In this document: positions 1 through 64,000 of the stretch, one piece after another
How the letters are laid out: each line of letters starts with the position of its first letter
Position numbering within the stretch: the stretch's first letter is position 1
Sequence record: PP601403.1
Direction: 5' to 3' (one strand)
Length of the DNA stretch: 64,000 nucleotides
The notes under the pieces: model-generated
Database searches by the model: none
What the model was told of the DNA's origin: nothing
Seen by the model: only the letters and a program-made list of their open reading frames with translations
Position numbers and translations under genes: made by a program

Positions 1-8
1 ATTACATC

Positions 9-365
9 ATGTATTGGTTAGAGATTAAACGTAACTATGCAAGATTTGATTCCCCTGGATTAGATGAATTAGAAATTCTTGAGAAAGTTGCTAAGTATGT
101 TTTCTCTGCTTATAAGGAATATCATATTCAAGAAGTCAATGATAAGTTCGGTGTTGCTAAGCAATCTGACATGACACTGATGGATTACATCAAAGGCACT
201 TGGATGTATGGTGAACAGTTCCAAGAGAACATCTCATTTATAAGCCACCTAGCTGTCTATAGAGAAGAGAATAACCTTTCCCAGTCCCATCACATTACCC
301 AGAGCTCAAGTGATCTCCTACGTGATCTGATGGCTCTTAAGAACAGGTCAGGGATGGGGGATTAA
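9..365 (+). CDS. Hypothetical protein, probably 5'-truncated by the window edge
   Basis: The frame is open upstream of the ATG to the window edge; the stop is 2 nt before the next gene, suggesting an operon. Confidence 0.6.
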   Translation: MYWLEIKRNYARFDSPGLDELEILEKVAKYVFSAYKEYHIQEVNDKFGVAKQSDMTLMDYIKGTWMYGEQFQENISFISHLAVYREENNLSQSHHITQSSSDLLRDLMALKNRSGMGD

Positions 366-367
366 TT

Positions 368-1714
368 ATGGGTTTAAACAGCCAAATAGAAGGTTTCTTA
401 AAACAAGCCGGTATTGTTGAAAAGAGATCTGATAAACTAATCGATAGTACTAGAATTAAAGCTGTAGTGATAACACCTAAAGCACAGTTTAAAGCATTGG
501 GTGTAACACACTTTACAGAAGTAGCGGATTTCATTTATAACCGGGCAGAAGTGGTAGCTATTAAACTAAGACTTCAGCCAAGTATTTATTTCGATCACGT
601 TGTTCCTTATCGTGATGATCTAATTATTCAAGTTATTATGGATTCAGAATCAGATATGGTGATACGAGAGTTTGTAGCTTCCCCTATGGGAGATAAAGAC
701 TTTCGAGCTCAAGGTAATAACTCTCAACAAGCTAACTTAGATGCTTTTGATGAAACCAATATGGTTGAATATGAGTTTCAGTTAATTGATAAGGGTTATA
801 ACGTCCTTAAGAATATTCCTGTATCTGAAAACTTTATGATGTGTAAACCAGGTGATGTACTTCCTCTGGTAATGGAGACATATAGTAAACAAGCTAAAAT
901 GCCAAGTGGGGTAAAATACAAAGGTCTGTATTTACACCAACCCATCGATAATCAGAATAACTATAGACAAATACTTATTCCCCAAGGTACAAGGTTAATT
1001 GATGTACCAAGTTATTTACAAGCTCATGACGAGTACGGGATTTACTCTAAGGGGTTGGGTAGTTTCTATAAGCAGGGTTATTGGTGGATCTATCCGCTCT
1101 TTAATACAGAACTTGCTGATAAACATTATCGCCCTATCGACATTATCCGTGTCCCTCAGGATAAAATACCCACTCTTGATATGACGTTTGTTAAAACTGC
1201 TGATGCATTAACTATTATCTCTACTGGTTATTCTGAACACAGTGATAACGCTGATGTGAGGAAACAAAACAGTGGTGTAGGTAAGCGTATAGTAATGGCG
1301 GATGCTATTGCTGGTGATACTGGTTATCATTATACCAAAGGTAGAGCTGTTACTACTAGAGCAGATTCTCTCCAAGAGTATAAACTATCAGATAGACGTA
1401 ATGGTCAAGAGTACATCCCACTTGATCTGAATCCCACTAGTAACGTTTCTCTCCCTATGAGTGAGAACGCTATGAACGAAGGTGAGTTCATTGAAGTAGA
1501 ATGGCACAACGGCGATGTAGGGTATTTGGAACCAGGACATCCTGTTAAATACCAGTACATGGGTGAAGGTAACGATATGGTAGTAAGAAAAGGATCTTTG
1601 TTAGGTTATCGACAAGATCATCTTCCTATTACCAGTGGATTAGAACCAGATATGAAACGTGTCTGTAAATTACTTCTATTCCTCAAACGCCAAGAAAAGT
1701 ATAAAGCAACATAG
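368..1714 (+). CDS. Putative virion structural protein (possibly baseplate hub-like)
   Basis: 448-aa ORF with genome-typical codon usage in a virion-gene neighbourhood. Function is inferred from context only. Confidence 0.45.
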   Translation: MGLNSQIEGFLKQAGIVEKRSDKLIDSTRIKAVVITPKAQFKALGVTHFTEVADFIYNRAEVVAIKLRLQPSIYFDHVVPYRDDLIIQVIMDSESDMVIREFVASPMGDKDFRAQGNNSQQANLDAFDETNMVEYEFQLIDKGYNVLKNIPVSENFMMCKPGDVLPLVMETYSKQAKMPSGVKYKGLYLHQPIDNQNNYRQILIPQGTRLIDVPSYLQAHDEYGIYSKGLGSFYKQGYWWIYPLFNTELADKHYRPIDIIRVPQDKIPTLDMTFVKTADALTIISTGYSEHSDNADVRKQNSGVGKRIVMADAIAGDTGYHYTKGRAVTTRADSLQEYKLSDRRNGQEYIPLDLNPTSNVSLPMSENAMNEGEFIEVEWHNGDVGYLEPGHPVKYQYMGEGNDMVVRKGSLLGYRQDHLPITSGLEPDMKRVCKLLLFLKRQEKYKAT

Positions 1715-1733
1715 CTAAAGGGTAATAAAATAA

Positions 1734-1985
1734 ATGAATGTTAATATTGATAACCTTGAACATGTGTTTGATACATTGAATGGGTTTGAATCTCTCTCTA
1801 ATGGAGATCTTACTTCTCCAGATTCTATTTATGCCAAGACGGTATTGAAACTCAACGGTGTAGATTTTAAAGGCAGAGAAGGTTCTGAGAGTTTTGTCTC
1901 TTCTGTTAAAGCAGGTGCTCAAAAAGTTTATGAAATGATTAAGAACTTTATAAAAGCTATTAGAGATTTCTTCTTTGGTAGTAAA
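1734..1985 (+). repeat. Left arm of a 252-bp inverted repeat (partner 14355..14606)
   Basis: Manual alignment shows exact blocks of 67 nt (1828..1894 vs 14446..14512), 32 nt and 33 nt; similarity ends abruptly after FFFGSK. Confidence 0.95.
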
Positions 1986-2657
1986 ACAAAAGTTTCCAAT
2001 GACATCAAAATTACTGAAAATAACACAAAGGAATTGGACACACTAATATTTGGAATCCCGAAGAGTGAATACGATGTATTTAAAGCCAAAGTTTCTGAAA
2101 TTAAATTTGAAGGCGAACCTTTGTTTAATATCGGGATGGAATTGGACACGTATGTTACTGGTTTAAATGGCTGGGAAGGTGGAGTAGAAAAGCGAGGGTT
2201 TACAGGTCCAACATTATCAGTTGCAAAACTATTAAATGTTCCTAATATAGATTTTCACCACGTTACCAAAGTGGGGTTATTAGGTAAAGAAGTCACAAAC
2301 ACCCTGTCAAAAATAGAAGCTAACACTTTCTTTACTATGAATGTCGAAGCTCTAACTAAAATTAAATCAGATATTAAGAAAATCTTACCAGCTAGTGCAA
2401 AGTTTAACGAAGAAGGTACCAAAACTCTTGAACACTGGACTAAGTTTCTGGAAAAATGTAATGAGGATTGTAAGGGTAGAACGGTTTCTAATGAAGAATG
2501 GAAACGTGAATTTAATGTTAGGTACGATATACTTACTTCCATAACCGTCAGTAAAGAACTAATCAGGGAATTAAAACACTGTCTTGATTATAACGCTAAA
2601 CTCGTTGAAAAAATGAAAAACATGACTGGTAGGTGGAAAAAATATTTAGAACAATAA
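1734..2657 (+). CDS. Internal head protein paralogue A (phiKZ-type internal protein family; conserved 84-aa leader plus variable C-terminus)
   Basis: First 84 aa nearly identical to 13653..14606; carries GFES and GSES, which fit the S/A/G-x-E prohead-protease motif of phiKZ-like head proteins. Confidence 0.65.
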   Translation: MNVNIDNLEHVFDTLNGFESLSNGDLTSPDSIYAKTVLKLNGVDFKGREGSESFVSSVKAGAQKVYEMIKNFIKAIRDFFFGSKTKVSNDIKITENNTKELDTLIFGIPKSEYDVFKAKVSEIKFEGEPLFNIGMELDTYVTGLNGWEGGVEKRGFTGPTLSVAKLLNVPNIDFHHVTKVGLLGKEVTNTLSKIEANTFFTMNVEALTKIKSDIKKILPASAKFNEEGTKTLEHWTKFLEKCNEDCKGRTVSNEEWKREFNVRYDILTSITVSKELIRELKHCLDYNAKLVEKMKNMTGRWKKYLEQ

Positions 2658-2667
2658 TAAACATATT

Positions 2668-2699
2668 GCTAACTCTAGACCTCGAGGTCTAGAGTTAGC
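2668..2699. terminator. Perfect 32-nt palindrome, probable bidirectional terminator
   Basis: GCTAACTCTAGACCTCGAGGTCTAGAGTTAGC is its own reverse complement and lies between convergent genes. Confidence 0.8.
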
Positions 2700-2709
2700 T
2701 TATTATGAA

Positions 2710-3024
2710 TTAATTAGTACTAATACCAAAACTTCGATGACATACTACTTGATGTGTGTACGCATAACCACAAACAACACTAACAAGTCTAACACCACAC
2801 TTGTCGTGAAAATTATATTGTAGTTTATTTTCGCTGTCGTCTTTTAATACCAAATTAGTATCAGAGAACTTACTGTTAGTAACGAGAACTTTGGCATTTA
2901 TATTTGAAATATAACCACCGCTATCGATATCACAACCATTGATAACTACATTGGAAGATTTATCCATCATCGTGTTCAAATCTTCAGTGTTAATGCGTTC
3001 TTCATTAACCATTAAACTAATCAT
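2710..3024 (-). CDS. Hypothetical protein
   Basis: 104 aa; AAGGA RBS upstream; directly downstream of the helicase gene. Confidence 0.7.
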   Translation of the reverse strand: MISLMVNEERINTEDLNTMMDKSSNVVINGCDIDSGGYISNINAKVLVTNSKFSDTNLVLKDDSENKLQYNFHDKCGVRLVSVVCGYAYTHQVVCHRSFGISTN

Positions 3025-3057
3025 GTTTATTTCCTTTTACTCGGTCAGTAAAGTTAA

Positions 3058-4596
3058 TTAACCCATGTCATCAAAATCAGAACCACCGCCCATAGCTTCA
3101 CTGCGATGAGAGAGTGACTTTCTGAAAGTCTTCTTATCAAAGTTTATATCGTGAACTAACCCGTTTAGAGGGTCTAGTGGATAGATACCAAATCTAGCTG
3201 ATTCAGCAGCACCTTCACCACGCATCTTACCTACATAGTAAGTAAAGTAACATTCATCATTACTCATCTTAGCAACATGGAACGTAATCTCTACATCTAC
3301 CTCGTTGGTCAGCTTGGTAGAACCCTCAGTCATTGATTTACCACCAATGTCTCTTGCAAAGTAAATTTCAGAATCATCATCAGATTCACGAATAAACTTT
3401 TTAGCATCAGGGTTTAATTGATGAGGAGTAAAGAATGCAGCACCACGTGAACTAAAGAAGTTTCGAGCACGACGATACAAGTCTTGAAGTCTATCGGAAC
3501 GAGATTCGCCTTGACAACCAGTAAGATCAGCCATAGCCAAGTAATCATAAGCACCTACGATGATTTCATGACCACGAATTTCCAAGTTACGAACACGTTG
3601 CATAATTTCTGTGATGTTATCGTGACTTGGGTTTACGCGAAAGAACTGGAAATCCCAACCATTATCTTTAAACCCGCTGATGATAGTTTCTACAACTGTA
3701 TCAGTAGTTGCTTCAAAGAAGTTTGGTTTAACACCTGTTTTAGCAGTAACAAAAAGCTCGTACATACGTTTGAAAATCAAACCAAGAGAATCCTCAGCAG
3801 ACATTAAACAAACAGTAGGAATACGACTCTTATCACGCAATACAGGTTTATTATAAAGTGGAACAGATGCCAAGATATGAGCTAGACCAAATGACTTACC
3901 ACGGTTAGTCAGTGCGTTGATCATGTAGAACAATCCACGACGAATACCTAAGTCTGGATAAAGTGCTTCATTCAAACCAGCTAAACCAGTTTTCATGATA
4001 CCTTCAGCAGAAGTCTCTACTTTCAATAGATCGATTACAGCTGCGATTGACTTTGGATCATTACTACTGGATTTCTCGACAACTGCTTTATCAAAGTTAT
4101 TATCGGTATCTGAAATCTTAGCGGAGATAAGTTCGTTAATTTTAATCCAATCTTCTCTTGTTAGATCTTCTTCACCATCAAACAAGAATGGGCGAACCAT
4201 GGACTTAAATTCATAACCAAATTTATTCTTAACATCATTATCACGAAGTTCTTTGATAATCTCAAAAATAAGTTTACGACTATCTTCTTCGTTATATTGA
4301 TCGTTAAATGTATTATTAAGAAGTTTCTCTAAAGTAGGATCAAGAATAACAATTTCACCAACTTTACTGACTGACAAAGATGTTATGATGTTGGAATCAA
4401 CAGGTTGTTCCCTTATCCAAACTAAAAGTTTACGTAAGAGCGCTTCTACTCGTTTATCTTGTTGAACAAGACTTTCCTTACTTTTAGGAACCGATTCAGC
4501 CAACAAACTCAATTCATCCATCATGTCTGTATCGTGCAACCGCCAAGCTTGAAACATTGCTGTTGCTATTTTGACAAGACGAATTAGGTTATTCAT
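3058..4596 (-). CDS. dnaB: DnaB-like replicative helicase (phiKZ gp118-like)
   Basis: Walker A ALTNRGKS, SAED, DYL and HQLN motifs; position next to the capsid gene matches phiKZ-like synteny. Confidence 0.9.
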   Translation of the reverse strand: MNNLIRLVKIATAMFQAWRLHDTDMMDELSLLAESVPKSKESLVQQDKRVEALLRKLLVWIREQPVDSNIITSLSVSKVGEIVILDPTLEKLLNNTFNDQYNEEDSRKLIFEIIKELRDNDVKNKFGYEFKSMVRPFLFDGEEDLTREDWIKINELISAKISDTDNNFDKAVVEKSSSNDPKSIAAVIDLLKVETSAEGIMKTGLAGLNEALYPDLGIRRGLFYMINALTNRGKSFGLAHILASVPLYNKPVLRDKSRIPTVCLMSAEDSLGLIFKRMYELFVTAKTGVKPNFFEATTDTVVETIISGFKDNGWDFQFFRVNPSHDNITEIMQRVRNLEIRGHEIIVGAYDYLAMADLTGCQGESRSDRLQDLYRRARNFFSSRGAAFFTPHQLNPDAKKFIRESDDDSEIYFARDIGGKSMTEGSTKLTNEVDVEITFHVAKMSNDECYFTYYVGKMRGEGAAESARFGIYPLDPLNGLVHDINFDKKTFRKSLSHRSEAMGGGSDFDDMG

Positions 4597-4634
4597 GCGT
4601 AACTCCTTGGTGAAAATTCTGTTAGGTAACTAAT

Positions 4635-5186
4635 ATGCAAGTTAAATTGGGATTGAAAGAGACCAACGTCTATTTCCTAAGGGAACAAGACCTTGATCTT
4701 TTGAATGCAAACAAGCTTCGACTTGTTGATCTACCTTATCTGCCTAAATTTGATAATGTGGTTGACAGTGACTGCTTGGACTGGTTGGAATACCAACGAG
4801 CAGTGGAAAAGCAATACTGTGGTTTTAAGAATACAACTTATACACCTCTTGGTGATATTAAAAATGTTGAGTTTAACCGGACAGGTACGGTCTATAAAAC
4901 AAAGTATCAAGATGTTCTAAATTCCGACAAGAAGGTTAAAACAGGAAAGCATTTTTACTTCCACACAGCTGGTGGTCAGGTATTCATCCTCAATAGTAAT
5001 AATATTGTGAAGAACGCCTTGTTCACTGAAGTGCCGGGAGATCTGTCTACTGCTGTTTATCGTTCCCTGCTAAATGCAGTGGGTTCTGTAGAGTTTTATT
5101 TCCGAGACTCTAAGGACTTATTCAAAACGTGCGAAGAACGTGGTTTCGTTGATCCTGGTTTTATTCTGTCCAAAGTAGTTGCGTAA
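4635..5186 (+). CDS. Conserved protein upstream of the capsid gene, probable minor head protein
   Basis: 183 aa between DnaB and MCP, as in phiKZ-like phages (synteny only). Confidence 0.55.
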   Translation: MQVKLGLKETNVYFLREQDLDLLNANKLRLVDLPYLPKFDNVVDSDCLDWLEYQRAVEKQYCGFKNTTYTPLGDIKNVEFNRTGTVYKTKYQDVLNSDKKVKTGKHFYFHTAGGQVFILNSNNIVKNALFTEVPGDLSTAVYRSLLNAVGSVEFYFRDSKDLFKTCEERGFVDPGFILSKVVA

Positions 5187-5228
5187 TGCTTTGTGATTAA
5201 TAAGGATAGTTATACGTTTAATGAATGT

Positions 5229-5232
5229 TATG
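5229..5232 (+). promoter_or_regulatory. Candidate late promoter core (TATG) for the capsid gene
   Basis: TATG in the AT-rich intergenic region about 80 nt upstream of the MCP start. TATG is the known phiKZ late-promoter core, but it is short, so the call is weak. Confidence 0.4.
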
Positions 5233-5312
5233 CGTAAAACTCACTCCTGTTGCGCAAACAAATATATTTGTTTTCGATATCGACATGTCTTTTTAAATGG
5301 GAATTTCTCTTT

Positions 5313-7484
5313 ATGACTATCCAATTTTCCGTGAAGGGTGCTGGCAACAAAGGCGCTCACCTGAAGAACGTAATGGCTAACCTGCAAGCTGTACAATTCA
5401 AAGAAGGTAACGTCTGGGCTGGTATTACCGGTAACGAATCTCTGAACGCTGTTGAAACCACCATCAATGCCGGTATCGGTTTTAACCAGAAGAATGCTCT
5501 GGCTTCCGCTATTGGTTCTTTTGCTGATCAAAGCTTTGCTGATCGTGCTGCTAAATTTGCTGACATGGTTAAAGTCGGTGGTATGGAATCTTTCTCTGCT
5601 TCTATGGAAGCTGGTAAGATCAACCGTCACAAAGCCGCTACTCTGGAACTGAACGCTCGTGGTAACCGTCAATGGGATGCTGCTGAAGAACTGTTCAAAA
5701 CTGTTACCATCGGCTATGCTGACGAAAACCTGCAACTGCCGATCGACGTAGCTGGTGTTGGTGCTTATAACGTTTCTGGTAACGTAAACGAATCTTTCGA
5801 AGATCTGCGCCCGATTGCTTCTGTTCTGGCTGATGACAAGTTCTCCTCAGGTGATGACCTGAAACTGGTTCCGGTTTATCCTTCCGATGCAAGCAACCCC
5901 AATCGCGCAGCTTTCGTTGCTGAAGCCGACTGGACTCCTTGGGACGAAGCTTATGAAGCCAATGACCTGCTGGGTCGTGAAGCTCACAAGACCAACTATC
6001 TGGCAATCCGCAAAGCTAACAACCTGATGAGTCTGTGTCAAGCTCCTGGTGCTCCGCGTTTTGAACAGAACGATGAAATCGAATCTGGTTCCATCCGTCT
6101 GAACAGCTTCCTGCTGAAGATCAAAACCAAAGATGGTGAGGGTTTTGCTACCCTGGACACTTCTACCATGTCCTCCACCGCTATGCGTCCTGGTACCGGT
6201 CTGACCTCTGATGAGAAGCGTCAAATCGCTTTCGTTATCAACGGTATGGACGTCGCCAACCTGAAGACCAAAGCTGGTGCGCCGACCCAACTGTTCAAAA
6301 CCCTGACTGATGCCGGTCTGCAAGTCTTTGTACAGTTCGAGTACTCTGCTACCTATCAGCGCTCTACCCGTGCTCTGTCCCCGACTGTATCTCCTGTTAC
6401 CATTGCTTATGTAATGAAGAACGGTGAGAAGCTGGTTCCGGGTACCGCTGGTATGCCTGCTGATATTCAAGCTCTGATCACTGCTCAGGTTGTAGAAGCT
6501 TCTGTTCACGGTGTTGTTCTGAAAATGAACCACAACAACGTTAACCAGAGCCGCTACGGTACCACCGTTGTGTTCGCTAACACCATCAAGAACTACGGTG
6601 TTCGTCGTCGTAACCCGATCTCTGTTAAGTATCCGATGCAAGGTGATGACACCAACGCTGACGTACTGGCTCAGCTGATCAAGCAGATGGATGTACTGGT
6701 TACTCGTGAAATGTCCCATGACGCATTCCGTGCAGCCCATGGTCACTTTGCATACCTGTATGACAACAACGGCCAGCAGATGGTTAACATCAACGATGAT
6801 AGCTCCTCTGTTCTGCCGGGTCAGCACTTCCTGAACACCACCGCTGTACACAGCAAGTTCAAGCTGCTGGAGCAAGTGTCTACTCTGGATTCCAAAGACG
6901 CTCTGGAGAACATCCGCGCTGTCCTGGTTAACAAGATCTATGACATCATCACCGCTCTGCGTGTGAACTCCAACGTAGCTGCTTTGAAAGAGCTGGATGG
7001 TCGTGCTGAAGAGTATCGCGTAATCGCTCACTCCTCCATGGCTCCGTTCCTGATGAACGCAGGTGACTACCGTACCTTTGGTAACAACGTCAAGTTTGAA
7101 GTTGTTGAAACCAACATCAACTCTGAGAAGGGTCTACTGTGGGTTGTACCGAAGTCCAACACTAAAGATGACGAAATCGACATCTACGGTGGTATGGGTA
7201 TCTGTGTGACCAAGGAACTGCTGGTTATCGAAGGTGCTGTAACCCAAGCTGATCGTCAGTACCGTATGCTGATCACCCAGCCTGCTTATCAGCACCACGC
7301 TCTGAGTTGTGTTGCTGGCCTGGCCGAGATCGAAGACATTGCTCAGCTGCTGAGTGACGAAGGTCTGATCAGTGCTGTCAACAAGCACATGGTACAAGTC
7401 AGTGGTTCCACCAATCCTGCCGGTGTCCAGAAGGTAGAAGTAACTAACTTCCCGGCTGGGGCTGGTACTGTAACTGTACCGTAA
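5313..7484 (+). CDS. Major capsid protein (phiKZ gp120-like), 723 aa from MTIQFSVKG
   Basis: Size, synteny, very strong highly-expressed codon bias (CTG, GCT, AAC, ATC), propeptide sites GNES/GMES/SME, and a strong downstream hairpin. The upstream 21 codons of the ORF call lack the bias. Confidence 0.9.
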   Translation: MTIQFSVKGAGNKGAHLKNVMANLQAVQFKEGNVWAGITGNESLNAVETTINAGIGFNQKNALASAIGSFADQSFADRAAKFADMVKVGGMESFSASMEAGKINRHKAATLELNARGNRQWDAAEELFKTVTIGYADENLQLPIDVAGVGAYNVSGNVNESFEDLRPIASVLADDKFSSGDDLKLVPVYPSDASNPNRAAFVAEADWTPWDEAYEANDLLGREAHKTNYLAIRKANNLMSLCQAPGAPRFEQNDEIESGSIRLNSFLLKIKTKDGEGFATLDTSTMSSTAMRPGTGLTSDEKRQIAFVINGMDVANLKTKAGAPTQLFKTLTDAGLQVFVQFEYSATYQRSTRALSPTVSPVTIAYVMKNGEKLVPGTAGMPADIQALITAQVVEASVHGVVLKMNHNNVNQSRYGTTVVFANTIKNYGVRRRNPISVKYPMQGDDTNADVLAQLIKQMDVLVTREMSHDAFRAAHGHFAYLYDNNGQQMVNINDDSSSVLPGQHFLNTTAVHSKFKLLEQVSTLDSKDALENIRAVLVNKIYDIITALRVNSNVAALKELDGRAEEYRVIAHSSMAPFLMNAGDYRTFGNNVKFEVVETNINSEKGLLWVVPKSNTKDDEIDIYGGMGICVTKELLVIEGAVTQADRQYRMLITQPAYQHHALSCVAGLAEIEDIAQLLSDEGLISAVNKHMVQVSGSTNPAGVQKVEVTNFPAGAGTVTVP

Positions 7485-7524
7485 TAACTACGTAATGTAG
7501 TTAAGTTGTTAATACGCTAACTAA

Positions 7525-7557
7525 AACTCCTACTCTCCCAAAAGGAGAGTAGGAGTT
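7525..7557. terminator. Stem-loop terminator after MCP
   Basis: AACTCCTACTCTCC-CAAAA-GGAGAGTAGGAGTT, 14-bp stem. Confidence 0.85.
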
Positions 7558-7579
7558 ATGTTTTGTCCTCTATTTTCTT

Positions 7580-7612
7580 TGTTCTATATTTTTTCAGATA
7601 GATATTATTAAG
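7580..7612 (+). promoter_or_regulatory. Early-type (virion RNAP) promoter
   Basis: TGTTCTATATTTTTTCAGATAGATATTATTAAG, identical over 33 nt to 48051..48083; resembles the phiKZ early AT-rich/TATATTAC motif and precedes the operon containing the nvRNAP subunit. Confidence 0.75.
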
Positions 7613-7664
7613 TTGTAATGTCAGGGAGGTTTATTTCTGATGTATTAATAGTAGAGAAAATAAG

Positions 7665-8693
7665 ATGAACAATTCACGAGTACATAAAAACTCTGAATTT
7701 GGATTTCGTTCTCTTATTGAGAACAATACTTTCGAAGATCTTTATCTAATTCACCGATCTGGCGTGAAGACCATTCTTCCAGCTAAGACCAGTGAAACGT
7801 TGAATAGAGATCCTTTCATGGTTAATCAATTGATTATCTATGGGGAAGTAGGAGTACCCGATTGTGTATTAACAGATGTGATTGACACCAAAACTGGTGA
7901 AAGTCCTTTTCTGTTGGAACAACTGGGTAAACATCTATCCGAATTCAAACAAGAACATCCTTATTGCCAACATTGGGCAACACCTTGGGATCGTGCTTTC
8001 CATACCTGTCACGATATTAACAAGAACTATTTTGTTAGTGAATCACTGGGAGTATTGGTTTGTAAAGTTCCAGAGTTAGATAACGTTTTAGCTAAATCGG
8101 GATTTCTTCCCATGTACGCACTTCATAAAGAGATGCCAGAACCTAAGTTAGGTGACGACATGTCTATTGAGGACCGTAACTTTAGCAATAGTGATATTCT
8201 TCACGCAACAGCTGTAGTAATTGACAAGCGTAATAAAATGGGTACTCTCTGGACTACTGTGTTCGGACAGACTTACGAATTACCAGTCATCACCAACTCC
8301 CAATTGGAAGATGGTGTATATTTGAAATCAGGTAGCACTGGCAACGGTCCTTTTGAGTTTATTGCTTATAGCTCTACTGATTTTGATAAGCTGATTCGTG
8401 AACGCAATATCCATCGTAAACGTGACGATGCAATCTTTGATCCGAGTAATAAAGAACTGGCAGCTAAGTTAACTGAACTCAGTAAACTAAAAGCTGAACA
8501 TAAGAAAGTAAAACTCGAATTACAAGAGTTGATAATTGAGCACAAGAAAGTCAAGGAGAAACATAAAGACGAGTTTGATACTTTAAAAGGTAACAGGCTC
8601 AATAATACTATACTGGATTGGTTTAGAGCAATCATGGGTCCGTTTGGAGGGGATATCAAACGTCTCATAGGTGGATTATTTACGTTTGCTTAG
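7665..8693 (+). CDS. Conserved hypothetical protein with C-terminal coiled coil and amphipathic tail
   Basis: 342 aa; heptad-like LAAKLTELSKLKAEHKKVKLELQEL; ends LDWFRAIMGPFGGDIKRLIGGLF. Confidence 0.7.
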   Translation: MNNSRVHKNSEFGFRSLIENNTFEDLYLIHRSGVKTILPAKTSETLNRDPFMVNQLIIYGEVGVPDCVLTDVIDTKTGESPFLLEQLGKHLSEFKQEHPYCQHWATPWDRAFHTCHDINKNYFVSESLGVLVCKVPELDNVLAKSGFLPMYALHKEMPEPKLGDDMSIEDRNFSNSDILHATAVVIDKRNKMGTLWTTVFGQTYELPVITNSQLEDGVYLKSGSTGNGPFEFIAYSSTDFDKLIRERNIHRKRDDAIFDPSNKELAAKLTELSKLKAEHKKVKLELQELIIEHKKVKEKHKDEFDTLKGNRLNNTILDWFRAIMGPFGGDIKRLIGGLFTFA

Positions 8694-8751
8694 TTGATAA
8701 ACTAACTAGTAATGGATATAACAAGCACGACTAACATACAAAGGAGAAGCA

Positions 8752-10452
8752 ATGGATCCGCAGTTGCTAAGAAAGATCTCCAAGACCAGAGAACCGTTTA
8801 CACCGGAACTGGTTGAAGGGTGGCACGAAAAAGATTTGAACAAGAGTGTCACGTATCTTGAAAACTGTTTTAGAAATATGTTTAGATCGTTAGAAGAAAA
8901 AGGATATGTTTTCGACGGGATCGAAAAAGTTCCTCCTCTGGAGTTTTATAACGCAATCACCAAACCAGGTAACGGAACGAGTTCCGGAACAAAAGAGTTT
9001 GAAATTGCTAAGAACTCTTTTTATGGTGTGCGCGTAAAACATCACTTCAAAGACCCTGTAACAGGTGTATGTCAAGAACTCAAAGAACCTTTGATGTTCC
9101 TACCTTACACTAATCGACATGGAGATATTTATACTCGTAACTCACTGTATGGTTTACAGTACGTGTTATCAGAACGAGGTCCTTCTGTAGATGGGGGTAA
9201 AGATAAAACTATCTTTATTCGTGTAACGGGATACAAGTTCAAAGTAACCAAGGAATTACATACCTTTAACAGGGTATATAAAGCAGGTGAGAATACAATC
9301 ACCAATGCAATGAATATGACACTTCCCGCAAACCGCTTTTATCAAGCGCGTAAAGATCGTCGTATTACCAACACTAAGATTCCTATTCCTTTGTTGAGTT
9401 GGTATCTGTTTGGTAAATATGGTTTCTCTCACTGTATGGAAGAGTACGGTGAATGCGAGTATCGACTAGATACTGTTGACACTTTGCTTGAACATTATAA
9501 AGAGAAAGATGGTTGGGAGATTTATAGTAATACAGGTGCAATTCACCCAAAGGCTTTTGATAGACCAGTTGGTATGCCTTTGATGGACGATCCTGCAATT
9601 GCTATTCGTAGTAAAAATAAAGACGGACAGGTTAGTAACCTAGCACTGCAATATACTGCTGGACTGCTATACATGTTCGGAGTATTCAACCATGATCTTG
9701 ATATTACCAAATTGGATGATATCAATTATTGGCGTTTAATCATTGGTCGCTGTTCTATTAAGTTAGCGCTGCGTACTGAAGATGATATTTATCTGAAACA
9801 GATGAACGAACATTTCCTGTCTGTTGAAGAGTACGCTGATGATCTTACCATTGACAAGTACAACAAGTTCGATATTGAAGTAAAGAACACGTACGACTTG
9901 CTCAATTATCTCATGTTGAATTACTCAAACCTGATTAAGTTGTATGATCCAGCTGACATGCTCCACAAGGAACTCTCCTCTATGGAATTCCTAATGGATT
10001 ACATGATCAACCAAGCTAACAACTTTAAGTTCCAAATCAGGAATAAAGCAGTTATCATTCCAAAGATCATTAATCGCGAAATTGATACGTTCTTCCGTCT
10101 GTTTAACATAGACAAGAGTGTTCGTGATAATAATGTCTGCTTGGAACAAACCGGAACGGATAATCCGTTTATCGATTATGGATTGGGTGTGATTCTTCAA
10201 ACCAAGGCTAATGTTGGAAAAGGTCCTGGTAGAAAGAAAGAAGACTTCGATCCCAATCATCCGGGATCCAAGATTCATGCGTCACAACCCTTTGTCTGTA
10301 GTTATCAATTTACAACTAAACCGAATCCAGATGGACGAGGGCTACTACAACCACGAGTAAGATTGGTTGCTGGTAGATTCGTAGCACTCCATCCGGAGGA
10401 TCGACAGTTGTATGAAGCAACGAATCATCGCCTCAAGTTTAGAGAGCGCTAA
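8752..10452 (+). CDS. Non-virion RNA polymerase beta subunit, N-terminal half (phiKZ gp123-like)
   Basis: RpoB-like segments (PYTNRHGDIY...LYGLQYVLSERG; HASQPFVCSYQFTTKPNPDGRGLL); size and synteny after MCP. Confidence 0.8.
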   Translation: MDPQLLRKISKTREPFTPELVEGWHEKDLNKSVTYLENCFRNMFRSLEEKGYVFDGIEKVPPLEFYNAITKPGNGTSSGTKEFEIAKNSFYGVRVKHHFKDPVTGVCQELKEPLMFLPYTNRHGDIYTRNSLYGLQYVLSERGPSVDGGKDKTIFIRVTGYKFKVTKELHTFNRVYKAGENTITNAMNMTLPANRFYQARKDRRITNTKIPIPLLSWYLFGKYGFSHCMEEYGECEYRLDTVDTLLEHYKEKDGWEIYSNTGAIHPKAFDRPVGMPLMDDPAIAIRSKNKDGQVSNLALQYTAGLLYMFGVFNHDLDITKLDDINYWRLIIGRCSIKLALRTEDDIYLKQMNEHFLSVEEYADDLTIDKYNKFDIEVKNTYDLLNYLMLNYSNLIKLYDPADMLHKELSSMEFLMDYMINQANNFKFQIRNKAVIIPKIINREIDTFFRLFNIDKSVRDNNVCLEQTGTDNPFIDYGLGVILQTKANVGKGPGRKKEDFDPNHPGSKIHASQPFVCSYQFTTKPNPDGRGLLQPRVRLVAGRFVALHPEDRQLYEATNHRLKFRER

Positions 10453-10471
10453 CGCATAAGGTGGTATTATA

Positions 10472-12883
10472 ATGAACGGCGGAACACTTCTAGGTCGTAA
10501 CACCCAGATGTTTAACAACAATAACAGTAACCAACCGCAAGGTAATCTGCAACAACCCCAAGGTAATATGAACCAAGGTAACCAGTTACTTGGTCAATTG
10601 ATCCAGTTGTCAAAGGGTGGTGCTAACCTTAATCAACAAGGTGGTGGTTCTAGTAGTCTGTATAACTTTAATAATGGTAGTGATCCGTCTTTTAACCAAT
10701 TCCTTGATCTTAGCGATGCTCAAAGTAATGAAATCCTTAAGGGACAATCATTAGCTGAAGCAAGTCAACTTGCTGGTGTGGTTTTGCAACATGGATTTAG
10801 GCGTATTCAAGGTCCGTATTACAATGCCATTCGTCAAGGTATGGAACTATTCCGTAGATTGGATCGCAACTCTCCACATTTGGTTGATGATACGAGTGAG
10901 CTGTTTTATAACCAGATCATGAGTAACAACAACTTGTACAATCATATTGTCGCTAATAGCTGTTTGCAGCTTTCTGCTTTGGCCGCTATGCGACTAATGA
11001 ATGGTGAGAACATTCGCGGGAACGCTAATGTAATTACTGAAATGATTGTAGATGCCGTTGGTGCAACCTGTGGTCTCCAGCTGCTGGATTGGATTTGTAA
11101 GAATCCTAATGGTTCTACCATCTTCCATAACTCCAGTCAGAACTTTAAAGCACTCCTTCGTCGTGTAGAAGGTTGCTGGGATAGTATCAAAGCTCGATAC
11201 GATTTCATCCCTGGTTCTGTAATTCCCTGGGAACGTGGACAGTTGACAGCTACCATGCGTAAAAATGATCTTCCCAATTACTTGCTTGATGCAAGAATGG
11301 GATTTAACTTTGAAGGTTTGATCGGTAACAGTTATCAAGCTGTGCAAGATCTTACTCCTTCCCACCATACTGTTAAAGATCATAATCAGGGTATTGACCC
11401 GGCTGGTTATCAATTGATGATGGACTACTTCAATCGCACCAAGTGTTCTGTTGAAGACGGCACATACCCAACTGCCCCTAGTAAGGAAGAACGAGTTCAG
11501 CAACGTCAAGATTATCATAACGTTAATGATTTTGACCGCGAAGTTAAATCCACCAAGTACTTTACTATGGATACTCGTTTTGATTATCACTTTGACGATT
11601 ACTTCGTTCAGATTGGTGATACTGGTTGGTACGTTGCTGAGAACCAGGTCATGATCGATATCATGTCCAAGTTCACCAACGTTAACACTGGTAAGAAATT
11701 TGTTAAATCTGAAGTGTTCTATCTTAACCTTGAATGGGTTTCACTGTGTCGTTTTGATGTAGCTAACGGAACTGCTGAAATCAAATTCTTACGTATCCCA
11801 GGAGAAGATGCATTGAGATTCGCTCTTACAGACCCGAATCGTGTTCTTCCATTTATGTGGGAACACAATGGAGAAGTTGTTTCCTCGTTTGTTGCTAATC
11901 CGGCAGAAACCAATGACTTTGTTCGTGATAATAAAGTTATTAGTCTGGGTGAAATGCAACCTCTGGAGAAAGAACCGAACATCCTGTCTTCCAGTAATGT
12001 AGTTAAAGTAAACTCTGAAAGTGAAGCTTTTGCTAAGGTAGATGCTTCTCTGAAGACTTTTGACAAGCAAAATCATCTTGATGCATTCATTATGGCAACT
12101 GAACTGAATGCACCATTTACATTTGAAGAAGGAGTTGAATCAAAGAAATTCTACGAGATGTTTAACACCTTGGTTATTGGAGAGGAATTGGATTACTCTA
12201 ATAGCTATGACATGTTCAAATCTCTGGAACGTAAAGTTAAGCAGTTTGGTTCTGCTATGTTTGAACAGTTCCTACGTACTCAACTTACCAACTTGGTTAA
12301 TCGTTGGTTGAATGAGTGCCGTGGGTTCCCTGCTGAAAACGATGGTGTAAACTTCTTTGTTAAACTTGATGATCTGTTTGATGATCTGGATGCTTTCTGT
12401 GAACTGCTGAAGAATAAGGATCATGAGTCACTTCGTGCTTTCCTAAATCTAGCCGATAATGAATTCCTAAAGAGTAATTTGCAATTTATCAAACCAGCAA
12501 AGGAAACTGAAGAAGAACTGTTTAAGAATGTAGATAAAGATGATCCGGTAGCCGTAGCCGTAGCTACTAATGAGTTTGCTCAGTCGGTCGTACTCAAACG
12601 TCAAGTTATGATCACACAACTGAGAAAAGAGATCGGTCCTGTAAGTAACGATAAAGTAACTTTGATGGAATCACTTTCACCAGCAGTATTTGCTATTGTA
12701 AAAGAAGCACGTAAACGTTCAGAGTTGTTGTTTGGACGTCAAGTTCCTGTGTTGCTGGAATTTGAAACTCCAAGTGGTAATCACACTCGTTCTGCTACGT
12801 ACTGTGATTTTGATCAATCTGTTATGAACATCTCGGCACTGAAAGGTCTGGGTGAACTTATCTTACTTCGTACTGTAGATTAA
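10472..12883 (+). CDS. Large conserved hypothetical protein with an N/Q/G-rich N-terminus
   Basis: 803 aa; AAGGTGG RBS; low-complexity first 80 aa or so. Confidence 0.75.
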   Translation: MNGGTLLGRNTQMFNNNNSNQPQGNLQQPQGNMNQGNQLLGQLIQLSKGGANLNQQGGGSSSLYNFNNGSDPSFNQFLDLSDAQSNEILKGQSLAEASQLAGVVLQHGFRRIQGPYYNAIRQGMELFRRLDRNSPHLVDDTSELFYNQIMSNNNLYNHIVANSCLQLSALAAMRLMNGENIRGNANVITEMIVDAVGATCGLQLLDWICKNPNGSTIFHNSSQNFKALLRRVEGCWDSIKARYDFIPGSVIPWERGQLTATMRKNDLPNYLLDARMGFNFEGLIGNSYQAVQDLTPSHHTVKDHNQGIDPAGYQLMMDYFNRTKCSVEDGTYPTAPSKEERVQQRQDYHNVNDFDREVKSTKYFTMDTRFDYHFDDYFVQIGDTGWYVAENQVMIDIMSKFTNVNTGKKFVKSEVFYLNLEWVSLCRFDVANGTAEIKFLRIPGEDALRFALTDPNRVLPFMWEHNGEVVSSFVANPAETNDFVRDNKVISLGEMQPLEKEPNILSSSNVVKVNSESEAFAKVDASLKTFDKQNHLDAFIMATELNAPFTFEEGVESKKFYEMFNTLVIGEELDYSNSYDMFKSLERKVKQFGSAMFEQFLRTQLTNLVNRWLNECRGFPAENDGVNFFVKLDDLFDDLDAFCELLKNKDHESLRAFLNLADNEFLKSNLQFIKPAKETEEELFKNVDKDDPVAVAVATNEFAQSVVLKRQVMITQLRKEIGPVSNDKVTLMESLSPAVFAIVKEARKRSELLFGRQVPVLLEFETPSGNHTRSATYCDFDQSVMNISALKGLGELILLRTVD

Positions 12884-12909
12884 AGAGTTATTCGCGAATA
12901 AATCTAAAG

Positions 12910-12937
12910 CCTATACCTGGATCACTCCAGGTATAGG
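12910..12937. terminator. Stem-loop terminator
   Basis: CCTATACCTGGA-TCAC-TCCAGGTATAGG. Confidence 0.8.
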
Positions 12938-13072
12938 TCTATTTCATCGTGTAATTCTTTTTAAGCAATTGTTTATGTTAATCCAACAGAATGTATGGGA
13001 TACTTGTTACTATTGATTAGAAAGCGTTATATGAGCTTTGGTGTTATTTTAAGATCCAAGAAATCTCAGACC

Positions 13073-13080
13073 TATATTAC
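13073..13080 (+). promoter_or_regulatory. Early promoter core TATATTAC
   Basis: Exact match to the phiKZ early-promoter core, in an intergenic region upstream of 13153. Confidence 0.6.
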
Positions 13081-13129
13081 TATAGTGTATAAACATGACA
13101 AGTGTTTATCATATTCAGATATTTTCCAC

Positions 13130-13146
13130 AAGTCTAGATAAGGAAT
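13130..13146 (+). promoter_or_regulatory. Recurrent pre-RBS element AAGTCTAGATAAGGAAT, copy 1
   Basis: 17-nt identity with 38154..38170; variants at 52219 and 54359. Confidence 0.6.
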
Positions 13147-13152
13147 GTAATT

Positions 13153-13602
13153 ATGCCTATTATTAACACTTCTGCACTGAATCTGAACTCCGACATGTCC
13201 GCTCCAGCGCCTACCGTATCTACCAACACTGATAATCTCAGTCCGAACAAATGGATCGTTGCTGGCGTAGCTATCTCCGCTGCTCTGGCTGTTAACCTGA
13301 CCGAACAGGTTAAAGAAGATCGTTTTGATCTGGTGTCAAACGTTGCAACTGTAAGCGCTGCTGTGCTGGCTGGTGGTGTATCGTACAAGCTAGCCAAAGA
13401 CGTTGAAGGCGTACCTACTTCACTAGTGGCCACCATGGGTGGTTCCTTGGGGATCCTGTCATCAGTAGTTGTAGCGCCTGCTGTTAACGTTCTGGGTAAC
13501 AAGGTTAAAGATCACTTCTCTACCAAGGTAGAAGAACAACCTGTTATGATCGTTGATAACGATGCACTACAGGAATACCTGGAACAGAAAGAAGTTGCAT
13601 AA
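13153..13602 (+). CDS. Putative early membrane-associated protein
   Basis: 149 aa; three small-residue-rich hydrophobic segments; highly-expressed codon bias; has its own promoter and terminator. Confidence 0.7.
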   Translation: MPIINTSALNLNSDMSAPAPTVSTNTDNLSPNKWIVAGVAISAALAVNLTEQVKEDRFDLVSNVATVSAAVLAGGVSYKLAKDVEGVPTSLVATMGGSLGILSSVVVAPAVNVLGNKVKDHFSTKVEEQPVMIVDNDALQEYLEQKEVA

Positions 13603-13608
13603 TAAGTT

Positions 13609-13640
13609 TTCCTACCTACCCTTAATTGGGTAGGTAGGAA
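13609..13640. terminator. Bidirectional stem-loop terminator
   Basis: TTCCTACCTACCC-TTAATT-GGGTAGGTAGGAA between convergent genes. Confidence 0.85.
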
Positions 13641-13652
13641 CTTAAGATTTTT

Positions 13653-14606
13653 TTATTCTTTATTGTCTTCAACAATCTTTTTAAGTTTACTAATTCCAGA
13701 TTCAATTTGTAAAATTTGGTTATCACAATGTTTAATCAAAGAGGTATTATTATTAGAAGCTTGAACCATGTGTTTACACAGTTTTTCAATTTCTTTTCCA
13801 CGTTTGATAAAGACTTCTTCTTTATCATTCAAATACTTCTTCGCTATTTCATTGTTATACTCAAGATCTTTGGTAACTTCAGCAAGACCTTGGGTTGCGA
13901 CGTTCCGCATTTCTTGATAAAGCCCTTGGAGAGTTACTAGCGGAGCAATAGTTTTAAAAGAACTTATGAAGGTTGCAGGGGTCTTAATATCGTTAAAAAC
14001 TCTATGCTCGGATGCCACCTTATTAATCTTTTCATAAATTTCTTTAATCTCTTTAAACTTAAAACCTGAATCTGAAACTTTAGGACCAGGGACGTTCTCA
14101 ACATCAAACCATTTTAATAAAGCCTCATGCTGACCAGCTGTGTATGTGTCTTTAAACTTATAGTAATGATCAAAAGCAAGTGCAACCTCTTTGTTTTCCA
14201 TGAGGTTTGTAATGCGCTCCATTTGTTTTTCAATCCTCTCCTTTGCTTCTTGAGTAAGTCCTGTAATTTCCACTGGTTTTATATTAGTTAAAAAAGTTAA
14301 CTGACTCTTAGTACTTTTAACTGCATCATCAATAGTTTTAGTTTGTTTAGATCCTTTACTACCAAAGAAGAAATCTCTAATAGCTTTCAAGAAGTTCTTA
14401 ATCATTTCATAAACTTTTTGAGCGCCAGCTTTCACAGAACCCATGAAACTCTCAGAACCTTCTCTGCCTTTAAAATCTACACCGTTGAGTTTCAATACCG
14501 TCTTGGCATAAACAGAATCTGGAGAAGTAAAATCTCCATTAGAAAGAGATTCAAAACCAGTTAAAGTACTTAATACATGTTCAAGATTATCAATATTAAC
14601 ATTCAT
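13653..14606 (-). CDS. Internal head protein paralogue B
   Basis: Shares the 84-aa leader with 1734..2657; no recognisable similarity in the C-terminal 233 aa. Confidence 0.65.
   Translation of the reverse strand: MNVNIDNLEHVLSTLTGFESLSNGDFTSPDSVYAKTVLKLNGVDFKGREGSESFMGSVKAGAQKVYEMIKNFLKAIRDFFFGSKGSKQTKTIDDAVKSTKSQLTFLTNIKPVEITGLTQEAKERIEKQMERITNLMENKEVALAFDHYYKFKDTYTAGQHEALLKWFDVENVPGPKVSDSGFKFKEIKEIYEKINKVASEHRVFNDIKTPATFISSFKTIAPLVTLQGLYQEMRNVATQGLAEVTKDLEYNNEIAKKYLNDKEEVFIKRGKEIEKLCKHMVQASNNNTSLIKHCDNQILQIESGISKLKKIVEDNKE
14355..14606 (-). repeat. Right arm of the 252-bp inverted repeat (partner 1734..1985)
   Basis: Its reverse complement aligns with 1734..1985; similarity extends about 25 nt into the RBS region. 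Confidence 0.95.
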
Positions 14607-14648
14607 TTAATTTATTCCCTTTTAGTTAAATACAAAGCATTTATAAAG

Positions 14649-14679
14649 TTATACACCTACCTTCTTGATAGGTGTATAA
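14649..14679. terminator. Stem-loop between the portal gene and paralogue B
   Basis: TTATACACCTA-9 nt-TAGGTGTATAA. Confidence 0.6.
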
Positions 14680-14692
14680 AGATTAGTTATTT

Positions 14693-17620
14693 TTATTCTT
14701 CGTCAGGAAGTTTATCCTCGGGAACTACTTCTTCCTCATCATTTTCATTAGAGGTGTTTTCGTCTACCACGATATCAGGATCAGCTGCCGGTAATTCATC
14801 TTCAGCAAATGGATCAGTATCGTTACTGTCACCACTTAAGAATGAATCACCTCCACCCATTGGATCTACTTGAGTTTCATCGACACCAAGGTCATTACCT
14901 TCCGGTTCATCAAACTTGGTATCTTGTTTCTCTTTCTTCTCAACGAGCTTCTTCATTTCCCTACGAGGTTTCTCTTGACCTTTGACATACTCACCAAGGA
15001 ACTTAATTACGTTACATTGCAAGTTAGTAATATCATTGACCATACTCAACATACCGCCTCCATCGCCATTATTAAGAATCATCTCAAATGGAGAAGGAAT
15101 GTTAAAACGCTCAAACGCATGTTGTAACAAAGCGGCTTTAATCTGACCAAGAAGTTCATCAGGCTCAATATTAAGTTCTTCAGCTTTCTTCTCAATAAAC
15201 TTAACACCACCACCCATTTCAATCCAAGCAGAAACAAGCTTATTAATAGATTCGATCTTATCTTCGATCTTGTTAATAGTCTCGTTAATAGCAGGAGAAG
15301 GAAGTTCCACAAAGAAGTTATTGATAAAGTCAAGTAAGACCATTTCAACATCATCAATTTCCTGAGATTGTTCTTCAGGAGTAATAACTTCTACGCCATC
15401 ACCTTCAACGTTCTCAGGATCCTGTTCTTCTTCTTTTTTCTTCTTACCTTTCTTAGTTCCTTCTACTTCTAACTCTTGCGCTTCTTCTTTTACTTCTTCA
15501 GAATCACGTTGAGCATGAAGGGAACCAGTTTGATCGGGTTTGGTATAAAGAGCTTTGTTCTCTTTAATAATAGTAATCAGATCAGTAAGAAGCGGTTCGT
15601 TACACCTAATATGCTTCTTCATGAAGTCAGAGAAGAACCCGCTAAACAAACGTGACCATTCGGCGGTTTGGTTGCGAAGAAGTTCCTGATCAGCAAGAGC
15701 TTCAATAGCAAAGTCATTACCTTCACCAGTGTCTTCCAACCAACTGCGTTTCAAGCAGAAGTAACCAGCAATAGTGTTAAGCAAACCTTCTTTACTAGAC
15801 GGATCAATAGTCTTCAAAGGTTCGCGGCTCATCTGACTAGTTTCGATAGTGGGAGCAATAACATGTTTGTTATCCCCAGCATCTACTTTAATAGTCAGAC
15901 TCTGTTCCTTAAAACGATCCAATACAGCATCAATGCTAACGTTGTTATAACCCATGATGTCGTGAAGCGTCGGGTTATTCGCGAAGTATTCATCTCGTAC
16001 CAGAGCAATAGTGTTGCGAGCATTGACATCTTCTTTCTCTAAACCAATGCGAAGTTCAGAGTGAGAGATGGCGTTCTCAACGTTAGCTAGGATGTCGGCA
16101 GTTTCCAGAATAGCTAAACGAGTAATGTGAAGTTTAGCTTCTTCAACCAAAGAACGGCCAATACCAGCATTAGAGAAGTCCACAGCTATATAAGTGACAT
16201 ATTCAGCAGGAACAAATACACAACGCACACCTTGCTGTTTAAATGCACGAGATAAGAACAACTTCTTATTGTTTTCGCTCAGTGATACAGTTACAGATTT
16301 CTCCAGATCGCCATTAATGAAACCTTCAATGAACTCTTTCTCCAAAATAGCTGAGCTCATTTCTACCATCCACTCCATGTCAAGATTACACTCTTCACCT
16401 TGAGCAATCTGACGGATATGGTTAGCCATTTCATTAACTGAGCCAAATGCTGGACGTTGTGTCCCGCCTGTGTTATAAAACTTGCTATCACTAGTAGATT
16501 TCAGGTATTCGCCAGTCTTAGGATCAACCATCAGGATATAACCAAATGGTTTACCAATCTCACCATTAACATGAACTGGAATACATGCTTCACTAGGAAT
16601 GTGGTAAGTAACACCTAATCCACGACCAGTACCAGTGTAGAACTTACTTTGACGAACAGAGAGATGTTCATTATAAGCAAAGTTACGATTAGGATATAAC
16701 TTACTTAATTGTTGATCTAAAGATTTCTTCTCAGCAATAGCTACATTATTGGCATTAGCTTTATGACGAGTGTGTTTCTTTTTCTCAAAGACATTACCCA
16801 AGACAGTTTGCAGAGTTTCTTGACCGGCCAAACTTGCTAAACGATCTGCCCGGAGTTTCTGTTTAACTTCACCAACTTTCAATACGTTTACGTTATCAGT
16901 GAAAGTCCAGCCTAATGCATCATTAACTAAGTTATACTCAGCCCCAGCTTCAGGGAGTTTACCGTACAGAGATTCAAATCCAGTTAGTTCATTAGCTGGT
17001 TTAGTTTTACGAATAAAACCGATGTTACGAACTTTAGTGTAAGTTTCATCAGCATAAACTTGACTCAGTTGAGCTGTAGCTACTGTTTTGAAACTTTCTG
17101 TACCAGCGAGTTCATAACCATTAATAAGATGGTCTAAAGCTGAATGAGGAAGATTTAACAAGACATATGAACCAGTACGGCACAGAACGTCTTTAATAAT
17201 TTGAGCTGGCATTTCTTCAAAGGGATATTCTACTGTAAAGTAGTTTTCTACTCTTTGTAGAAGTGTATCATGCAACTTACCATTTTTTACAGCAGAACTA
17301 GTGGTGTCATACTGTAGAATATCTTGATTACCATTTGGTTTAAGAAGTAGTGTAGTCCAGATCTGTTCAGCACGTTTGATGTAATGTGTAACAGTGCGAA
17401 GATCATTAGCAGCCTGGATATTACTACTGATAATTTCTGATAAACGTTTAACTTTACGAATAGGAGCCTTAGCGCTCTCTTCTACCCGTTTTTCGCTACG
17501 GTGTTCCCTGTCTCTTACTAACAGTGCTTGGAGACCTTTCTCCAAAGGAGAGGGGTTCTTTGTCCTGTTACTAAGAGCAGCGCGATCAATCGGTTTAAAA
17601 CCTTTCGGTAGTCCACTCAC
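14693..17620 (-). CDS. Putative portal protein (phiKZ gp129-like)
   Basis: 975 aa, GTG start with AGGGAG RBS; size and synteny; G-x-E sites (AGTES, TGFES, AGQET); acidic C-terminal tail. Confidence 0.65.
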   Translation of the reverse strand: MSGLPKGFKPIDRAALSNRTKNPSPLEKGLQALLVRDREHRSEKRVEESAKAPIRKVKRLSEIISSNIQAANDLRTVTHYIKRAEQIWTTLLLKPNGNQDILQYDTTSSAVKNGKLHDTLLQRVENYFTVEYPFEEMPAQIIKDVLCRTGSYVLLNLPHSALDHLINGYELAGTESFKTVATAQLSQVYADETYTKVRNIGFIRKTKPANELTGFESLYGKLPEAGAEYNLVNDALGWTFTDNVNVLKVGEVKQKLRADRLASLAGQETLQTVLGNVFEKKKHTRHKANANNVAIAEKKSLDQQLSKLYPNRNFAYNEHLSVRQSKFYTGTGRGLGVTYHIPSEACIPVHVNGEIGKPFGYILMVDPKTGEYLKSTSDSKFYNTGGTQRPAFGSVNEMANHIRQIAQGEECNLDMEWMVEMSSAILEKEFIEGFINGDLEKSVTVSLSENNKKLFLSRAFKQQGVRCVFVPAEYVTYIAVDFSNAGIGRSLVEEAKLHITRLAILETADILANVENAISHSELRIGLEKEDVNARNTIALVRDEYFANNPTLHDIMGYNNVSIDAVLDRFKEQSLTIKVDAGDNKHVIAPTIETSQMSREPLKTIDPSSKEGLLNTIAGYFCLKRSWLEDTGEGNDFAIEALADQELLRNQTAEWSRLFSGFFSDFMKKHIRCNEPLLTDLITIIKENKALYTKPDQTGSLHAQRDSEEVKEEAQELEVEGTKKGKKKKEEEQDPENVEGDGVEVITPEEQSQEIDDVEMVLLDFINNFFVELPSPAINETINKIEDKIESINKLVSAWIEMGGGVKFIEKKAEELNIEPDELLGQIKAALLQHAFERFNIPSPFEMILNNGDGGGMLSMVNDITNLQCNVIKFLGEYVKGQEKPRREMKKLVEKKEKQDTKFDEPEGNDLGVDETQVDPMGGGDSFLSGDSNDTDPFAEDELPAADPDIVVDENTSNENDEEEVVPEDKLPDEE

Positions 17621-17646
17621 GTTTATATTCTCCCTTAGGAAACATT

Positions 17647-19755
17647 ATGCTAGACAATGTAGAGTTTAACGCTTATATCCAAAAGACGATCGCATTCGCT
17701 CGTACTATTGTGATTAAGTGTGAAGATCTCGCATTGCTTGATAACCGGTTGATGGAACAGTACTACGGGATTAACTCCGGGACAGATAAGTCCAAATGGC
17801 GTTATTATCTCCACCTCAATGGCGAGTATCATAGCACTGATGAGATCATGAAAGTACAGTCACTAGATAATAGTGACGTTATTGATTTTACAAAGGCTAA
17901 TCTGGATATTCATCCAGCCACTAAACGTGCATATAGACTAGGTAGTTACTACTACACTAGACTTACGGAAAAATATCCAGCTCAGTCTAATTTAATTAAT
18001 GGTATTATAAACCCGATTCCACCTTCGGAATCCATACCAGCAAATAATTACCAAATCCTAAGATATAACAAAGATTATGTCCTTTGGAATGAGTATCAGT
18101 TGATTCCTGCTTTGCAAGAACATATTAATACCATGGTTATGACATCTTTCAAAACCGAATATCTGTACACAGATAACTTGATGTTAACTATTTTGCTAGG
18201 TAATTTATACGCTTCACTGGTATCAGCTATTCTGATGATTAGGGAAGAGGCCGAAGGTACACGGTATGTACACGAATTCCACATCTGGTCAAAGTTAACA
18301 AGTCATGGTATTAGTCCGATTTATAAATCGGTTCTTGATAACAAACAAACCATGTGGCTATACCGTAACATCGATTGGGTACTTCGTAAGCAAGGTAGAA
18401 TGCAAACCTTTGACTCTTTAGTGGATATTATTCTTACCCATAGAAACATTCCACTAGCAAGACATGAGGCTCTACAAACTACTACCGACCAGTTAGAGAA
18501 GTTAATCCCTACTCCTGCGTTTATTTCTAGACCAGTTAACTTACAGAATAAACTTGGTTTATCAAGCCGGATGTTAACTGTTAATGAGTTGATTGTTAAG
18601 GAAAACAAAGTAGCAATTGATAACGCACAGGAAGAGTCCTACAGCATTGCAACTGCTGAGTACGACATCTCTACTGGCGTGCACTCAGACATCCCCACAA
18701 AGGTGTTAGAGTCCACTATGGTGGATGCTACAGATCGCAACCCAAATACGATCATGAGAGTTCTTCATAATCACTGGATTTATTTAACGGCTAATGATCT
18801 TTATCAAATCAACCACGATTTCGTTGACTTTAGAACCGGAACACACTTTAAATTATCTACTAAAGATGCCTACATTCTCTGGGCTTACTTACTAGATAGA
18901 AATAGAAAAACTACTCAAGAGTTTATTCCAGCTTACACTTACTTTAACGTAAGAAAGATCCTGCCTCCTAACTACCTTGTCTTAATGGGATTGGGAGATA
19001 AAGATATTCTCACTGAGGATGTTGCAAAAGACATTCTTAAAGTAACTGTTGAGTATTCAAGGATTATTTCTCCTGATGTATTTTTCCTTAAAGCAAAAGA
19101 GATCTTTGATAAACAGTGGGATCATCGTAAACTCTATTCCAGAGTACTAAACCTTTTTACCCACACCAGAGTTAAAAATGCGGTAGAGAGTTTATATGAA
19201 ACTGGTGCTGTTAAGTTAACCAATGAAACTCGTTATAAAGATTGGTTAAATAAACTAGAACTTAACTTTGATGATTACAGTGAAGACGATTGTTTAGAAT
19301 TGGCTTGGAACATCTGGAAGAAAGTAACTGGATGGGAAAATGCTGCATTCATGACAATTGCTGATCAACAGAAACAGTTGATTAACTTGATGAGAGATCT
19401 CACCAGTTACACTGTCCAGTACATCGGTTCTACTACTGAGGGTGAGGTAGAAGGACAAATCCAGTTAATGGATTTAGTTGATTCTGATATTTGGTCCCCT
19501 AATTCAGAAACTGGATTAGAGTCTGATAATAAAGATCAACTTGTACTAGATGCATTAAAGGGTACTAAAGAAGCTAGTTTAACAGCTAAAGAGTATCGAG
19601 GTTCCCCAGAAGGTAATATGGTTGATCACTTAGAAATCGAATCGATTGGTTCTGGTGATATTCCTATTAATAGTTATTTGAAATACGTAGAAGCTGAACC
19701 TGATTTCTCTCCATTCCATTTAAATGTCGGGTTAAGACTTCGAGAAGCTGTTTAA
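17647..19755 (+). CDS. Putative virion structural protein (baseplate wedge-like)
   Basis: 702 aa, divergent from the portal as in phiKZ-like structural blocks. Confidence 0.55.
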   Translation: MLDNVEFNAYIQKTIAFARTIVIKCEDLALLDNRLMEQYYGINSGTDKSKWRYYLHLNGEYHSTDEIMKVQSLDNSDVIDFTKANLDIHPATKRAYRLGSYYYTRLTEKYPAQSNLINGIINPIPPSESIPANNYQILRYNKDYVLWNEYQLIPALQEHINTMVMTSFKTEYLYTDNLMLTILLGNLYASLVSAILMIREEAEGTRYVHEFHIWSKLTSHGISPIYKSVLDNKQTMWLYRNIDWVLRKQGRMQTFDSLVDIILTHRNIPLARHEALQTTTDQLEKLIPTPAFISRPVNLQNKLGLSSRMLTVNELIVKENKVAIDNAQEESYSIATAEYDISTGVHSDIPTKVLESTMVDATDRNPNTIMRVLHNHWIYLTANDLYQINHDFVDFRTGTHFKLSTKDAYILWAYLLDRNRKTTQEFIPAYTYFNVRKILPPNYLVLMGLGDKDILTEDVAKDILKVTVEYSRIISPDVFFLKAKEIFDKQWDHRKLYSRVLNLFTHTRVKNAVESLYETGAVKLTNETRYKDWLNKLELNFDDYSEDDCLELAWNIWKKVTGWENAAFMTIADQQKQLINLMRDLTSYTVQYIGSTTEGEVEGQIQLMDLVDSDIWSPNSETGLESDNKDQLVLDALKGTKEASLTAKEYRGSPEGNMVDHLEIESIGSGDIPINSYLKYVEAEPDFSPFHLNVGLRLREAV

Positions 19756-19763
19756 GGATAAAG

Positions 19764-20084
19764 ATGCAACGACTAAAAGACCGTTATCCTGATAGTCGTT
19801 CTTTCCATGTATTGGCTAATCAAGAACAGGAAGTTCTACTCCTACTTGATAACAGACATGTGAAACACGAAAAGGATAACTTAGCATATCTCACCGGAAT
19901 ACTAGATAAAACGAATAAACCTGATTTAAATGAACGTGATGTGGTAAGTCACGTATTTGAAAAGTATCCGTTTTTGTATTCTGAAGATATCGAAAAGATT
20001 CAAGAGTTCGATAACTATTTTACAGTAAGTGTTTATCCTAATACACTTATTCACTTTGGACAGTTTAATATCTATAAGGGTTAA
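19764..20084 (+). CDS. Hypothetical protein, possibly structural
   Basis: 106 aa; AAGGA RBS; tightly packed in an operon. Confidence 0.65.
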   Translation: MQRLKDRYPDSRSFHVLANQEQEVLLLLDNRHVKHEKDNLAYLTGILDKTNKPDLNERDVVSHVFEKYPFLYSEDIEKIQEFDNYFTVSVYPNTLIHFGQFNIYKG

Positions 20085-20086
20085 TC

Positions 20087-21004
20087 ATGGTAGATGTAAT
20101 TGATAATGGTCGTACTAAAAGTAAGCTCCCAAGTCAACTGATCTCTCCTACTGCATTTGGTACAGTGGTTTCAGCGGCTGTGAACTGTAAACAACCTTTT
20201 AATGTTCCTGCTAATACTACTCTTAATGAGAAGTACGATGTTCTTGCTGTTGAATCTGTTGGCATGAAACACGGTAAGGATTTCAGTCTAGGTTATTACG
20301 GTATCGGTATTGGCGGGTCTCGCTCAGTCGGCGCAGATACTAATGGGTTGGAAGGTCGTAAAGTTTATCAACATAAAGCTACCGACCAAGCTGCTTTCTA
20401 CCCAATTCCTTTCTTGATTCGTACCATTGATAATGACATTGATCCCGCTATTCGTGAAAACTATCGGATGCGTGTAGTTCGTAAGATCGGTGAAATTACT
20501 TATGTAATGTATTATCTTAAGAAGATCGGATTCCAGCTGTTTGATCCGTCTGTTAAGATCGGTACTCGTGATGAGACCACCGGTAATGAAACCGAATATC
20601 CTTACGAGTACAAGAAAGAAGATCTTTCACCTACTCCGTATGAACTTCTCACCACTGATAGTATTCCGCTTTCCAATACTTATGCTAATGGCACTGGTAA
20701 ACTGGATCTCTCTTTGAACAGCAGTGATCTTAATGAGATCCGTAACGTTTGTACCATTCTCTTTAACGACGTTACTAAAGCCGCTATCAATGAGATGTAT
20801 CTGGTACACGGGATTGAAACTACCTTTGATGGTCAGATTGGCTCCGGTGGTACTGTTAACTATAAAGAGCTTCTCTCAGCAGTAACAAGTTTCACTATCA
20901 CTGAAGCTTGGGCTCGGGATGCTAATGCTAACTCTACCATGCCTTGGTATTTCCATATTGGTAACTCTCTGCCTATGTTGGTTGCTCAAGACGCTTTAGT
21001 ATAA
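20087..21004 (+). CDS. Putative virion structural protein
   Basis: 305 aa in the structural operon; no catalytic motif seen. Confidence 0.5.
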   Translation: MVDVIDNGRTKSKLPSQLISPTAFGTVVSAAVNCKQPFNVPANTTLNEKYDVLAVESVGMKHGKDFSLGYYGIGIGGSRSVGADTNGLEGRKVYQHKATDQAAFYPIPFLIRTIDNDIDPAIRENYRMRVVRKIGEITYVMYYLKKIGFQLFDPSVKIGTRDETTGNETEYPYEYKKEDLSPTPYELLTTDSIPLSNTYANGTGKLDLSLNSSDLNEIRNVCTILFNDVTKAAINEMYLVHGIETTFDGQIGSGGTVNYKELLSAVTSFTITEAWARDANANSTMPWYFHIGNSLPMLVAQDALV

Positions 21005-21015
21005 AGGAGTATTCA

Positions 21016-21210
21016 ATGCCAAATAAAAATGGTATCCATCATGTTGTTAAAGAACCAGATAGTAAACTTTGGCCAAAGATAACACTTTGTGGTAAAGAAG
21101 TTTGGTATCATGACATGCCAATTGGCATTGAACATGCTAAAGCTTGTGTAGAACAAGGTACGTATCTTCAGCCTTGTAAGAAGTGCGTGAAGAAAGCACC
21201 TAAAGAGTAG
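21016..21210 (+). CDS. Small protein with a possible Zn-binding site
   Basis: AAGGAG RBS; HH...TLCG...C...PCKKC pattern. Confidence 0.6.
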   Translation: MPNKNGIHHVVKEPDSKLWPKITLCGKEVWYHDMPIGIEHAKACVEQGTYLQPCKKCVKKAPKE

Positions 21211-21218
21211 GAGTGATT

Positions 21219-21713
21219 ATGACTGATCAATTCAGTCAGTTTTCTCCAAAGGACAGTTACTCCCAATCAGGGAGTAACTATTCTGGATCTAACTGGCGAG
21301 CTCAACAACTTCCTAGTGAAGCTGTAAAGAACAGTGATGAATTGGAATATAAACTCCATCCTAAAGAGTGTCAGTTTCCATTGATTAATAAACACTTCAC
21401 TGTTCAGATTAATACTAAAGTGGAATTAGCGTTTCTAAGTAACGTTGAACAGAATAGTCCTTTTGATTATAAGAAATTTGGATTAACTATTCCAAGACAA
21501 CTCATGACATTATTGAACCAATATAATATCGGAGATGGTTGGAGTTGTAATCCACAGCGTGGTAACAGTGTTGCTGCTTTCTCTCTACTCTATTTTGGAG
21601 TAGGTTCCTTAACCCCAACACAATACCAGTTGAATCGTAAAGCTCCTCTAGTGGCAATTGTAGAAGTCGATACGTTTAACGGTAAAGAGGTGTTAAGTCT
21701 TGCTGTGAGATAA
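21219..21713 (+). CDS. Hypothetical protein
   Basis: ATG 5 nt after AGGAG; alternative GTG start at 21213. Confidence 0.65.
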   Translation: MTDQFSQFSPKDSYSQSGSNYSGSNWRAQQLPSEAVKNSDELEYKLHPKECQFPLINKHFTVQINTKVELAFLSNVEQNSPFDYKKFGLTIPRQLMTLLNQYNIGDGWSCNPQRGNSVAAFSLLYFGVGSLTPTQYQLNRKAPLVAIVEVDTFNGKEVLSLAVR

Positions 21714-21715
21714 AC

Positions 21716-22288
21716 ATGACTATAAAAATACTCGGGATTGACCCAGGAACTAATAGCTTAGGGTGTGCAGCTCTTGAGTTAGATGTTTATAACAAGAAAT
21801 CATTTAAACTAATTTATGCTGATACTATTCTAGGTCAGAATAATGAGTTTGGTGTTCAGAATGATAATCCTCATCAGGTAAGAGCTAAAGGACTTACAAG
21901 AGTCTATTCTCACATCTTTGATATGATTGATCCTAATGTAGTAGCTTGCGAAGATAACTTCTTAGGAATCAATCCTGCTTCGTTTAAACGCCTTATCGAA
22001 GTAGTCTCGTACTTTAATATCCACACTGTGATGAATAAATCTGATTGTCCATTTAAACTAGTACTCCCAAGACTTGCTAAACAAATTGTTAAAGCAGACT
22101 TTAAAGGTAGCACTAAGGATGATGTAACAATTGGATTAAAGAACTGTCCTTTTTTAGATTTAAATGGATTTGACTTAGATCAACTTACTGAACACGCTAA
22201 CGATGCAATTCTTCTGGCCCTTTATATTGCAGTGCAATACTACAAAGATTTAGGGTGGGATATTGTAAATGACAGTAAACAACAATAA
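21716..22288 (+). CDS. ruvC: RuvC-like Holliday junction resolvase
   Basis: ILGIDPGT, VACED and HANDAILLA give the RuvC acidic catalytic residues. Confidence 0.9.
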   Translation: MTIKILGIDPGTNSLGCAALELDVYNKKSFKLIYADTILGQNNEFGVQNDNPHQVRAKGLTRVYSHIFDMIDPNVVACEDNFLGINPASFKRLIEVVSYFNIHTVMNKSDCPFKLVLPRLAKQIVKADFKGSTKDDVTIGLKNCPFLDLNGFDLDQLTEHANDAILLALYIAVQYYKDLGWDIVNDSKQQ

Positions 22289-22925
22289 AGAAATCACAGA
22301 TAAGAATGATCCAGCTTATTACGATTGGATTCCTGCTGTATTAAGATCTACAGCAGGATTTAACTCTTGTATGACTGTTGCCGTTACTAGCTTAATATTT
22401 ATTATGACCATTTACCATGGTGTAATAGAAAATCAAAAAGGTTGGTTTAACGGCGTTCAGATGGTGTTGATGCTCTGCGGCCCGATAGTTATTGCATGGA
22501 ATTTTTCTAATGCTAAGTCTATTCTCTCAACTGTATTAACAATAGATGAAACAGAAACTATCGAGCAAACTAAGAAAGAGATAAAGATACCACAAACAGC
22601 AGGTGTGGTAACGGACAATGACATCGCTATTGAAAGAGAGCTATTTGGTCTAAGTACTGTTCTCATGAGAGCTATAGCTGGCTGTATTTCCGTACATGTT
22701 ATCTGTTTTGTTAGTATTGTATTCACAATTACTATTAGGCAAGCTGCTATAGATGGAAAAGTTCTACCAAGTGATATGGAAGTATTACTGGCTGTCATTG
22801 GACCAGTGATTACCAGTTGGTCTTTTGTTAGAGCAGCTAATACTCTTGCTGTACTAATGAGCTCCGGTAGTAGTTTAATAAACCTTAGAGAAAAACTTGC
22901 AGATATCATCAGACCAAGTAAATAA
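22269..22925 (+). CDS. Four-TM membrane protein with internal duplication; holin candidate
   Basis: Two similar TM hairpins ending GPIVIAWNF / GPVITSWSF; converges on the spanin pair. Confidence 0.5.
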   Translation: MTVNNNKEITDKNDPAYYDWIPAVLRSTAGFNSCMTVAVTSLIFIMTIYHGVIENQKGWFNGVQMVLMLCGPIVIAWNFSNAKSILSTVLTIDETETIEQTKKEIKIPQTAGVVTDNDIAIERELFGLSTVLMRAIAGCISVHVICFVSIVFTITIRQAAIDGKVLPSDMEVLLAVIGPVITSWSFVRAANTLAVLMSSGSSLINLREKLADIIRPSK

Positions 22926-22935
22926 ACATAAGACA

Positions 22936-22969
22936 TAACTCTCACTCTCCAGTAGGAGAGTGAGAGTTA
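22936..22969. terminator. Bidirectional stem-loop terminator
   Basis: TAACTCTCACTCTCC-AGTA-GGAGAGTGAGAGTTA. Confidence 0.85.
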
Positions 22970-22982
22970 ACTTATCATTAAG

Positions 22983-23405
22983 TTATTTTTCGTTCAAGCT
23001 AGTGATAATCAAATCAATATTTTTAATGAGTTTATCTACAACTTGATTCAACCCATTGATTTGTTCACTAGAGACATCTAATTCCTTAGTGGTTGCAATA
23101 AGGATTAAACGAGTAGTTGCATAACAAGCATCTTTCGCTACTTCCTTAGTGCAGTCATTGTGTTCAAGGAATTGATTAAGTTTATCCATCCTGGATTCAC
23201 GCTTCTTCCAGTCAGGAACGTAAACAGAACTTGGTACATCAGTTAGGTTTTGTTTTAGTGCTACTAGCTGATCCTTGTAAAGCTGAAGCTTTGCTAACTC
23301 CGACTTCATCTCCACGTAGTTTCCCGCTGCTGTTACTTTCGGTTGCGATGAGCAACTGCCGAGCGTAAAGATCATCAAGAGGACTGTCAATAGCCGTGTT
23401 ATCAT
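22983..23405 (-). CDS. o-spanin (Rz1-like outer-membrane lipoprotein)
   Basis: Signal peptide with lipobox LLMIFTLGS-C then SS; coiled coil; begins inside the i-spanin gene in the +1 frame. Confidence 0.8.
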   Translation of the reverse strand: MITRLLTVLLMIFTLGSCSSQPKVTAAGNYVEMKSELAKLQLYKDQLVALKQNLTDVPSSVYVPDWKKRESRMDKLNQFLEHNDCTKEVAKDACYATTRLILIATTKELDVSSEQINGLNQVVDKLIKNIDLIITSLNEK

Positions 23406-23718
23406 ATCCGTATTTCTCATAGATGCCTTTGTAACCTCTTTCAAGAAGTCGATTATTAAGGATCAATTGTTGTTCCAAGTTAGCAGCCCACTCACGCTGT
23501 TTAATCGCGGCTTGCGTGATACTATCAGTGGCTTTAGCAAACTTATCAACAGCAACAACCAACTTATCTACCGTCTCTTGATTTAGTTTATTAGGATCTT
23601 CTCTAAAAAACAAAAAGAAAGTGAGACAAAACACCATTATCCAAATACCTAGGGTATTCAGTAGTTTAGTTTTATCCACTTCCCCAAGAAACGACAAGGG
23701 GGTTGGAATAAGACTCAT
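23239..23718 (-). CDS. i-spanin (Rz-like)
   Basis: Single N-terminal TM helix followed by a long helical periplasmic domain; overlaps the lipoprotein gene by 167 nt; GAGG RBS. Confidence 0.8.
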   Translation of the reverse strand: MSLIPTPLSFLGEVDKTKLLNTLGIWIMVFCLTFFLFFREDPNKLNQETVDKLVVAVDKFAKATDSITQAAIKQREWAANLEQQLILNNRLLERGYKGIYEKYGYDNTAIDSPLDDLYARQLLIATESNSSGKLRGDEVGVSKASALQGSASSTKTKPN

Positions 23719-23719
23719 C

Positions 23720-24952
23720 TCATACCGCCTCAAACGTCACGCCAGAGATCTTAAATAAATATCCCCTAGGAAGCACTCCAGGATCACCTTGGTTGATTTC
23801 CATACTGTTATATGGACTACCAGCCAGATTACCTGAGGATTGAATAGGATAGTATCTAGAGATTCTGACATCGTGGTTTAACAAACGCTGTCCAATCCCA
23901 TACGTCTTAATATATGGAACAGGGAACAGCCCATTATCTAGCACAATCGGATGTTGAAAACGTTCCTCAGTGTGCAAGACATTAGGATAATTAAAAGTTG
24001 TCAATGGTACAACCTCTATTCCTAATGTAGGGTTACTGACCAGTAGAATAAAAGAGTTATGCATAGTTAATGCATCTTTCTTATACTGATCAAGCTTAGT
24101 AAAGTTTGTTAGTTTGGGAGTACGAGTAAATTCACGATAAACTTGATAATGCCTAACAGCATCAAACCCGGATAGATTAACCATGACAGTATCTACACCG
24201 ACTTGATAAACCATTTCACTATCAGTTATCAATTGGCCATTAACTACCATCCAGATGGTTTTATTATTAAGGTCTGTATTTTCAAGTTTTACTTTCCAAC
24301 TCTTTACACCATTGCTATCATACTCAAAGAGATTATCTTTGGTAATAGGGATGGTTTTTAAATTACCTAGTTTCTCAAAGCTTAACGCAGAAGCTCTTAC
24401 GTCACGTTTAAGCTTAACATAGTCACTACCAGCACCAAGTAGATAAACACCGTCAGAACGCCCTACAGACCGATAGAAAACGCCATTTACATTAAAGAGT
24501 GCTTTATCAACCTGTTCATTGTAATTAATCCCACCAGTATACTTGTAGTGAGTTAATCGAATGTCAGGTGCTGCTTCAGAAATAAGGTCGTTTTGTCTAT
24601 CCTTTGCAAGATTAAGGTCTGCTGGATAGTGGTAAAATCCGTGAGTAAATAACCGCTCTAGCTTAACAAATTTACGGTCTTTTCCAGGTATCAAAGGAGA
24701 TTGTTTTAATACATCCCCTACCTTGGTATTTAACCATTCTTGAATAGTGATCAGTGGTGTTTTAGCAAAACTTAACCGGTAGTCATCAAGTGTTAAACAG
24801 ATCTTCGTATTATAAAGAGTATCTGTCGCTACAATGTAAAGTACACTGTAGAGTTTCTCTAGATCTCCAACAGGATAAGAAGAGATATTAACAACGTGAA
24901 ATCCCGGTTGATAATCCTTAAAACGTCCCACTGCATATAAGTAATTGTACAT
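23720..24952 (-). CDS. Putative virion (tail/baseplate) structural protein
   Basis: 410 aa, divergent from the tail-fibre cluster; context only. Confidence 0.5.
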   Translation of the reverse strand: MYNYLYAVGRFKDYQPGFHVVNISSYPVGDLEKLYSVLYIVATDTLYNTKICLTLDDYRLSFAKTPLITIQEWLNTKVGDVLKQSPLIPGKDRKFVKLERLFTHGFYHYPADLNLAKDRQNDLISEAAPDIRLTHYKYTGGINYNEQVDKALFNVNGVFYRSVGRSDGVYLLGAGSDYVKLKRDVRASALSFEKLGNLKTIPITKDNLFEYDSNGVKSWKVKLENTDLNNKTIWMVVNGQLITDSEMVYQVGVDTVMVNLSGFDAVRHYQVYREFTRTPKLTNFTKLDQYKKDALTMHNSFILLVSNPTLGIEVVPLTTFNYPNVLHTEERFQHPIVLDNGLFPVPYIKTYGIGQRLLNHDVRISRYYPIQSSGNLAGSPYNSMEINQGDPGVLPRGYLFKISGVTFEAV

Positions 24953-24984
24953 GCATTTTCACCTTTTGATACAGAGGTTCATCT

Positions 24985-25746
24985 ATGACAAATAATACCT
25001 CGGCGCTACAAGGACAACTGGTTTATCCTTGGAACCCGTTCCAAGATCTAGCGAGTAATGATATTAAAGGTGAGGTTCACCACATTCCCGCTAATGCAGC
25101 AGGAAGTATTATTATTCCTCGTTGTTCACCTTTATTCTCACGTAATGTAAAGATTAAACAACTGGATAGTTCTAGAGAGTTGTCTCTAGAAGCTGGTGAT
25201 TACTCTTTTGTTTTCCCATTTGGTAATTTCATTGGTAAGTACAATCGACTGGTATACGGCGGGATTGTAATTAACAATGTCTCTAGTCCGATTAACATTG
25301 AACTAGATTACTCAACCATTGGTGGTGACTTCGTACTTGACGAGATTAAGTACTTAGAAGCTGTAGCTAACGCTCAGATTGCACCGCGCCGCGAAGATTG
25401 GGATAAGATCATTAATCTCCCAACCGTGTGGCCGGTAGATCCTCATCCTCATCCTGCTTCCGATACTTATAACTACCAAGACATGATCACTGTCATGCGT
25501 AGCTATATTGACGCAATGTCAGGGACTGAGAACCCATTAGCTGTTCAGCAACTTCTAGAGGAACATCTCAAAGCTAATCTTCAATCTGCTCATAAAGCTG
25601 ATCTACAATCACTGGGTGTAACTAACCTGGAAGACTGGAGGATGGCAACAGTTGATGATCTAGCTGGAAGTAGTACTGAACTCCTAGTAAACGTCAATGT
25701 CCTCAAACATGCTATTCGGGGATTTGCACAAGGTACTTGGAAATAA
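24985..25746 (+). CDS. Tail-associated paralogue 1 (phiKZ gp131-like family)
   Basis: Shares the N-terminal IIP..PLF/APFY domain, WxxIxxxPxxF/WP..HxH motif and HxxxxxLGxxN motif with the next genes. Confidence 0.6.
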   Translation: MTNNTSALQGQLVYPWNPFQDLASNDIKGEVHHIPANAAGSIIIPRCSPLFSRNVKIKQLDSSRELSLEAGDYSFVFPFGNFIGKYNRLVYGGIVINNVSSPINIELDYSTIGGDFVLDEIKYLEAVANAQIAPRREDWDKIINLPTVWPVDPHPHPASDTYNYQDMITVMRSYIDAMSGTENPLAVQQLLEEHLKANLQSAHKADLQSLGVTNLEDWRMATVDDLAGSSTELLVNVNVLKHAIRGFAQGTWK

Positions 25747-25783
25747 TATCTCCGGTATTTTCTTTTAGAAGGATGTATCGTGT

Positions 25784-27058
25784 ATGATGCTAACTCCAGA
25801 TGTACCTCGTTTTAAGTTAGACCTGGAGGGAAACTCTAAGTTTAACTTTATCCCAAAAGAGTACGGTAAACGAAGTAAAGAGAAGAACAATGATATCTTT
25901 GTTCCTCAATATGCTCCGTTTTACATGAACAGTTTTAAGATGTATTTCAAAACCGGTGAACCAATGGTCCTTGACGAGGATTATGAGTTCTACGGGATTA
26001 TGTCAAAGTTAACCGAATACACTGCTAAACCAGTAGGTTTGTTTGTTAAACTACTCAAACCAGAAATTACTGAATGGTATAGTAGTTACCAAGTAGTAGG
26101 TAACTTTAACAAAGTCAATGACGATATTATTCTGATGCTAAAAGCCATTGCTGAAGATGATCGAACAGTTGACTGGAATAACATCGACGGTAAACCAGAA
26201 TGGTTTAATCCAAAACTTCACCAGCACGATCTTACTTATGAAATCTTTGGCTTTACTGATTTGATTAATGCTTGGGAAATGCTCATTGATAAAGATATCC
26301 TTGGGAAAGGTAATCTTACAATGATGTTAGAGTCATTCGAAGAGAAGCTAGATGTTTATATCAATGGATTTAAGCAACAAACAGTTAAACTCCTAGAAAG
26401 ACATAAAGCGAATAAATCGGATGGTCATGGTGTACAGAAAGATCAGATTGGTTTAGATAAACTAGATAACTTTAAAACAGCTAGTTTGAATGAGACAGTA
26501 GAAGGTAAAGCTACCGATCGACACATCACAGTTTATAATGCTGCGAAAGTAGCGACTATGATGACAGGACAGAATGCACGGTTATTAGATAGTGGCAAAC
26601 TCCCTATCTTTACCTTTGCTTGTGACCCGCTAGATCCGGTGATTACCAAATCTACTGTTCCAGGGGAATACGTTCTTTACTGTAAAGCTGTACCGATGTG
26701 TATTGTTGGCGGTAAACGTTACTCTATCCCTGAAACTATTATCGATATTACTGATACCATTACTAACCCAGTTAACAAAACTCTGTATGTTTATTTGAAC
26801 TATAAATCAGGTTCTGTTAATTACGTTATTACTGAGATTGAAACTCAGGAAACAACTAGTAATGGATTAGTTGCATTGTTGACTTGTAATGCTTCTGGAA
26901 TTAATTTCCTTGAGTGTTATGACAGGTTTACGATTGTCGGATTGGGTATTACTGATGTTAGAACTGGTAGTGCGATACTCGCCACCAATGAATCCATTTA
27001 CGCCCAAACTAATGCGAGTGATATCTTTAATAAAGCGACTGACTTGTTACCAGAATAA
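25784..27058 (+). CDS. Tail-associated paralogue 2 (tail fibre/baseplate)
   Basis: HKANKSDGHGVQKDQIGLDKLDNF tail-fibre motif; shared C-terminal domain. Confidence 0.65.
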   Translation: MMLTPDVPRFKLDLEGNSKFNFIPKEYGKRSKEKNNDIFVPQYAPFYMNSFKMYFKTGEPMVLDEDYEFYGIMSKLTEYTAKPVGLFVKLLKPEITEWYSSYQVVGNFNKVNDDIILMLKAIAEDDRTVDWNNIDGKPEWFNPKLHQHDLTYEIFGFTDLINAWEMLIDKDILGKGNLTMMLESFEEKLDVYINGFKQQTVKLLERHKANKSDGHGVQKDQIGLDKLDNFKTASLNETVEGKATDRHITVYNAAKVATMMTGQNARLLDSGKLPIFTFACDPLDPVITKSTVPGEYVLYCKAVPMCIVGGKRYSIPETIIDITDTITNPVNKTLYVYLNYKSGSVNYVITEIETQETTSNGLVALLTCNASGINFLECYDRFTIVGLGITDVRTGSAILATNESIYAQTNASDIFNKATDLLPE

Positions 27059-27069
27059 CCTTTAATTAC

Positions 27070-27103
27070 TTAGAGAGTGCGATCTTTTGATCGCACTCTC
27101 TAA
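27070..27103. terminator. Stem-loop between tail genes
   Basis: TTAGAGAGTGCGATC-TTTT-GATCGCACTCTCTAA. Confidence 0.75.
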
Positions 27104-27120
27104 TCACATCTGAGGTTCCC

Positions 27121-29709
27121 ATGAAAGATTTAAATATAGTCGATATTGACTATACGGGATCCAATTCGGCTTATCGTAAAGAAGATCTTGTCGATACTTC
27201 TACTCTTTCCGGATTTTGGATAGTACCAGAGGAAGCGCCTTTTTATACTGATTCTCTTCGTATCTTAAATGGTGGAACATTTCTAACCAAAGGTGACGAT
27301 TATGAACCAGTAGAACCAGTTACTGATTTAACTGAACTAACTGGTAAAAGTGTTTCCCTATATATCGAATTAAAACCGCACTTAGTAAACAACAAACACA
27401 ACTTAGTTGTTATCTACCAGAAAGTAGGAAGTCCTGTCATTAGTCGTAAAGTCCTATTAAAGCTTTTCGAAGATATGGGGGTTTCTGGCGGGATTGTAGA
27501 TTTCAACAAGAATGTGGTAAACATTCCTGAGACTGTTCCTAGTGCTCATCACCTGATGGATATGTCAAGCTCTGATGAGATGATTGGTTTCGGTGGACTA
27601 GTTGAACTCTTTAAACATTTTACTGCTGATGAACGTAGTAAGTATTCAGCTGTCGATGGTTTATTGGAACAAACTCAACAAGACATTTTTACCCAATTAA
27701 ATCTACAGCATAAAGTTCGTAAAGATCAACTGTTTGCTCATATTCAAAATTACCTCAATCCACACGGTTTAAAACCAAGTGATATTGAACTCGGTAATTT
27801 GAGTAACTTTAGTACCGCTCATCCTCAGCAGGACTTGGATGGCGAACGTAGTGATCTTTATTCTACCCCTTATGGTTTACGTAGAGTAATTGAAGAGACC
27901 GAACCAGATACTGATCCTTGGGTACTTCAAAACGAACTCCCGATGAGTTTCTACGGCACTGGTATTTACCTACCACCTCCTATTTACTCTGGTGTAGTGG
28001 AATCTACCACTGAATATCAGAATGGGGTTTTTGTTAAAGAAGCTAATGGTTGGATCATTGGATTAGTAAAACGAGTATACGGTGGCACTCGCGGTCTTTA
28101 TTACATTCACAATGATAAACTAATTAATCGTTATAACAAAGATAAGTTTAGACATTCCAATGAGAAATATGATCACTCTCACTTCACTACTGTTGGGTTA
28201 ACTCCTGATGCAGTGTTATCTGGTTCTGGTGATGAATTCCTTATTACACTTGATAGCGTGGCTAAACGCGGATTCATTACTTACAGCCAATCTAGTTTAG
28301 ATCCTAGAAAACACAAGTATAAAGAGATTGATTTTACTTTAATCAGGAATGCAACTGGAGCAGAAGACTTTATTGCTAATTCTCATTTTGCTAAAATTGG
28401 TGATTACATTTATTTGTTTGTAAATACTAATCAAGTAAGTGAAGAACAAGCTTTAGGTAATTATGTACCAGCTGGAACTGGTGAAGATGATCGTAGTCGT
28501 AACTGGACAACTAAGGTCTTTAGATTCCCTGTTAGTGAAGTAAGTTCTGCTAGTAGTTCTATTGTACCTACTTTGGTAACTTTGAACTACGACAACGTTG
28601 ATCGTGTCAGACGCACTAACCAGAATCGGTTTAACTTGTGTAATCATGTTAAAGGTGACGGAACTAAGTTACTCTCCTCATTAGTTAACTACAGCGCACC
28701 AGTTACTAATTCAGTTCTAGCTAAACGACGTTCTTATTTCATTGTAGAGAATCCTAATAACAAAACCCAAGCAAGAGTGAGAATTCTTGCACCACACTTC
28801 TGTAATACAGGGCAAGGTGGTAAGTACTTTGTTATTGTTGTTGATTACCTCTTTGACACTGTTACTAATACATTGACGTTAGATCCTAATTGGGTGAAAC
28901 CAACTCTGGATGTTGTTAATAACACGTTTACTAATCTCAATGAGCAACAATATCTAAAAGAGATCGCTCTAGGGTCTCTAGAAAGCTTCTGTTTAAACGG
29001 AGATGAGATGACTAATAGTTGGGTAGTCGGATTCGGTCCGATCACTGTAACGTCGTCTCAGGGCCTTAGAGATCGCATGAAGAAAATCATCGATAATGCG
29101 ATTAATGCTTGTTGGCCTAACTCTATCTTTGAACCTAAGTTAGATCTGGATGTAGTTCCACCTTTATCTGTCGTGTACTTACAAAGTAATCATTGGGATA
29201 ATCATCTTCGTGATTACGAATCCATGGGATTGCCAGTAAACCAGTTAAACGACATTGATGATCTTAATAGTTTCAGTGAAGTTATGGTTGTAGATAAAAC
29301 TGACGAGGGAATTCCTATTCCAAGTTACCCTTGGGTGCTTAGAGTAGGTGCCGATATGGAAGTGGTGTTTAATGGAATCTCTGTGAAAGCAAAACAGACC
29401 ATGTTTAACTTAAGTGGAATTGCAACTGTTTATAAAAACACTGTGTTCTATTTATACTGTATGTTAAATGGCTCTACTGGCACTTACGAGATCACTAAGC
29501 AACTTAGGTTCACTAGTGGTACACAACTACTAGTGGCTAAAGTTACCACTAATGAAACTGGCATCAGTAACATTGAACGTTATAGTCCAATTGCTATTTC
29601 CGGATTCCCGATTACTCGAGTACGAGAAACAGGCATTCCTGCCACTGAAGGAATGTTAAGTGAACCAGGTGAATACCAGTTCCTAAAAGCGTCAGAACTT
29701 ATTAGCTAA
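27121..29709 (+). CDS. Tail fibre/scaffold paralogue 3
   Basis: 862 aa; HIQNYLNPHGLKPSDIELGNLSNF motif; shared N- and C-terminal domains. Confidence 0.65.
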   Translation: MKDLNIVDIDYTGSNSAYRKEDLVDTSTLSGFWIVPEEAPFYTDSLRILNGGTFLTKGDDYEPVEPVTDLTELTGKSVSLYIELKPHLVNNKHNLVVIYQKVGSPVISRKVLLKLFEDMGVSGGIVDFNKNVVNIPETVPSAHHLMDMSSSDEMIGFGGLVELFKHFTADERSKYSAVDGLLEQTQQDIFTQLNLQHKVRKDQLFAHIQNYLNPHGLKPSDIELGNLSNFSTAHPQQDLDGERSDLYSTPYGLRRVIEETEPDTDPWVLQNELPMSFYGTGIYLPPPIYSGVVESTTEYQNGVFVKEANGWIIGLVKRVYGGTRGLYYIHNDKLINRYNKDKFRHSNEKYDHSHFTTVGLTPDAVLSGSGDEFLITLDSVAKRGFITYSQSSLDPRKHKYKEIDFTLIRNATGAEDFIANSHFAKIGDYIYLFVNTNQVSEEQALGNYVPAGTGEDDRSRNWTTKVFRFPVSEVSSASSSIVPTLVTLNYDNVDRVRRTNQNRFNLCNHVKGDGTKLLSSLVNYSAPVTNSVLAKRRSYFIVENPNNKTQARVRILAPHFCNTGQGGKYFVIVVDYLFDTVTNTLTLDPNWVKPTLDVVNNTFTNLNEQQYLKEIALGSLESFCLNGDEMTNSWVVGFGPITVTSSQGLRDRMKKIIDNAINACWPNSIFEPKLDLDVVPPLSVVYLQSNHWDNHLRDYESMGLPVNQLNDIDDLNSFSEVMVVDKTDEGIPIPSYPWVLRVGADMEVVFNGISVKAKQTMFNLSGIATVYKNTVFYLYCMLNGSTGTYEITKQLRFTSGTQLLVAKVTTNETGISNIERYSPIAISGFPITRVRETGIPATEGMLSEPGEYQFLKASELIS

Positions 29710-29767
29710 TTGTAAATAACGAAAGGGGAGGTAACACTTCCCTTCTTCCTTAAAGGAGTTGGTCTTT

Positions 29768-32700
29768 ATGTATGTTAATAAGGACAGACCTTTACCGATA
29801 TTGGAAGATAAGAAAGATCCACTAGGTGGATTAATCAACTCTTTCATTAAGGTAGAACGAGAACGTGATAAGTTACAAGGTGATCCGGCTGGACAACTAA
29901 AACAGATCGCTGATTTTAAAACTAGAATGCAAAGTAAAGTTAATACTTTTAGTAGTGATCTAAATAGTTTAATTTTAGGTCATAGTGAAGCTAAAGGTGC
30001 TTTGCACGGTGAAACTAAAGAGACGGTTGGTTTAGGTAATAAAGATAACTTTGCTATGGGTACAATCGATGATCATATTTCTGGTCTTCGAAAGGATCTG
30101 TTCTGTAATCCAGAAGGTTTAAGTTATCTTGTTAAAGATCGTGTAACTATCGATCCCAATAGTTATCTTCCAGCCAAAGCTATCCCAATTGCTTCTGGTG
30201 GAATCTTTGGTGAAGTTCCTCAGATTACTTACCATATTAACAGAAATGATACAGAGCAGAGTTCTGCTAATCCTGTTAACTACATTGGTGAGTCTAACTG
30301 GGAGTTTTGTACACCAGCTGGAATGTTCATTTATCCAATGATGAACAACTCTCCTATTGTGGGAGTATTTTCAGACGCTAGTAGTGAAGCTGCTAAAACA
30401 GTTCAAACCCCTTGGGGTGGAACTAAAGTAAGATACTACGAGAAAGGCATCGTACCAAGACGCACCAGACCTGTCACAATGACTTCCGATAAGTTAGCTG
30501 GACAAGGTGGCGGAGAGATGCTCAGAAGCGCTGAGGCGTTGTTTGAACGTTCTACGGTGCACTATCTGGAAGGTGGAGTACAAAAGGTACGAGCATTAAA
30601 TAGAAATCATCTACCTTTTGATGTGTTTGATACTGAGGAAACAAATAACAAAGCCTTTGGTGGAGTTTTTGCTTCTAGGGAAAACATGTTGTATCACATT
30701 CTGGTGGACATGGATCTTGGTGAACTATTACCTATTGACCAGAGACCAATGCTTGATTACATTGCTAACCAAGTTTGGCCTCGTTCTTCCCAGTATCCGT
30801 TTGATGAAAAGAATCGCTCTAGATTTGACTTTATTGTTAATAGGGATTTACCTCCTATCCCGGATGATCCTTATAACGGTCCGATCAGACGTTTCTTTGA
30901 TAAAGCACTAAACTTTACTTATCCGAAAGATCCAGTAAAACGGCATCGTAATAAGTTCATGGAATATATCGACCGTGGCTTGAATGCGATGTGGCCTGTT
31001 AGTAGAACTTCTATCTATAGTAGAGAGGAGTTAGAACTGGTTGATATGGTAATTAACAAGTTCTGGCCAGGACCTCGTTCTGAGAGTCAAGTTGAAGGTG
31101 AGATTATCATCAAACTAGACTTTGTTATCAGATCAATGTTGGAACGTGATTATCCGTTATCTACTAAGAGTACTGAAGGTGATGAGTTAATCTACAAAAC
31201 CAATAAGAAGTTTAGTCAACAGTTCTTAGTTCCGGCTCACGGTAAGATTACTTCTAAGCTAAGAGATACTGGTACATTAGGTTTAGATATCAAACTTAAA
31301 GATATCATTGAACACGATGTAAGTGGTTACGGTAAACTCATCAGACATATCGATAAGACACGTTGTCAATTGGTCTCTTTTGCTTGGCGTAATCGACTGG
31401 AAGGTAAGGCGACTGTTAGGTTAAGTATTGGCTGGTACACTGTTAACAAGAGTAACTATGTTCACGCTTATCTTGATTTGGATTTACATTTTGATGATAA
31501 TGCAGGAACAGTTACCTCTACCGTAAACGTTGAAACAAGTGATAGTTGGAACCGTGTTAAACAGAAACTTAATGACAATCTGGAAGTAGTTACCGAAGGT
31601 TTGTTTAAGATGTACTCTGGGGATGTAAAAGAGCAACCTACCCACCCAGCGGTGATTGGTGGGGTGTTTGAAACCCAAGGTGGTCATATGAAGTCTTATA
31701 ACTTCTATAACCGCCAGTACATTGGTTACTATCGACATGCTGTAGGTTCTACCCTTGAGTTTATTAATCAAGAGAATAACCTTATTCCAACTCCAACTGA
31801 ATACAGTTACAACATCCAGTCTGTAATTAATGGTGATATGTTCTACGGTGATCACTTACGTCATATTCCGGTTAAAGTAGATACTACTAATAAAACAGTT
31901 CTGTATCTTACCCAAACCAGGGATTGGAAGAACAACTATCGTTGGGCTTTTGTAAACGTAGAGTCAGAAACACCTGTGGTTCAACCTAATGGTTATGTTG
32001 GTCCTAAACGGTTAAGTCGTAAATGGGTAGAGGATCGTAAAGCTTACGTTCCCAGTATGCTAATTGAGAACGATGAAACAAGCGCTACGATGAACATCTC
32101 CCCAGTGGTATTTAACAACTGGAATAACTTTACTGGTTACACTAACTACACCCTTGATGAGAACTCTGATCGTCACCCAATTACGGGTGTGAACGAAGTT
32201 CAATTGAGTGTAGAAATTACTAACTGGATTAAGAACCACGTTGTGGACTGGAAGAGTAGCTATAAACAGTACTTCTTACTGCAAGGTAATTTGTATTGGA
32301 TTGTACAAACTCTTGATAGCAAAGAGATGTTATCCGATGGAACAGATTGTTACTACGGTGTTATTAAGAGCTGTAGTATTCAAACTACCCAGGAGAACAT
32401 TAAAACTGTAATTACTAATAACTCTATTGCTAGTTCTATCACAGTGAGTAAAACCAATGTCAACACCAAAGCCAGTTTAGATATCGATACTGGTTCAGTG
32501 TTTGGGTTTGATCAATTAGCAGGACTGGATGTCTACGCTTTGAAAGTATTGGATGATGCAAGGGAAACTAAGTATGAGGTTATGCTTAACGTTGCACCTT
32601 TCAATAACTTCTATGTGGAAATGAGAATTAAGATTAACAAGCAAACTGGGGAAGTTATTTTCGAACCTAAGTATGATGCTGTTGATCCTATATTCCCTTA

Positions 32701-33289
32701 CAGTACAGCAATTGGTTATCAGATTGACTACGATTCATTGAACAAGTATGGAACTAAGATTCCTCATCGTGTTCATGTTAACTATCAATCACCTGTGATG
32801 TTGAAAAAGGGCTTATCTAGTTTTAGAAAGACACCTAATAACTACGGGTTCTTTACTAAGTCAGATGGCTTCGTTGTGATCAATGGAAGAGTCGAAGATA
32901 AAGTTCAAGGTATTCCTTTATATCCGTTGGGTTCTGCTATTACCATTGGTGGTGAAACATTAGTTATTAAACAACCCATTGATTTGTTTAGTAGTGATTT
33001 TCCCACTAATGACGAACTGTTTGTAACTAGAGATAGTAACAACCAGTTTAAGGTATTTGGGCGTTATAACAACAAAGGGTTTAATATTGAACCTAGTTTG
33101 AATTGTGTTCCTGTTGGTTTTATTAATGATGGTAAGTTTACTTATCACGATCCTAACAGTTATCGCAATTCACTGTTCCCTGTATTTGAGAATAAACGTC
33201 TCAATATAGGTAATGCTGGTCAATCTATTCCAGCATTCTACGGTAAACCCGGGTCTAAAACTCCTAATAACCTTTTCTTTAAGAAATAA
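29768..33289 (+). CDS. Large tail fibre/scaffold paralogue 4 containing a 24-aa repeat array
   Basis: ATG 9 nt after AAGGAG; HSEAKGALHGETKETVGLGNKDNF motif; gp131-like C-terminus. Confidence 0.65.
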   Translation: MYVNKDRPLPILEDKKDPLGGLINSFIKVERERDKLQGDPAGQLKQIADFKTRMQSKVNTFSSDLNSLILGHSEAKGALHGETKETVGLGNKDNFAMGTIDDHISGLRKDLFCNPEGLSYLVKDRVTIDPNSYLPAKAIPIASGGIFGEVPQITYHINRNDTEQSSANPVNYIGESNWEFCTPAGMFIYPMMNNSPIVGVFSDASSEAAKTVQTPWGGTKVRYYEKGIVPRRTRPVTMTSDKLAGQGGGEMLRSAEALFERSTVHYLEGGVQKVRALNRNHLPFDVFDTEETNNKAFGGVFASRENMLYHILVDMDLGELLPIDQRPMLDYIANQVWPRSSQYPFDEKNRSRFDFIVNRDLPPIPDDPYNGPIRRFFDKALNFTYPKDPVKRHRNKFMEYIDRGLNAMWPVSRTSIYSREELELVDMVINKFWPGPRSESQVEGEIIIKLDFVIRSMLERDYPLSTKSTEGDELIYKTNKKFSQQFLVPAHGKITSKLRDTGTLGLDIKLKDIIEHDVSGYGKLIRHIDKTRCQLVSFAWRNRLEGKATVRLSIGWYTVNKSNYVHAYLDLDLHFDDNAGTVTSTVNVETSDSWNRVKQKLNDNLEVVTEGLFKMYSGDVKEQPTHPAVIGGVFETQGGHMKSYNFYNRQYIGYYRHAVGSTLEFINQENNLIPTPTEYSYNIQSVINGDMFYGDHLRHIPVKVDTTNKTVLYLTQTRDWKNNYRWAFVNVESETPVVQPNGYVGPKRLSRKWVEDRKAYVPSMLIENDETSATMNISPVVFNNWNNFTGYTNYTLDENSDRHPITGVNEVQLSVEITNWIKNHVVDWKSSYKQYFLLQGNLYWIVQTLDSKEMLSDGTDCYYGVIKSCSIQTTQENIKTVITNNSIASSITVSKTNVNTKASLDIDTGSVFGFDQLAGLDVYALKVLDDARETKYEVMLNVAPFNNFYVEMRIKINKQTGEVIFEPKYDAVDPIFPYSTAIGYQIDYDSLNKYGTKIPHRVHVNYQSPVMLKKGLSSFRKTPNNYGFFTKSDGFVVINGRVEDKVQGIPLYPLGSAITIGGETLVIKQPIDLFSSDFPTNDELFVTRDSNNQFKVFGRYNNKGFNIEPSLNCVPVGFINDGKFTYHDPNSYRNSLFPVFENKRLNIGNAGQSIPAFYGKPGSKTPNNLFFKK
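30743..31102 (+). repeat. Five degenerate tandem units of exactly 72 nt (24 aa)
   Basis: Units start at 30743, 30815, 30887, 30959 and 31031; consensus xxx[LFIV]DxxxNxx[WYL]P plus 11 variable aa. Confidence 0.85.
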
Positions 33290-33295
33290 CTAATA

Positions 33296-33329
33296 AACTC
33301 TCTACTCCCTTAATTGGGAGTAGAGGGTT
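33296..33329. terminator. Bidirectional stem-loop terminator
   Basis: AACTCTCTACTCCC-TTAATT-GGGAGTAGAGGGTT. Confidence 0.85.
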
Positions 33330-33343
33330 ACTTTTATGTTTGT

Positions 33344-34297
33344 TTAATGTGCAGTACTGGTATCTTGCCCGTCACCTTGTTCTCTGTGAACGTGTTTGAG
33401 CATACTGATGTCACCAGCAGAAACGTCACCACTAGATTTCATATCACCGGCAGAACTAATGCCCGCTGTGTTAGTGAGTGTTCCTGATTGGGTCATATTC
33501 CCTTCATGGGTTATATCTCCCACTAGTTTAATAGTTGGAGATTTAATAGTAGCTGAAGCTGTCGCTGACATATCAAATGTTTCACATGCAGCGGTAATAC
33601 GTTTAGCCTTCAAACCGATATGTTCTTTACCATGAAATAGGATCTCGTCTTCACAAGAAGCTATAATCTTTTTCTTATCTATAGCAAATGTAGATTTCTC
33701 TTGATTTGAAAACGACCAGAAATGTTTTATAGAGTTTAGAATGAACATGTTCTGTTCACCATCTACTAAACTGAATCCACCTTCACCAGTATCTAGTGTT
33801 ATAGCGTAATTTGTTGCTTCGCCGTTACCCTGACCGGTTAGTAATTGAATCTTTTTAGTGTGGGAAGAGATTAAGAAGATATAATAGTTATCTGGAGTTA
33901 GAGGAGCGTCTTCTTTTACATTAGGGGTGGCCGAGAAAGCGTATATAACTGTCTCTAGACGAAGTGTACCGTCCATCCCGAAGTACATCCACCTAAACAA
34001 GTTCTGACCTTTAAACTTATAGACTACAACTTTACTACCTTTTCTGACATCAGGGGCTGTTATCCTATTGGTATTAAAAGGTAACCACTTCATCATTACA
34101 GCGTTAGAACTTAATCCAGAACTGGAGGTAGTATCTCCTGTCGGGGATTGTATTGTTACATCTTTCTTTTCTGCTTGGGCTACTACTTCTCCATCTGCTT
34201 CTGGATATAGAGAAGGAAGATATACCAATACTTCATCAGTGTCAGTAGCTTTATCCTCAGCTACTGTAGCAACACCATAACACTCTAATACATTCAT
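33344..34297 (-). CDS. Baseplate central spike (phiKZ gp164 / phi92 gp138 / P2 gpV-like)
   Basis: OB-fold-like N-terminus, beta-helix-like repeats and a terminal KHVH metal-binding apex motif. Confidence 0.8.
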   Translation of the reverse strand: MNVLECYGVATVAEDKATDTDEVLVYLPSLYPEADGEVVAQAEKKDVTIQSPTGDTTSSSGLSSNAVMMKWLPFNTNRITAPDVRKGSKVVVYKFKGQNLFRWMYFGMDGTLRLETVIYAFSATPNVKEDAPLTPDNYYIFLISSHTKKIQLLTGQGNGEATNYAITLDTGEGGFSLVDGEQNMFILNSIKHFWSFSNQEKSTFAIDKKKIIASCEDEILFHGKEHIGLKAKRITAACETFDMSATASATIKSPTIKLVGDITHEGNMTQSGTLTNTAGISSAGDMKSSGDVSAGDISMLKHVHREQGDGQDTSTAH

Positions 34298-34321
34298 AAC
34301 GAACATCCTTAAGAGGAATCT

Positions 34322-36805
34322 ATGATAACTGGTTTGATTTTGAAAAACTATTCTCCTCTTTATAAAAAGGGAGTTAAGTATATTGAGCTTGATACCAAAG
34401 AAATCTTTAACATTATCTTAGGTAGAAATGGCTTTGGTAAAACCTCATTACTACAAGAACTTTCTCCTCTGCCACCTGATAACGGAAGTTATGAACAAGG
34501 CGGTTATAAGGAAGTTAGGCTAGTTAATGAAAACGGAACTTATATCCTCAAATCATCAACTGGTAAATCTAGCCATCACGAGTTTATTCACAATGGTAAG
34601 AACCTTAACGAAGGTAACACACTATTGGTACAAAAGGAGTTAGTGAAGATTCACTTCAAGCTAACTAACAATGTCAAGAACATTTTAAGTGGATTGGATG
34701 TAAGAGATCTCTTTACTACATTAAGTACTGCTAGACGTAAAGATTTCTTAATGTCCATCAATCCTAACGATACAAGTTATGCATTGAAAATATTTGAGAA
34801 GCTTAAGTCTAACTTAAGCACTATCAAAGGCGGACTGAAAACACAGCGTCAACGTTTAGTATCCGAGGAATCAAGAGCTAAACAACTAGCTTCCCTTTCT
34901 CCAGAAGAGTTGCAAAAAGAAATTAATTTGATGGATAATCAAATTAAGAATGCGTTGTTAATTCACGGAATGTTTTCTAATGTTGAATTTGAACAATATG
35001 GTGATTTGAAAAACCAGATTGGTAACATTATCTCTAGATTAATGAGCAATGATGTTAGAATCAAATTCCCTAAGAGTACTTATCAAGAACAGTTAGATTT
35101 TCGTTATAAGGAGCTTGATCGTTCTGAAAAGATGAATCTAAAGTTAACTACTGTACTTGCTGAAGTAACTACTCAGTTACAAGGTTTGGATTCTTCTACT
35201 CAAAGTTTAGATGGTTATAAATCTAGACTGGAGATGATCGAGACTAGTTTGGAGTTATTTACTCAAGAAATCGATAATGTTCAAAGTTACTTTGTTAGTC
35301 ATGAGTTGTTTAATGACAATCAACTTTATAAGAACGAAGTAGTTTATCGTTATTGTAATGAACTGATTGATCAGCTACAACAAGTTAGTCGTGCTAGGGA
35401 TTTGGATATCACTAGTCAAGTGTTTGCTAAAGCTCAACAAGATTTGGTACACGCTACTAATGAGAAGAGTAATATTGATAGAGAGATAAGTTCTATCAAT
35501 CACTCTATTGAACACTTTAACAAAGCTGAATCAGTAGAATGTCCAGATTGTAATAACAAATTCAAATTAGGATTTGAGAAGTTTAACATTAAAGAACTTG
35601 AAGTTAAATGCAATGACTTAGTAAGAGTAAAGGAGAACCTCACAGAACGCATCCAGAAGCTCTCAGATTACATTGAGGCTAACGAAGACTGGTATTCGTC
35701 TATGCAAGGGTTCCATCGCTTCCTACGTCGATTGGAGAGCTCTGAAGTAATCTATCAGATTGTTGATCATTATCAAGTTGGTAAGAAAGATCTCACTAGT
35801 TTGATTGAATTGCTAAGAAGAACTATTCGTTATAATGATCTAGTTAAACAAATTGACTTGTTAGAGAAAGAACAAGTTCAAGTAAAAGCCCAAATTAACT
35901 TCTTGGAAAGTTCTGATATCAACGCATTGTTTCAACGAGCCGAAGATGTAGAGCGAGAGTTGGCTATTACACAACGTTCTATCGGTAGATTGAAAGTGGA
36001 GATTAAAGAACATCTGGAGTTAATCGATATTATCAATGGCGATGAACAACTAAGAGATCAACTACACATTCTGGTAGAAGAGTTAAAAGAGAAAGTTGAG
36101 AATAATGGGAAGTATAAAGTAAAGCAGAAAGTAGAACAACTTATTTCTGACTTAACTCCTCGTAAAGATCAACTTATAAGTAACTTAATTCGAGCAGAAT
36201 CTTTGAACTCTGTTATTCAGTCTATAGCCGATAATATCAAAGAACTGGAGAAACGCGAGAGACACACTTTACTGTTGATGGATGGTCTATCACCTGTTAA
36301 AGGTCTGATCGGGTATTTGATGAACGATTTCTTGGTTGCTGTAATTGCTAATATGAATGCCCTCATTCAACCTATTTGGAGTAATCGTTTACAGATACTC
36401 AATTGCTCAACTAGTAAGTCTGATGATGACGTTGATCTTAGTTACGTGTTCCCGGCAATAACTGGTGATAACAATACTCCGGTTAAAGATATTGGTGACT
36501 GTTCTAGCGGTGAACGTGATATTATCAATATGTCTTTCCGTTGGGTTATTCTTCAGTATTTGGGTAAGAACTGTGGGATGCCATTGATAATGGATGAAGT
36601 AGGTGCTGCGTTTGATGAACTACATAAAGGTAGGTTGTCAGCTTGGGTATCTGAGCAAAACCGTTTAGACAAAATACCGCAGTGTTTCCTTGTTAGTCAT
36701 AGTTATAAGGAATATGCTTCCCACGGAATGGCTAATATAATTGCCCTTAATACAGAAGGACTAACTGTTCCATTTAAAGTAAATAGTAAAACAATAATTA
36801 AATAA
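34322..36805 (+). CDS. sbcC: SbcC/Rad50-like SMC ATPase
   Basis: Walker A GRNGFGKT, coiled coils with a CPDC zinc hook, signature CSSGE, Walker B LIMDEVGAAFD. Confidence 0.9.
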   Translation: MITGLILKNYSPLYKKGVKYIELDTKEIFNIILGRNGFGKTSLLQELSPLPPDNGSYEQGGYKEVRLVNENGTYILKSSTGKSSHHEFIHNGKNLNEGNTLLVQKELVKIHFKLTNNVKNILSGLDVRDLFTTLSTARRKDFLMSINPNDTSYALKIFEKLKSNLSTIKGGLKTQRQRLVSEESRAKQLASLSPEELQKEINLMDNQIKNALLIHGMFSNVEFEQYGDLKNQIGNIISRLMSNDVRIKFPKSTYQEQLDFRYKELDRSEKMNLKLTTVLAEVTTQLQGLDSSTQSLDGYKSRLEMIETSLELFTQEIDNVQSYFVSHELFNDNQLYKNEVVYRYCNELIDQLQQVSRARDLDITSQVFAKAQQDLVHATNEKSNIDREISSINHSIEHFNKAESVECPDCNNKFKLGFEKFNIKELEVKCNDLVRVKENLTERIQKLSDYIEANEDWYSSMQGFHRFLRRLESSEVIYQIVDHYQVGKKDLTSLIELLRRTIRYNDLVKQIDLLEKEQVQVKAQINFLESSDINALFQRAEDVERELAITQRSIGRLKVEIKEHLELIDIINGDEQLRDQLHILVEELKEKVENNGKYKVKQKVEQLISDLTPRKDQLISNLIRAESLNSVIQSIADNIKELEKRERHTLLLMDGLSPVKGLIGYLMNDFLVAVIANMNALIQPIWSNRLQILNCSTSKSDDDVDLSYVFPAITGDNNTPVKDIGDCSSGERDIINMSFRWVILQYLGKNCGMPLIMDEVGAAFDELHKGRLSAWVSEQNRLDKIPQCFLVSHSYKEYASHGMANIIALNTEGLTVPFKVNSKTIIK

Positions 36806-36838
36806 ATACTGCTAGTTTAATATGTTATGTAACTGTAT

Positions 36839-36867
36839 CCGGTAAATACCTCACTGGTATTTACCGG
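36839..36867. terminator. Stem-loop terminator
   Basis: CCGGTAAATACC-TCACT-GGTATTTACCGG. Confidence 0.75.
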
Positions 36868-36889
36868 GATTTAACAGTCATTTTAACCT

Positions 36890-36918
36890 TTCTATATTTT
36901 TTCAAACATATATTATTA
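36890..36918 (+). promoter_or_regulatory. Early-type promoter variant
   Basis: TTCTATATTTTTTCAAACATATATTATTA aligns with the 7580/48051/51042 motif. Confidence 0.65.
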
Positions 36919-36991
36919 TCGTGTACCAGTAGGAGTGTTACTCTAAGTCACTGAAACAAACTGTATAACCAAACTTAAGGAAATGATCGAA

Positions 36992-37759
36992 ATGAAGACT
37001 CTAACCCTAATGCTTGTTCTGTTTCTGACGAGCATGACAGTGAACGCCTCACAGTCGACCACCACCCGTAAGTATAGCGAACACAGTAAAGCCGTTATGC
37101 TAGAGCGTTTTGACCAGATCAAAGGAGATCTGTACCACGCATCAGTTACTGCCGGAATCTCAATGGCAGAACTTACAGCTCTTGGAAGTCTAGAATCTAA
37201 ACTAAGAGTGAAAGCTAAGAACCCACACAGTACAGCAGCAGGCGTTCTCCAGTACACTAGCGGCACTTGGAAGAGTAAGAAGAAGCTCTACGGTAAAGAG
37301 CTAGGTATTAAACCTAACGCACATCAGTATGATGTAAAAGCCAATCTACTGATTGGTGCTAAAGATATGCAAGAAACCAAGAAAACCATTATCGAGAAAA
37401 CTCACTTGACCAATGAGACTATTCGACTTGGTGATCTGTATATCTTGCACTTCGTCGGAACGGATGGTGGACTTAAACTAATTAACTCTTATTCCCATAA
37501 GCCGATTAATCAGATCATCAAACTCCATAAGGGTAATAGCCGTTACTATTACAAACCTAATGGACAAGTGCGTACAGCAAGGGAGTTCCGTCAATTCATG
37601 GACACTATTGCTCAAGCTGAACTCAAGGTTTATGAACAACGTATTGTAAAGTACCAGATGAAACAGTTCTTCCGAGATATCAAACAGGTTGTAACTGATT
37701 TCAATCCAGTACTGGAAATCGCCAAACTGAGTCGATATCAAGATCGACCATTTGGTTAA
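36992..37759 (+). CDS. Soluble lytic transglycosylase (phiKZ gp144 catalytic-domain-like) with N-terminal signal peptide
   Basis: LGSLES catalytic Glu, AAGVLQY and LYILHFVG SLT motifs; leader MKTLTLMLVLFLTSMTVNA. Confidence 0.8.
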   Translation: MKTLTLMLVLFLTSMTVNASQSTTTRKYSEHSKAVMLERFDQIKGDLYHASVTAGISMAELTALGSLESKLRVKAKNPHSTAAGVLQYTSGTWKSKKKLYGKELGIKPNAHQYDVKANLLIGAKDMQETKKTIIEKTHLTNETIRLGDLYILHFVGTDGGLKLINSYSHKPINQIIKLHKGNSRYYYKPNGQVRTAREFRQFMDTIAQAELKVYEQRIVKYQMKQFFRDIKQVVTDFNPVLEIAKLSRYQDRPFG

Positions 37760-37827
37760 AACAATACGACGACCTTGATGTTCTGAACAAGATATAATAA
37801 TTTTCATTTTCATAAGGTATTATTGCT

Positions 37828-38088
37828 ATGTTGCAGCAACTTCATTGCGTCGTTAATAATGATTACACTCTTTCTCCCGTTCCTTCTCCTGTTAGTAATG
37901 GTGTAATTGTTTCTTTAGCAGTTAGTTCCGATCCAGTGGGTGGAACAACTGGGGTGTTGAGTTGGAATAACCAACCGCAAGCATTCATCGTTTACGATCT
38001 AACTGGTACTCGTATTAATGGCTATACGCCTGTAAGTACAGACCCTGTTACCATTAGATCAATTGACAATATCATTCAGTCTTTGTAA
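37828..38088 (+). CDS. Hypothetical protein
   Basis: 86-aa ORF, AAGGT RBS, followed by a hairpin. Confidence 0.55.
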   Translation: MLQQLHCVVNNDYTLSPVPSPVSNGVIVSLAVSSDPVGGTTGVLSWNNQPQAFIVYDLTGTRINGYTPVSTDPVTIRSIDNIIQSL

Positions 38089-38106
38089 TGTTAAGTGTAA
38101 AGGTTA

Positions 38107-38142
38107 AACTCTAGAGCTGACCGCTTGGTCAGCTCTAGAGTT
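38107..38142. terminator. Stem-loop terminator
   Basis: AACTCTAGAGCTGACC-GCTT-GGTCAGCTCTAGAGTT. Confidence 0.85.
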
Positions 38143-38153
38143 ATGTTTATCCA

Positions 38154-38170
38154 AAGTCTAGATAAGGAAT
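38154..38170 (+). promoter_or_regulatory. Recurrent pre-RBS element AAGTCTAGATAAGGAAT, copy 2
   Basis: Identical to 13130..13146. Confidence 0.6.
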
Positions 38171-38174
38171 ATTA

Positions 38175-38861
38175 ATGAATTATAACAAAGTACGTTCTTA
38201 TTCTAAATCGTTTCTAACTACCAAAGTTGGAAATACTTCTGTTCAAGCTACTAGATTGATAACTGGTGTATTCTCTTTTGATGTTTGGTTTAATCCTGCT
38301 CAGAGCGATGTCTGTTATAATGTCGGATTTGAGTTTGAAGGTAAACCAGGTAGAGAGAAAGTTTATAACCTCTTTATGGAAACTGTCACAACTGAGTATG
38401 AAAGTTTTCCAGATGAAATTAAAGTGGTTGTAGACGATTTTATTAAACAACTTCGAAAAGGTAGAACTAAAGGTAACCTTTTAACACTATTCCATCGCTG
38501 CATAAAAGAAGTGCTATACGACTATGAGAAGTTGGAAAACGTTAATAGCGTTAAATCATCCTTTAACTACAAAGTTAATCTAGGTGAAAAAGAAACTTTG
38601 ATTCTAACCTTTGGTTTCTCTCAAGGTAAGCGTCACGTTAGCGCTAACTTTGTATTAGGTGTTCAAACGTTTGGATTTAGAGATGTATTAGGACAATGGA
38701 GTCTAGAAGGTATTTTATCTGAGATTCGTAGACAGCTTGATTTGAGAGATATTGCTAGAAAAGAAAAGTTCTTTAATATAATTTCCACACACGTTCGTGG
38801 TAATAAGGAACAACTGGAACATTTATTGTACAGGTTTAATAATAACTTAAATATATTCTAG
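38175..38861 (+). CDS. Hypothetical protein
   Basis: 228 aa with a strong RBS. Confidence 0.7.
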   Translation: MNYNKVRSYSKSFLTTKVGNTSVQATRLITGVFSFDVWFNPAQSDVCYNVGFEFEGKPGREKVYNLFMETVTTEYESFPDEIKVVVDDFIKQLRKGRTKGNLLTLFHRCIKEVLYDYEKLENVNSVKSSFNYKVNLGEKETLILTFGFSQGKRHVSANFVLGVQTFGFRDVLGQWSLEGILSEIRRQLDLRDIARKEKFFNIISTHVRGNKEQLEHLLYRFNNNLNIF

Positions 38862-38870
38862 GGATAAGAA

Positions 38871-39050
38871 ATGGGAACCACTGTTATATACGAAAGAGAA
38901 GAGATTGTATTAAACTTTGAAAAGTTCACTTTAGTTAAAGTAGAGACTGACAAAGGTACTTATCAATCTAGTCTACGTGGACATGATCATAATCACGATA
39001 AATTAAAACGTACTGCGCAAGGAATTGTTCAGTATGTAAACACACATTAA
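38871..39050 (+). CDS. Small hypothetical protein (59 aa, missed by the ORF track)
   Basis: ATG...TAA fills the gap between neighbours; translates to MGTTVIYEREEIVLNFEKFTLVKVETDKGTYQSSLRGHDHNHDKLKRTAQGIVQYVNTH. Confidence 0.65.
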   Translation: MGTTVIYEREEIVLNFEKFTLVKVETDKGTYQSSLRGHDHNHDKLKRTAQGIVQYVNTH

Positions 39051-39064
39051 AGGGGGATTTAATA

Positions 39065-39820
39065 ATGAAACATTTTGACTCCACTGTTACCCGCTTGGTT
39101 GTATTTCAAAATAGTACTAATCAAATCGTTGCTACTATTTCCAGAAGTTCTGCAAACATCTATACCTTGTTGATGACTTTGTGCGATATAAAGAACGCTT
39201 ACATCAAATCTCACACAACTACTCACACCACTCCAATTACAATGCGTATTTTGGAAAATCATGTTAGTGAGATGATTGATAATAGTGTCGGTCTTCTAGA
39301 AGGAGACTTTGGAGCTCTTGTACAGTTCCGTGAGCAGTTTAGTCGTACCAACCCAAGGAAACGTATTAGTAAACAACTGAAATTGTTTACAGCGGGTTTG
39401 ATGTACCAATACGAGAACCAGAGTTGGTACTCTAGGTATAAAGGCAATGCAGTTATTGAATTGGTAAAGAAAGTTTATGTTGATCTTGAACAATCTGTAG
39501 ATGAACAAGACAATAATAAAGTCTTTCTAAAGCTACATAACGTGGTAGATAAACTAGGTGATTACTCTTTTGTTCTCGAGTATCGTTTACTGGTTGGTGA
39601 AGAATATGTCCCAGGACGTGTTATTCTCAAAGAGAAAATTAAAGATAATGACGATTTTGTTTCACTAATCAGAAAAGGACTGTTGGTAGCTAAACAACGT
39701 GGTAAACTATCAATCCATGAAGTTGAAGCTTTCTATAAAGAAGTCACTTCTTTTGTAATGAATAATGAATTTGCAATAGAAGAGATCATTGATCGACTGA
39801 ATGCTAGACTTCCGATTTAA
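39065..39820 (+). CDS. Hypothetical protein
   Basis: 251 aa, GGGGGA RBS, operon context. Confidence 0.7.
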   Translation: MKHFDSTVTRLVVFQNSTNQIVATISRSSANIYTLLMTLCDIKNAYIKSHTTTHTTPITMRILENHVSEMIDNSVGLLEGDFGALVQFREQFSRTNPRKRISKQLKLFTAGLMYQYENQSWYSRYKGNAVIELVKKVYVDLEQSVDEQDNNKVFLKLHNVVDKLGDYSFVLEYRLLVGEEYVPGRVILKEKIKDNDDFVSLIRKGLLVAKQRGKLSIHEVEAFYKEVTSFVMNNEFAIEEIIDRLNARLPI

Positions 39821-39829
39821 GGAGTTAAT

Positions 39830-41767
39830 ATGAAAAATGGTATTAAAGAGCTTCTTGAATTGGAAGCTAAAATTCGTTATCACGACTATTTGTATTTTGT
39901 TGCCGATAAACCATCTATTTCAGATACGGAATATGACCAACTGGTTTACAAACGTGAAGAACTACTTAAAGAGAATCCTGGATATCGCCCCGGATTACCA
40001 CCTGGGTTTATTGAAGACAACAGTGGTTTGAAAACCGTTGTTATTGATGAACCTATGATTTCGGTGGTTAAGAAGAAAACACGTGACGATATTGAACTCT
40101 GGCGTAAACGCAATGTAAAGGGTACTGTAAGCTACGAAGAGAAACTGGATGGATTGTCCATCCGGTTAGTCTATCGTCACGGTAAGCTCGTACAGGGACA
40201 TTTAAGGGGGACTGGCTTAGAGGGGACTGACGTTACCCACAGACTTCATATGTTACGAGATGTTCCCACTGAAATCCCTGAGTATAAGGACATACCTTAT
40301 TTCAAAGTAACTGGTGAAGGATACTGTACTTATAAGGATCTTCTTGATTACTGCGAACAATGGGATCTTGATCCTAAGGAAACGGAAAGTAGAACTACTT
40401 GTTCTGGTATCATGAAACGTCTTTATCCTAGTGAGAAAGATACACTTTATCTGTACTTTAAAGCTTACAATGTAAGTAAAGTACTAAGGGATAAAGTTAG
40501 TACTTATCCAGAACTTCGTGAGTTGATGGTTAATATGGGATTTGATATCCCAATGCCGTTTAACGGAAGTCTACTTAATGAACTGTTCTCATTAAAAGAG
40601 AAACCTAATTTTGGTTACGCTATTGATGGGATCGTTGTTAAGGATGATGACTTAAGTGTTTGGAAAGATGACAAGATGCAAGGCTATTGGAATTATGCAG
40701 CTTGTTATAAGTTTCCGACTGCTTCAATGACCACTACTCTGATTGGTGTAGAGTGGGGATTGACTACCAAAGGTTATTTAACAGGAACATTAGTTTACGA
40801 ACCTGTTAACTACGATGGCACCACATTACGTCGTGCTAAGTTTGACTATCCAGATAAGTACATCAAAGATGGATTACGAATTGGCAGTGTGATCCAGATT
40901 ACCAAGTCTAATGAAATCATTCCTAACATCATTGGGATGAAGGAAGCTGGAACTGGTAAGAAGGTAGAGTTCCCTAAATTCTGTCCATGTTGTAATCAGC
41001 CTGTAGTAGTAGAATCACCTAGCATGGTTCGTTGTGTTAACGATAGCTGTGTAGGGCTACTAATCTCTCATCTAGAGCGTTTGGGTGAGAAGAAGGGTCT
41101 GAATATACTTGGGTTGGGAAGTGCTCGTATAACGGCTCTGGTGGACGCTGGGTACCTGTCAGAACCTAGCGATATCTTCAAGATTACTTTTGAAGATTAT
41201 ATTAAGTTAGATTTGGTTGATGAGAACACTGCAAGATCAATCGTTGATCAAGTAGAGAACTCAAGTAAACTCTCTTTACAAAACTGGATCTTTGCAGCTT
41301 GTATTCCCAACATCGGATATGTGCGAGCCGGAGAACTTGCTGATCAACAGGGAATATTGTTTACTGAATTAAATACTTTCTTAGCAGCTATGAAAGATCA
41401 GAAAGTAATGGAAGAACTTTTTGGTTTAGACGGCGTAGTAGCTTGCGAGTATGTCAATAGTAATGAAAACGAGTTGGTTAATTTCTTTATTCATTATGAT
41501 TTTGATAAGGAGATTAAAGTACAAGATAAGTTAATTCCAATTGGGATTACTGGTTCTTGGAATATCACTCGTGATCAGTTAACAGAACAACTAGCAGAAG
41601 TTGGTTATGAACTTGCTGATAAAGTAAGTAAAAGTATCACTAAACTGTTAGTTGGTAAAACACCTAGTCCAGGTAAGATTGCTAAAGCAGGGAAATGGAA
41701 TATCCCTGTAATAGAAATCACCCCTATGACCACCTTTGATCAAATCGTAAAGAAATTGAGAGGTTAA
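39830..41767 (+). CDS. ligA: NAD-dependent DNA ligase
   Basis: EEKLDG adenylation motif, IDGIVVK, AYKF-like ACYKF, OB fold, CPCC...C zinc finger, HhH repeats and a C-terminal BRCT. Confidence 0.95.
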   Translation: MKNGIKELLELEAKIRYHDYLYFVADKPSISDTEYDQLVYKREELLKENPGYRPGLPPGFIEDNSGLKTVVIDEPMISVVKKKTRDDIELWRKRNVKGTVSYEEKLDGLSIRLVYRHGKLVQGHLRGTGLEGTDVTHRLHMLRDVPTEIPEYKDIPYFKVTGEGYCTYKDLLDYCEQWDLDPKETESRTTCSGIMKRLYPSEKDTLYLYFKAYNVSKVLRDKVSTYPELRELMVNMGFDIPMPFNGSLLNELFSLKEKPNFGYAIDGIVVKDDDLSVWKDDKMQGYWNYAACYKFPTASMTTTLIGVEWGLTTKGYLTGTLVYEPVNYDGTTLRRAKFDYPDKYIKDGLRIGSVIQITKSNEIIPNIIGMKEAGTGKKVEFPKFCPCCNQPVVVESPSMVRCVNDSCVGLLISHLERLGEKKGLNILGLGSARITALVDAGYLSEPSDIFKITFEDYIKLDLVDENTARSIVDQVENSSKLSLQNWIFAACIPNIGYVRAGELADQQGILFTELNTFLAAMKDQKVMEELFGLDGVVACEYVNSNENELVNFFIHYDFDKEIKVQDKLIPIGITGSWNITRDQLTEQLAEVGYELADKVSKSITKLLVGKTPSPGKIAKAGKWNIPVIEITPMTTFDQIVKKLRG

Positions 41768-41768
41768 A

Positions 41769-42275
41769 ATGCAATTAGTTATTTCTGCTTTTCCAGGTTG
41801 TGGTAAATCAAGTATTTTTAATAATGGTCAGGAATATGATTTAGTTCCCGTCCCGTTTAATAAAGATTTGCTTGAACTAGGTAAGATCGAGCGTAAGGAA
41901 GGTCAAACTTTAGTTTTTGATTCCGATAGCTCTAATTTTGATAAAACGCATTTCCCAGGTAACTACATTAGTTATATTAAGTCACTGTTGGAAATGTTTG
42001 ACGATGTTGTCGTCTTTGTTTCGTCCCATATTGGTGTAAGGGAAGCTCTTGCTGAAGCCGGGGTGGAATATGTTCTTGTATATCCAGAACCTTATTTGAA
42101 ACAACAATATCTTGATCGCTATGTAAAACGCGGTTCTCCAGAAGGGTTTATTAAACTACTGGATGAAAAGTGGTTGGAATGGTTAGATTCCTGCGATAAA
42201 GACGAAAATGCCATTAGTCATTATAAATTGTCCAATGGTCAGTATTTAAGTGACCTGTTTGAAAACTTAAATTAA
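41769..42275 (+). CDS. P-loop NTPase / nucleotide kinase-like protein
   Basis: N-terminal VISAFPGCGKS Walker A. Confidence 0.65.
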   Translation: MQLVISAFPGCGKSSIFNNGQEYDLVPVPFNKDLLELGKIERKEGQTLVFDSDSSNFDKTHFPGNYISYIKSLLEMFDDVVVFVSSHIGVREALAEAGVEYVLVYPEPYLKQQYLDRYVKRGSPEGFIKLLDEKWLEWLDSCDKDENAISHYKLSNGQYLSDLFENLN

Positions 42276-42280
42276 GCTAT

Positions 42281-42309
42281 ACCTTACACTCCAACTAGGA
42301 GTGTAAGGT
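42281..42309. terminator. Stem-loop terminator
   Basis: ACCTTACACTCC-AACTA-GGAGTGTAAGGT. Confidence 0.8.
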
Positions 42310-42375
42310 TATTTATTTGTTTACTGTAGCGACTTTATATGAAAGTAAACAATTTATTCTAGGAGATAAGAAATT

Positions 42376-42696
42376 ATGTCAAACTCTATGAAAATCCATC
42401 TGACTTTTAAATCTGATATTACTGAACGTCAGGTTAAAGATTTGTCTACAGCTTTAGATGGATCCGATAACGTTCGTATTTACGATTATACCAAACGTAC
42501 TATCGTAGTGATCGTACTGGATCGTCAGAAAACTAATAATCAGATATTTGATCAACTGGCTAACGTTATGTGTTGTAAGGTTGTAACACAAACCGGTTGT
42601 GACGATCGTGGTGACAACATCTATGTTTTCGTATCTCCGTCCAGAACTATTGTTGATACCTCAGCTACTGCTAACGCTGTTCAGAAACTCTTTTAA
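42376..42696 (+). CDS. Hypothetical protein
   Basis: 106 aa, AGGAG RBS. Confidence 0.7.
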   Translation: MSNSMKIHLTFKSDITERQVKDLSTALDGSDNVRIYDYTKRTIVVIVLDRQKTNNQIFDQLANVMCCKVVTQTGCDDRGDNIYVFVSPSRTIVDTSATANAVQKLF

Positions 42697-42708
42697 AAGG
42701 AATTTATC

Positions 42709-43323
42709 ATGTCAATGGTCATTGATGTAGAAATTGGTGAAAAAGAACGTCGTGTTGATATCTTTAATGGAGAACAACGTTTAGTATTCGTATCTGATAA
42801 TGTAACCACTAAAGTGTTTAACAATGAAGGCGAACATGTACTTTGGGTAGAGTGTCATATCAGTTTTGCAACTGACTATCCAGGGATCACTGAGATCGTT
42901 AAGAAGTACATAGCTGGTATCAACCTTGGGTTTGATACACGGTTACTAGTTAATCAACGCCACATCTACTTCCAGTTGTTAAGCGAATATATAGAAATTG
43001 TGGAAGGTAGGAAAACTCCTTCGGGTCTTAGTACTGGCGAAACAGAATGGGTTCGGTTACCTCTAGGTGGGATTAGTGGTAAACTTTCAACCTCTGATGA
43101 GCAAGGCAATGAAATTACTTACGAAGTTCATCGTAAGATCAAACATCGTGAATTCGTTACTCATATCGTAAAGAAGATTAATCAAAAGTCGGAAGACTTT
43201 ACTGATCGTAATCAGATTGAACATGTGAATACTTATCACATCCACACTCAGATCGCAAACCCTTTGAAGAGTATTGCAGATATTGAGAAGTTCCTATGCG
43301 ATCACGTACGAGGATATAAATAA
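42709..43323 (+). CDS. Hypothetical protein
   Basis: 204 aa, AAGGA RBS. Confidence 0.7.
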   Translation: MSMVIDVEIGEKERRVDIFNGEQRLVFVSDNVTTKVFNNEGEHVLWVECHISFATDYPGITEIVKKYIAGINLGFDTRLLVNQRHIYFQLLSEYIEIVEGRKTPSGLSTGETEWVRLPLGGISGKLSTSDEQGNEITYEVHRKIKHREFVTHIVKKINQKSEDFTDRNQIEHVNTYHIHTQIANPLKSIADIEKFLCDHVRGYK

Positions 43324-43709
43324 TGAAAAGAGATCCTAAATTAAATCCTTTTGATCCACGTAATCCAGAGTACTGGTTTCGTAAGCACTTGATTGGTACT
43401 ACTAAGGTTGACTATAGTGTCAGTGTTAACCCTACCCCAGGAAACTGGGGTTATAACCAGTATCTGTTTGAACCTAAAGCTATTTCGTTAATCAATCCAG
43501 CTTTGATCAAAGATTGGAATGAACGTAGTTATGCTGTTTCTATGGATCCTAATCCAGCTGAAGAAGAACTTGTGTTTATGTTAGCGCAGGAATATCCTGC
43601 TGATCCAGATTTCATTAAAGAGATTCTGGAGAATCCTGACACTGATCCTTGGATTCTGAACAAGATCAAAGAAACCAAGAAAATGATGGAAAATAAAATT
43701 ACCCATTAA
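43323..43709 (+). CDS. Hypothetical Pro/Asn-rich protein
   Basis: 128 aa, translationally coupled (TAATG overlap). Confidence 0.7.
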   Translation: MKRDPKLNPFDPRNPEYWFRKHLIGTTKVDYSVSVNPTPGNWGYNQYLFEPKAISLINPALIKDWNERSYAVSMDPNPAEEELVFMLAQEYPADPDFIKEILENPDTDPWILNKIKETKKMMENKITH

Positions 43710-43729
43710 AATTAATTAGGAGTCTAGGA

Positions 43730-44416
43730 ATGTTTAATGCTAGATTAATTGATTTCTGTTTCCATATTTGCCCTGAAAAGACATTTGGTGAGATGTCAAA
43801 GTTTGCTGAAGAGTTGTTTAAGATCAGAGATGGTCTTGCTAACGGAACAGAATACAATCCAATCATTGGAATAGTAGACGGTCAACAGATCATCTTGACG
43901 CCCATTTCTACTGAAAACTCTATTACTTATAAACTAGAACTAGGTTCTCTTATTTGGGTTATACATGATAACATCAATGAAGAACCTAATCAGGATTTTA
44001 GTAGACAAATTTTACAGTACATGGCTTGGCATTTTAATGATAAGACTTTGTACGATATTTTTAACTTGGAACATCGAGTAGTTAAACCGAAGATTTCTGA
44101 TCTTTATGCTCTTTGGATTAAACTAATTGACGGGTTTAACTTGAACCCATTGGGATTTAGCGAAAGGACGATATCCCTAGGGCAAGAAAAATGCATTAGG
44201 ATAATTAAACCGCGGACCACTAAGTATCCTGATCTTGTCATTGGTAGAGTGGATATCATAGATAACGGCGTCCTTGATAGTTTTGTGTTCACTACAGACG
44301 GAATACCCTTTAAGGAAGCTATGAAACTTAGAACTACTCTGATTAAACAGAAAGGCAGTTTTATTCCACAACCAACTCTTAGTTCTAATCCAGATTTTAC
44401 CCAGAAGGAATTTTAA
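43730..44416 (+). CDS. Hypothetical protein
   Basis: 228 aa, AGGAG RBS. Confidence 0.7.
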   Translation: MFNARLIDFCFHICPEKTFGEMSKFAEELFKIRDGLANGTEYNPIIGIVDGQQIILTPISTENSITYKLELGSLIWVIHDNINEEPNQDFSRQILQYMAWHFNDKTLYDIFNLEHRVVKPKISDLYALWIKLIDGFNLNPLGFSERTISLGQEKCIRIIKPRTTKYPDLVIGRVDIIDNGVLDSFVFTTDGIPFKEAMKLRTTLIKQKGSFIPQPTLSSNPDFTQKEF

Positions 44417-44417
44417 A

Positions 44418-45092
44418 ATGGATATGTTTCAAGAAAAGCTCAAGTCTTATGAAGAAGTACTAGAAGCTGTCACTTATCGTAGACAGATGGTCAGAGACCC
44501 CTCAATTGGTCAGGAACAGATAGTCGATCAATTGATCGTGTATAAACACGGGTTCTTTATCAATTGCAATAAAACTGTTGTGGAGATTTGTCCTACAGTT
44601 AGTTCATATTCGGGTGGTTTTTCGCACTTAGGAAATAGCGTAAAGATAGGTGTTAAGCTACTTATCAATGGTGATGAAGTTTTATCCATTAAAGAAGTAC
44701 AACATGTAGACGACTGGATCGACTATAAGAACATTAAAATGATCGACTTCGTTGCAAACATGGTTGTTCTTGGGTATTTAAAACCAGGTTACGAACTTGA
44801 TAAAGTTATCGGATTACTGTATCCTTGTTTTCAATCATTAGGTATTGTTTATCATTCCAGTGTTGAAAATTGGGTGGATATTCCATTTGCCGATGGTGAT
44901 ATTCAAAAATCTATAGATGGTAAGACTTATTGGTGTATGAGAAAATACAGTAATGGTTATTATGTAACCAAGTATATGTCATCAAGTTACCATAAGCGCT
45001 TGGAATGTCCTGGTAGTAAAGTGGTAATTAGTGAGAAAACTAAAGAAGCACTCCCTGTGACTTTACAGGAGGCTTTAGACGCCTTGTCATAA
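44418..45092 (+). CDS. Hypothetical protein
   Basis: 224 aa, coupled to the upstream gene. Confidence 0.7.
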   Translation: MDMFQEKLKSYEEVLEAVTYRRQMVRDPSIGQEQIVDQLIVYKHGFFINCNKTVVEICPTVSSYSGGFSHLGNSVKIGVKLLINGDEVLSIKEVQHVDDWIDYKNIKMIDFVANMVVLGYLKPGYELDKVIGLLYPCFQSLGIVYHSSVENWVDIPFADGDIQKSIDGKTYWCMRKYSNGYYVTKYMSSSYHKRLECPGSKVVISEKTKEALPVTLQEALDALS

Positions 45093-45102
45093 GGAGTTTG
45101 TA

Positions 45103-45657
45103 ATGGAAGATTGTAAAGAGACTAAAAGTTGGGTTTGTTACACTGACGGGAGTTGCTTTGAACAAAATGGAGGCAGTGGTGGAAATGGTGCGTGGGCATT
45201 TCACGCTATTTTCGGAGAATTGATAGTAGAGAAGTCTTGTGGGTATTTTAAGACTACTAATAATAGGATGGAGATATTGGCTATTATTTCTTTCCTAGAG
45301 GAGTTTCAAGAACCCACTAAGGTTACTATACGAAGTGATTCTCAGTACACTATCGATGCTGTTACTAAATGGATCTATGGTTGGATTAAGAATGACTGGG
45401 TAACTTCTCAAGGACAACCTGTAAAGAACAAAGACTTATTTGAACGATTGTTTAAATTAGTAAAGTTCCATACAGTGAAGTTTGAGAAGGTAAAGGCCCA
45501 CTCTAATATTCCCGGTAATGAAAGAGCCGACACTTTAGCTAAGGAAGCTGCTGGTAATCCAACATTAATCGATGAGGGTTATATTCCTCCCGATCCTAAT
45601 GAAGTTAAACCCGTGGTTGTAAAGAAACCTTGGTGGGTAAAATATAAAAAGAAATAA
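45103..45657 (+). CDS. rnhA: Ribonuclease HI
   Basis: YTDGSC, NNRMEILA, SDSQY and VKAHS..GNERAD motifs. Confidence 0.95.
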   Translation: MEDCKETKSWVCYTDGSCFEQNGGSGGNGAWAFHAIFGELIVEKSCGYFKTTNNRMEILAIISFLEEFQEPTKVTIRSDSQYTIDAVTKWIYGWIKNDWVTSQGQPVKNKDLFERLFKLVKFHTVKFEKVKAHSNIPGNERADTLAKEAAGNPTLIDEGYIPPDPNEVKPVVVKKPWWVKYKKK

Positions 45658-45660
45658 AAT

Positions 45661-45694
45661 AACTCTACTTACTCCTAAGGGAGTAAGTAGAGTT
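45661..45694. terminator. Bidirectional terminator, near-identical to 57903..57935
   Basis: AACTCTACTTACTCC-TAAG-GGAGTAAGTAGAGTT. Confidence 0.9.
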
Positions 45695-45713
45695 TAAATT
45701 AATTAAATTTTAT

Positions 45714-47882
45714 TTATCTCGAAAAGTTATTATGTTCCACAAACTCAGTATAATTAGTTTTAGAATATGGTTTATCGCAATTTATGGTTAAATTATTATA
45801 AATCTCAGCTGTAGTAGAGTAGTCATAACTTATTCCGATATCAAAGTTAGATACCCTACAGCCAGAAACTCTATAGTTATTTGAAGATAACCCAGCACCA
45901 GCTGCTTTATCACCGTCTTTTTCTACTAAAGTGTCTATAAAAATAGAATCATTAGAGACTAACGCCCCATAAGTCCCACCTGTGGTTTTTAATCTTACCG
46001 ATTTTATTTTAACAACCCCAGAAGAAGTAGAACTTGAGGTAAGAATTGGAATCCCTGAACTTGTGATGTAACCGCCACTCATATCGAAAATTAAAGCATC
46101 GTGTGTGGATTTGAATAATCCTACAGCTGTACATGTTATTTCTGATCCACCATCAATAACAATAATCCCGGTAGCCGCCAAAGAAACAATACCGTTACCA
46201 GTATTAATAATTTTAAAATTATTAATACTTAGAGTTTCTATATTACCAGAAACAACCACCAACCCAGCACCAGTTCCAGTAAGACTGTAAACAGAAGTAT
46301 TGGTTATACTCCCCCACCTAGAATTTTCTACCTCTATACCTCCGTAGTTGATTACATCAGGGATATTGCCCTTTATTCTTATCTCTGTGTTACTTACTTT
46401 GAAAAAGTCGGACCCGCCATAGAACTTTATTGGTGCCGCGTTTCCTATTGTTTCTATTGAACTGTTCACAATCTTAGTGTTAGCAGCCGAAGATGTCACA
46501 CCGATCCCGGTGGCATTCTTAATTGTCACATCGTTTATAACTGTATTAACACCGTATGTTTCTAGTGACGCTAAACAATTAGTACCGTCAATTAATGAGT
46601 TAGAAACAGAACAATTGGGCGCCTGAACCTTAATACCACGTTTTTTAACACCACTAACTTTAACATTGTTAATGTTAAACTTACTTCTATTATCTATATT
46701 AGTGTATCCGCCATGAAATAGCTGAATACCATCACTATCTTCGGCCGGATCTATACCGCCAGAACTGACATTTTTAACTGTACCAGAAATACTTACGTTC
46801 GGAGTAGAAGCGGCGTCGTTAAAAGCCACTAAAATCCCTCTTGCGGTCCCACCACTATCTCCAATCGTCCCATTAGATTTTGCCATTATATCGGAAACAT
46901 GCGCATTGATGCTAGCAGTTATGTTTTGGTTTATAACAGAACTAGAAGATTTATATAAAGCCACACCGATACACTGTTCTGTATCGGTATTATTTTTAAT
47001 ATCTGTTACAACACAATCTATCATGACCTTATCACTAGAAACCACCAAACCTACATCAGTAAATAAACCGTATTGTAAGTTATCGCATTCTCTACCATCT
47101 AAATTAGTTATTATTTTGGCAGGTCTGTCACAGTAAATTGCTGCGTTTAGTTCGGTCTGCATATTTAATCCAGTTGGTTTAAATATACTTTTAGCAGCAA
47201 GAAGAGATCCCTTTAAGTTAAGCTGTTTATTATGGATATAAACAGATCCAGGTAACCCATTTATCTCTTTATTTGTACAATACGCGAATGCTGCGTTTAT
47301 TGCCAGGGATGATTCTTTACCACTTTTTGCACCGAAGTATTCTATAAACATTTTTTGGTTTGGGTATAAAACTGCGGTATTCCCATTCGAAGCATCTAGT
47401 ATACCATACCCATCGGGAACACCTCCCTTTACAACCTCAAATAAAGCACCAGCGCGATCTGATAAAAACAAAAAAGATCCAATGTTAAATAGACCGGATT
47501 TTATTTCCTCTACCGAACTGACACCGATATAAGAAGAATTTTTCTCCACTACTTTCCAGCCTTTTTTACCACCTGGGGTAGGAGAACTATTAGCTTGAAC
47601 TACATAAGGTAATTTACCATTCCAACTGTACCAGTATCCATCTGTTGGATAAAAGACACATTTATCCCGATCACCAATACCTAAAGTTCCGCCACTAACA
47701 AAATCAAAACCTGCTGGTTTAAACCCAACATCTTTCAAAGCTTGTTGTACAGTTTTATGTTGTTTACCGAAACGATCCTGCCACAAAGCAGCAGGAGAGT
47801 TCATCGCATAATCAAACGAAATGGCGTTATCTTGTAAGTCTTCTGTTGCTGAAGATCCAATAGGGTTTTGTGTGAAAATCAT
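45714..47882 (-). CDS. Tailspike 1, putative polysaccharide depolymerase
   Basis: Shared N-terminal anchor (DLQDNAISFDYAMNS..WQDRFG), one Tail_spike_N-like domain (GFDFVSGGTL), and a parallel beta-helix body (DSDGIQ, KRGIKVQ). Confidence 0.85.
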   Translation of the reverse strand: MIFTQNPIGSSATEDLQDNAISFDYAMNSPAALWQDRFGKQHKTVQQALKDVGFKPAGFDFVSGGTLGIGDRDKCVFYPTDGYWYSWNGKLPYVVQANSSPTPGGKKGWKVVEKNSSYIGVSSVEEIKSGLFNIGSFLFLSDRAGALFEVVKGGVPDGYGILDASNGNTAVLYPNQKMFIEYFGAKSGKESSLAINAAFAYCTNKEINGLPGSVYIHNKQLNLKGSLLAAKSIFKPTGLNMQTELNAAIYCDRPAKIITNLDGRECDNLQYGLFTDVGLVVSSDKVMIDCVVTDIKNNTDTEQCIGVALYKSSSSVINQNITASINAHVSDIMAKSNGTIGDSGGTARGILVAFNDAASTPNVSISGTVKNVSSGGIDPAEDSDGIQLFHGGYTNIDNRSKFNINNVKVSGVKKRGIKVQAPNCSVSNSLIDGTNCLASLETYGVNTVINDVTIKNATGIGVTSSAANTKIVNSSIETIGNAAPIKFYGGSDFFKVSNTEIRIKGNIPDVINYGGIEVENSRWGSITNTSVYSLTGTGAGLVVVSGNIETLSINNFKIINTGNGIVSLAATGIIVIDGGSEITCTAVGLFKSTHDALIFDMSGGYITSSGIPILTSSSTSSGVVKIKSVRLKTTGGTYGALVSNDSIFIDTLVEKDGDKAAGAGLSSNNYRVSGCRVSNFDIGISYDYSTTAEIYNNLTINCDKPYSKTNYTEFVEHNNFSR

Positions 47883-47942
47883 ATAAAACCTCTTTGATTA
47901 ATAGGTAGTTAAAGAAGTCATTTAAGCTTCTTTAAAATCAGT

Positions 47943-47953
47943 TCATAAGATCT
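47943..47953 (-). promoter_or_regulatory. Candidate late promoter AGATCTTATGA for tailspike 1
   Basis: Same 11-mer lies upstream of tailspike 2 (55467..55477); contains TATG. Confidence 0.6.
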
Positions 47954-47993
47954 GAGTTAATGATCGGCACGTTCTTACTCTATTTAATAAAAC

Positions 47994-48025
47994 ATCCCAC
48001 CTAACCAATCACGGTTAGGTGGGAT
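47994..48025. terminator. Stem-loop
   Basis: ATCCCACCTAACC-AATCAC-GGTTAGGTGGGAT in a divergent intergenic region. Confidence 0.6.
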
Positions 48026-48050
48026 AATCAGTATAATTAAAAATTTACTG

Positions 48051-48083
48051 TGTTCTATATTTTTTCAGATAGATATTATTAAG
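48051..48083 (+). promoter_or_regulatory. Early-type promoter
   Basis: 33-nt identity with 7580..7612. Confidence 0.75.
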
Positions 48084-48129
48084 ATGGTAAACCAAGTAAG
48101 TTATTTCAAAATAGTCTAGGAGAATGATT

Positions 48130-48501
48130 ATGCGTTTTAAACACGATAGTTTAATGAAAGTAAAGAAGGTTTTAATGACTCGTGTAAGTTACATCATTAA
48201 CTTACAAATCCGGAATGGTGAGAAAGCTGTTGATCTCGCTACCAAGTACAAAATCAACCCCAGTACTATTTCTGAACTGAAACTTCAGAAAGTTGATAAG
48301 ATGAGCTTAGATCGTCTTATTACTTGTGTTGATAAAATGGGATTAGAATACTCCATCGGGATTGCTAATTCCAATGGTTATAAAACAATAGACGTTTCTT
48401 TACCGAAGTATGACAATGATCCAGTTATTCGTCAGATTGATATGACGCGTCATCAAGACAAACATGAATCTAGCAAAAACGTAACTACTCGAGCGGTATA
48501 A
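48130..48501 (+). CDS. XRE-family helix-turn-helix protein (HTH_37-like)
   Basis: KAVDLATKYKINPSTISELKLQKVDKMSLDRLI; ATG 7 nt after AGGAG (ORF track start 48124). Confidence 0.75.
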   Translation: MRFKHDSLMKVKKVLMTRVSYIINLQIRNGEKAVDLATKYKINPSTISELKLQKVDKMSLDRLITCVDKMGLEYSIGIANSNGYKTIDVSLPKYDNDPVIRQIDMTRHQDKHESSKNVTTRAV

Positions 48502-48505
48502 AAAG

Positions 48506-48847
48506 ATGATCAAAGAAATTCTATCTAACAGCGAATGTGTAGAGAAACAACTCATTAAAACATTCCCTGAGTTTAATCAACAGTTTCCAGAAGAGTTGAA
48601 ACTAACTCTGATCAATATGATCAAACACGATGAAACGGTTACTGTATTCCCTAACACTGTGGAAGTTCAAAACAGTACTTTCAAACAACTTGTAATCAAG
48701 ATCTGTAAAGAGTGGCTAATCTTTATTACCGAAGAGTTGACTGAATACACTTGTTTCTATCGACAAGCTAATTTGGATAAACTTAAATCTTTTATTGCGC
48801 TACACAGTGAACAAACACTAGTAGGAGAATTATACGCTAAGTGTTAG
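48506..48847 (+). CDS. Hypothetical protein
   Basis: 113 aa, operon context. Confidence 0.6.
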   Translation: MIKEILSNSECVEKQLIKTFPEFNQQFPEELKLTLINMIKHDETVTVFPNTVEVQNSTFKQLVIKICKEWLIFITEELTEYTCFYRQANLDKLKSFIALHSEQTLVGELYAKC

Positions 48848-48860
48848 GAGATTTGTTAAA

Positions 48861-48962
48861 ATGAAATTAACAAAACGTTCCGGAACAGTTATTGTGATTA
48901 CAGTAGTGTTCTGGGTAATAACTGGTATAGTTGGATACCAACTCTACCATGCCGCAGTGTAA
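48861..48962 (+). CDS. 33-aa single-pass membrane peptide (missed by the ORF track)
   Basis: AGGAG 10 nt upstream; MKLTKRSGTVIVITVVFWVITGIVGYQLYHAAV. Confidence 0.6.
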   Translation: MKLTKRSGTVIVITVVFWVITGIVGYQLYHAAV

Positions 48963-48976
48963 AAGGAAACAGTGAA

Positions 48977-50314
48977 ATGACTAAGAAAAACAAAGAAGCT
49001 AAATCAACAGAAGTTCCCCCGGTAGAAACTACCGAAGTTGTAGTTGAAAAAATTAAAGATCAGTCAGAAGCTACTTTTGATTTCTCGGAACTGCTGAAAC
49101 CAGAAACACTCCCCTCTGTAGAATTGGAAAATGTTGAAGTTAAACCCAAGTACGTTCTCGATAATATTACTAACAAACCAAAGCTGAAAGTTGGTGATAA
49201 AGAAATTGAACTTAAAGAAGTTCAACTCACCACTGACTATTTCTTTAACATTACTGGATATCGTTATCGTCCAAGTCATTACCGGTTTAGTAACCACTAC
49301 AATGAAAATGAAATGAAGAAGGTTGAAGGTCACCCTAAATGGTACGGTGCTGAAGTTAACGGGATTCAATTCTTCCTGACCCAAGGTTCTGTTGTAGAAG
49401 TCAAGCGCCTTGATAACCAAACTAGTTATAACGGATCCAACACCGATAGTCGTAAACCTTGCGTTAAAGTAGCTTACTCAACCATCATTGCTGATAACCT
49501 TTCTGTCCGTGGATTTGAAGAGAATAGACTATTTAATGTAGGGTTGATTGGGGGCTTGATTTCCTTTGACAAGGTTTCTTTGTCAGATGGTAAGGTGGAT
49601 ATTGAAAACTCTATTGATCTTACAAATATGGATCTAAGTGTTTTCAGTATTACTCGCGCAAACTCTCTTAATGTTAATCGGTTTAACGGAAGTCGGGTTT
49701 CATTGGATGGGTTTAATTCGATCAACATTTACAACAGTAGTTGTTACTGTCATAACGATAGTTCGTTCATTCTTGAATTGTCAAATAAGAAGATGGTCGA
49801 CCTTTCTATTGGCAAAACCACTCTTAGTGATTTCAAGTTTGTTAACTTTAGTCATAATCTTTGCGAGGGGTTGGATGTTAACTCTAAAATCGTTATCGAT
49901 AAACGCATTGATTATGGTTATATCACTGGGCTAAAACCTGTTCCGTTTGTCCGAGTCGGTCGTAGTGGAATCCTGGTAGGCAATCAACACTTCACCGCTG
50001 TGGAGATGTTGGGTAAAATCAGTACTACTACTTTGCACGAAATTACACCTATCTCCCCGTGGTACCCAACCCCGACCTTTGGTTCTCCAAGGACACTAGA
50101 ACCGTTGGTTGGTCGCGATACTGCCGATAAAGCTTATAACGTAGCTTTTAACGCTGGCGGAAAGGGGAAAGTTCCTGATCATCAACCTGATCAAATCGTG
50201 GTGGATGTTGTTCAAACTACAATTGATCAAATTCGATCTAAGGTTAAAGTGTTTGCTTTGATCGACACTCTGAATCCTGGTGACTTTGAATATGCCGATG
50301 AATATCCGTACTGA
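48977..50314 (+). CDS. Hypothetical protein with a beta-solenoid-like central region
   Basis: 445 aa; acidic N-terminus; short beta-strand repeats in the middle. Confidence 0.7.
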   Translation: MTKKNKEAKSTEVPPVETTEVVVEKIKDQSEATFDFSELLKPETLPSVELENVEVKPKYVLDNITNKPKLKVGDKEIELKEVQLTTDYFFNITGYRYRPSHYRFSNHYNENEMKKVEGHPKWYGAEVNGIQFFLTQGSVVEVKRLDNQTSYNGSNTDSRKPCVKVAYSTIIADNLSVRGFEENRLFNVGLIGGLISFDKVSLSDGKVDIENSIDLTNMDLSVFSITRANSLNVNRFNGSRVSLDGFNSINIYNSSCYCHNDSSFILELSNKKMVDLSIGKTTLSDFKFVNFSHNLCEGLDVNSKIVIDKRIDYGYITGLKPVPFVRVGRSGILVGNQHFTAVEMLGKISTTTLHEITPISPWYPTPTFGSPRTLEPLVGRDTADKAYNVAFNAGGKGKVPDHQPDQIVVDVVQTTIDQIRSKVKVFALIDTLNPGDFEYADEYPY

Positions 50315-50999
50315 TACGTTAGAACGATTAACTAGAAAATTTGGGAATTTATTTCTCCATATTTCTGGTGAAAGCAAGGTGTCTTTCTTAGGTCTGAAAG
50401 GTAGCTCTTGGAATGGGTTTATCACGACCTGTTTTGACGGAGACTTAGGTTGCATGGAGCGGATTGAAGATGAACGACCTTCCGCCCTAGACAATGCTTT
50501 TCAGTTTATGAGAGATTTGACCATAACTCCTCATTTAAACTTAGATGAAAACTCTAAGTACACTCTTACAGAAGAAGAGTGGAATAGTGAACTCGATCAG
50601 TTTCTAGAGTTTATTGAAAGCAATCCCTTCAATAAAACGTATCAACATTATGTTTACCATAAAGGTGAAACTAATAAGATTGAAACTGTCATCACTATCC
50701 AACTTAAACCTCTTTGCAATACGTACGTTATTGGTGAATATCAAGCTAGTAATGAAGCGGAGTTTGTTGGGGAGGTAACCGCTGTTAAGAGTAAGGATGG
50801 GTTTGATACACTAATTTTCTCACAGGATAAATTTGCTTTTCTATTGGAAACAACCAATGATAAACATCTTTATACAAATGAGAACTCTATAAAGTACCGT
50901 GAGCTCATTCCTACCAAAGGTGATTATCTTTTACGGGATAATGGAACTGGTAAATTAGTAATCTTACCTAAGAATGATTATGTAGGTTATTACCATTAA
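50280..50999 (+). CDS. Hypothetical protein (start uncertain: 50280, 50292 or 50298)
   Basis: About 235 aa, overlapping the end of the upstream gene. Confidence 0.65.
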   Translation: MTLNMPMNIRTDTLERLTRKFGNLFLHISGESKVSFLGLKGSSWNGFITTCFDGDLGCMERIEDERPSALDNAFQFMRDLTITPHLNLDENSKYTLTEEEWNSELDQFLEFIESNPFNKTYQHYVYHKGETNKIETVITIQLKPLCNTYVIGEYQASNEAEFVGEVTAVKSKDGFDTLIFSQDKFAFLLETTNDKHLYTNENSIKYRELIPTKGDYLLRDNGTGKLVILPKNDYVGYYH

Positions 51000-51004
51000 G
51001 TTAG

Positions 51005-51032
51005 AGTGCAACTGGGAGCTCCCAGTTGCACT
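51005..51032. terminator. Perfect 28-nt palindrome
   Basis: AGTGCAACTGGGAGCTCCCAGTTGCACT. Confidence 0.8.
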
Positions 51033-51041
51033 ATTTTACCC

Positions 51042-51074
51042 GTTCTATAATTTTTCAAGTAGATATTATTTAAG
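51042..51074 (+). promoter_or_regulatory. Early-type promoter variant
   Basis: GTTCTATAATTTTTCAAGTAGATATTATTTAAG. Confidence 0.7.
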
Positions 51075-51106
51075 TGTAAATCTAGGAGTGTACAAAGGAA
51101 ACTAAG

Positions 51107-51904
51107 ATGTCTAATAAGAAAAAGAGAAATGAAGCTAAAAATCAGAAGAAGAAACAAGCTATTGCTGCTCACAAACAGTTCTTCGCTCATCGTGCTAAAG
51201 TTACACGTATCACTCAATCTCTTAATCACGCTCTAGGTAAGTTTTATATCATTGGCGATAAGAATCATCTTCCTATGACGTTTGGGTTGTGTGAACTTAA
51301 GAACCGGTTAAAAGGAGAAGATCTTAAAATCGGGTTAGAAGAAGCTATGAAGTTCCTACTCGATACTCCCAATACTTGGGTAATTACGATTTATCATTTC
51401 TTTGATATTGATGGAATGGTGGAAGTGATTCCTGTTACCTGTACAGTTCCAGATTTCACCTTAGGTATTGCTTGTGATCTAGTTCCTGCTTTAATAGAGG
51501 AAACTAAAGAGTGTATTCTGGAAACAGAAGAGTATAAAGATCTTAAAGATTATTACTCTCACCATGGGTATTACATTAACTACGGAAATGATCTTAATTT
51601 CGATAAAATGGATGGTGATTTAATTAACGCCATGTTCACCGTCAGTAAAGACCTTCAGATGACTTCTGATAACATTCCAGAGGTAAACGGATATAAAGTA
51701 CTAGATAACATTCTGAAGGATCCTAGCGAGGTTACAGGAAGTTCTGAGAGTGTTCCTCTTTGTAGTAATATGGTGGAACTAACTGAGGAATTGTTAAATA
51801 GTTTTATTTTGAATAAAGAAGAAAGTGTAGACGAGCTGGATGAGTTGTTTTCTGGAATTATGGGAGAGCAATTAGATGAATCAGTTGCAGTTGAGTGTTG
51901 TTAA
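51107..51904 (+). CDS. Hypothetical early protein with basic N-terminus and acidic C-terminus
   Basis: 265 aa; MSNKKKRNEAKNQKKKQ at the start, EESVDELDE near the end. Confidence 0.7.
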   Translation: MSNKKKRNEAKNQKKKQAIAAHKQFFAHRAKVTRITQSLNHALGKFYIIGDKNHLPMTFGLCELKNRLKGEDLKIGLEEAMKFLLDTPNTWVITIYHFFDIDGMVEVIPVTCTVPDFTLGIACDLVPALIEETKECILETEEYKDLKDYYSHHGYYINYGNDLNFDKMDGDLINAMFTVSKDLQMTSDNIPEVNGYKVLDNILKDPSEVTGSSESVPLCSNMVELTEELLNSFILNKEESVDELDELFSGIMGEQLDESVAVECC

Positions 51905-52205
51905 TAGTCAAGCAAATATTGAAACATTTCTCAAAGCTAGTTTTGAAGCCGGGTTTAATACAGGTGAAACTCTGGATCTTTGTCTTTCCGATAAACTTCA
52001 TCTTACTGTTACACTACATGCGGATAGTAAACAGGGTTGGTTTCAACCTTGGCTGTTTTTAAAGAACGGTGAAAACTACTGGGAAGACAGTACCGGATAT
52101 TACCTTAATACCATTTACTGTAAATCGAATAACATTGATAAGGTTGCAAATATTGTTTCGCATCAACTTCACCAAGTTGTATTGAATCAACTTTGTAATC
52201 TTTAA
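51876..52205 (+). CDS. Hypothetical protein
   Basis: 109 aa, GGAG RBS. Confidence 0.6.
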   Translation: MNQLQLSVVNSQANIETFLKASFEAGFNTGETLDLCLSDKLHLTVTLHADSKQGWFQPWLFLKNGENYWEDSTGYYLNTIYCKSNNIDKVANIVSHQLHQVVLNQLCNL

Positions 52206-52218
52206 TACCAACTTAATT

Positions 52219-52236
52219 AGTCTAGATAAAAGGAAT
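52219..52236 (+). promoter_or_regulatory. Pre-RBS element variant AGTCTAGATAAAAGGAAT
   Basis: Variant of the 13130/38154 motif. Confidence 0.5.
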
Positions 52237-52243
52237 ATAGAAA

Positions 52244-52621
52244 ATGAAACAACAACACATTGATAAACTTGCTTCCCTGATGACCAACGAGAAGTCAGAG
52301 TTTCGGATGCATGTTTCTGCTCTAAATGGCAAAGGTGAACTGCGTATCGGTGGAAGTACCTTTGCAGTAGGCACTTTCGAGATCGTCGCGCATTATGACG
52401 GCAAAGAAGTAACATGTTCTGGTCACATGGGTCGTCAGTACCTCACTATGACACAAGTCAGTAACGCTGAAATTGATCCCAGTAAACCTTGCTTCAAAGT
52501 TAACATCACTCGTCGCAATGGTGCTTTTATCAAGAACGATCAGTACATCAAAGCTGAAGAACACGCCGTAGCTAAGTTCTTCACTGACTGGAGCATTGAT
52601 GTAGAACTTGATAATAAATAG
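52244..52621 (+). CDS. Hypothetical protein
   Basis: 125 aa, strong RBS. Confidence 0.7.
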   Translation: MKQQHIDKLASLMTNEKSEFRMHVSALNGKGELRIGGSTFAVGTFEIVAHYDGKEVTCSGHMGRQYLTMTQVSNAEIDPSKPCFKVNITRRNGAFIKNDQYIKAEEHAVAKFFTDWSIDVELDNK

Positions 52622-52630
52622 GAACTTGTA

Positions 52631-53023
52631 ATGAGTACTATATCTACTAATGTCTTTAATCAGATCATTGACTCCATCATTAGTGCTGGTGGAGTCGGTT
52701 TCTGGGTAGAAGATAACTTAATTAGAACATTGAAACAGCATAATCATTTACAGTTCTGGCAAACAGCTAGTCATAGACCTGAACTGTCTATTGAAAGTCC
52801 TAAAGCTAAACTAGAGTTTCGTTTAGTTAATCCTCGTAATCATGAGTGGTCTTTCACCATTAGTTCTCAAACTGGAATGAGAAAGTCCGTAAGTCTAACC
52901 TGGATGGGGAACTTATCTAATCCTAAAACTAATCACGAACAAGGTAAATTACTTAGAAGTGAAGTAGGACTAGTGTTAAGACAGTTTCTAGTTCAATCAG
53001 GAATTAAATTCATTCCGAGTTAA
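52631..53023 (+). CDS. Hypothetical protein
   Basis: 130 aa. Confidence 0.65.
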   Translation: MSTISTNVFNQIIDSIISAGGVGFWVEDNLIRTLKQHNHLQFWQTASHRPELSIESPKAKLEFRLVNPRNHEWSFTISSQTGMRKSVSLTWMGNLSNPKTNHEQGKLLRSEVGLVLRQFLVQSGIKFIPS

Positions 53024-53035
53024 AGGGATATTGTT

Positions 53036-53431
53036 ATGCCAGATCCTAATTTGAAATTATTCCCTATTAGCAAAGATATTGTTTCAACTATTGATAAAAG
53101 TAATATTGATACTTGGACTAAACATCTGCTCCCTCACCCCACTCCTTTCTGGGAGTTCTGGAACACAGAGGAAGAGTTTAAATATCCATTTGTTTCTCTT
53201 TGTACCATTTATAATGAAGAGGGATTAATTAAACCTGAATTGTTGGTAGCGAAACCTGGTATTAATCACGAGGATGCAATTAAACATCTGGAATTGGTTT
53301 TAGTTCCAAATGCTTGGATCCTGCATGATGAAATTGGTATTCGTGTTGGTTCTTATTTAATTGCACTTTGGTTTACACCTGAAAGTGTTGCTTCTGAATT
53401 GAAAAGATTATTAGGAGATAAAAATGGATAG
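53036..53431 (+). CDS. Hypothetical protein
   Basis: 131 aa. Confidence 0.65.
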   Translation: MPDPNLKLFPISKDIVSTIDKSNIDTWTKHLLPHPTPFWEFWNTEEEFKYPFVSLCTIYNEEGLIKPELLVAKPGINHEDAIKHLELVLVPNAWILHDEIGIRVGSYLIALWFTPESVASELKRLLGDKNG

Positions 53432-54020
53432 TAATTTTCCATATAACAATCGTATTAACTACAATACTTTTATAACTGGTGTTTGGATCCCATATAACGG
53501 TTGGCGTGTAAAGAGTCTTCACGACATTAAACTTCACGATGGAAGTATTCTGAAACAGATGCAGCCAAATGCTTGTGCTTGGTTTGGTTCCGCAGGAAGG
53601 GTTGAAGATGATCAAGTCGTAGCTATCCGTGTAGTTCCTGATGAAGAACGTGGCAAATACGAATACACTGGTAAATCTAGAATTGATCGCGATCTTCGTT
53701 ATTTTGGTCACTCTATTCCAGTGTGGCTGGAAGATGAACAACGTTTCATTTATCCTGACGAAGTTCCTGAAGATAAATTTATTACTCCCTTGCAACAAGC
53801 TTTGTGGAAGAAGTGTTGCACAAAAGAAGGTGATAAAGAAGAATCGTGGGAAGTCATCGTTCTGACAGTAACTGGTAAACTTTCAGAAGTAGATCTTCGT
53901 AATTTATCATTTGGTGAATTAACATGTTTGTTTGAAGAGTCCGATGGAAGATTAGTTACACCAGATGTTCTTTCAGAAAGAATTAGAAATCGGGTTCTCT
54001 CTGGTTTCAACAGTTTTTAA
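53424..54020 (+). CDS. Hypothetical protein
   Basis: 198 aa, AGGAG RBS. Confidence 0.7.
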   Translation: MDSNFPYNNRINYNTFITGVWIPYNGWRVKSLHDIKLHDGSILKQMQPNACAWFGSAGRVEDDQVVAIRVVPDEERGKYEYTGKSRIDRDLRYFGHSIPVWLEDEQRFIYPDEVPEDKFITPLQQALWKKCCTKEGDKEESWEVIVLTVTGKLSEVDLRNLSFGELTCLFEESDGRLVTPDVLSERIRNRVLSGFNSF

Positions 54021-54030
54021 GGATAATCTA

Positions 54031-54348
54031 ATGGAAACAGTATTTGAAAACCTTACGGATAAAGGTAAAGAAAGATTGTTCTACGGACTGGAAACCAGTA
54101 TCAAATCTTTTAGTACATCTCGGCATAAAGATTTTAAAAGATTCAATCTATGTAATGGTTCTTCAGTTTTGGTAAAGTTGGAACCTCACATGGGTTACAA
54201 AGAACACCTATCAGTTTTAATTACAAATCCCAAGTCTAAGCAAGTTGTTAAAGAAGATTTCTATTTCCCTCTGACAGCTATAGGAAGGACGGGGGTGTTT
54301 GAAACTAAAGCTAAAGAAATGATTAAAGTTATTTCTGAATTAATGTAG
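54031..54348 (+). CDS. Hypothetical protein
   Basis: ATG after AAGGA at 54019; the ORF-track extension to 53965 overlaps the upstream gene. Confidence 0.65.
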   Translation: METVFENLTDKGKERLFYGLETSIKSFSTSRHKDFKRFNLCNGSSVLVKLEPHMGYKEHLSVLITNPKSKQVVKEDFYFPLTAIGRTGVFETKAKEMIKVISELM

Positions 54349-54358
54349 TAGTAACCTT

Positions 54359-54373
54359 AAGTCTAGATAAGGA
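54359..54373 (+). promoter_or_regulatory. Pre-RBS element AAGTCTAGATAAGGA, copy 3
   Basis: 15-nt identity with copies 1 and 2. Confidence 0.55.
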
Positions 54374-54379
54374 TATATC

Positions 54380-54730
54380 GTGAAAGCTCTTGTAACACTC
54401 TGTATTACATTTCTGTTAACTGTCTTTAGCTTCACAGCTATTAGTAAAGATAATCAACCTAATACCTCTCAGAAACGTTATATGAAAGGTACAGTTGTAC
54501 ACGTAGATAACTGCGATGTAGAAACTAGTTATCACAAACTCTGCGTTGTAGTTATTGAACATAATGGAGTGGATAAACCTGTTACTGTTCTAGGTAAAGT
54601 TGATATTGGATCTGTAGTTTACAAAGAGTGTAGAGTAAAGCTTGGCTCTATCCAGTGTAAAGAAGATTGGAAGAACTATATTAATGAAGACTTCTTAACT
54701 GGTGGAATTTACATTAAGGATAACACATGA
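54380..54730 (+). CDS. Exported/periplasmic small protein with four Cys in the mature part
   Basis: GTG start; signal peptide MKALVTLCITFLLTVFSFTAIS. Confidence 0.65.
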   Translation: MKALVTLCITFLLTVFSFTAISKDNQPNTSQKRYMKGTVVHVDNCDVETSYHKLCVVVIEHNGVDKPVTVLGKVDIGSVVYKECRVKLGSIQCKEDWKNYINEDFLTGGIYIKDNT

Positions 54731-55398
54731 CTTTGCAAGAACGTTTGGAACAAGAGGATTTGCTGTTTGGACTTAAAGGTTATGATGTAGACGGTTTCCT
54801 ACATCGTTGGAAGAAAGAACTTTCTTTATTGGAGAGTACTTGTTCTGAAGATCCAAAGTGTAGCTATCATAATTTCAGCCATGCTTTAGGTGTGGGAATG
54901 ATCATGGAGAAGTTGCTGGAGGAATCATGCAAGTTTTCAGTAAGCGAAAAACATCGTGGGGTGGTGGCTGCTATTTATCACGACTTCCTGTACGGTGGTC
55001 ACAAAGATGACAGTCTAAATATTCGCATTACCATTGATAGTTTCATGTTTACTGGACGATCGGTACTAGATCACGCTGTTGATCGTGATTTTGTTTGTAC
55101 CATTATTGCACAAACAAGATACCCATATAAACCAGATGACAGACTGACAGATCTTGGTAAGTTACTAAGAGATGCTGATCGTTTATATGGATTAGTATTT
55201 TCATCCACACAAATGGTTAACCGTCTTTATCTGGCTCTTGGTCATAAATTAGGCGTTTATTATCTAAATGATTTTGTTGAAAGGAATATCAAATTCCTTG
55301 AAGAGTTTGAATGTTTCTCCCAACAGGGAAAGAAACTTTATGATCAAACTGTACAACAGGCAATTGATATCCACAAACGTGTTTTGTGGAACGACTAA
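54727..55398 (+). CDS. HD-superfamily phosphohydrolase, class I PDE-like motif set
   Basis: YHNFSHALGV, AAIYHDF and LRDAD metal-binding motifs. Confidence 0.8.
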   Translation: MTLQERLEQEDLLFGLKGYDVDGFLHRWKKELSLLESTCSEDPKCSYHNFSHALGVGMIMEKLLEESCKFSVSEKHRGVVAAIYHDFLYGGHKDDSLNIRITIDSFMFTGRSVLDHAVDRDFVCTIIAQTRYPYKPDDRLTDLGKLLRDADRLYGLVFSSTQMVNRLYLALGHKLGVYYLNDFVERNIKFLEEFECFSQQGKKLYDQTVQQAIDIHKRVLWND

Positions 55399-55406
55399 GT
55401 GACATA

Positions 55407-55440
55407 AACTCTCTACTCCCAATTATGGGAGTAGAGAGTT
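55407..55440. terminator. Stem-loop terminator
   Basis: AACTCTCTACTCCCA-ATTA-TGGGAGTAGAGAGTT. Confidence 0.85.
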
Positions 55441-55466
55441 ATTAATTCTATTTGTTTTTTGTTTCA

Positions 55467-55477
55467 AGATCTTATGA
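55467..55477 (+). promoter_or_regulatory. Candidate late promoter AGATCTTATGA for tailspike 2
   Basis: Identical to the element upstream of tailspike 1. Confidence 0.6.
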
Positions 55478-55533
55478 CCGTTCTGAGGAATCACTTTAAT
55501 AGTGATCTGAATTTTCATAAGAGGAACAGATTA

Positions 55534-57894
55534 ATGTCCAGTAACAAACCTTTCCCATCGCCAGATCTTGACGTATTTAAAGAAAACTCACTTATATTAG
55601 ACAACTTTGTCAACAGTCAAGATAATGAACATCCTGATCGTTTTAACAGAAAAAGACCAACTATCACAGGGATTATCAAAGAAGCTTTTAACGTCCGTAC
55701 TGACATTTCCAATATGAACGAAACTCTTATTGGTCAAAGTCGTTGGGACGCGGTTCCTAAGAATACCAGTTTGAGTTTAGGTGGTGATAACGGAGCTTTG
55801 AACAAACAAGCTCAAGCTTTGTTTAACCGAACTGAAATGTTGAAAGTTCACGCGCGAGAAGCACTTCGTAGAACTTATCAAGAAGTGGGTTTAAATCTGG
55901 TTGAAGGTTCTTTTGAGGAAGGCGGAACCTTAAACACTGTTACCGACATTCTACTTGAGGAGAAAACTGGTAAAGTTTATAGCTGGACTGGGAGTTTTCC
56001 GAAAGTTGTTAATAAAGGAACTTTACCAACTAGCGAAGCTGAATTTTTAGAACAAAATATTAAATCTCTTTATGGTGTGTTATCAAGAACTTTTGATAAC
56101 GACGGTATTGTTTTTAGCACTGTAGAGTTAGAAAATACTTCACTACCCATCGGAACAACAATAAGGGTTGATGGGAGGTATGGGGGGAGATTTAAAATTA
56201 TACCCAGAGGGTCGAAGGTCCCTGACGGGTACTTTTTACTATCGGCTGGGGGCAATAAACTCGCAGAGTTGCAATTTTCTAATATTCTTAAGCCAGAATG
56301 GTTTGGGGTTTTTTCCAACGCGCCAGGATCATTAGAATCTGAAACTGCTGATGGCTTAAATGCCATGTTTTCAGCATTAAAAAATAAAACCGGGTTGGTT
56401 TTTGAACTTAATGGTGTTTATTATGTTAATAAACAAATTACAGTTCCATTCTGCGAAACTACTTCTCCGCATATCCTAAGAATTTTTACTATTTCAGGCA
56501 AAAATTCTATAATAGCAAGCTCACACCAACAAAAAACACTAGTAATTAAAACTTCTTCAGATATCGGTCGGCGTAATTATGGATTTTCAATAGAGGATTT
56601 AACACTTAGAAATACCGTAGGTTGGGTAAAGGGTACTGGGCTTTATATCGAGGGGTCTTTTAGCCCTATATTTTCTAGGGTTTTTTGTCATAACTTTGAC
56701 AAATGTTTTGAAATTTACTGTTCATCCGAAGTAATATTTGATAAATGCGTCGCTACCACGTGCAACTATGGTGTGTATGGTGACCAGCTGGCTAATCCTA
56801 ATGGAGTTAATGGTAACGATTACTCTGTCATTACTTATAATCAGTTTGTTTGCTTCGGATTTGAAAAATGTGCCATTAGATCTAATGGTGGTGGTTCAGC
56901 CAAACATATTGGCGGGACTATGGCATCACCCGGGCTAGCAGCTAGGAGCTTTATACAATATCAAGGTTCTATAAGAGACGTTGTGATAGAAGACGTTCTC
57001 TTGGAATGTCAAAATGTCACATTGGATGGTTGTATATCATTCCTAGGGAATGGATTAAAACGTTCCATTAAAATATCTGGGGTGGTACAAGAGGTTATTT
57101 CTTCACCCAATAATGTTCTTATAAGGGCAGATGGTGTTGAAAATATTACTATAGAAAACATTCCATTTACGGTTCAAGGTGATATATTTGAACATATAAA
57201 ATATGTTCGCATTGACGGAGCCAAGGTTGTTTCCTTTATCAACAATGCTCGTTCTTATAGCTATTTGAATAAAGTAGACTTATATGATGTAGAAGAGGTT
57301 TTTGTCGATGGATACAATTTTATAGAAATTAACCCCCAATCTACGATAAGATACACAACTACGGGTGAACCGGTTGGAATATACACGCTTAATAGTTATC
57401 AGCCAGGTGAATTATTGGACCATACTGGGAAGGCTGGATTTAAATGTTCTACAGTGTATAATCGTTTACATTTTTCGGAATTAATGGCTTTTCTTGCATC
57501 TAAAAAACCAATGATTTCTTGTGCCAAAGTTTTAACTCTTAGTGACGCATTGGGCGTTAAATTGGTCAATGGTAATGTTAACAAGGGTCAGTATACCTTT
57601 GGCTGTATTCCTGGAAGATGGAAGACACAGTTTTTTGTATTCCCTACTTCTGGATTAACCGTCGTAGATAGCAGTGTGAATGGACCTGTATATTTTAATA
57701 TCGCAGGTTGTTCAGGAGTTTATATGTTAACGCAAGAAAATTTTTATAACCCGCAAATTGCGATCCCAGAGAGTGAATTAAATAACATCACCGGTTGGCC
57801 TATCTATAAAACATTGTACAATACAGATACTACGCCCAATACACCAATAGGTTGGGTTAGTACCTATGGTGGTAAAAAGGCTATTAAAATTTAA
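55534..57894 (+). CDS. Tailspike 2, putative depolymerase (786 aa from MSSNKPF)
   Basis: GAGGA RBS; anchor region, LGGDNGALNKQAQALFNRT module, Tail_spike_N-like domain (GSFEEGG), beta-helix body. Confidence 0.85.
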   Translation: MSSNKPFPSPDLDVFKENSLILDNFVNSQDNEHPDRFNRKRPTITGIIKEAFNVRTDISNMNETLIGQSRWDAVPKNTSLSLGGDNGALNKQAQALFNRTEMLKVHAREALRRTYQEVGLNLVEGSFEEGGTLNTVTDILLEEKTGKVYSWTGSFPKVVNKGTLPTSEAEFLEQNIKSLYGVLSRTFDNDGIVFSTVELENTSLPIGTTIRVDGRYGGRFKIIPRGSKVPDGYFLLSAGGNKLAELQFSNILKPEWFGVFSNAPGSLESETADGLNAMFSALKNKTGLVFELNGVYYVNKQITVPFCETTSPHILRIFTISGKNSIIASSHQQKTLVIKTSSDIGRRNYGFSIEDLTLRNTVGWVKGTGLYIEGSFSPIFSRVFCHNFDKCFEIYCSSEVIFDKCVATTCNYGVYGDQLANPNGVNGNDYSVITYNQFVCFGFEKCAIRSNGGGSAKHIGGTMASPGLAARSFIQYQGSIRDVVIEDVLLECQNVTLDGCISFLGNGLKRSIKISGVVQEVISSPNNVLIRADGVENITIENIPFTVQGDIFEHIKYVRIDGAKVVSFINNARSYSYLNKVDLYDVEEVFVDGYNFIEINPQSTIRYTTTGEPVGIYTLNSYQPGELLDHTGKAGFKCSTVYNRLHFSELMAFLASKKPMISCAKVLTLSDALGVKLVNGNVNKGQYTFGCIPGRWKTQFFVFPTSGLTVVDSSVNGPVYFNIAGCSGVYMLTQENFYNPQIAIPESELNNITGWPIYKTLYNTDTTPNTPIGWVSTYGGKKAIKI
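55856..55878 (+). repeat. 23-nt exact repeat in three tailspike genes (also 58348..58370 and 62121..62143)
   Basis: GAGAAGCACTTCGTAGAACTTAT, encoding (R)EALRRTY. Confidence 0.9.
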
Positions 57895-57902
57895 ATAATT
57901 TA

Positions 57903-57935
57903 AACTCTACTTACTCCTAAGGAGTAAGTAGAGTT
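57903..57935. terminator. Stem-loop terminator
   Basis: AACTCTACTTACTCCT-A-AGGAGTAAGTAGAGTT; differs by 1 nt from 45661..45694. Confidence 0.9.
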
Positions 57936-57955
57936 ATTTTATATTATTTATTTTA

Positions 57956-58001
57956 TTGATTTTATGTACTTTGTTATTAACAGAGAAGGTAAGAACTTAT
58001 G
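57956..58001 (+). promoter_or_regulatory. Late-promoter/leader shared with 61704..61750
   Basis: TTGATTTTATGTACTTT and TAACAGAGAAGGTAA blocks are identical in both copies. Confidence 0.75.
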
Positions 58002-60872
58002 AATTCCACTGGTAATGATTTAGAATCCAATGACATCTTGGATTTTGAAGATAACTGTGAAAACTTAGATGTTTTAATGAATGCTGATCAAGACTATTGG
58101 ACTGATCGTCTTGGTAATAAACGTCCTACAATTGATTACGCTTTGCGTATGGCTGGATTTACACCAGCTGGATTTGATTTCACCACAGGTGGTGTTTTAA
58201 AGAATGGTGACAGAAACAAGTGTGTATTTAACCAAGCTGATCAAACTTGGTATAGTTGGTCAGGAGATCTTCCTTATAATGTAATTGCTGGAAGTACACC
58301 TGGGGAAGGTTGGAAAGTTGTTAATAGGAATGCTTTAACTATAGCAAGAGAAGCACTTCGTAGAACTTATCAGGAAGTTGGTTTAAACCTAGTTGAAGGT
58401 TCTTTTGAACAAGGCGGAGTGGTTTCCAGCATTACAGATGTGCTCTTGCGCGAGCGTGATGGTAAGGCTTATGGCTACACTGGGATCTTTCCGTTCACTG
58501 TAACCGGATCACAAATAGCTCCAGATCCACGCCTGTGGAAAGATAAAAGTCCCGTTAAAATAACTTTTAAACAACCGCAATTAGGTAGTGTAGAACGTGG
58601 TCTTCAAGACAAGTTGACAGATAACAGAACTACCTTGGATTATGGTGCTGTCGGTGACGGAGTGAATAACGACACTTCCGCATTCGTCATCATGTCAGCA
58701 CTGGCCTCAAACGTTCCTATTGATGGGCTGGGTAAGATCTATGTTGTTACCGATATTCCTCAGTCGGGGATATTTTTCAATGGAATGTGGAAAGTAGGTT
58801 CCACTCTTACACCATTCGAATACGTTGGTGCTATCAGAGCTGGTAATAATGTCATTGCGATCGGACCTAATGCGGCACCAAACTGTATTTCTGACGACTT
58901 CATAGCTATTGGTAACGGAGCGGCGCAATCCGTAGTTAGTGCTAGAAACGGCATTGCTATTGGCAAAAACTCAATGATGAGTAATATTTGGGGTCGCCAT
59001 AATCTAGGGTTTGGACTAGAGGCGCTACGGTCGCTGGTTGGGTCTCCTACTGATCAGATAGTAGGGTCTCGCAACATTGGCATGGGTGGTAACGCCGGTC
59101 GTTTTCTCACCGGTTCTCGTAACTTAATCTTTGGGCGAGATGCTGGACATAACCTCACTGACGCTCACCTTAACCTTATCATGGGTGTAGGATCGGTGAT
59201 GGGTGATGGACCCAACACGCTCAATCCAGGAGTTATTGAAAACCAAACACCTTTAACACCATCCTATACAGTTATGTTGGGTGCAGAATCTGGAAAATTT
59301 TGGAATGCCGGTTATGGTGTTGGTGTAGGACATCAAGTTCTGATGAACGTTAAATCTGACACCGGAATGGTGGGAGTTGGTGCTAACGCGTTCAGTCTAC
59401 ATCAATCAGACATGAGTCACTGGGGTACGACACAGCAATTAGTGAATCTTACCGGCACTTATGCTCAAAGTGCCGGTACATTAATAACTGTCACAATAAC
59501 TGGTCATGGGTTAGTTTCTGGATATCGGGCATTATTACGGTTCACCACTGGTCCAAATGGTGATGTCACCTTTAACGACGATAACTGGTTCGTGGTTACA
59601 GTTGTCGACGCCAACACCTTTACTATTTTATCTCCAGTGAGTTCTGTCGCCACCGGAAATGTTTCAGTTTCTAAGATAGCGACTACTATTCCGTATAGCG
59701 CATTAACTGGTGGCTGCGTGGGTGTAGGACGTGAGGTCGGTAACGGTGTTTCAAATTACAGATCAACAGGGATGGGTGATCGCGTCGGTAGTAAGGGTTT
59801 AGGAGTAGAAACATCTGGGTTCGGATATAACGTTTTCTTAAACTACGTCCCTGGTGCTGGTTCTAGTTCGTTTGGAGCTTATTCACAACAGAGTAACAAC
59901 AATGCTAGTGGGAACACTAGTTTTGGTGTTTTGACCATGGCTGGTAATGTCATTACTGGCGTTAGTAACTCCGCATTTGGACCTCAAGCACTAAGATACG
60001 TGTCAACAGGCGGGAACAACGCGGCTTTCGGTGGGAACGCTTTACGTGGACTAACTACTGGCAACTATAACTCTGCCTTTGGACCGGATTCCTTAAGGTT
60101 TGGTGTCGGTGGAATACTGGACCACAACTTCAATAACTGCGGTGGGTTCGGGTATCAAGCCTACGTGTCAGGGGATAACCAAATTCAGTTGGGCAATTCA
60201 GCCACCACTACCTATGTGTTTGGTACTGTCCAAAACCGTTGTGATGCTCGCGATAAGACCGATGTGCGTGATACTGAGCTCGGGATCGATTTTATCATGG
60301 GGTTGCGTCCAGTTGACTACCGACTGGATATGCGTGACGACTACGTTAAACAATATCCAGATCGACCAGAGTGTCCTGTTGAACCAACACCTCCGATAAA
60401 ACCAGAACCTGGACCGGTGGTTGAGACTACGGGAATAAATGATAGCAGTTCACAACCTGATGATTATAATGTTAAACTCCAGATGTACGAGAGCGAGTAT
60501 GTTGTATACGAAAATCTTTTATCTAAATATAAGACAGATTTGGCACAACACGAAAAATGTCTTGTTGAGTGGGAAATAGAGTGTAAGAAAATCAAAGCGT
60601 TCAACGAGCACGTATTTACTGGTGAAGGAAAGGACGGTAGTAAAGTTAGGACTCGTTTCCACCATGGGTTTATTGCGCAAGAAGTAAAGGCCCTTTCTGA
60701 TAAGTTAGGTTTAGACTTTGGCGGTTATCAAGATCACACTATTAATGGCGGCGCTGACGTTAGAACGCTTGGTTATGATGAATTCATCCCCTGTACAGTA
60801 AAAGCCATACAGACGTGTTGGAATCGTCTTGACGAACTAGAACAACGTATAGCTTCATTAGAAGAGAAATAA
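57999..60872 (+). CDS. Tail fibre/tailspike 3 with YadA-like head repeats and a C-terminal peptidase S74 intramolecular chaperone
   Basis: Anchor plus two Tail_spike_N-like domains, DYGAVGDG, IAIGxNA repeats, and CDARDK...LRPVDY...HHGFIAQEV...KAIQ. Confidence 0.9.
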   Translation: MNSTGNDLESNDILDFEDNCENLDVLMNADQDYWTDRLGNKRPTIDYALRMAGFTPAGFDFTTGGVLKNGDRNKCVFNQADQTWYSWSGDLPYNVIAGSTPGEGWKVVNRNALTIAREALRRTYQEVGLNLVEGSFEQGGVVSSITDVLLRERDGKAYGYTGIFPFTVTGSQIAPDPRLWKDKSPVKITFKQPQLGSVERGLQDKLTDNRTTLDYGAVGDGVNNDTSAFVIMSALASNVPIDGLGKIYVVTDIPQSGIFFNGMWKVGSTLTPFEYVGAIRAGNNVIAIGPNAAPNCISDDFIAIGNGAAQSVVSARNGIAIGKNSMMSNIWGRHNLGFGLEALRSLVGSPTDQIVGSRNIGMGGNAGRFLTGSRNLIFGRDAGHNLTDAHLNLIMGVGSVMGDGPNTLNPGVIENQTPLTPSYTVMLGAESGKFWNAGYGVGVGHQVLMNVKSDTGMVGVGANAFSLHQSDMSHWGTTQQLVNLTGTYAQSAGTLITVTITGHGLVSGYRALLRFTTGPNGDVTFNDDNWFVVTVVDANTFTILSPVSSVATGNVSVSKIATTIPYSALTGGCVGVGREVGNGVSNYRSTGMGDRVGSKGLGVETSGFGYNVFLNYVPGAGSSSFGAYSQQSNNNASGNTSFGVLTMAGNVITGVSNSAFGPQALRYVSTGGNNAAFGGNALRGLTTGNYNSAFGPDSLRFGVGGILDHNFNNCGGFGYQAYVSGDNQIQLGNSATTTYVFGTVQNRCDARDKTDVRDTELGIDFIMGLRPVDYRLDMRDDYVKQYPDRPECPVEPTPPIKPEPGPVVETTGINDSSSQPDDYNVKLQMYESEYVVYENLLSKYKTDLAQHEKCLVEWEIECKKIKAFNEHVFTGEGKDGSKVRTRFHHGFIAQEVKALSDKLGLDFGGYQDHTINGGADVRTLGYDEFIPCTVKAIQTCWNRLDELEQRIASLEEK

Positions 60873-60877
60873 TATTG

Positions 60878-60906
60878 CTAAGTACCTCTCCAAGAGAGGT
60901 ACTTAG
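60878..60906. terminator. Bidirectional stem-loop terminator
   Basis: CTAAGTACCTCTC-CAA-GAGAGGTACTTAG. Confidence 0.85.
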
Positions 60907-60907
60907 T

Positions 60908-61177
60908 TTATTTTTGATTGGGGTTTTTCATAGTCCCTATTAACGTATTGGAAACCTTAAGGAATCCCGGTAGCTGATCTTTACCAACAACACAGTTATT
61001 CTTCCAATTGAGATTAAATCCACCACATTGTAACCGTTCATGCTCTGGAATATCTGTAGCTTGTTGATCGTGATTTTCTCCACATACCTGCTGTGTTATT
61101 TCTGTCACTGGTGTATATTCATCCTTTCGAAGAAAGATTTGTTTAAACGAGGTTATAACACTCTGGATGATGTTCAT
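60908..61177 (-). CDS. Hypothetical protein
   Basis: 89 aa with a strong AAGGAG RBS on the minus strand. Confidence 0.65.
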   Translation of the reverse strand: MNIIQSVITSFKQIFLRKDEYTPVTEITQQVCGENHDQQATDIPEHERLQCGGFNLNWKNNCVVGKDQLPGFLKVSNTLIGTMKNPNQK

Positions 61178-61253
61178 GGTTTCTCCTTGTCACTAATAAC
61201 GCACTACACATCATGCATTGAAAAGTACCGAATAAATATAATGGTGACCTTTA

Positions 61254-61655
61254 ATGACTTTACAAGATTTCCTTTCTCACTATCAATACCAACCTGATCC
61301 TGTTAAGAAAGACATTTGGATTATTCCTAATAAAGTTAACAATCAATATCTTGACGATTGTGATGGTTTCTGTTTAGGAATACTTTACTATGTACTTGCT
61401 AATAGTTCACTTCTTACTTTCTGGTATTTGTTACTATTTACAGATACAAGAATTTATTACGTAATTACTAGTAAAAACATTGGTCATGTGGTATTGAGAT
61501 ATAAAGGTCTTTATATTGACACTTATTCAAAAGCTTGGGTGACTAAAGAACAGATGTTAGATTATGGACATAAGTTCCATTGGTCTAGAATGTTCTTTTT
61601 CTGGCAAGTTGCTTTGAAAATGTTAATTAGTAAGATCTTAGTTAAAATTAAATAG
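61254..61655 (+). CDS. Transglutaminase-like cysteine peptidase-fold protein
   Basis: DDCDGFC, GHVVL and YIDT give a Cys-His-Asp order. Confidence 0.6.
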   Translation: MTLQDFLSHYQYQPDPVKKDIWIIPNKVNNQYLDDCDGFCLGILYYVLANSSLLTFWYLLLFTDTRIYYVITSKNIGHVVLRYKGLYIDTYSKAWVTKEQMLDYGHKFHWSRMFFFWQVALKMLISKILVKIK

Positions 61656-61664
61656 TAATAACTT

Positions 61665-61694
61665 CTCTACTTCTCCAATTAAGGAGAAGTAGAG
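61665..61694. terminator. Stem-loop terminator
   Basis: CTCTACTTCTCC-AATTAA-GGAGAAGTAGAG. Confidence 0.8.
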
Positions 61695-61703
61695 GATCTT
61701 TAA

Positions 61704-61750
61704 TTGATTTTATGTACTTTAGTCAATAACAGAGAAGGTAAAGAATTATG
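61704..61750 (+). promoter_or_regulatory. Late-promoter/leader shared with 57956..58001
   Basis: Same two conserved blocks; TATG 34 nt before the start. Confidence 0.75.
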
Positions 61751-64000
61751 AGTTTTAATACAGGTAATGAACTTCCAAGTTTAGATGAGCGTGACCTATA
61801 CGACAATGCTCTTAATCTTGACAAAGCTATGAACAGTACCGATCCAACTTGGACAGACAGATTTGGAGTTGAGAAACCAACTATCGACACCGCTTTGAAA
61901 TCAACAGGGTTCATGCCAGCTGGGTTTGACTTTGTAACTGGCGGAACTCTCCAACCAGGTGATCGTAATAAAGCTGTTTATAATCCAGCACCTAACGGTG
62001 ATAATAATTGGTATCGTTGGAATGGTGCATTTCCGAAGGAAATTGCTGCTAACAGTCAACCTAATCCTAAAGATGAAAATAATTGGGTTCCTGTTTTAAT
62101 TAAAACAAGCTCAGTTGAAAGAGAAGCACTTCGTAGAACTTATTTAGAAGCTGGGTATAATCTTGTTCCTGGTAGTTTTGAGCAAGGAGCTGTTATAACT
62201 TCAGCTACTGACGTAGTACTTCATGAGAAAACAGGGAAGTGTTATTCTGGACCTATTGGTAATGTTTCCGCTGGGACCAACCCGACTGTCGGTGGGCAAT
62301 TTGTAGATGTTTCGCGTGTAACTAGCGTATCTGGAGGATTTAGATATGTAAGGACTCCAAAACCATTCGGGTCAGGGTTTTTATTGACCGATGTAAACCA
62401 AGTTGTGCTCCACTCTGATGGGATGTGGTATTACTATACTGGAACTTTGCCGCACGCTAATACCGAGCCTGAACCAATCTTTGAAGACGGGTGGAGGAAT
62501 GCTGGCCTTCTTGTTGGCGATAAGTATAACAGCCCATTAAACTACGGGGCCAAAGGAGATGGTGTCACCGGAGATGCCGTGGCAATCGGTTTGGCAATTA
62601 AGAACAATAATGACGTAGACATGACCTCACTACGATGGAGGATTGAAGACACTATCATCGTTGGGTCACGAAAAAATATCCGTGTAGACGGAAGTGTTCT
62701 TATATTAGACTGCGCCGGAAAAGTAGCTTTTAAAACAGAGGAGGGATCTCAGCTTATCTCCTTTACTGGAAGATCGTCACTGGTGTTGGGGGAGGCATTG
62801 GCGTTTATTCAACTAAGCGGCAAGACTGACTCGCCTACTGTGTTTGAAGACTACACACGTCTTGTTAACCTGATAGGTCTTACTCTTTCATCTCAGGATA
62901 TTGAATACTCGCTCATTTTCGATAAGTGCGTAAACGGGGTAACTATTGACGGGTGTCGTTTCACGACACGTAACGCAATCCTGTCTAATGGGAAATCAGT
63001 AGAGATCCACTGCTCTAACTCAATCTTCTTTGGGTGGAGCGTTGCTGGGTCAGTCGGCATAAAGATTACCTCATCCGGCAATGGCAACTCTTTCTCAGAG
63101 GGGTGGCATTTTGTAAACTGCTCAATGGATGCGTTTGAGACTACTATTAAAGTTCGCGATATCTTTGTCCTGACTATAGCTAATAGCTGGCTCACCTCCA
63201 AGAGAGGGGGTAAGGTGCTTGAATTCGACCGACCGGCCACCCTTAGCAACGCATCTATCGTAATAGGCGGTTGCGCTATTCTTGGGGAGATCTTCTTTAA
63301 CGACTCTCCTGGCGGGTACAACTACGATGCCAAGATTAACTCATGCACATTTACTGCCTTTGGTCGTATTACCATCGGTAGGGAGTGTGCAGGGATCGAT
63401 ATAGATGATGTGAGTTTCAAAAACGGAAGCGGGTACGCGATTCGGTTTCCTACAACATTTTCTACTACAGCTATCTCCATCACAAAATCAAGAGTGGATG
63501 GTACTTATACCGGTATAGTGGAGAACTTTTCAAACTATTCAGGCGGTGTATGTGTTAAAGATTGTAAAGGTAAAGTTTCATCTACCTTGGCAATGAAGGA
63601 GGATTCCGCATACTCCATGTTGTCATCTCAGTGGACACCTAGATTCGCTGTTTCGGCAAGTAGTATGGCAGGAGTTTCGGTATCAACTAATGAGTTCTTG
63701 TTTTCAACAGTTCCTGATTTCCCCTCTGGTGCCCACGGGATTATTAAAGGGCAGATAAGGACAACCAGTGCAACAGTTAACGGGCTGGCTTTCAAGGTTT
63801 ACTTAGATGGCTCAGAGATGATATCAGGTACAGGGTGGTCTACAAGGGAGGTGTACGCAGCCAATGGGTTGGCTATTATTGATATACCTATCTTCATTCC
63901 AGAGTCATATCAAGGCGTTAAATTACTGTCCGTCCAGTACGTGGGTGCAGGTAGCATAACTACCGCGCAAGGCTCTTATATACGGTTGGAGAAGTCATAA
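61748..64000 (+). CDS. Tailspike 4, putative depolymerase
   Basis: Anchor plus three Tail_spike_N-like domains, NYGAKGDG pectate-lyase-like start and a beta-helix; the stop codon falls at the window end. Confidence 0.85.
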   Translation: MSFNTGNELPSLDERDLYDNALNLDKAMNSTDPTWTDRFGVEKPTIDTALKSTGFMPAGFDFVTGGTLQPGDRNKAVYNPAPNGDNNWYRWNGAFPKEIAANSQPNPKDENNWVPVLIKTSSVEREALRRTYLEAGYNLVPGSFEQGAVITSATDVVLHEKTGKCYSGPIGNVSAGTNPTVGGQFVDVSRVTSVSGGFRYVRTPKPFGSGFLLTDVNQVVLHSDGMWYYYTGTLPHANTEPEPIFEDGWRNAGLLVGDKYNSPLNYGAKGDGVTGDAVAIGLAIKNNNDVDMTSLRWRIEDTIIVGSRKNIRVDGSVLILDCAGKVAFKTEEGSQLISFTGRSSLVLGEALAFIQLSGKTDSPTVFEDYTRLVNLIGLTLSSQDIEYSLIFDKCVNGVTIDGCRFTTRNAILSNGKSVEIHCSNSIFFGWSVAGSVGIKITSSGNGNSFSEGWHFVNCSMDAFETTIKVRDIFVLTIANSWLTSKRGGKVLEFDRPATLSNASIVIGGCAILGEIFFNDSPGGYNYDAKINSCTFTAFGRITIGRECAGIDIDDVSFKNGSGYAIRFPTTFSTTAISITKSRVDGTYTGIVENFSNYSGGVCVKDCKGKVSSTLAMKEDSAYSMLSSQWTPRFAVSASSMAGVSVSTNEFLFSTVPDFPSGAHGIIKGQIRTTSATVNGLAFKVYLDGSEMISGTGWSTREVYAANGLAIIDIPIFIPESYQGVKLLSVQYVGAGSITTAQGSYIRLEKS

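Follow-up and report, generated by a model that had tools for sequence, protein, structure and literature searches.

Introduction

In the invertible G segment of Mu and C segment of P1, one constant part and one promoter serve two alternative 3' parts which have no promoter. Crossover sites in both are short, and each has a serine invertase dedicated to it (Gin in Mu, Cin in P1). Two inward-pointing genes of a jumbo phage, here called A and B, resemble them in having their constant 5' parts outside and their variable 3' parts inside an inverted repeat. A preliminary description of this DNA suggested a segment of the Mu G/P1 C kind which exchanges payloads between two loci, one well and the other poorly expressed, with plain gene conversion as the fallback.

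Other described systems have to be considered as well. The phiKZ-like phages carry internal head paralogues whose copy number is 2-7 and varies between related phages (PMC5694885). The paralogues have shared N-terminal regions which are cut off at S/A/G-x-E by a prohead protease of the S80 type (PMC5694885, PMC10052503), and many of them are injected with the DNA (bioRxiv 10.1101/2024.03.24.586471). For the T4-type internal proteins, a passage in PMC3012670 which cites Repoila et al. (1994) presents the bodies as presumed counter-defence cargo which is injected. In PeSL-type shuffling, near-identical phages differ by indels and replacements whose ends lie at repeated promoter-like leaders and stem-loop terminators (PMC2839356).

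The DNA analysed here, a stretch of 64,000 nucleotides called the window, is a 100% match to Aeromonas phage ACP1 (PP601403.1), a phiKZ-like jumbo phage of the genus Ferozepurvirus. We compared genes A and B with their relatives and with the systems above. With good confidence we explain the locus by a paralogue family, ectopic conversion between its copies and cassette-like turnover, inversion being no part of its function.

The inverted repeat and its surroundings

The features of the locus are collected in Table 1. The repeat search gave two arms of 274 nt each, 90% complementary with 27 mismatches and spaced by 12,369 nt; the runner-up inverted repeat within 20 kb has 32 nt at 72%. Together with the alignment it confirmed that A and B point inward and share their first 252 nt, a 67-nt exact block and part of the RBS, the repeat reaching 22 nt 5' of both ATGs with the RBS region included. 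The two proteins have 90% identity over aa 1-84, and beyond this point BLASTP yields no alignment.

Table 1. Coordinates of genes and elements at the A/B locus of ACP1 (positions in the window)
Feature	Position	Strand	Remarks
g448, upstream of A	368..1714	+	homologue of phiKZ gp101 and of the Goslar inner-peripheral baseplate spoke
Inverted-repeat arm 1	1712..1985	+	22 nt of leader/RBS and codons 1-84 of gene A
Gene A, ACP1_0181, A-type	1734..2657	+	307 aa; all-helical model, pLDDT 81.5
Candidate propeptide of A	1734..1889	+	codons 1-52, ending G-S-E52; predicted after PMC5694885, PMC10052503
67-nt exact block, gene A copy	1828..1894	+	gene nt 95-161; core of the A/B conversion tract
14-bp terminator-like hairpin after A	2668..2699		dG about -26 kcal/mol, z -8.6
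Enclosed core block	2710..13602		order and orientation conserved out to OBP and pEt-SU
13-bp hairpin after B	13609..13640		dG about -26 kcal/mol, z -6.1
27-nt imperfect direct repeat, left copy	13634..13660	+	brackets the B cassette; repeat search
Gene B, ACP1_0190, B-type	13653..14606	-	317 aa; all-helical model, pLDDT 72.9
Inverted-repeat arm 2	14355..14628	-	22 nt of leader/RBS and codons 1-84 of gene B
67-nt exact block, gene B mirror copy	14446..14512	-	longest exact run between the arms
Candidate propeptide of B	14451..14606	-	codons 1-52, ending G-S-E52; predicted
Conserved leader of the B-, C- and D-site genes	14607..14642	-	leader comparison
13-bp hairpin, portal stop to B leader	14649..14679 (about)	-	fold prediction
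27-nt imperfect direct repeat, right copy	14674..14700	+	brackets the B cassette; repeat search
Portal protein gene, upstream of B	14693..17620	-	same strand as B; homologue of phiKZ gp129 and of the Goslar portal

Gene A starts 19 nt after g448, and of the family leader it has no more than the final 22 nt. Gene B follows the portal gene, from which a hairpin and the conserved leader separate it, and TATG is absent from the intergenic gap; the 19-nt spacing, the hairpin and the missing TATG are as the preliminary description has them. The genes 5' of A and B are both virion structural genes, coding for a baseplate spoke homologue and the portal.

Folding also bore out the hairpins at 2668 and 13609. 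In pAEv1810 and PS1, where site A is empty, the former is found too (a site is named here after the gene which can occupy it), and a near-identical copy of it follows the D-site gene. PS1 has the latter at its unoccupied site B, and in ACP1 this hairpin is one of a dispersed family with 8 or more loci.

The core block between the hairpins contains a 104-aa gene, a DnaB-like helicase, a 183-aa gene, the MCP, a 342-aa gene, an nvRNAP gene homologous to gp123, an 803-aa gene and a hypervariable 149-aa gene. The three enclosed genes named earlier, DnaB, MCP and nvRNAP, were identified correctly: the helicase is a divergent DnaB (PF20307), the MCP is of the phiKZ type (PF25620), and the third is a homologue of the phiKZ nvRNAP subunit gp123.

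A multi-copy family of probable head proteins

The 84-aa module is not confined to A and B. In 36 jumbo-phage records a tblastn search located it, with 2-8 places in each genome, and one of the matches in OBP is annotated as an internal head protein. On ACP1 the module HMM finds A, B, D (ACP1_0079), E (ACP1_0039) and weaker members, which brings the number of clear copies to four or more; the strand is the same for D, E and B. A search with the family profile returned 283 representative clusters at E<=1e-3, most of them with full-length matches.

The sole Pfam family matched recurrently is PF12699, which was found with 7 of 24 and 12 of 49 members. The gathering threshold of 27 bits is missed by A (17.6 bits, E 0.0023), and B has no match; the scores of an OBP relative and of ACP1_0171, which is a true member, are 26.2 bits and 145.6 bits. 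When the family profile was aligned to ACP1_0171 with hhalign, an E-value of 4.8e-4 and a probability of 32% were obtained over 42 columns around G-x-E, the aligned segment being G-x-E-(S/G)-F...FF-G. Residues G17, G50 and E52 are invariant or nearly so across the family, in the motifs G17-F-E19 and G50-x-E52, and the latter lies in a loop in both predicted models; this loop is encoded by the 67-nt block. In A the codons 53-84 are predicted to form a conserved helix.

Foldseek with the A and B models gave weak matches to virion proteins of 201phi2-1, PhiPA3 and Psa21, and against the PDB designed helical bundles and nothing else. Sequence searches of the PDB with A, B and the family profile returned nothing, or generic helical and apolipoprotein-like matches. 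In IMG/VR the N-module patterns had no match, and the MCP query found distant OBP-like phages which were used for synteny.

From these matches we infer that the family consists of all-helical proteins which are remote relatives of the phiKZ internal head/ejection proteins of PF12699, and that A and B are probably packaged head proteins. The label "head protein" given earlier is thus retained as a probable one, with remote homology as its sole support; the ZPAH34 paper reports no virion mass spectrometry. The likeness to PF12699 (phiKZ gp92-95, 97, 162 and 163; SPN3US gp53/gp54) includes the multi-copy occurrence in phiKZ-like jumbo phages and a paralogue number varying among relatives. The family also fits by its G-x-E motif, its helical build, the recurrent weak Pfam matches and the presence of a protease gene, ACP1 encoding a Peptidase_S80 prohead protease; cleavage and virion location are predicted. 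It differs in the length of the candidate propeptide, which is about 52 aa in A and B and about 125 aa in SPN3US gp53/54, and in that its genes are scattered singly at several sites whereas the PF12699 inner-body genes are in one operon.

The statement that A and B "diverge completely" after the module is true at the sequence level (hhalign E 0.04-0.2), and hhalign among the A-, B- and D-type C-terminal groups detected no significant similarity. It does not hold for the predicted structures, in which A and B, both all-helical, have the same helix order and, over the full length, the same PS1 family member as best match; the alignments behind the models were limited to the window and the proteins returned by the searches. 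A common origin of the C-terminal bodies is therefore suggested by the full-length profile matches and the fold models, on which it rests.

The arrangement is also like that of T4 IPI, IPII, IPIII and their polymorphic relatives, where highly diverse bodies, encoded in plastic regions of the genome, follow a constant N-terminal module for targeting and cleavage. The CTS of T4 is about 10-20 aa, compared to the 84-aa module of A and B, and there is no sequence relationship. No T4-type internal protein was returned when family, PDB and fold searches were made with A and B.

Evidence for gene conversion in the N-module

The similarity between A and B is unevenly distributed over the module. In nt 94-162 the two genes are 97-100% identical in ACP1 and AVP1, and in the same segment either gene has 70-80% identity to every other member, its own orthologues included. 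In nt 1-93 gene B is 97% identical to the B gene of pAEv1810 and 88% to A. The dS between A and B is 0.07 in nt 94-162 and 0.37-0.38 in nt 1-93 and 163-252. A run-length permutation test gave P=0.004, or about 0.06 after correction for 15 pairs, and the main support for conversion is the segment-wise incongruence with the orthologues. On these comparisons the high A/B identity, the 67-nt block included, is accounted for by a short ectopic gene-conversion tract. The fallback of plain gene conversion is thus borne out by the identity of A and B in nt 94-162 set against the divergence of their orthologues. Protein-level motifs in a few orthologues suggest that B was the donor and A the recipient, and that the conversion took place before ACP1 and AVP1 separated.

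Two other explanations of the high identity were considered. A simple recent duplication would have copied the N-module of A wholesale from B, or the reverse, followed by mutations and without conversion. It agrees with the observation that the arms are each other's closest relatives overall (90%), but not with the strongly heterogeneous divergence, nor with the first 93 nt of B being nearer to B of pAEv1810 than to A. In another phage (L017) the same site carries an A-type orthologue whose module is its own and different, and the A-type gene must therefore be old. On the dS pattern the duplication model was rejected; it is largely refuted and we regard it as very improbable.

The other explanation hypothesizes that the 67-nt block is kept at its synonymous sites by a signal in the RNA or DNA, for example a regulatory structure, an sRNA target or a protein-binding site. 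A small 6-bp hairpin (1802-1820 and 14520-14538) is indeed located just 5' of the block in both copies. However, nt 94-162 are synonymously saturated between the other family members and between orthologues (dS >1.5 or undefined), so there is no family-wide constraint at silent sites, and the folding of the A leader is unremarkable (z 0.38). This model too was rejected on the dS pattern, and we give it next to no credence.

Turnover of gene copies among related phages

The occupancy of sites A-D varies between phages which are 93-98% identical. PS1 lacks a gene at both A and B, and pAEv1810 lacks one at A. Site C is occupied in pAEv1810 and PS1 and empty in ACP1, where the hairpin and the distal part of the leader are left; the start of the leader is the boundary of the gene-sized gap. 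Site D is occupied in ACP1 and pAEv1810 only. The payload of B can also be exchanged: between ACP1 and pAEv1810 it has 53-72% nt identity, and its flanks have 90-100%. The junctions at sites A, B and C coincide with pre-existing hairpins and the start of the shared leader, a promoter-like motif found at 4 loci. Cassettes consisting of leader, N-module, variable body and terminator hairpin have thus been gained, lost and replaced at several intergenic sites beside pre-existing hairpins.

PeSL-type shuffling is similar in that the indels between ACP1 and its relatives are bounded by repeated hairpins and a leader at sites A, B and C. PeSL units, however, have strong early promoters of the sigma-70 type and form encapsidated mini-circles. 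The ACP1 elements are probably not sigma-70 early promoters, and they flank probable late structural genes. Sites resembling sigma-70 promoters are not enriched (44 found against 46.7 expected).

Orientation of the enclosed block

A segment of the Mu G/P1 C kind predicts that the core block is found in both orientations. Collinearity of the block extends over 7 close records, the ENA contigs L014, L016 and L018 and 5 distant phages. A single orientation is seen in ACP1, AVP1, pAEv1810, PS1/PS2, the metagenome and run-assembly contigs (ENA and Logan) and the distant phages; only two of these genomes, ACP1 and AVP1, have both A and B, which is a small sample for an absence of inversion. The five distant phages, as far as OBP, are without A and B, and their block orientation is unchanged. 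The gene contexts among relatives give the same picture, B-type genes following the portal gene in 10 of 10 contexts and A-type genes following g448 in 3 of 3. No recombinant or inverted junction occurs among the genomes and contigs examined. The public listing of sequencing runs shows no evident isolate run, only metagenomes, which hold at most 0.54 of the words.

The window was said to be without an invertase, and the Pfam scans agree: no resolvase, invertase or integrase domain was detected by them in the genes of the block and 44 other CDS of the window, and the annotation of the whole ACP1 record has none either. Each of the two genes is a complete ORF with its own ATG, RBS region and N-module, and therefore either orientation would give two full-length proteins. 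Since both are complete genes downstream of virion structural genes, switching on and off by inversion is not possible. The locus is unlike Mu G/P1 C in having two complete genes, a coding repeat of 274 nt, no invertase domain and no second orientation in relatives. The empty sites in pAEv1810 and PS1 make the inverted geometry specific to a lineage, the ACP1/AVP1 clade. A segment that swaps payloads between well and poorly expressed loci is not supported by these findings; the single orientation observed, the constant contexts and the structural nature of both upstream genes all speak against it.

A weaker version of the inversion model does without an invertase. It postulates that homologous recombination between the arms inverts the 12.4-kb block with some frequency, so that the C-terminal bodies are swapped between the post-baseplate and the post-portal position and their abundance is modulated. 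In a phage proficient in recombination the 274-nt repeat with its perfect 67-nt core is a plausible substrate; genes for a RuvC-like resolvase and an SbcC-like protein lie in the window, strong hairpins bound the enclosed genes, and the conversion tract shows that the copies have interacted. Against this stand the lack of any inverted or recombinant arrangement in the genomes and contigs, the two complete genes, and the restriction of the geometry to one clade. Furthermore, the remaining copies of the family are on one strand, so the family as a whole is not designed around inverted pairs. We find this version unlikely. Because neither an inverted form nor an invertase was found, and both copies are complete, we infer that the A/B locus works without inversion.

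A model for the locus

The explanation which we prefer, paralogues with conversion and turnover, starts from family members which stand in opposite orientation and flank a deeply conserved core block; the inverted repeat is a by-product of this. Codons 1-84 would be the constant module of the family. If phiKZ and SPN3US are a guide, residues 1-52 would be a propeptide which targets the protein to the prohead, and the S80 prohead protease of the phage would cut at the invariant G-x-E52. The conserved helix (residues 53-84) and the fast-evolving C-terminal body would stay as the packaged protein. The conversion tract of A would be a copy of that of B, made before ACP1 and AVP1 diverged, and the rest of the N-module is kept similar by purifying selection on the protein.

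Implications

A tempting false lead is removed by this analysis, as a phase-variable switch of head cargo is not supported here. The many packaged or injected paralogues of the phiKZ-like phages are an acknowledged open question. The A/B family documents presence/absence polymorphism at defined sites between closely related phages; in addition, alleles of its variable body have been replaced and its constant module has undergone short-tract ectopic conversion. This gives a comparative handle, in which the putative targeting and cleavage module is constrained and the body is free to diversify.

A further possibility, which we put forward tentatively and at somewhat less than even chance, is that the leader and N-module on one side and the dispersed terminator hairpins on the other serve as recombination handles and make these genes exchangeable cassettes for probable injected proteins. 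If this is true, phages of the Ferozepurvirus type could move, replace and partly homogenise their cargo genes across at least 4 sites and between co-infecting phages. The system would then be a jumbo-phage counterpart of the plasticity of T4 internal proteins and of PeSL, possibly driven by arms races with host defences.

Genome Setting of the Inverted Repeat

The window corresponds exactly to the final 64 kb of Aeromonas phage ACP1 (PP601403.1, 236 kb, genus Ferozepurvirus), and its close relatives are AVP1 (97.6%), pAEv1810 (94.9%) and PS1/PS2 (92.7%). The convergent genes A (ACP1_0181) and B (ACP1_0190) enclose a block encoding a divergent DnaB (PF20307), a phiKZ-type major capsid protein (MCP, PF25620) and a homologue of the phiKZ non-virion RNA polymerase subunit gp123. 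The gene preceding A, g448, is homologous to phiKZ gp101 and to the Goslar baseplate spoke, and the gene preceding B on the strand of B encodes the portal protein; thus each copy trails a virion structural gene.

Positions of the features discussed (window coordinates unless stated)
Feature	Position	Strand	Remarks
Inverted-repeat arms	1712-1985 and 14355-14628		274 nt, 90% complementary, 12,369 nt apart
Longest exact run	1828-1894, mirror 14446-14512		67 nt
Gene A	1734-2657	+	307 aa
Gene B	13653-14606	-	317 aa
Hairpins at block edges	2668-2699 and 13609-13640
Near-identical intergenic hairpins	13611-13638, 47996-48023; ACP1 record 10477, 38228, 137052, 144126, 148866, 168959
20-nt promoter-like motif with TATG	ACP1 record 19707, 76578, 117182, 144174	-	all copies on this strand; loci L019, L006, L004
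RuvC-like resolvase	21716-22288		annotated
SbcC/SMC-like protein	34322-36805		annotated
NAD-dependent DNA ligase	39830-41767		annotated
MCP, mechanical ORF	5250-7484		TTG start at 5250
149-aa gene adjoining B	13153-13602
ACP1_0081	locus L006, 5589-8966		outside the window

The inverted repeat is real and well above chance level; the runner-up from the repeat search over the first 20 kb measures 32 nt at 72%. The arms differ by 27 mismatches and hold, in both genes, 22 nt 5' of the start codon and the first 84 codons. Over residues 1-84 the products share 90% identity, and beyond residue 84 nothing was aligned by BLASTP. The preliminary description was thus accurate on the shared 5' ends with their 67-nt exact block, as it was on the start of A 19 nt beyond the preceding gene, the strong hairpins at the block edges, and the position of B behind a hairpin in a gap without TATG. 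The MCP start is annotated as ATG at 5313 in the ACP1 record and relatives; in the longer mechanical ORF the Pfam MCP match starts at residue 79.

Orientation of the Enclosed Block

A model proposed earlier regards the block as a candidate invertible segment which could switch the C-terminal payload at the better-expressed locus. Comparison of block orientation among relatives, suggested as a check, gave a single answer: the order g448(+), DnaB(-), MCP(+), gp123-like(+) ... portal(-) is constant in all seven close records, in three ENA contigs (L014, L016, L018) and in five jumbo phages at a greater distance (OBP, pEt-SU and three others, with MCP 57-65% identical), which have neither A nor B. 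All 10 B-type contexts outside ACP1 (AVP1, pAEv1810, ENA and Logan contigs L014-L016, L018, L021-L025) lie after the portal gene, seven of them extending to the 149-aa gene downstream of B, and the A-type contexts lie after g448 in 3/3 cases. As already remarked from the sequence, the window lacks an invertase: Pfam scans found no invertase or integrase domain among its genes. As both copies are complete genes, inversion would give two near-identical full-length proteins, neither of them switched off. The data lend no support to an invertible segment or payload switch. Among public runs, the region occurs in metagenomes, which contain no more than 0.54 of its words.

The AVP1 record starts 19 nt before A (L003 1-20), and its end coincides with the stop codon of the orthologue of g448 (L026 703-2049). 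This permutation is a chosen or assembly-driven break at the repeat boundary and not evidence of rearrangement.

Gene Conversion between A and B

The fallback offered for the shared sequence was gene conversion, and this interpretation is supported. In nt 94-162, A and B are 97-100% identical within and between ACP1 and AVP1 and only 70-80% identical to every other member, including the A-orthologue in Logan contig L017 (71%) and the orthologues of B (75%). At synonymous sites A and B diverge by 0.07 within this tract and by 0.37-0.38 in its flanks. Between other members the tract is saturated at synonymous sites, and therefore no silent-site constraint acts there. In nt 1-93, B of ACP1 is 97% identical to B of pAEv1810 and 88% to A of ACP1. 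Compared segment by segment, the module of A and B is a mosaic. A run-length permutation test gave P=0.004 for A/B. With P=0.0002 and P=0.0007, two more pairs point to additional conversions, D to B in pAEv1810 being one candidate. The protein motif of the tract is typical of B-type and atypical of A-type orthologues, so the conversion likely ran from B to A in the common ancestor of ACP1 and AVP1.

Turnover of Cassettes

Occupancy of the sites holding family genes
Site	Location	Filled	Empty or not found
A	after g448	ACP1, AVP1	empty in pAEv1810, PS1
B	after portal gene	ACP1, AVP1, pAEv1810	empty in PS1
C	about 27 kb upstream	pAEv1810, PS1	empty in ACP1
D	ACP1_0079 position	ACP1, pAEv1810	not found in PS1/PS2, AVP1

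Empty site A is a 55-nt gap holding the hairpin that follows A in ACP1. At site C in ACP1 the gene is cleanly missing, the gap running from where the shared leader begins as far as the stop codon, and the hairpin and distal leader are kept. The genes at B, C and D have a leader of about 45 nt in common, of which A keeps only the last 22 nt, abutting the g448 stop codon; the A-type orthologue in L017 shows both features as well. Downstream hairpins are near-identical for A and D and related for B and C, and a 27-nt imperfect direct repeat flanks the B cassette, one copy on each side. B, D and E (ACP1_0039) are on the same strand and only A is inverted relative to these three. The inverted geometry of A and B is recent and incidental.

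At site B, ACP1 and pAEv1810 are 90-100% identical in the flanks and 92-94% in the B module, except for a central window at 79%, and only 53-72% in the body; this change of body is an allele replacement. The 149-aa gene is hypervariable (60-95% amino acid identity among contigs; portal protein 72-97% in the same contigs, and 97% where the 149-aa gene has only 60%), so the whole interval from portal to the 803-aa gene of the block is a plastic island.

In the ACP1 genome one hairpin type occurs at at least eight loci and the promoter-like motif at four. The hairpins, with stem core CCTACCTA[A/C]CC, may be both terminators and recombination hot spots; several copies adjoin variable genes. One motif locus is the leader of the gene at site D, and another is empty site C, where the motif now faces no gene. 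The RuvC-like, SbcC/SMC-like and ligase genes form a general recombination and repair kit which could support homologous exchange between repeats. Mobile elements elsewhere in the record are two HNH endonuclease genes (ACP1_0115, ACP1_0158) and ACP1_0081, for which the record notes an intein splicing domain.

Family Membership and Probable Role

A tblastn search located the 84-residue module in 36 jumbo-phage records, at 2-8 places in each genome; among the matches is an OBP gene that carries the annotation internal head protein. Run over the whole ACP1 record, an HMM of the module found A, B, D, E and four weaker members; E adjoins a helicase, as does the OBP gene. Against 1.84 billion proteins the family profile matched 283 representative clusters (E<=1e-3), most of them over nearly full length. 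The sole recurring Pfam match among relatives is PF12699, phiKZ-like internal head proteins (7/24 and 12/49). A scores 17.6 bits, below the cut-off of 27, and the Pfam scan gave no PF12699 match for B. Profile-profile comparison of the family with a true PF12699 protein of ACP1 gave E 4.8e-4 and a probability of 32%, the aligned region lying around an invariant G-x-E motif and the following helix. AlphaFold models of A (pLDDT 81.5) and B (pLDDT 72.9) are all-helical with identical helix order, G50-x-E52 lying in a loop followed by a long conserved helix, and both have one and the same PS1 family member as their best BFVD match, over full length. The alignments for the models comprised proteins from the window and from the searches, with four rows from fetched records left out.

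In phiKZ and SPN3US the paralogues of PF12699 occur in abundance as inner-body or ejection proteins, 2 to 7 in number depending on the phage, with N-terminal propeptides which are cut off at S/A/G-x-E (PMC5694885, PMC10052503, bioRxiv 10.1101/2024.03.24.586471). ACP1 encodes a Peptidase_S80 prohead protease. By analogy with these phages, the constant N-terminal module would be a targeting and cleavage module and the variable body packaged cargo. A and B are paralogues that encode internal-head-type proteins in a phiKZ-like phage, an ordinary pair of a kind already known; their N-terminal module is constrained and their turnover cassette-like.

What the first reader, a model, noticed from the sequence alone, without database searches (positions are those of the whole stretch)
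30743..31102. Exact 24-aa periodic array of helix-Trp-Pro motifs inside the giant tail scaffold protein
Seen: five units at an exact 72-nt period: RPMLDYIANQVWP-RSSQYPFDEKN, RSRFDFIVNRDLP-PIPDDPYNGPI, RRFFDKALNFTYP-KDPVKRHRNKF, MEYIDRGLNAMWP-VSRTSIYSREE, LELVDMVINKFWP-GPRSESQVEGE. Asp5, Asn9 and Pro13 are invariant, positions 4 and 12 are always hydrophobic, and the 11-aa spacers are unrelated. Degenerate flanking copies (VDMDLGELLP, IRSMLERDYP) lie 16 and 29 aa away. DNA identity between units is low, so period and key residues appear selected at protein level. I recognise no named repeat family for it. Inference: a rack of related but distinct binding helices.
Basis: partly seen in the sequence, partly recalled or inferred. 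Interest (0 to 1): 0.8.

Follow-up and report, generated by a model that had tools for sequence, protein, structure and literature searches.

The report
Portable helix-Trp-Pro cassette array, tail fibre
A jumbo Aeromonas phage tail-fibre protein carries five tandem copies of a short, strongly conserved helix-Trp-Pro peptide in an exposed loop, and single copies of the same peptide sit at four other sites in neighbouring or related tail proteins, so it looks like a portable binding peptide whose partner is unknown.

Summary
Residues 326-445 of the 1173-aa protein (window 29768-33289, Aeromonas phage ACP1) are five exact 24-aa units. Asp5, Asn9 and Pro13 are invariant, and the periodicity is far beyond chance (z=11.5).

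The protein is not a giant scaffold. It belongs to the phiKZ gp131-type tail-fibre gene cluster of a chimallivirus.

All 55 homologues from other genera have 70-79 residues where ACP1 and its 10 close relatives have 194-195. The array is therefore a lineage-specific insertion of about 118 aa, placed in a beta-hairpin turn. It has five units in every Ferozepurvirus-like sequence seen.

New finding: the 13-aa motif half is portable. Single copies occur as clean insertions or extensions at four other sites:
- one in the adjacent ACP1 tail gene;
- two in the Chaoshanvirus homologue;
- one at the C-terminus of the Chaoshanvirus upstream protein.

AlphaFold gives short helices with very low confidence (pLDDT 20-37) between confident domains. 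Yet dN/dS is 0.037, as low as in the folded parts.

No named repeat family, solved structure or bacterial gene matches.

Best reading: surface-displayed docking peptides, here made multivalent. The partner is unknown. A closed five-repeat fold is the main rival.

The parts
29768..33289 (+). Host gene: 1173-aa tail-fibre-cluster protein (ACP1_0205, WZX10494.1; 'tail protein' in RefSeq relatives). Homologue of OBP gp145 and the 'BspA-LRR' proteins of other chimalliviruses, but without their LRR tail.
   Evidence: 100% match to PP601403.1. Full-length homologues at 36-40% identity lie next to the baseplate assembly gene in 14 fetched jumbo-phage loci. AF2 gives pTM 0.76.
29819..30142 (+). N-terminal helical segment (residues 18-125) shared with the three upstream paralogues. 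It corresponds to the distal part of the gp131-type N-terminal module.
   Evidence: PHROG families 14667, 3573 and 13857 match residues 47-145 and are shared with the neighbours. See also the alignment, the helices H18-37 and H40-74, and the hit of the neighbour's module to PHIKZ131.
30215..30724 (+). Conserved beta-rich module before the array (residues 150-319). Its last strand is residues 307-316.
   Evidence: AF2 pLDDT is 72-93. It is conserved in all 55 distant homologues.
30704..30733 (+). Degenerate 'unit 0' (residues 313-322), at the ancestral edge of the insertion. It shares four consecutive residues (LVDM) and the final Pro with unit 5.
30743..30814 (+). Unit 1 (residues 326-349).
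   Evidence: Predicted helix 323-336.
30815..30886 (+). Unit 2 (residues 350-373). It has Leu-Pro instead of Trp-Pro and a Pro-rich spacer.
30887..30958 (+). Unit 3 (residues 374-397). It has Tyr-Pro and a basic spacer.
   Evidence: Predicted helix 373-379.
30959..31030 (+). Unit 4 (residues 398-421).
31031..31102 (+). Unit 5 (residues 422-445). Its spacer aligns with the ancestral turn of the other genera.
   Evidence: Predicted helix 419-431.
31106..33235 (+). Conserved C-terminal beta-rich module (residues 447-1156), propeller-like.
   Evidence: phrog_17273 matches with E=9e-224. AF2 pLDDT is 80-96. Foldseek hits are beta-propeller proteins and the phage P68 tail fibre, all weak.
27121..29709 (+). 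Upstream paralogue (862 aa, ACP1_0204), with a gp131-type N-terminal module.
29065..29151 (+). Sixth cassette of the genome. It is a 29-aa insertion (about residues 649-677) in the upstream paralogue, absent from all 12 distant homologues.
   Evidence: AF2 gives helix 647-664 followed by a low-confidence coil, between confident strands 639-645 and 682-687.
24985..27058 (+). Two shorter paralogues (253 and 424 aa) sharing the N-terminal module.
33344..34306 (-). Divergently placed baseplate assembly protein gene, a conserved neighbour in all relatives.
   Evidence: phrog_3216 matches with E=3e-87. Synteny is shown.

Best explanation
What it is (shown).
- It is a lineage-specific five-fold tandem expansion of a portable peptide cassette.
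- The cassette has a 13-residue amphipathic helix carrying an invariant Asp and Asn one turn apart and ending in aromatic-Pro. A hydrophilic spacer of about 11 residues follows.
- The array sits in the turn of a beta hairpin of a tail-fibre-cluster protein of the chimallivirus Aeromonas phage ACP1.

How it most likely works (inferred).
- The cassettes are flexible, surface-displayed docking peptides that become ordered only on binding a partner.
- The conserved stripe Asp5-Asn9 and the hydrophobic stripe at positions 4, 8 and 12 would form the contact face. Pro13 stops the helix.
- The five units, each with its own conserved spacer, would give five adjacent but non-identical docking sites on each chain.
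- The most likely partner is another protein of the peripheral baseplate or fibre network. Both genes that carry cassettes belong to the gp131-type fibre cluster.
- Chimallivirus fibres are already known or predicted to assemble through short N-terminal or linker segments.
For: Shown:
- Periodicity z=11.5.
- The array is an insertion. Between two conserved anchors, ACP1 and its 10 close relatives have 194-195 residues and all 55 distant homologues have 70-79.
- A HMMER search of 1.84 billion representative proteins with residues 226-520 finds the array only in its own cluster.
- There are five units without indels in 12 Ferozepurvirus proteins, in PS2, and in 4 metagenome contigs.

Portability:
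- The motif occurs once more in the 236-kb genome, in the adjacent tail gene, inside a 29-aa insertion. For that protein alone P=0.0065.
- In Chaoshanviruses it occurs in 37-38-aa insertions after the equivalents of residues 37 and 709 of the homologue. Column occupancy there is 3/66 and 2/66. It also forms the C-terminal extension of the upstream protein.
- Non-Ferozepurvirus homologues give 6 regex hits, against 0.58 expected.
- The motif halves of the two genera are alike (z=6.0, 0 of 5000 permutations reach the observed score). The spacers are not.
- All insertion sites are turns, helix junctions or a terminus in the models.

Flexibility:
- pLDDT is 20-37 over residues 320-443, between domains at 80-95.
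- The single cassette is modelled as a helix plus a low-confidence coil.
- The spacers have 36% charged residues and 13% Pro, with hydropathy below the order/disorder boundary.
- The helical hydrophobic moment is 0.40-0.64 and exceeds the strand moment in all five units, though only marginally in unit 2 (0.46 versus 0.45).

Constraint:
- dN/dS is 0.037 for the array (motif halves 0.030, spacers 0.048). It is 0.037 for the N-terminal part (residues 1-319) and 0.088 for the C-terminal part.
- The three ZPAH34 copies keep 53-56% amino-acid identity, while most of their shared residues use different codons.

Context:
- The neighbour's N-terminal module hits PHIKZ131.
- The phiKZ fibres assemble through N-terminal segments of gp131 paralogues (PMC13250141).
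- Goslar DUF7941 proteins are predicted to dock a disordered linker onto the next protomer (PMC13742148).
Against: - No partner was identified. Only single chains could be modelled.
- The low AlphaFold confidence may reflect the shallow alignment over the array (11 near-identical rows) rather than true disorder.
- The spacers are nearly as constrained as the motifs. The period is exact and the copy number fixed. All three features are more typical of a folded repeat domain than of a string of linear motifs.
- Both ends of the array are anchored on adjacent strands, which a closed fold would explain naturally.
- Presence of the protein in the virion was not checked for this phage.
Confidence: 0.42

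Rival explanations
1. The five units fold together, alone or across the chains of an oligomer, into a compact closed repeat domain. In that domain ring or bundle closure fixes the number at five. It would act as a structural knob or spacer on the fibre, and single-chain prediction with a shallow alignment simply failed to find it.
For: - The period is exact, there are no indels, and there are always five units.
- The spacers are under purifying selection as strong as in folded domains.
- The insert starts and ends on adjacent strands, so its ends must meet.
- The alignment depth over the array is only 11 close rows.
Against: - The same motif works as a single copy in loops and at a C-terminus of other proteins, so it does not need four siblings.
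- pLDDT is 20-37, while regular repeats are usually modelled even from few sequences.
- The spacers are hydrophilic, Pro-rich and unrelated to each other.
- No fold match was found.
Confidence: 0.27
2. The cassettes bind the host surface (a glycan or a surface protein of Aeromonas) rather than a phage protein. The array would then be a multivalent low-affinity adhesin for first contact.
For: - All cassette-bearing phages infect Aeromonas.
- The invariant residues (Asp, Asn, Trp or another aromatic) are of the types typical of sugar-binding sites (established knowledge).
- The Ferozepurvirus proteins have lost the LRR tail and about 400 aa that homologues carry, so a replacement binding function is conceivable.
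- The cassettes are exposed on fibre proteins.
Against: - Aeromonas phages of the genus Ludhianavirus (D3, D6) have homologues without cassettes.
- The hosts span four Aeromonas species while the motif is nearly unchanged.
- One copy sits at the junction of the N-terminal helices, which are expected to be buried in the fibre base.
- Nothing comparable was found in 185,579 bacterial genomes, so there is no sign of mimicry of a host protein.
Confidence: 0.18
3. The array is a neutral or nearly neutral expansion of a loop, a tolerated duplication with no function of its own.
For: It is absent from all other genera, which function without it. It is predicted to be disordered.
Against: - dN/dS is 0.037 with saturated synonymous divergence between units.
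- There is no loss or gain of units in any relative.
- The same motif recurs at four other sites.
Confidence: 0.03

Closest known systems
phiKZ gp131 and its paralogues gp132-135 (tail-fibre proteins joined through their N-terminal segments; PMC13250141)
   Same: - A cluster of adjacent paralogues shares an N-terminal module beside baseplate genes.
- The upstream ACP1 paralogue hits PHIKZ131 over residues 32-251.
- The C-terminal part is beta-propeller-like.
- Assembly through short helical segments is the documented principle.
   Different: - The docking segments of phiKZ are N-terminal and occur once per chain.
- Here the peptide is an internal loop insertion repeated five times, and it has no sequence likeness to the N-terminal module.
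- The homology of the array-bearing protein itself to gp131 is only transitive.
Chimallivirus DUF7941 'fibre cloud' proteins of phage Goslar (PMC13742148)
   Same: - They are peripheral-baseplate proteins of the same virus family.
- A disordered linear segment of one protomer is predicted to dock on a globular domain of the next.
- Some members carry LRR or carbohydrate-binding tails, as the homologues here do.
   Different: - No DUF7941 match was found in this protein or its neighbours with the Pfam copy at hand.
- The Goslar contact is a beta-strand addition, not an amphipathic helix.
- No tandem array is described.
Leucine-rich repeats (period about 24, invariant Asn)
   Same: A period of 24 residues, one invariant Asn per unit, and regularly spaced hydrophobic residues. 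Homologues of this protein carry BspA-type LRRs elsewhere.
   Different: - The hydrophobic spacing is i, i+3/4, i+8 (helical), not LxxLxL.
- Asp and Pro are invariant.
- There is no Pfam LRR hit.
- It is predicted as helix or coil, not a beta solenoid.
- ACP1 lacks the BspA region altogether.
Branched fibre and tailspike systems that dock through dedicated adaptor segments (CBA120 TSP1-4, G7C gp63.1/gp66, phiKp24; own knowledge and PMC9700779)
   Same: The idea of several receptor-binding proteins hung on one carrier through short dedicated segments.
   Different: Those adaptors are folded domains at N-termini. No 24-aa tandem peptide array is known there. No partner is shown here.
Tandem arrays of short linear motifs in disordered regions (general concept)
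   Same: A short conserved island with helical propensity in a low-confidence, hydrophilic, Pro-rich context. The motif recurs at unrelated positions.
   Different: Here the spacers are also strongly conserved, and the spacing is exact to the residue.

Membership tests
phiKZ gp131-type tail-fibre paralogue family | N-terminal module homologous to the gp131 N-terminus | tested here: inconclusive
   The upstream paralogue (window 27121-27900) hits PHIKZ131 (E=1e-3, residues 32-251), PhiPA3 gp150 and Psa21. The array-bearing protein shares only the distal ~100 residues with its neighbours and does not hit phiKZ itself.
phiKZ gp131-type tail-fibre paralogue family | Cluster of adjacent paralogues next to baseplate genes | tested here: met
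   There are four adjacent genes at 24985-33289, followed by the baseplate assembly gene. The same order is seen in ZPAH34, OBP, Kc263 and PS1.
phiKZ gp131-type tail-fibre paralogue family | C-terminal beta-propeller | tested here: inconclusive
   The AF2 model of residues 447-1156 is beta-rich and confident. Foldseek hits are propeller proteins with low TM-scores, and the solved gp131 domain is not among the listed top 50 matches.
phiKZ gp131-type tail-fibre paralogue family | Presence in the virion at the fibre position | not testable with these tools
   No proteome or map of a Ferozepurvirus was found.
BspA-type leucine-rich repeat surface proteins (annotation of the homologues) | DUF285/PF03382 repeats | tested here: not met
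   There is no PF03382 hit in the ACP1 protein. It ends where the LRR extension of the homologues begins.
Leucine-rich repeat (for the array itself) | LxxLxLxxN core forming a beta strand, with a match to an LRR profile | tested here: not met
   No Pfam hit for residues 305-471 at E<=1. The hydrophobic moment is helical. The model shows helix or coil.
DUF7941 proteins of chimalliviruses | Match to the DUF7941 profile | tested here: inconclusive
   There is no hit in this protein, its pieces or its neighbours. Whether the Pfam copy at hand holds the model is unknown.
Linear-motif (fold-on-binding) peptide arrays | Motif lies in a region without stable predicted structure | tested here: met
   pLDDT is 20-37 over residues 320-443 and 39-48 over the single cassette. 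The spacer composition is consistent with disorder.
Linear-motif (fold-on-binding) peptide arrays | Motif recurs independently in different sequence contexts | tested here: met
   Five sites in two proteins of two or three lineages.
Linear-motif (fold-on-binding) peptide arrays | Flanks evolve faster than the motif | tested here: inconclusive
   The spacers differ completely between units and between genera. Within the genus, however, they are nearly as constrained as the motif (dN/dS 0.048 against 0.030).
Linear-motif (fold-on-binding) peptide arrays | A defined binding partner | not testable with these tools
   Only single-chain prediction was available.

The most novel reading that the evidence does not exclude
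The cassette is a general 'plug' of Aeromonas chimalliviruses. It would be a transferable 13-residue helix that any tail protein can acquire in a loop or at an end in order to be wired into the fibre network. In the Ferozepurvirus lineage the fibre protein lost its covalently attached LRR receptor-binding tail. It would instead carry a five-socket rack that recruits separately encoded binding proteins, a switch from fused to docked receptor-binding modules.
Probability: 0.15. Interest if true: 0.8.

Novelty: new variant of a known kind. Interest (0 to 1): 0.55.

Why it matters
The outer baseplate and fibres of nucleus-forming jumbo phages are the least resolved part of their virions. Both recent atlases (phiKZ, Goslar) leave them largely unmodelled.

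A short peptide has been inserted at five different permissive sites of two fibre proteins, amplified five-fold in one lineage, and held under selection as strong as in folded domains. It is a concrete sequence handle on how that network is wired. If it is a docking peptide, it gives a simple rule for reading fibre connectivity from genomes. If it is a folded five-repeat domain, it is a new small fold.

Either way it is an example of a portable peptide module spreading within tail genes at protein level, with no trace of a DNA-level mobile element.

Tried and rejected
- **Named families.** Pfam, NCBIfam, PADLOC-independent PHROG function labels, and PDB by sequence with a single protein and with two profiles all gave nothing for the array.
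- **Fold searches.** Searches of the full model match only the flanking domains.
- **DNA-level repeat or mobile element.** Rejected. Tandem Repeats Finder finds nothing, and most residues shared between copies use different codons.
- **tblastn of the 120-aa array against 50,697 phage records.** Only Ferozepurviruses match. A hit in Klebsiella phage phiKp_32 and Stenotrophomonas phage BUCTxx100 (E=0.08) showed no 24-aa periodicity and was dropped as chance.
- **IMG/VR scan for the Chaoshanvirus-type cassette.** 0 hits.
- **IMG/VR scan for three Asp-4-Asn-4-Pro units at 72 nt.** 33 loci, none related. They are Pro-rich low-complexity stretches, HEAT-like repeats, non-coding frames, and an unrelated 24-aa repeat of large viral contigs.
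- **Metagenome scan for two adjacent Trp-Pro units.** Only four Ferozepurvirus-like contigs, each with the same five units.
- **Bacterial and archaeal genomes.** 0 hits for either pattern, so there is no sign of a host homologue or of mimicry.
- **Local profile of the 14-residue core.** It found no further copies above the known ones in any sequence held.
- **Origin of the array.** Local duplication of the ancestral hairpin edge is suggested by the shared four residues of unit 0 and unit 5. It cannot be separated from import of a cassette followed by amplification.
Full report
**Identity of the window and the gene.**
The window is the last 64 kb of Aeromonas phage ACP1 (PP601403.1, 100% identity, genus Ferozepurvirus, 236 kb). 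The genome encodes a tubulin and a phiKZ-like internal head protein. Its relatives are OBP, EL, AH04, N1M2, pEt-SU and Goslar-type phages. It is therefore a chimallivirus-type jumbo phage.

The finding lies in gene 29768-33289 (+), which encodes 1173 aa and is annotated 'hypothetical', or 'tail protein' in RefSeq relatives.

Coordinates 30743-31102 are in frame and give residues 326-445 as five 24-residue units.
- Asp at position 5, Asn at 9 and Pro at 13 are present in 5/5 units. Positions 4, 8 and 12 are always hydrophobic or aromatic.
- Lag 24 is the only positive lag. The sum-of-pairs score is +139, against -249 +/- 34 for shuffles (z=11.5).
- A scan of the whole protein over all periods 8-60 puts period 24 at residue 324 far above every other value and above whole-protein shuffles.
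- At DNA level nothing is left. Tandem Repeats Finder finds no repeat, and 8 of 72 columns are invariant.

**What the protein is.**
It is the last of four adjacent genes (24985-33289) that share an N-terminal segment. A divergently placed baseplate assembly gene follows.

The N-terminal 260 residues of the upstream paralogue hit PHIKZ131, PhiPA3 gp150, Psa21, Goslar and RAY virion or tail proteins. In the phiKZ atlas, gp131 and its paralogues build the fibres through their N-terminal segments, and gp131 ends in a seven-bladed propeller (PMC13250141).

The AlphaFold model of the ACP1 protein (66-row alignment, pTM 0.76) has these parts:
- long N-terminal helices at residues 18-74;
- a confident beta module at residues 150-319;
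- a confident beta-rich module at residues 447-1156. Its fold matches are propeller proteins and a phage tail fibre, all weak. Its viral matches are about 1200-aa chimallivirus virion proteins.

'Giant tail scaffold' is therefore not an apt description. 'Tail-fibre-cluster protein' is.

**The array is a lineage-specific insertion.**
Full-length homologues at 36-44% identity exist in many chimalliviruses and metagenomes.
- In an alignment of 66 proteins, the stretch between two conserved anchors (Gly299 and Lys493) is 194-195 residues in ACP1 and its 10 close relatives. It is 70-79 residues in all 55 others (also with 14 phage loci).
- The gap of about 118 residues coincides with the array.
- In the model the array leaves strand 307-316 and returns to strand 447-456, so it is an excursion from a hairpin turn.
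- A HMMER search of 1.84 billion representative proteins with residues 226-520 found the array only in its own cluster. The five other hits cover only residues preceding it.
- Within the clade (12 proteins at 84-98% identity, plus PS2 and four metagenome contigs) there are always five units and no indel. Each unit keeps its own identity.

**The unit is portable. This is the main new result.**
I searched for a simple descriptor of the conserved columns: hydrophobic, Asp, two free positions, aliphatic, Asn, two free positions, hydrophobic, Pro.

In the whole ACP1 genome it occurs only six times. Five are the array. The sixth is in the adjacent upstream tail gene at window 29089. There it lies in a clean 29-residue insertion absent from all 12 distant homologues. 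The chance of a hit in that protein alone is 0.0065.

Among the 55 non-Ferozepurvirus homologues the descriptor hits six times, against 0.58 expected. Five of these hits are in precise lineage-specific insertions:
- a 37-residue insertion after the equivalent of residue 37, in ZPAH34, CF8 and an AhC3_1-like protein;
- a 38-residue insertion after the equivalent of residue 709, in ZPAH34 and CF8.

Direct translation of the AerS_266 locus shows the same two insertions there.

In all three Chaoshanviruses the upstream protein, which is the homologue of the ACP1 neighbour, ends in a further copy as a C-terminal extension. The AhC3_1 protein does not. tblastn finds exactly three places per Chaoshanvirus genome.

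The motif halves of Ferozepurvirus and Chaoshanvirus copies are alike far beyond column-permuted controls (z=6.0, 0 of 5000). The spacers are not.

All sites are turns, a junction between helices, or a terminus.

The three ZPAH34 copies are 53-56% identical in protein, but most shared residues use different codons. The spread is therefore old and maintained at protein level. It is not a recent DNA element.

**Structure and constraint.**
- AlphaFold gives pLDDT 20-37 over residues 320-443, with short helices only in units 1, 3 and 5.
- The single cassette of the neighbour is a helix (647-664) ending at Trp, followed by a low-confidence coil between confident strands.
- The motif halves have helical hydrophobic moments of 0.40-0.64, above the strand moment in every unit (only marginally in unit 2). 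The spacers are 36% charged and 13% Pro, and fall below the order/disorder hydropathy boundary.
- Yet among four Ferozepurvirus genomes dN/dS is 0.037 for the array (motif halves 0.030, spacers 0.048). That equals the N-terminal part (residues 1-319) and is lower than the C-terminal part at 0.088.

**Interpretation.**
A short amphipathic helix with two invariant polar residues one turn apart, stopped by Pro, is displayed at permissive sites, functions as a single copy in several contexts, and is under strong selection. This is best read as a binding peptide.

Two points suggest that the partner is a phage protein of the fibre or baseplate network:
- both cassette-bearing genes are members of the fibre cluster;
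- chimallivirus fibres are known or predicted to assemble through short segments.

This last step is inference. No partner was found, and only single chains could be modelled.

The main rival is a compact closed five-repeat domain missed by the prediction. Exact spacing, fixed number, constrained spacers and adjacent ends all favour it. The single-copy occurrences argue against it.

Binding of a host surface component is a further possibility. Neutral expansion is nearly excluded.

**Comparison with known systems.**
- The array is not a leucine-rich repeat. The spacing is helical, no profile matches, and no solenoid is predicted.
- It is not part of the BspA repeats of its homologues, which ACP1 lacks.
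- It has no DUF7941 match.
- It resembles the docking logic of gp131 paralogues and of DUF7941 proteins without being a member of either by any test I could run.
- I found no description of this motif in the papers searched. That is not an exhaustive search.

In notebook entry 3 I wrote a consensus-like pattern of the Chaoshanvirus cassette, contrary to the operators' rule. It was used only for the degenerate search patterns.

Noticed in passing
window 29065-29151 (in gene 27121-29709): A sixth copy of the cassette lies in the adjacent upstream tail gene. It is a 29-aa insertion absent from all 12 distant homologues. It is predicted as a helix ending at Trp-Pro, followed by a coil.
   Followed up: yes
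window 29768-33289 and 27121-29709: Both Ferozepurvirus proteins are shortened relative to their homologues. The 1173-aa protein lacks the C-terminal BspA/DUF285 LRR extension carried by 50 of 55 homologues. The 862-aa neighbour lacks about 400 aa present in its 1230-1293-aa homologues.
   Followed up: partly
L003 2337-2444, L008 1-138, L007 1-141: In the three Chaoshanviruses (ZPAH34, CF8, AerS_266) the protein encoded upstream of the homologue ends in a cassette as a C-terminal extension of about 37 aa. The AhC3_1 protein (L013 2-100) ends without it.
   Followed up: yes
window 24985-29709: Three upstream genes (253, 424 and 862 aa) share an N-terminal module of about 250 aa. By tblastn this module reaches PHIKZ131, PhiPA3 gp150, Goslar and RAY proteins. 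This is the gp131-type fibre paralogue cluster of this phage.
   Followed up: partly
L023 234-3578, also L035, L039, L042, L043, L052, L054 (IMG/VR contigs): Long arrays of an unrelated 24-aa repeat (two Asn-Pro pairs and Pro-Trp-x-Trp per unit) fill several adjacent ORFs of large viral contigs. No Pfam family reaches its cut-off.
   Followed up: partly
window 29759-29768: The mechanical ORF list starts the gene at a TTG three codons upstream of the ATG. The GenBank and RefSeq records use the ATG (29768), and the homologues align from that Met.
   Followed up: partly
window 1-64000: The window ends exactly at the end of the linear ACP1 record (window position 1 = record position 172166). Besides tail genes it holds RuvC-like, SbcC-like, DNA ligase and RNase H genes.
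   Followed up: no

Follow-up and report, generated by a model that had tools for sequence, protein, structure and literature searches.

Cryo-EM work of 2025 and 2026 revealed that, in siphophages, one distal-tail-protein helix is able to hold a trimeric tailspike through the three N-terminal helices of the latter (PMC12724387, PMC13612043). In the Shigella siphophage Sf11 (PDB 9OCC), the tailspike gp13 is helical over residues 4-59 and, as a trimer, assembles there into a bundle with a single helix from the distal tail protein gp17 (PMC12724387). [quoted passage not shown] In the following, the helical element of the tail or baseplate protein is called the socket and the N-terminal domain of the tailspike the anchor. 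The kuttervirus CBA120 (TSP1-4) reportedly bears several different tailspikes on a single baseplate by means of docking modules at their N-termini, and its branching is said to occur via gp10-like XD domains in TSP2 and TSP4, not via helix sockets of baseplate proteins.

The stretch of DNA analyzed here, referred to as the window, is the final 64 kb of the genome of the Aeromonas jumbo phage ACP1, a Ferozepurvirus (64,000 nucleotides, PP601403.1). Its plus strand encodes at 29759-33289 a predicted peripheral baseplate or tail protein of 1176 aa from a TTG codon, the likely start being the ATG at 29768 (1173 aa) that matches the annotation of relatives. Residues 324-467 of this carrier protein (30728-31159, plus strand) form an array of six units of 24 aa each, an insertion not present in the orthologues of other genera. 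The 10-residue motif hydrophobic-D-x-x-hydrophobic-N-x-x-hydrophobic-P is exact in 5 of the 6 units, namely LDYIANQVWP in unit 1 (30752-30781), FDFIVNRDLP in unit 2 (30824-30853), FDKALNFTYP in unit 3 (30896-30925), IDRGLNAMWP in unit 4 (30968-30997) and VDMVINKFWP in unit 5 (31040-31069), all on the plus strand. These motifs start at residues 332, 356, 380, 404 and 428 of the carrier, an exact 24-aa period. The degenerate sixth unit, LDFVIRSMLE (31112-31141, plus strand), begins with LDFVIR at residue 452 and has its proline four residues further on. Tandem Repeats Finder found no repeat at the DNA level at the array. Across the clade, each unit keeps its full motif under purifying selection. 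The original prediction held that a larger array would mean a larger receptor repertoire; this idea is not supported, the number of units being invariant in the 10 phages known to carry the array.

The carrier is 99.9% identical to a protein of Aeromonas phage ACP1, and its PS1 and pAEv1810 orthologues are labeled 'tail protein' in RefSeq. Its gene is flanked by virion structural genes and by a baseplate assembly gene at 33344-34306 (phrog_3216). A Pfam search of the protein found no family and a protein atlas search gave no usable match; it matches phrog_17273, and PHROG tail-protein matches fall on its N-terminus. Gene neighbourhood, PHROG matches and RefSeq labels all favor a place in the tail tip or baseplate of the virion. 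A Dit-type distal tail protein was considered and rejected in view of the Pfam and phrog_17273 results and of the orthologues, baseplate proteins of jumbo phages with lengths of 1300-2700 aa. The carrier is thus not a distal tail protein, since the socket alone is common to both. A reading as leucine-rich repeat of the BspA type was prompted by the period of 24 aa and by BspA labels on orthologues. This was also rejected, as the unit pattern differs from the LxxLxLxxN consensus and the carrier contains no Pfam LRR; the BspA label refers to C-terminal extensions of the orthologues that are absent in the carrier. Just upstream, an 862-aa virion protein (27121-29709) holds a single socket-like motif, IDNAINACWP (29089-29118, plus strand), which is kept in PS1 and whose role as a socket is less certain.

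Four tailspikes are encoded in the window. Tailspike 1 (45714-47882, minus strand; 722 aa) has its anchor in residues 1-51 (47730-47882) with the hexamer FDYAMN. Tailspike 2 (55534-57894, plus strand) likely starts at the ATG at 55534, which gives an anchor at 55534-55683; its hexamer LDNFVN lies at residue 22 counted from this likelier start and at residue 47 if the frame is read from its TTG. Tailspike 3 (57999-60872, plus strand; 957 aa) carries a C-terminal Peptidase_S74 chaperone and an anchor at 57999-58151 with LDVLMN. Finally, tailspike 4 (61748-64000, plus strand), complete with 750 aa, has an anchor at 61748-61903 with LDKAMN that is the nearest of the four to Sf11 gp13. In tailspikes 1, 3 and 4 the hexamer is found within residues 23-29. 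A further anchor-bearing tailspike is encoded elsewhere in the genome, which makes five in ACP1, as in each other Ferozepurvirus. The likeness to CBA120 consists in the set of different tailspikes, presumably mounted on one baseplate by their N-termini, and in the Pfam domain Tail_spike_N, common to both. The window anchors are homologous to residues 5-108 of Sf11 gp13 (E 9.8e-9). They are paralogous N-terminal domains that carry hydrophobic-D-x-x-hydrophobic-N, and D25 and N29 are invariant in the 35 anchors compared, so that the four hexamer matches represent one observation and not four.

The 10-residue motif was derived from the array and fixed ahead of any comparison. Sf11 gp17 has one copy of it (residues 145-154), which terminates the anchor-bundling helix, for about 0.003 copies expected in a protein of this size. 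Residues E129, E136, E147 and E152 named in the structural study agree with the gp17 translation used here (PMC12724387). The nearest unit to the gp17 sequence, LDEVVNRELP, is unit 2. Sf11 and ACP1 therefore have in common a homologous tailspike anchor and an adaptor helix ending in the motif of the array. On the contrary, the socket of Sf11 is single, its helix measures about 28 residues, and it lies where the N-terminal domain of a siphophage Dit-type distal tail protein ends or close to that point, whereas ACP1 has six shorter tandem sockets (helices of about 11-21 residues) in a loop of a non-homologous, predicted baseplate protein of a jumbo myophage. Avs-1 is likened to ACP1 by its described structure: the same helix-bundle docking is proposed for ACP1 and the host is Aeromonas as well, but there is one socket and it is on the distal tail protein. 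Because its units bear the signature of the socket helix from these two solved siphophage structures, the array probably serves as a mount with several sockets, a tandem set for tailspikes and a variant of the recently solved docking mode.

Each unit would be a short amphipathic helix ending in the 10-residue motif and followed by a proline-rich linker, which is the signature of the adaptor helix in siphophage distal tail proteins. As in Sf11 and Avs-1, such a unit would join the anchor helices from the three N-termini of a trimeric tailspike in a bundle, and the sockets, inserted in a loop of what is probably a peripheral protein of the baseplate, would mount the five anchor-bearing tailspikes. 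AF2 predicted six helices, one per unit, from the single sequence of the array alone, which is unreliable (mean pLDDT 39) and weak evidence; the full 1176-aa carrier with an 11-row alignment gave an unreliable mean pLDDT of 26. Both the physical contact between array helices and anchors and the number of spikes per unit are inferred from sequence.

The resemblance could also have arisen by chance or convergence, the array being a helical-repeat insertion with another baseplate role (spacer, hinge or neighbour contact) and the tailspikes docking elsewhere. The original prediction rested on five array hexamers and four tailspike hexamers with hydrophobic-D-x3-N spacing, and all nine are where it placed them. 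It also warned that a similarity of six residues could be fortuitous, rightly so: the bare pattern has 10 further copies in the about 20,000 aa of the window for 7.4 expected, and such a common hexamer match alone is not above chance. Moreover, the units are not independent of each other, as they descended from one ancestral unit, and the five motifs amount to about one independent occurrence. Against chance stands the rarity of the extended motif: the carrier has 5 copies where shuffles lead one to expect 0.014, and the gene set of the window has 6 for 0.13 expected. In addition, the positions that the diverged units have retained (D, N, the aromatic residue and P) coincide with those conserved in distal-tail-protein sockets. 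Taken with the comparisons across phages described below, a chance resemblance is judged unlikely.

Among siphophages, the motif ends the gene after the tape measure, at its C-terminus, in HC8A, seszw, CF65a and LC3I3, and a variant is found at the C-terminal end of the same gene in EhrS_59. The Jerseyvirus SETP3, taken as control, is without socket; the N-terminus of its tailspike has, however, diverged too far for a clean negative. In IMG/VR, 69/69 anchor-bearing loci for which 4.7 kb or more of upstream DNA was available had the motif at the distal-tail-protein C-terminus, about 4 kb upstream of the anchor and at the end of an ORF of 150-200 aa. The gene strand gave 86 matches in 533,329 aa, against 9 in 467,521 aa for the opposite strand, and 54 distinct distal-tail-protein socket sequences bear the motif. 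Two tandem sockets, 20 aa apart, were found in 16 IMG/VR distal tail proteins, indicating that socket arrays occur elsewhere too. These proteins resemble the array by their tandem sockets of like build, in which N-x-x-W-P follows a helix and the period is 20 aa, and differ from it by having two units, by their location at the C-terminus of the distal tail protein and by a single anchor-bearing tailspike per genome.

Sister jumbo phages hold sockets of another form. In Chaoshanviruses, socket cassettes of about 37 aa are found, two in loops of the carrier orthologue and one appended to its upstream neighbour, and AhC3_1 has one socket cassette and one anchor. The cassettes of the Chaoshanviruses (ZPAH34, AerS_266 and CF8) and of AhC3_1 resemble the array in that they affect the same two baseplate proteins, bear the same motif and accompany 1 to 5 homologous anchors. 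They differ in being single, in separate loops or at the C-terminus and not in tandem, and in their insertion points. The association of socket and anchor holds across 12 jumbo-phage lineages, and no socket was found in nine relatives without anchors. These clear cassettes in sister-genus orthologues of the carrier and the restriction of the motif to anchor-bearing lineages both speak against chance resemblance. Profile searches count on both sides. With an HMM of the Chaoshanvirus cassettes, the top matches among 3041 ORFs were the distal-tail-protein C-termini of CF65a and LC3I3 (E 6e-4 and 2e-3) and the array protein of the window ranked next with a borderline E of 0.046. When the HMM was built only from the sockets of distal tail proteins, the Chaoshanvirus cassettes came out on top, though with weak E-values, and the array was missed. 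Profile-profile comparison of the array units with the distal-tail-protein sockets (hhalign) gave a probability of 93%, a statistic inflated because both sets had been pre-aligned on the motif.

The number of spikes held is a separate question. The units may be related to sockets without holding one spike each, either because two helices enter each anchor bundle or because the array is a folded helical domain with one or two sites. This alternative, judged somewhat unlikely, is favored by the tight spacing of 20-24 aa, by the complete siphophage genomes in which two tandem sockets go with one anchor only, and by the Ferozepurviruses, where 6 to 7 sockets outnumber 5 anchors. On the other side, the clade-wide purifying selection on the full motif of each unit fits independent sites slightly better. 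Several observations were counted against the tandem-socket reading itself: the array helices are shorter than that of Sf11, a spacing of 24 aa may leave too little room for six trimers on the six sockets, and the numbers of sockets and anchors do not match one to one, as in CF8, which has three different sockets for four anchors, and in the two-socket siphophages. The original prediction proposed that array helices dock anchor helices with one site per unit. Its docking part is supported, at the level of sequence, by the homology and motif of Sf11 gp17/gp13, the IMG/VR loci and the sister cassettes, whereas one spike per unit is not supported in view of the two-socket genomes and of CF8. Socket to anchor ratios are 2/1 in the two-socket siphophages, 3/4 in CF8 and 6-7/5 in Ferozepurviruses.

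A stricter form of the tandem-socket reading would make each unit specific for one anchor class through the two variable positions of the hexamer. Suggestive pairs exist, such as unit 1 LDYIAN with tailspike 1 FDYAMN, unit 3 FDKALN with tailspike 4 LDKAMN and IDNAIN of the 862-aa protein with tailspike 2 LDNFVN. Moreover, socket and anchor hexamers are near-identical in Sf11 and in the IMG/VR locus L167, and Ferozepurviruses have five canonical units for their five anchors. Nevertheless, 3/4 first-position matches would turn up fortuitously in about 13% of cases by a rough estimate, and the variable positions of socket and anchor differ in most IMG/VR pairs. In CF8, all four anchors have the hexamer LDKALN in spite of the different sockets, and the first variable position is Q, K or E in tailspike 4-type anchors while unit 3 is fixed. 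A search for a one-to-one code in the hexamers found none, and such a code is regarded as improbable.

The length of the carrier orthologues, 1176 aa with 5-6 sockets versus 1689-2676 aa without sockets, suggests that a covalently attached receptor-binding part was replaced by sockets. In its most speculative extension, which is quite doubtful, the array would be a programmable hub whose five canonical units are each specific for one conserved anchor class. It would then present five spikes in a fixed order, with specificities gained or lost via cassettes of 24-37 aa, in place of the covalent receptor-binding C-terminus.

The present analysis provides a simple sequence signature for the socket, found in every testable anchor-bearing locus, along with evidence for its being a portable cassette, inserted in jumbo myophage baseplate proteins too, and a natural tandem version with six units. 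If the binding is true, it would account for the four or five different tailspikes of these jumbo phages and would make socket-anchor pairs predictable from sequence. It would also offer a minimal 24-aa module with which to examine the mounting and exchange of receptor-binding proteins.

The six-unit repeat array carried by a probable baseplate protein of this jumbo phage fairly likely represents a series of tandem tailspike sockets of the type found in gp17, the distal tail protein of the Shigella siphophage Sf11. The 1176-aa carrier protein (ORF 29759-33289, plus strand) shares 99.9% identity with a protein of Aeromonas phage ACP1 and 94-98% with its counterparts in AVP1, pAEv1810, PS1 and PS2, all five being jumbo phages of ~235 kb in the genus Ferozepurvirus. 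The window is the final 64 kb of the ACP1 record, which ends together with the tailspike gene TSP4. The carrier gene is flanked by paralogous virion structural genes (25784-27058 and 27121-29709) on one side and by a baseplate assembly gene (33344-34306, phrog_3216 match) on the other. The carrier and these two virion proteins, encoded by three successive genes, share a paralogous N-terminal domain (phrog_3573, phrog_13857 and phrog_2163 matches) that may be a common baseplate attachment part. In the relatives' annotation the carrier starts at the ATG at 29768, three codons downstream, and the TTG starts obtained from the longest ORF (29759 for the carrier, 55459 for TSP2) are probably wrong; alignment to the other anchors indicates ATG 55534 for TSP2.

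Each array unit consists of the motif hydrophobic-D-x-x-hydrophobic-N-x-x-hydrophobic-P followed by a proline-rich stretch. Its first residue falls at carrier positions 332, 356, 380, 404 and 428, so that the period is exactly 24 aa; at 452 a sixth, degenerate unit begins. No repeat was found at the DNA level in the array, which indicates old, diverged units. The hexamers listed in the original prediction are all present; the bare hexamer occurs in ten additional copies in ~20,000 aa of window proteins and a match to it is by itself not above chance. Compared with shuffles, the 10-residue motif was observed 5 times in the carrier versus 0.014 expected; these five units, arising by duplication, amount to about one independent occurrence. 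Across the window's gene set it was observed 6 times versus 0.13 expected, the sixth copy lying in the upstream 862-aa protein. The predicted fold of the array alone is of low confidence (pLDDT 39): it gives each unit a single helix, and the packing of these helices is not confident. That of the full-length carrier is unreliable (pLDDT 26).

The N-termini of the four window tailspikes are paralogous, and the hexamer's D and N are unchanged in all 35 such anchors compared. Residues 1-106 of TSP4 match the N-terminus of the Sf11 tailspike gp13 (PDB 9OCC, E 9.8e-9). In Sf11, residues 4-59 of gp13 form helices, all three of which make a helical bundle with "a single helical adaptor region" of gp17, the contacts named on gp17 being E129, E136, E147 and E152 (PMC12724387). 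Translation of gp17 from the Sf11 genome record placed glutamate at all four positions. Its residues 145-154, LDEVVNRELP, correspond to the 10-residue motif of the array and are very similar to unit 2. As the gp13 hexamer is IDEVVN, the hexamer is common to socket helix and anchor helices in a solved structure, as had been guessed for the array. In the same way, a second cryo-EM study found an equivalent helix bundle in the Aeromonas siphophage Avs-1 (PMC13612043).

The TSP4-type anchor (61748-62077; first 110 aa, >80% identity) is joined in public metagenomes to ~45 different C-terminal parts (P0012-P0066). Domains of the SGNH esterase, pectate-lyase-like beta-helix and Peptidase_S74 chaperone kinds are among them, and receptor-binding domains have clearly been swapped behind an anchor that stays fixed. 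In TSP3 (57999-60872) the anchor is accompanied by an endosialidase N-terminal extension (PF12218) and, at the C-terminus, by an intramolecular chaperone of the Peptidase_S74 type (PF13884). Some Ferozepurviruses have a short version (131, 148 or 373 aa) of one of their five anchor-bearing frames (record coordinates 163590-163745 in PS1, 166796-166948 in PS2 and 183886-184041 in pAEv1810), which points to truncation or recent recombination of tailspike genes. The tailspike N-terminus of Jerseyvirus SETP3 (L064, 22397-22756) has a diverged hexamer, IDYATN, in a genome without the socket motif, and this lineage may use another attachment mode.

In the siphophages HC8A, seszw, CF65a and LC3I3, the gene that follows the tape measure has the motif at its end, and in EhrS_59 a variant of it. 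In a sample of 80 IMG/VR loci holding the anchor profile, the motif was found ~4 kb upstream, ending a 150-200 aa ORF, in every one of the 69 loci whose upstream sequence reaches at least 4.7 kb; the 11 loci without it each have less than 4 kb. Matches numbered 86 in 533,329 aa of gene-strand ORFs versus 9 in 467,521 aa of opposite-strand ORFs. In 16 loci (L111, L114, L118, L119, L121-L123, L125-L127, L131, L137, L140, L142, L143 and L156) the distal-tail-protein C-terminus has two sockets in tandem with a spacing of exactly 20 aa, that is a two-unit array.

An HMM of the ~37-aa putative socket insert (cassette) of Chaoshanviruses, searched against 3041 ORFs, ranked the distal-tail-protein C-termini of Pseudomonas siphophages on top (E 6e-4 and 2e-3) and the array protein next (E 0.046); an HMM from distal tail proteins only did not retrieve the array. 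Profile-profile probabilities for the array units were 93% against distal-tail-protein sockets, 88% against cassettes and 13% against anchors, values that are inflated because the sets were placed in register on the motif.

In jumbo-phage relatives, putative sockets and anchors were counted side by side. Ferozepurviruses have five canonical units, one degenerate unit and one site in the 862-aa protein, with five anchors. The Chaoshanviruses ZPAH34, AerS_266 and CF8 have three sockets and four to five anchors. AhC3_1 has one of each, its socket being the sole motif match in 113,076 aa of ORFs. D3, OBP, Kc263, AH04, Survivor, pEt-SU, Sureiya, N1M2 and SXP01 have no socket in the two orthologous genes and no anchor. 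The cassettes (L001, which is ZPAH34, L010, L011 and L012) are built of an acidic lead, a helix, N-N-x-W-P-R and a D-G-x-T-D-P proline-rich tail. By alignment, two of the three sit in separate loops of the carrier's orthologue, a conserved baseplate protein, and one at the C-terminus of its upstream neighbour; they resemble portable modules in their behaviour. The array itself is absent from the orthologues in ZPAH34, AerS_266, CF8, AhC3_1, D3, OBP and Kc263 and is a clade-specific insertion. Among 5.8 billion proteins, a word search returned only ten carriers (1171-1174 aa), with an identical six-unit set and invariant motif positions.

It had also been proposed that one unit docks one spike and that the receptor repertoire grows with the array. 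The complete two-socket siphophage genomes checked (L111, L122, L123, L125 and L131) each have only one anchor-bearing tailspike, CF8 has three sockets for four anchors with an identical hexamer, unit 3 is fixed at the first variable hexamer position, where TSP4-type anchors differ among themselves, and the unit number is constant in every known carrier. Neither a one-unit-one-spike code nor repertoire growth is therefore supported.

No earlier account of such sockets in a jumbo phage was found, and the AerS_266 paper remarks, on spikes, only on their common N-termini. The array would be a new variation on a docking mode solved in 2025-2026. Finally, the orthologue is shorter with more sockets (1689-2676 aa where there is no socket, 1661 aa for a single one, 1309 aa for two and 1176 aa in the array carrier), which suggests that detachable spikes took over from a covalent receptor-binding extension.
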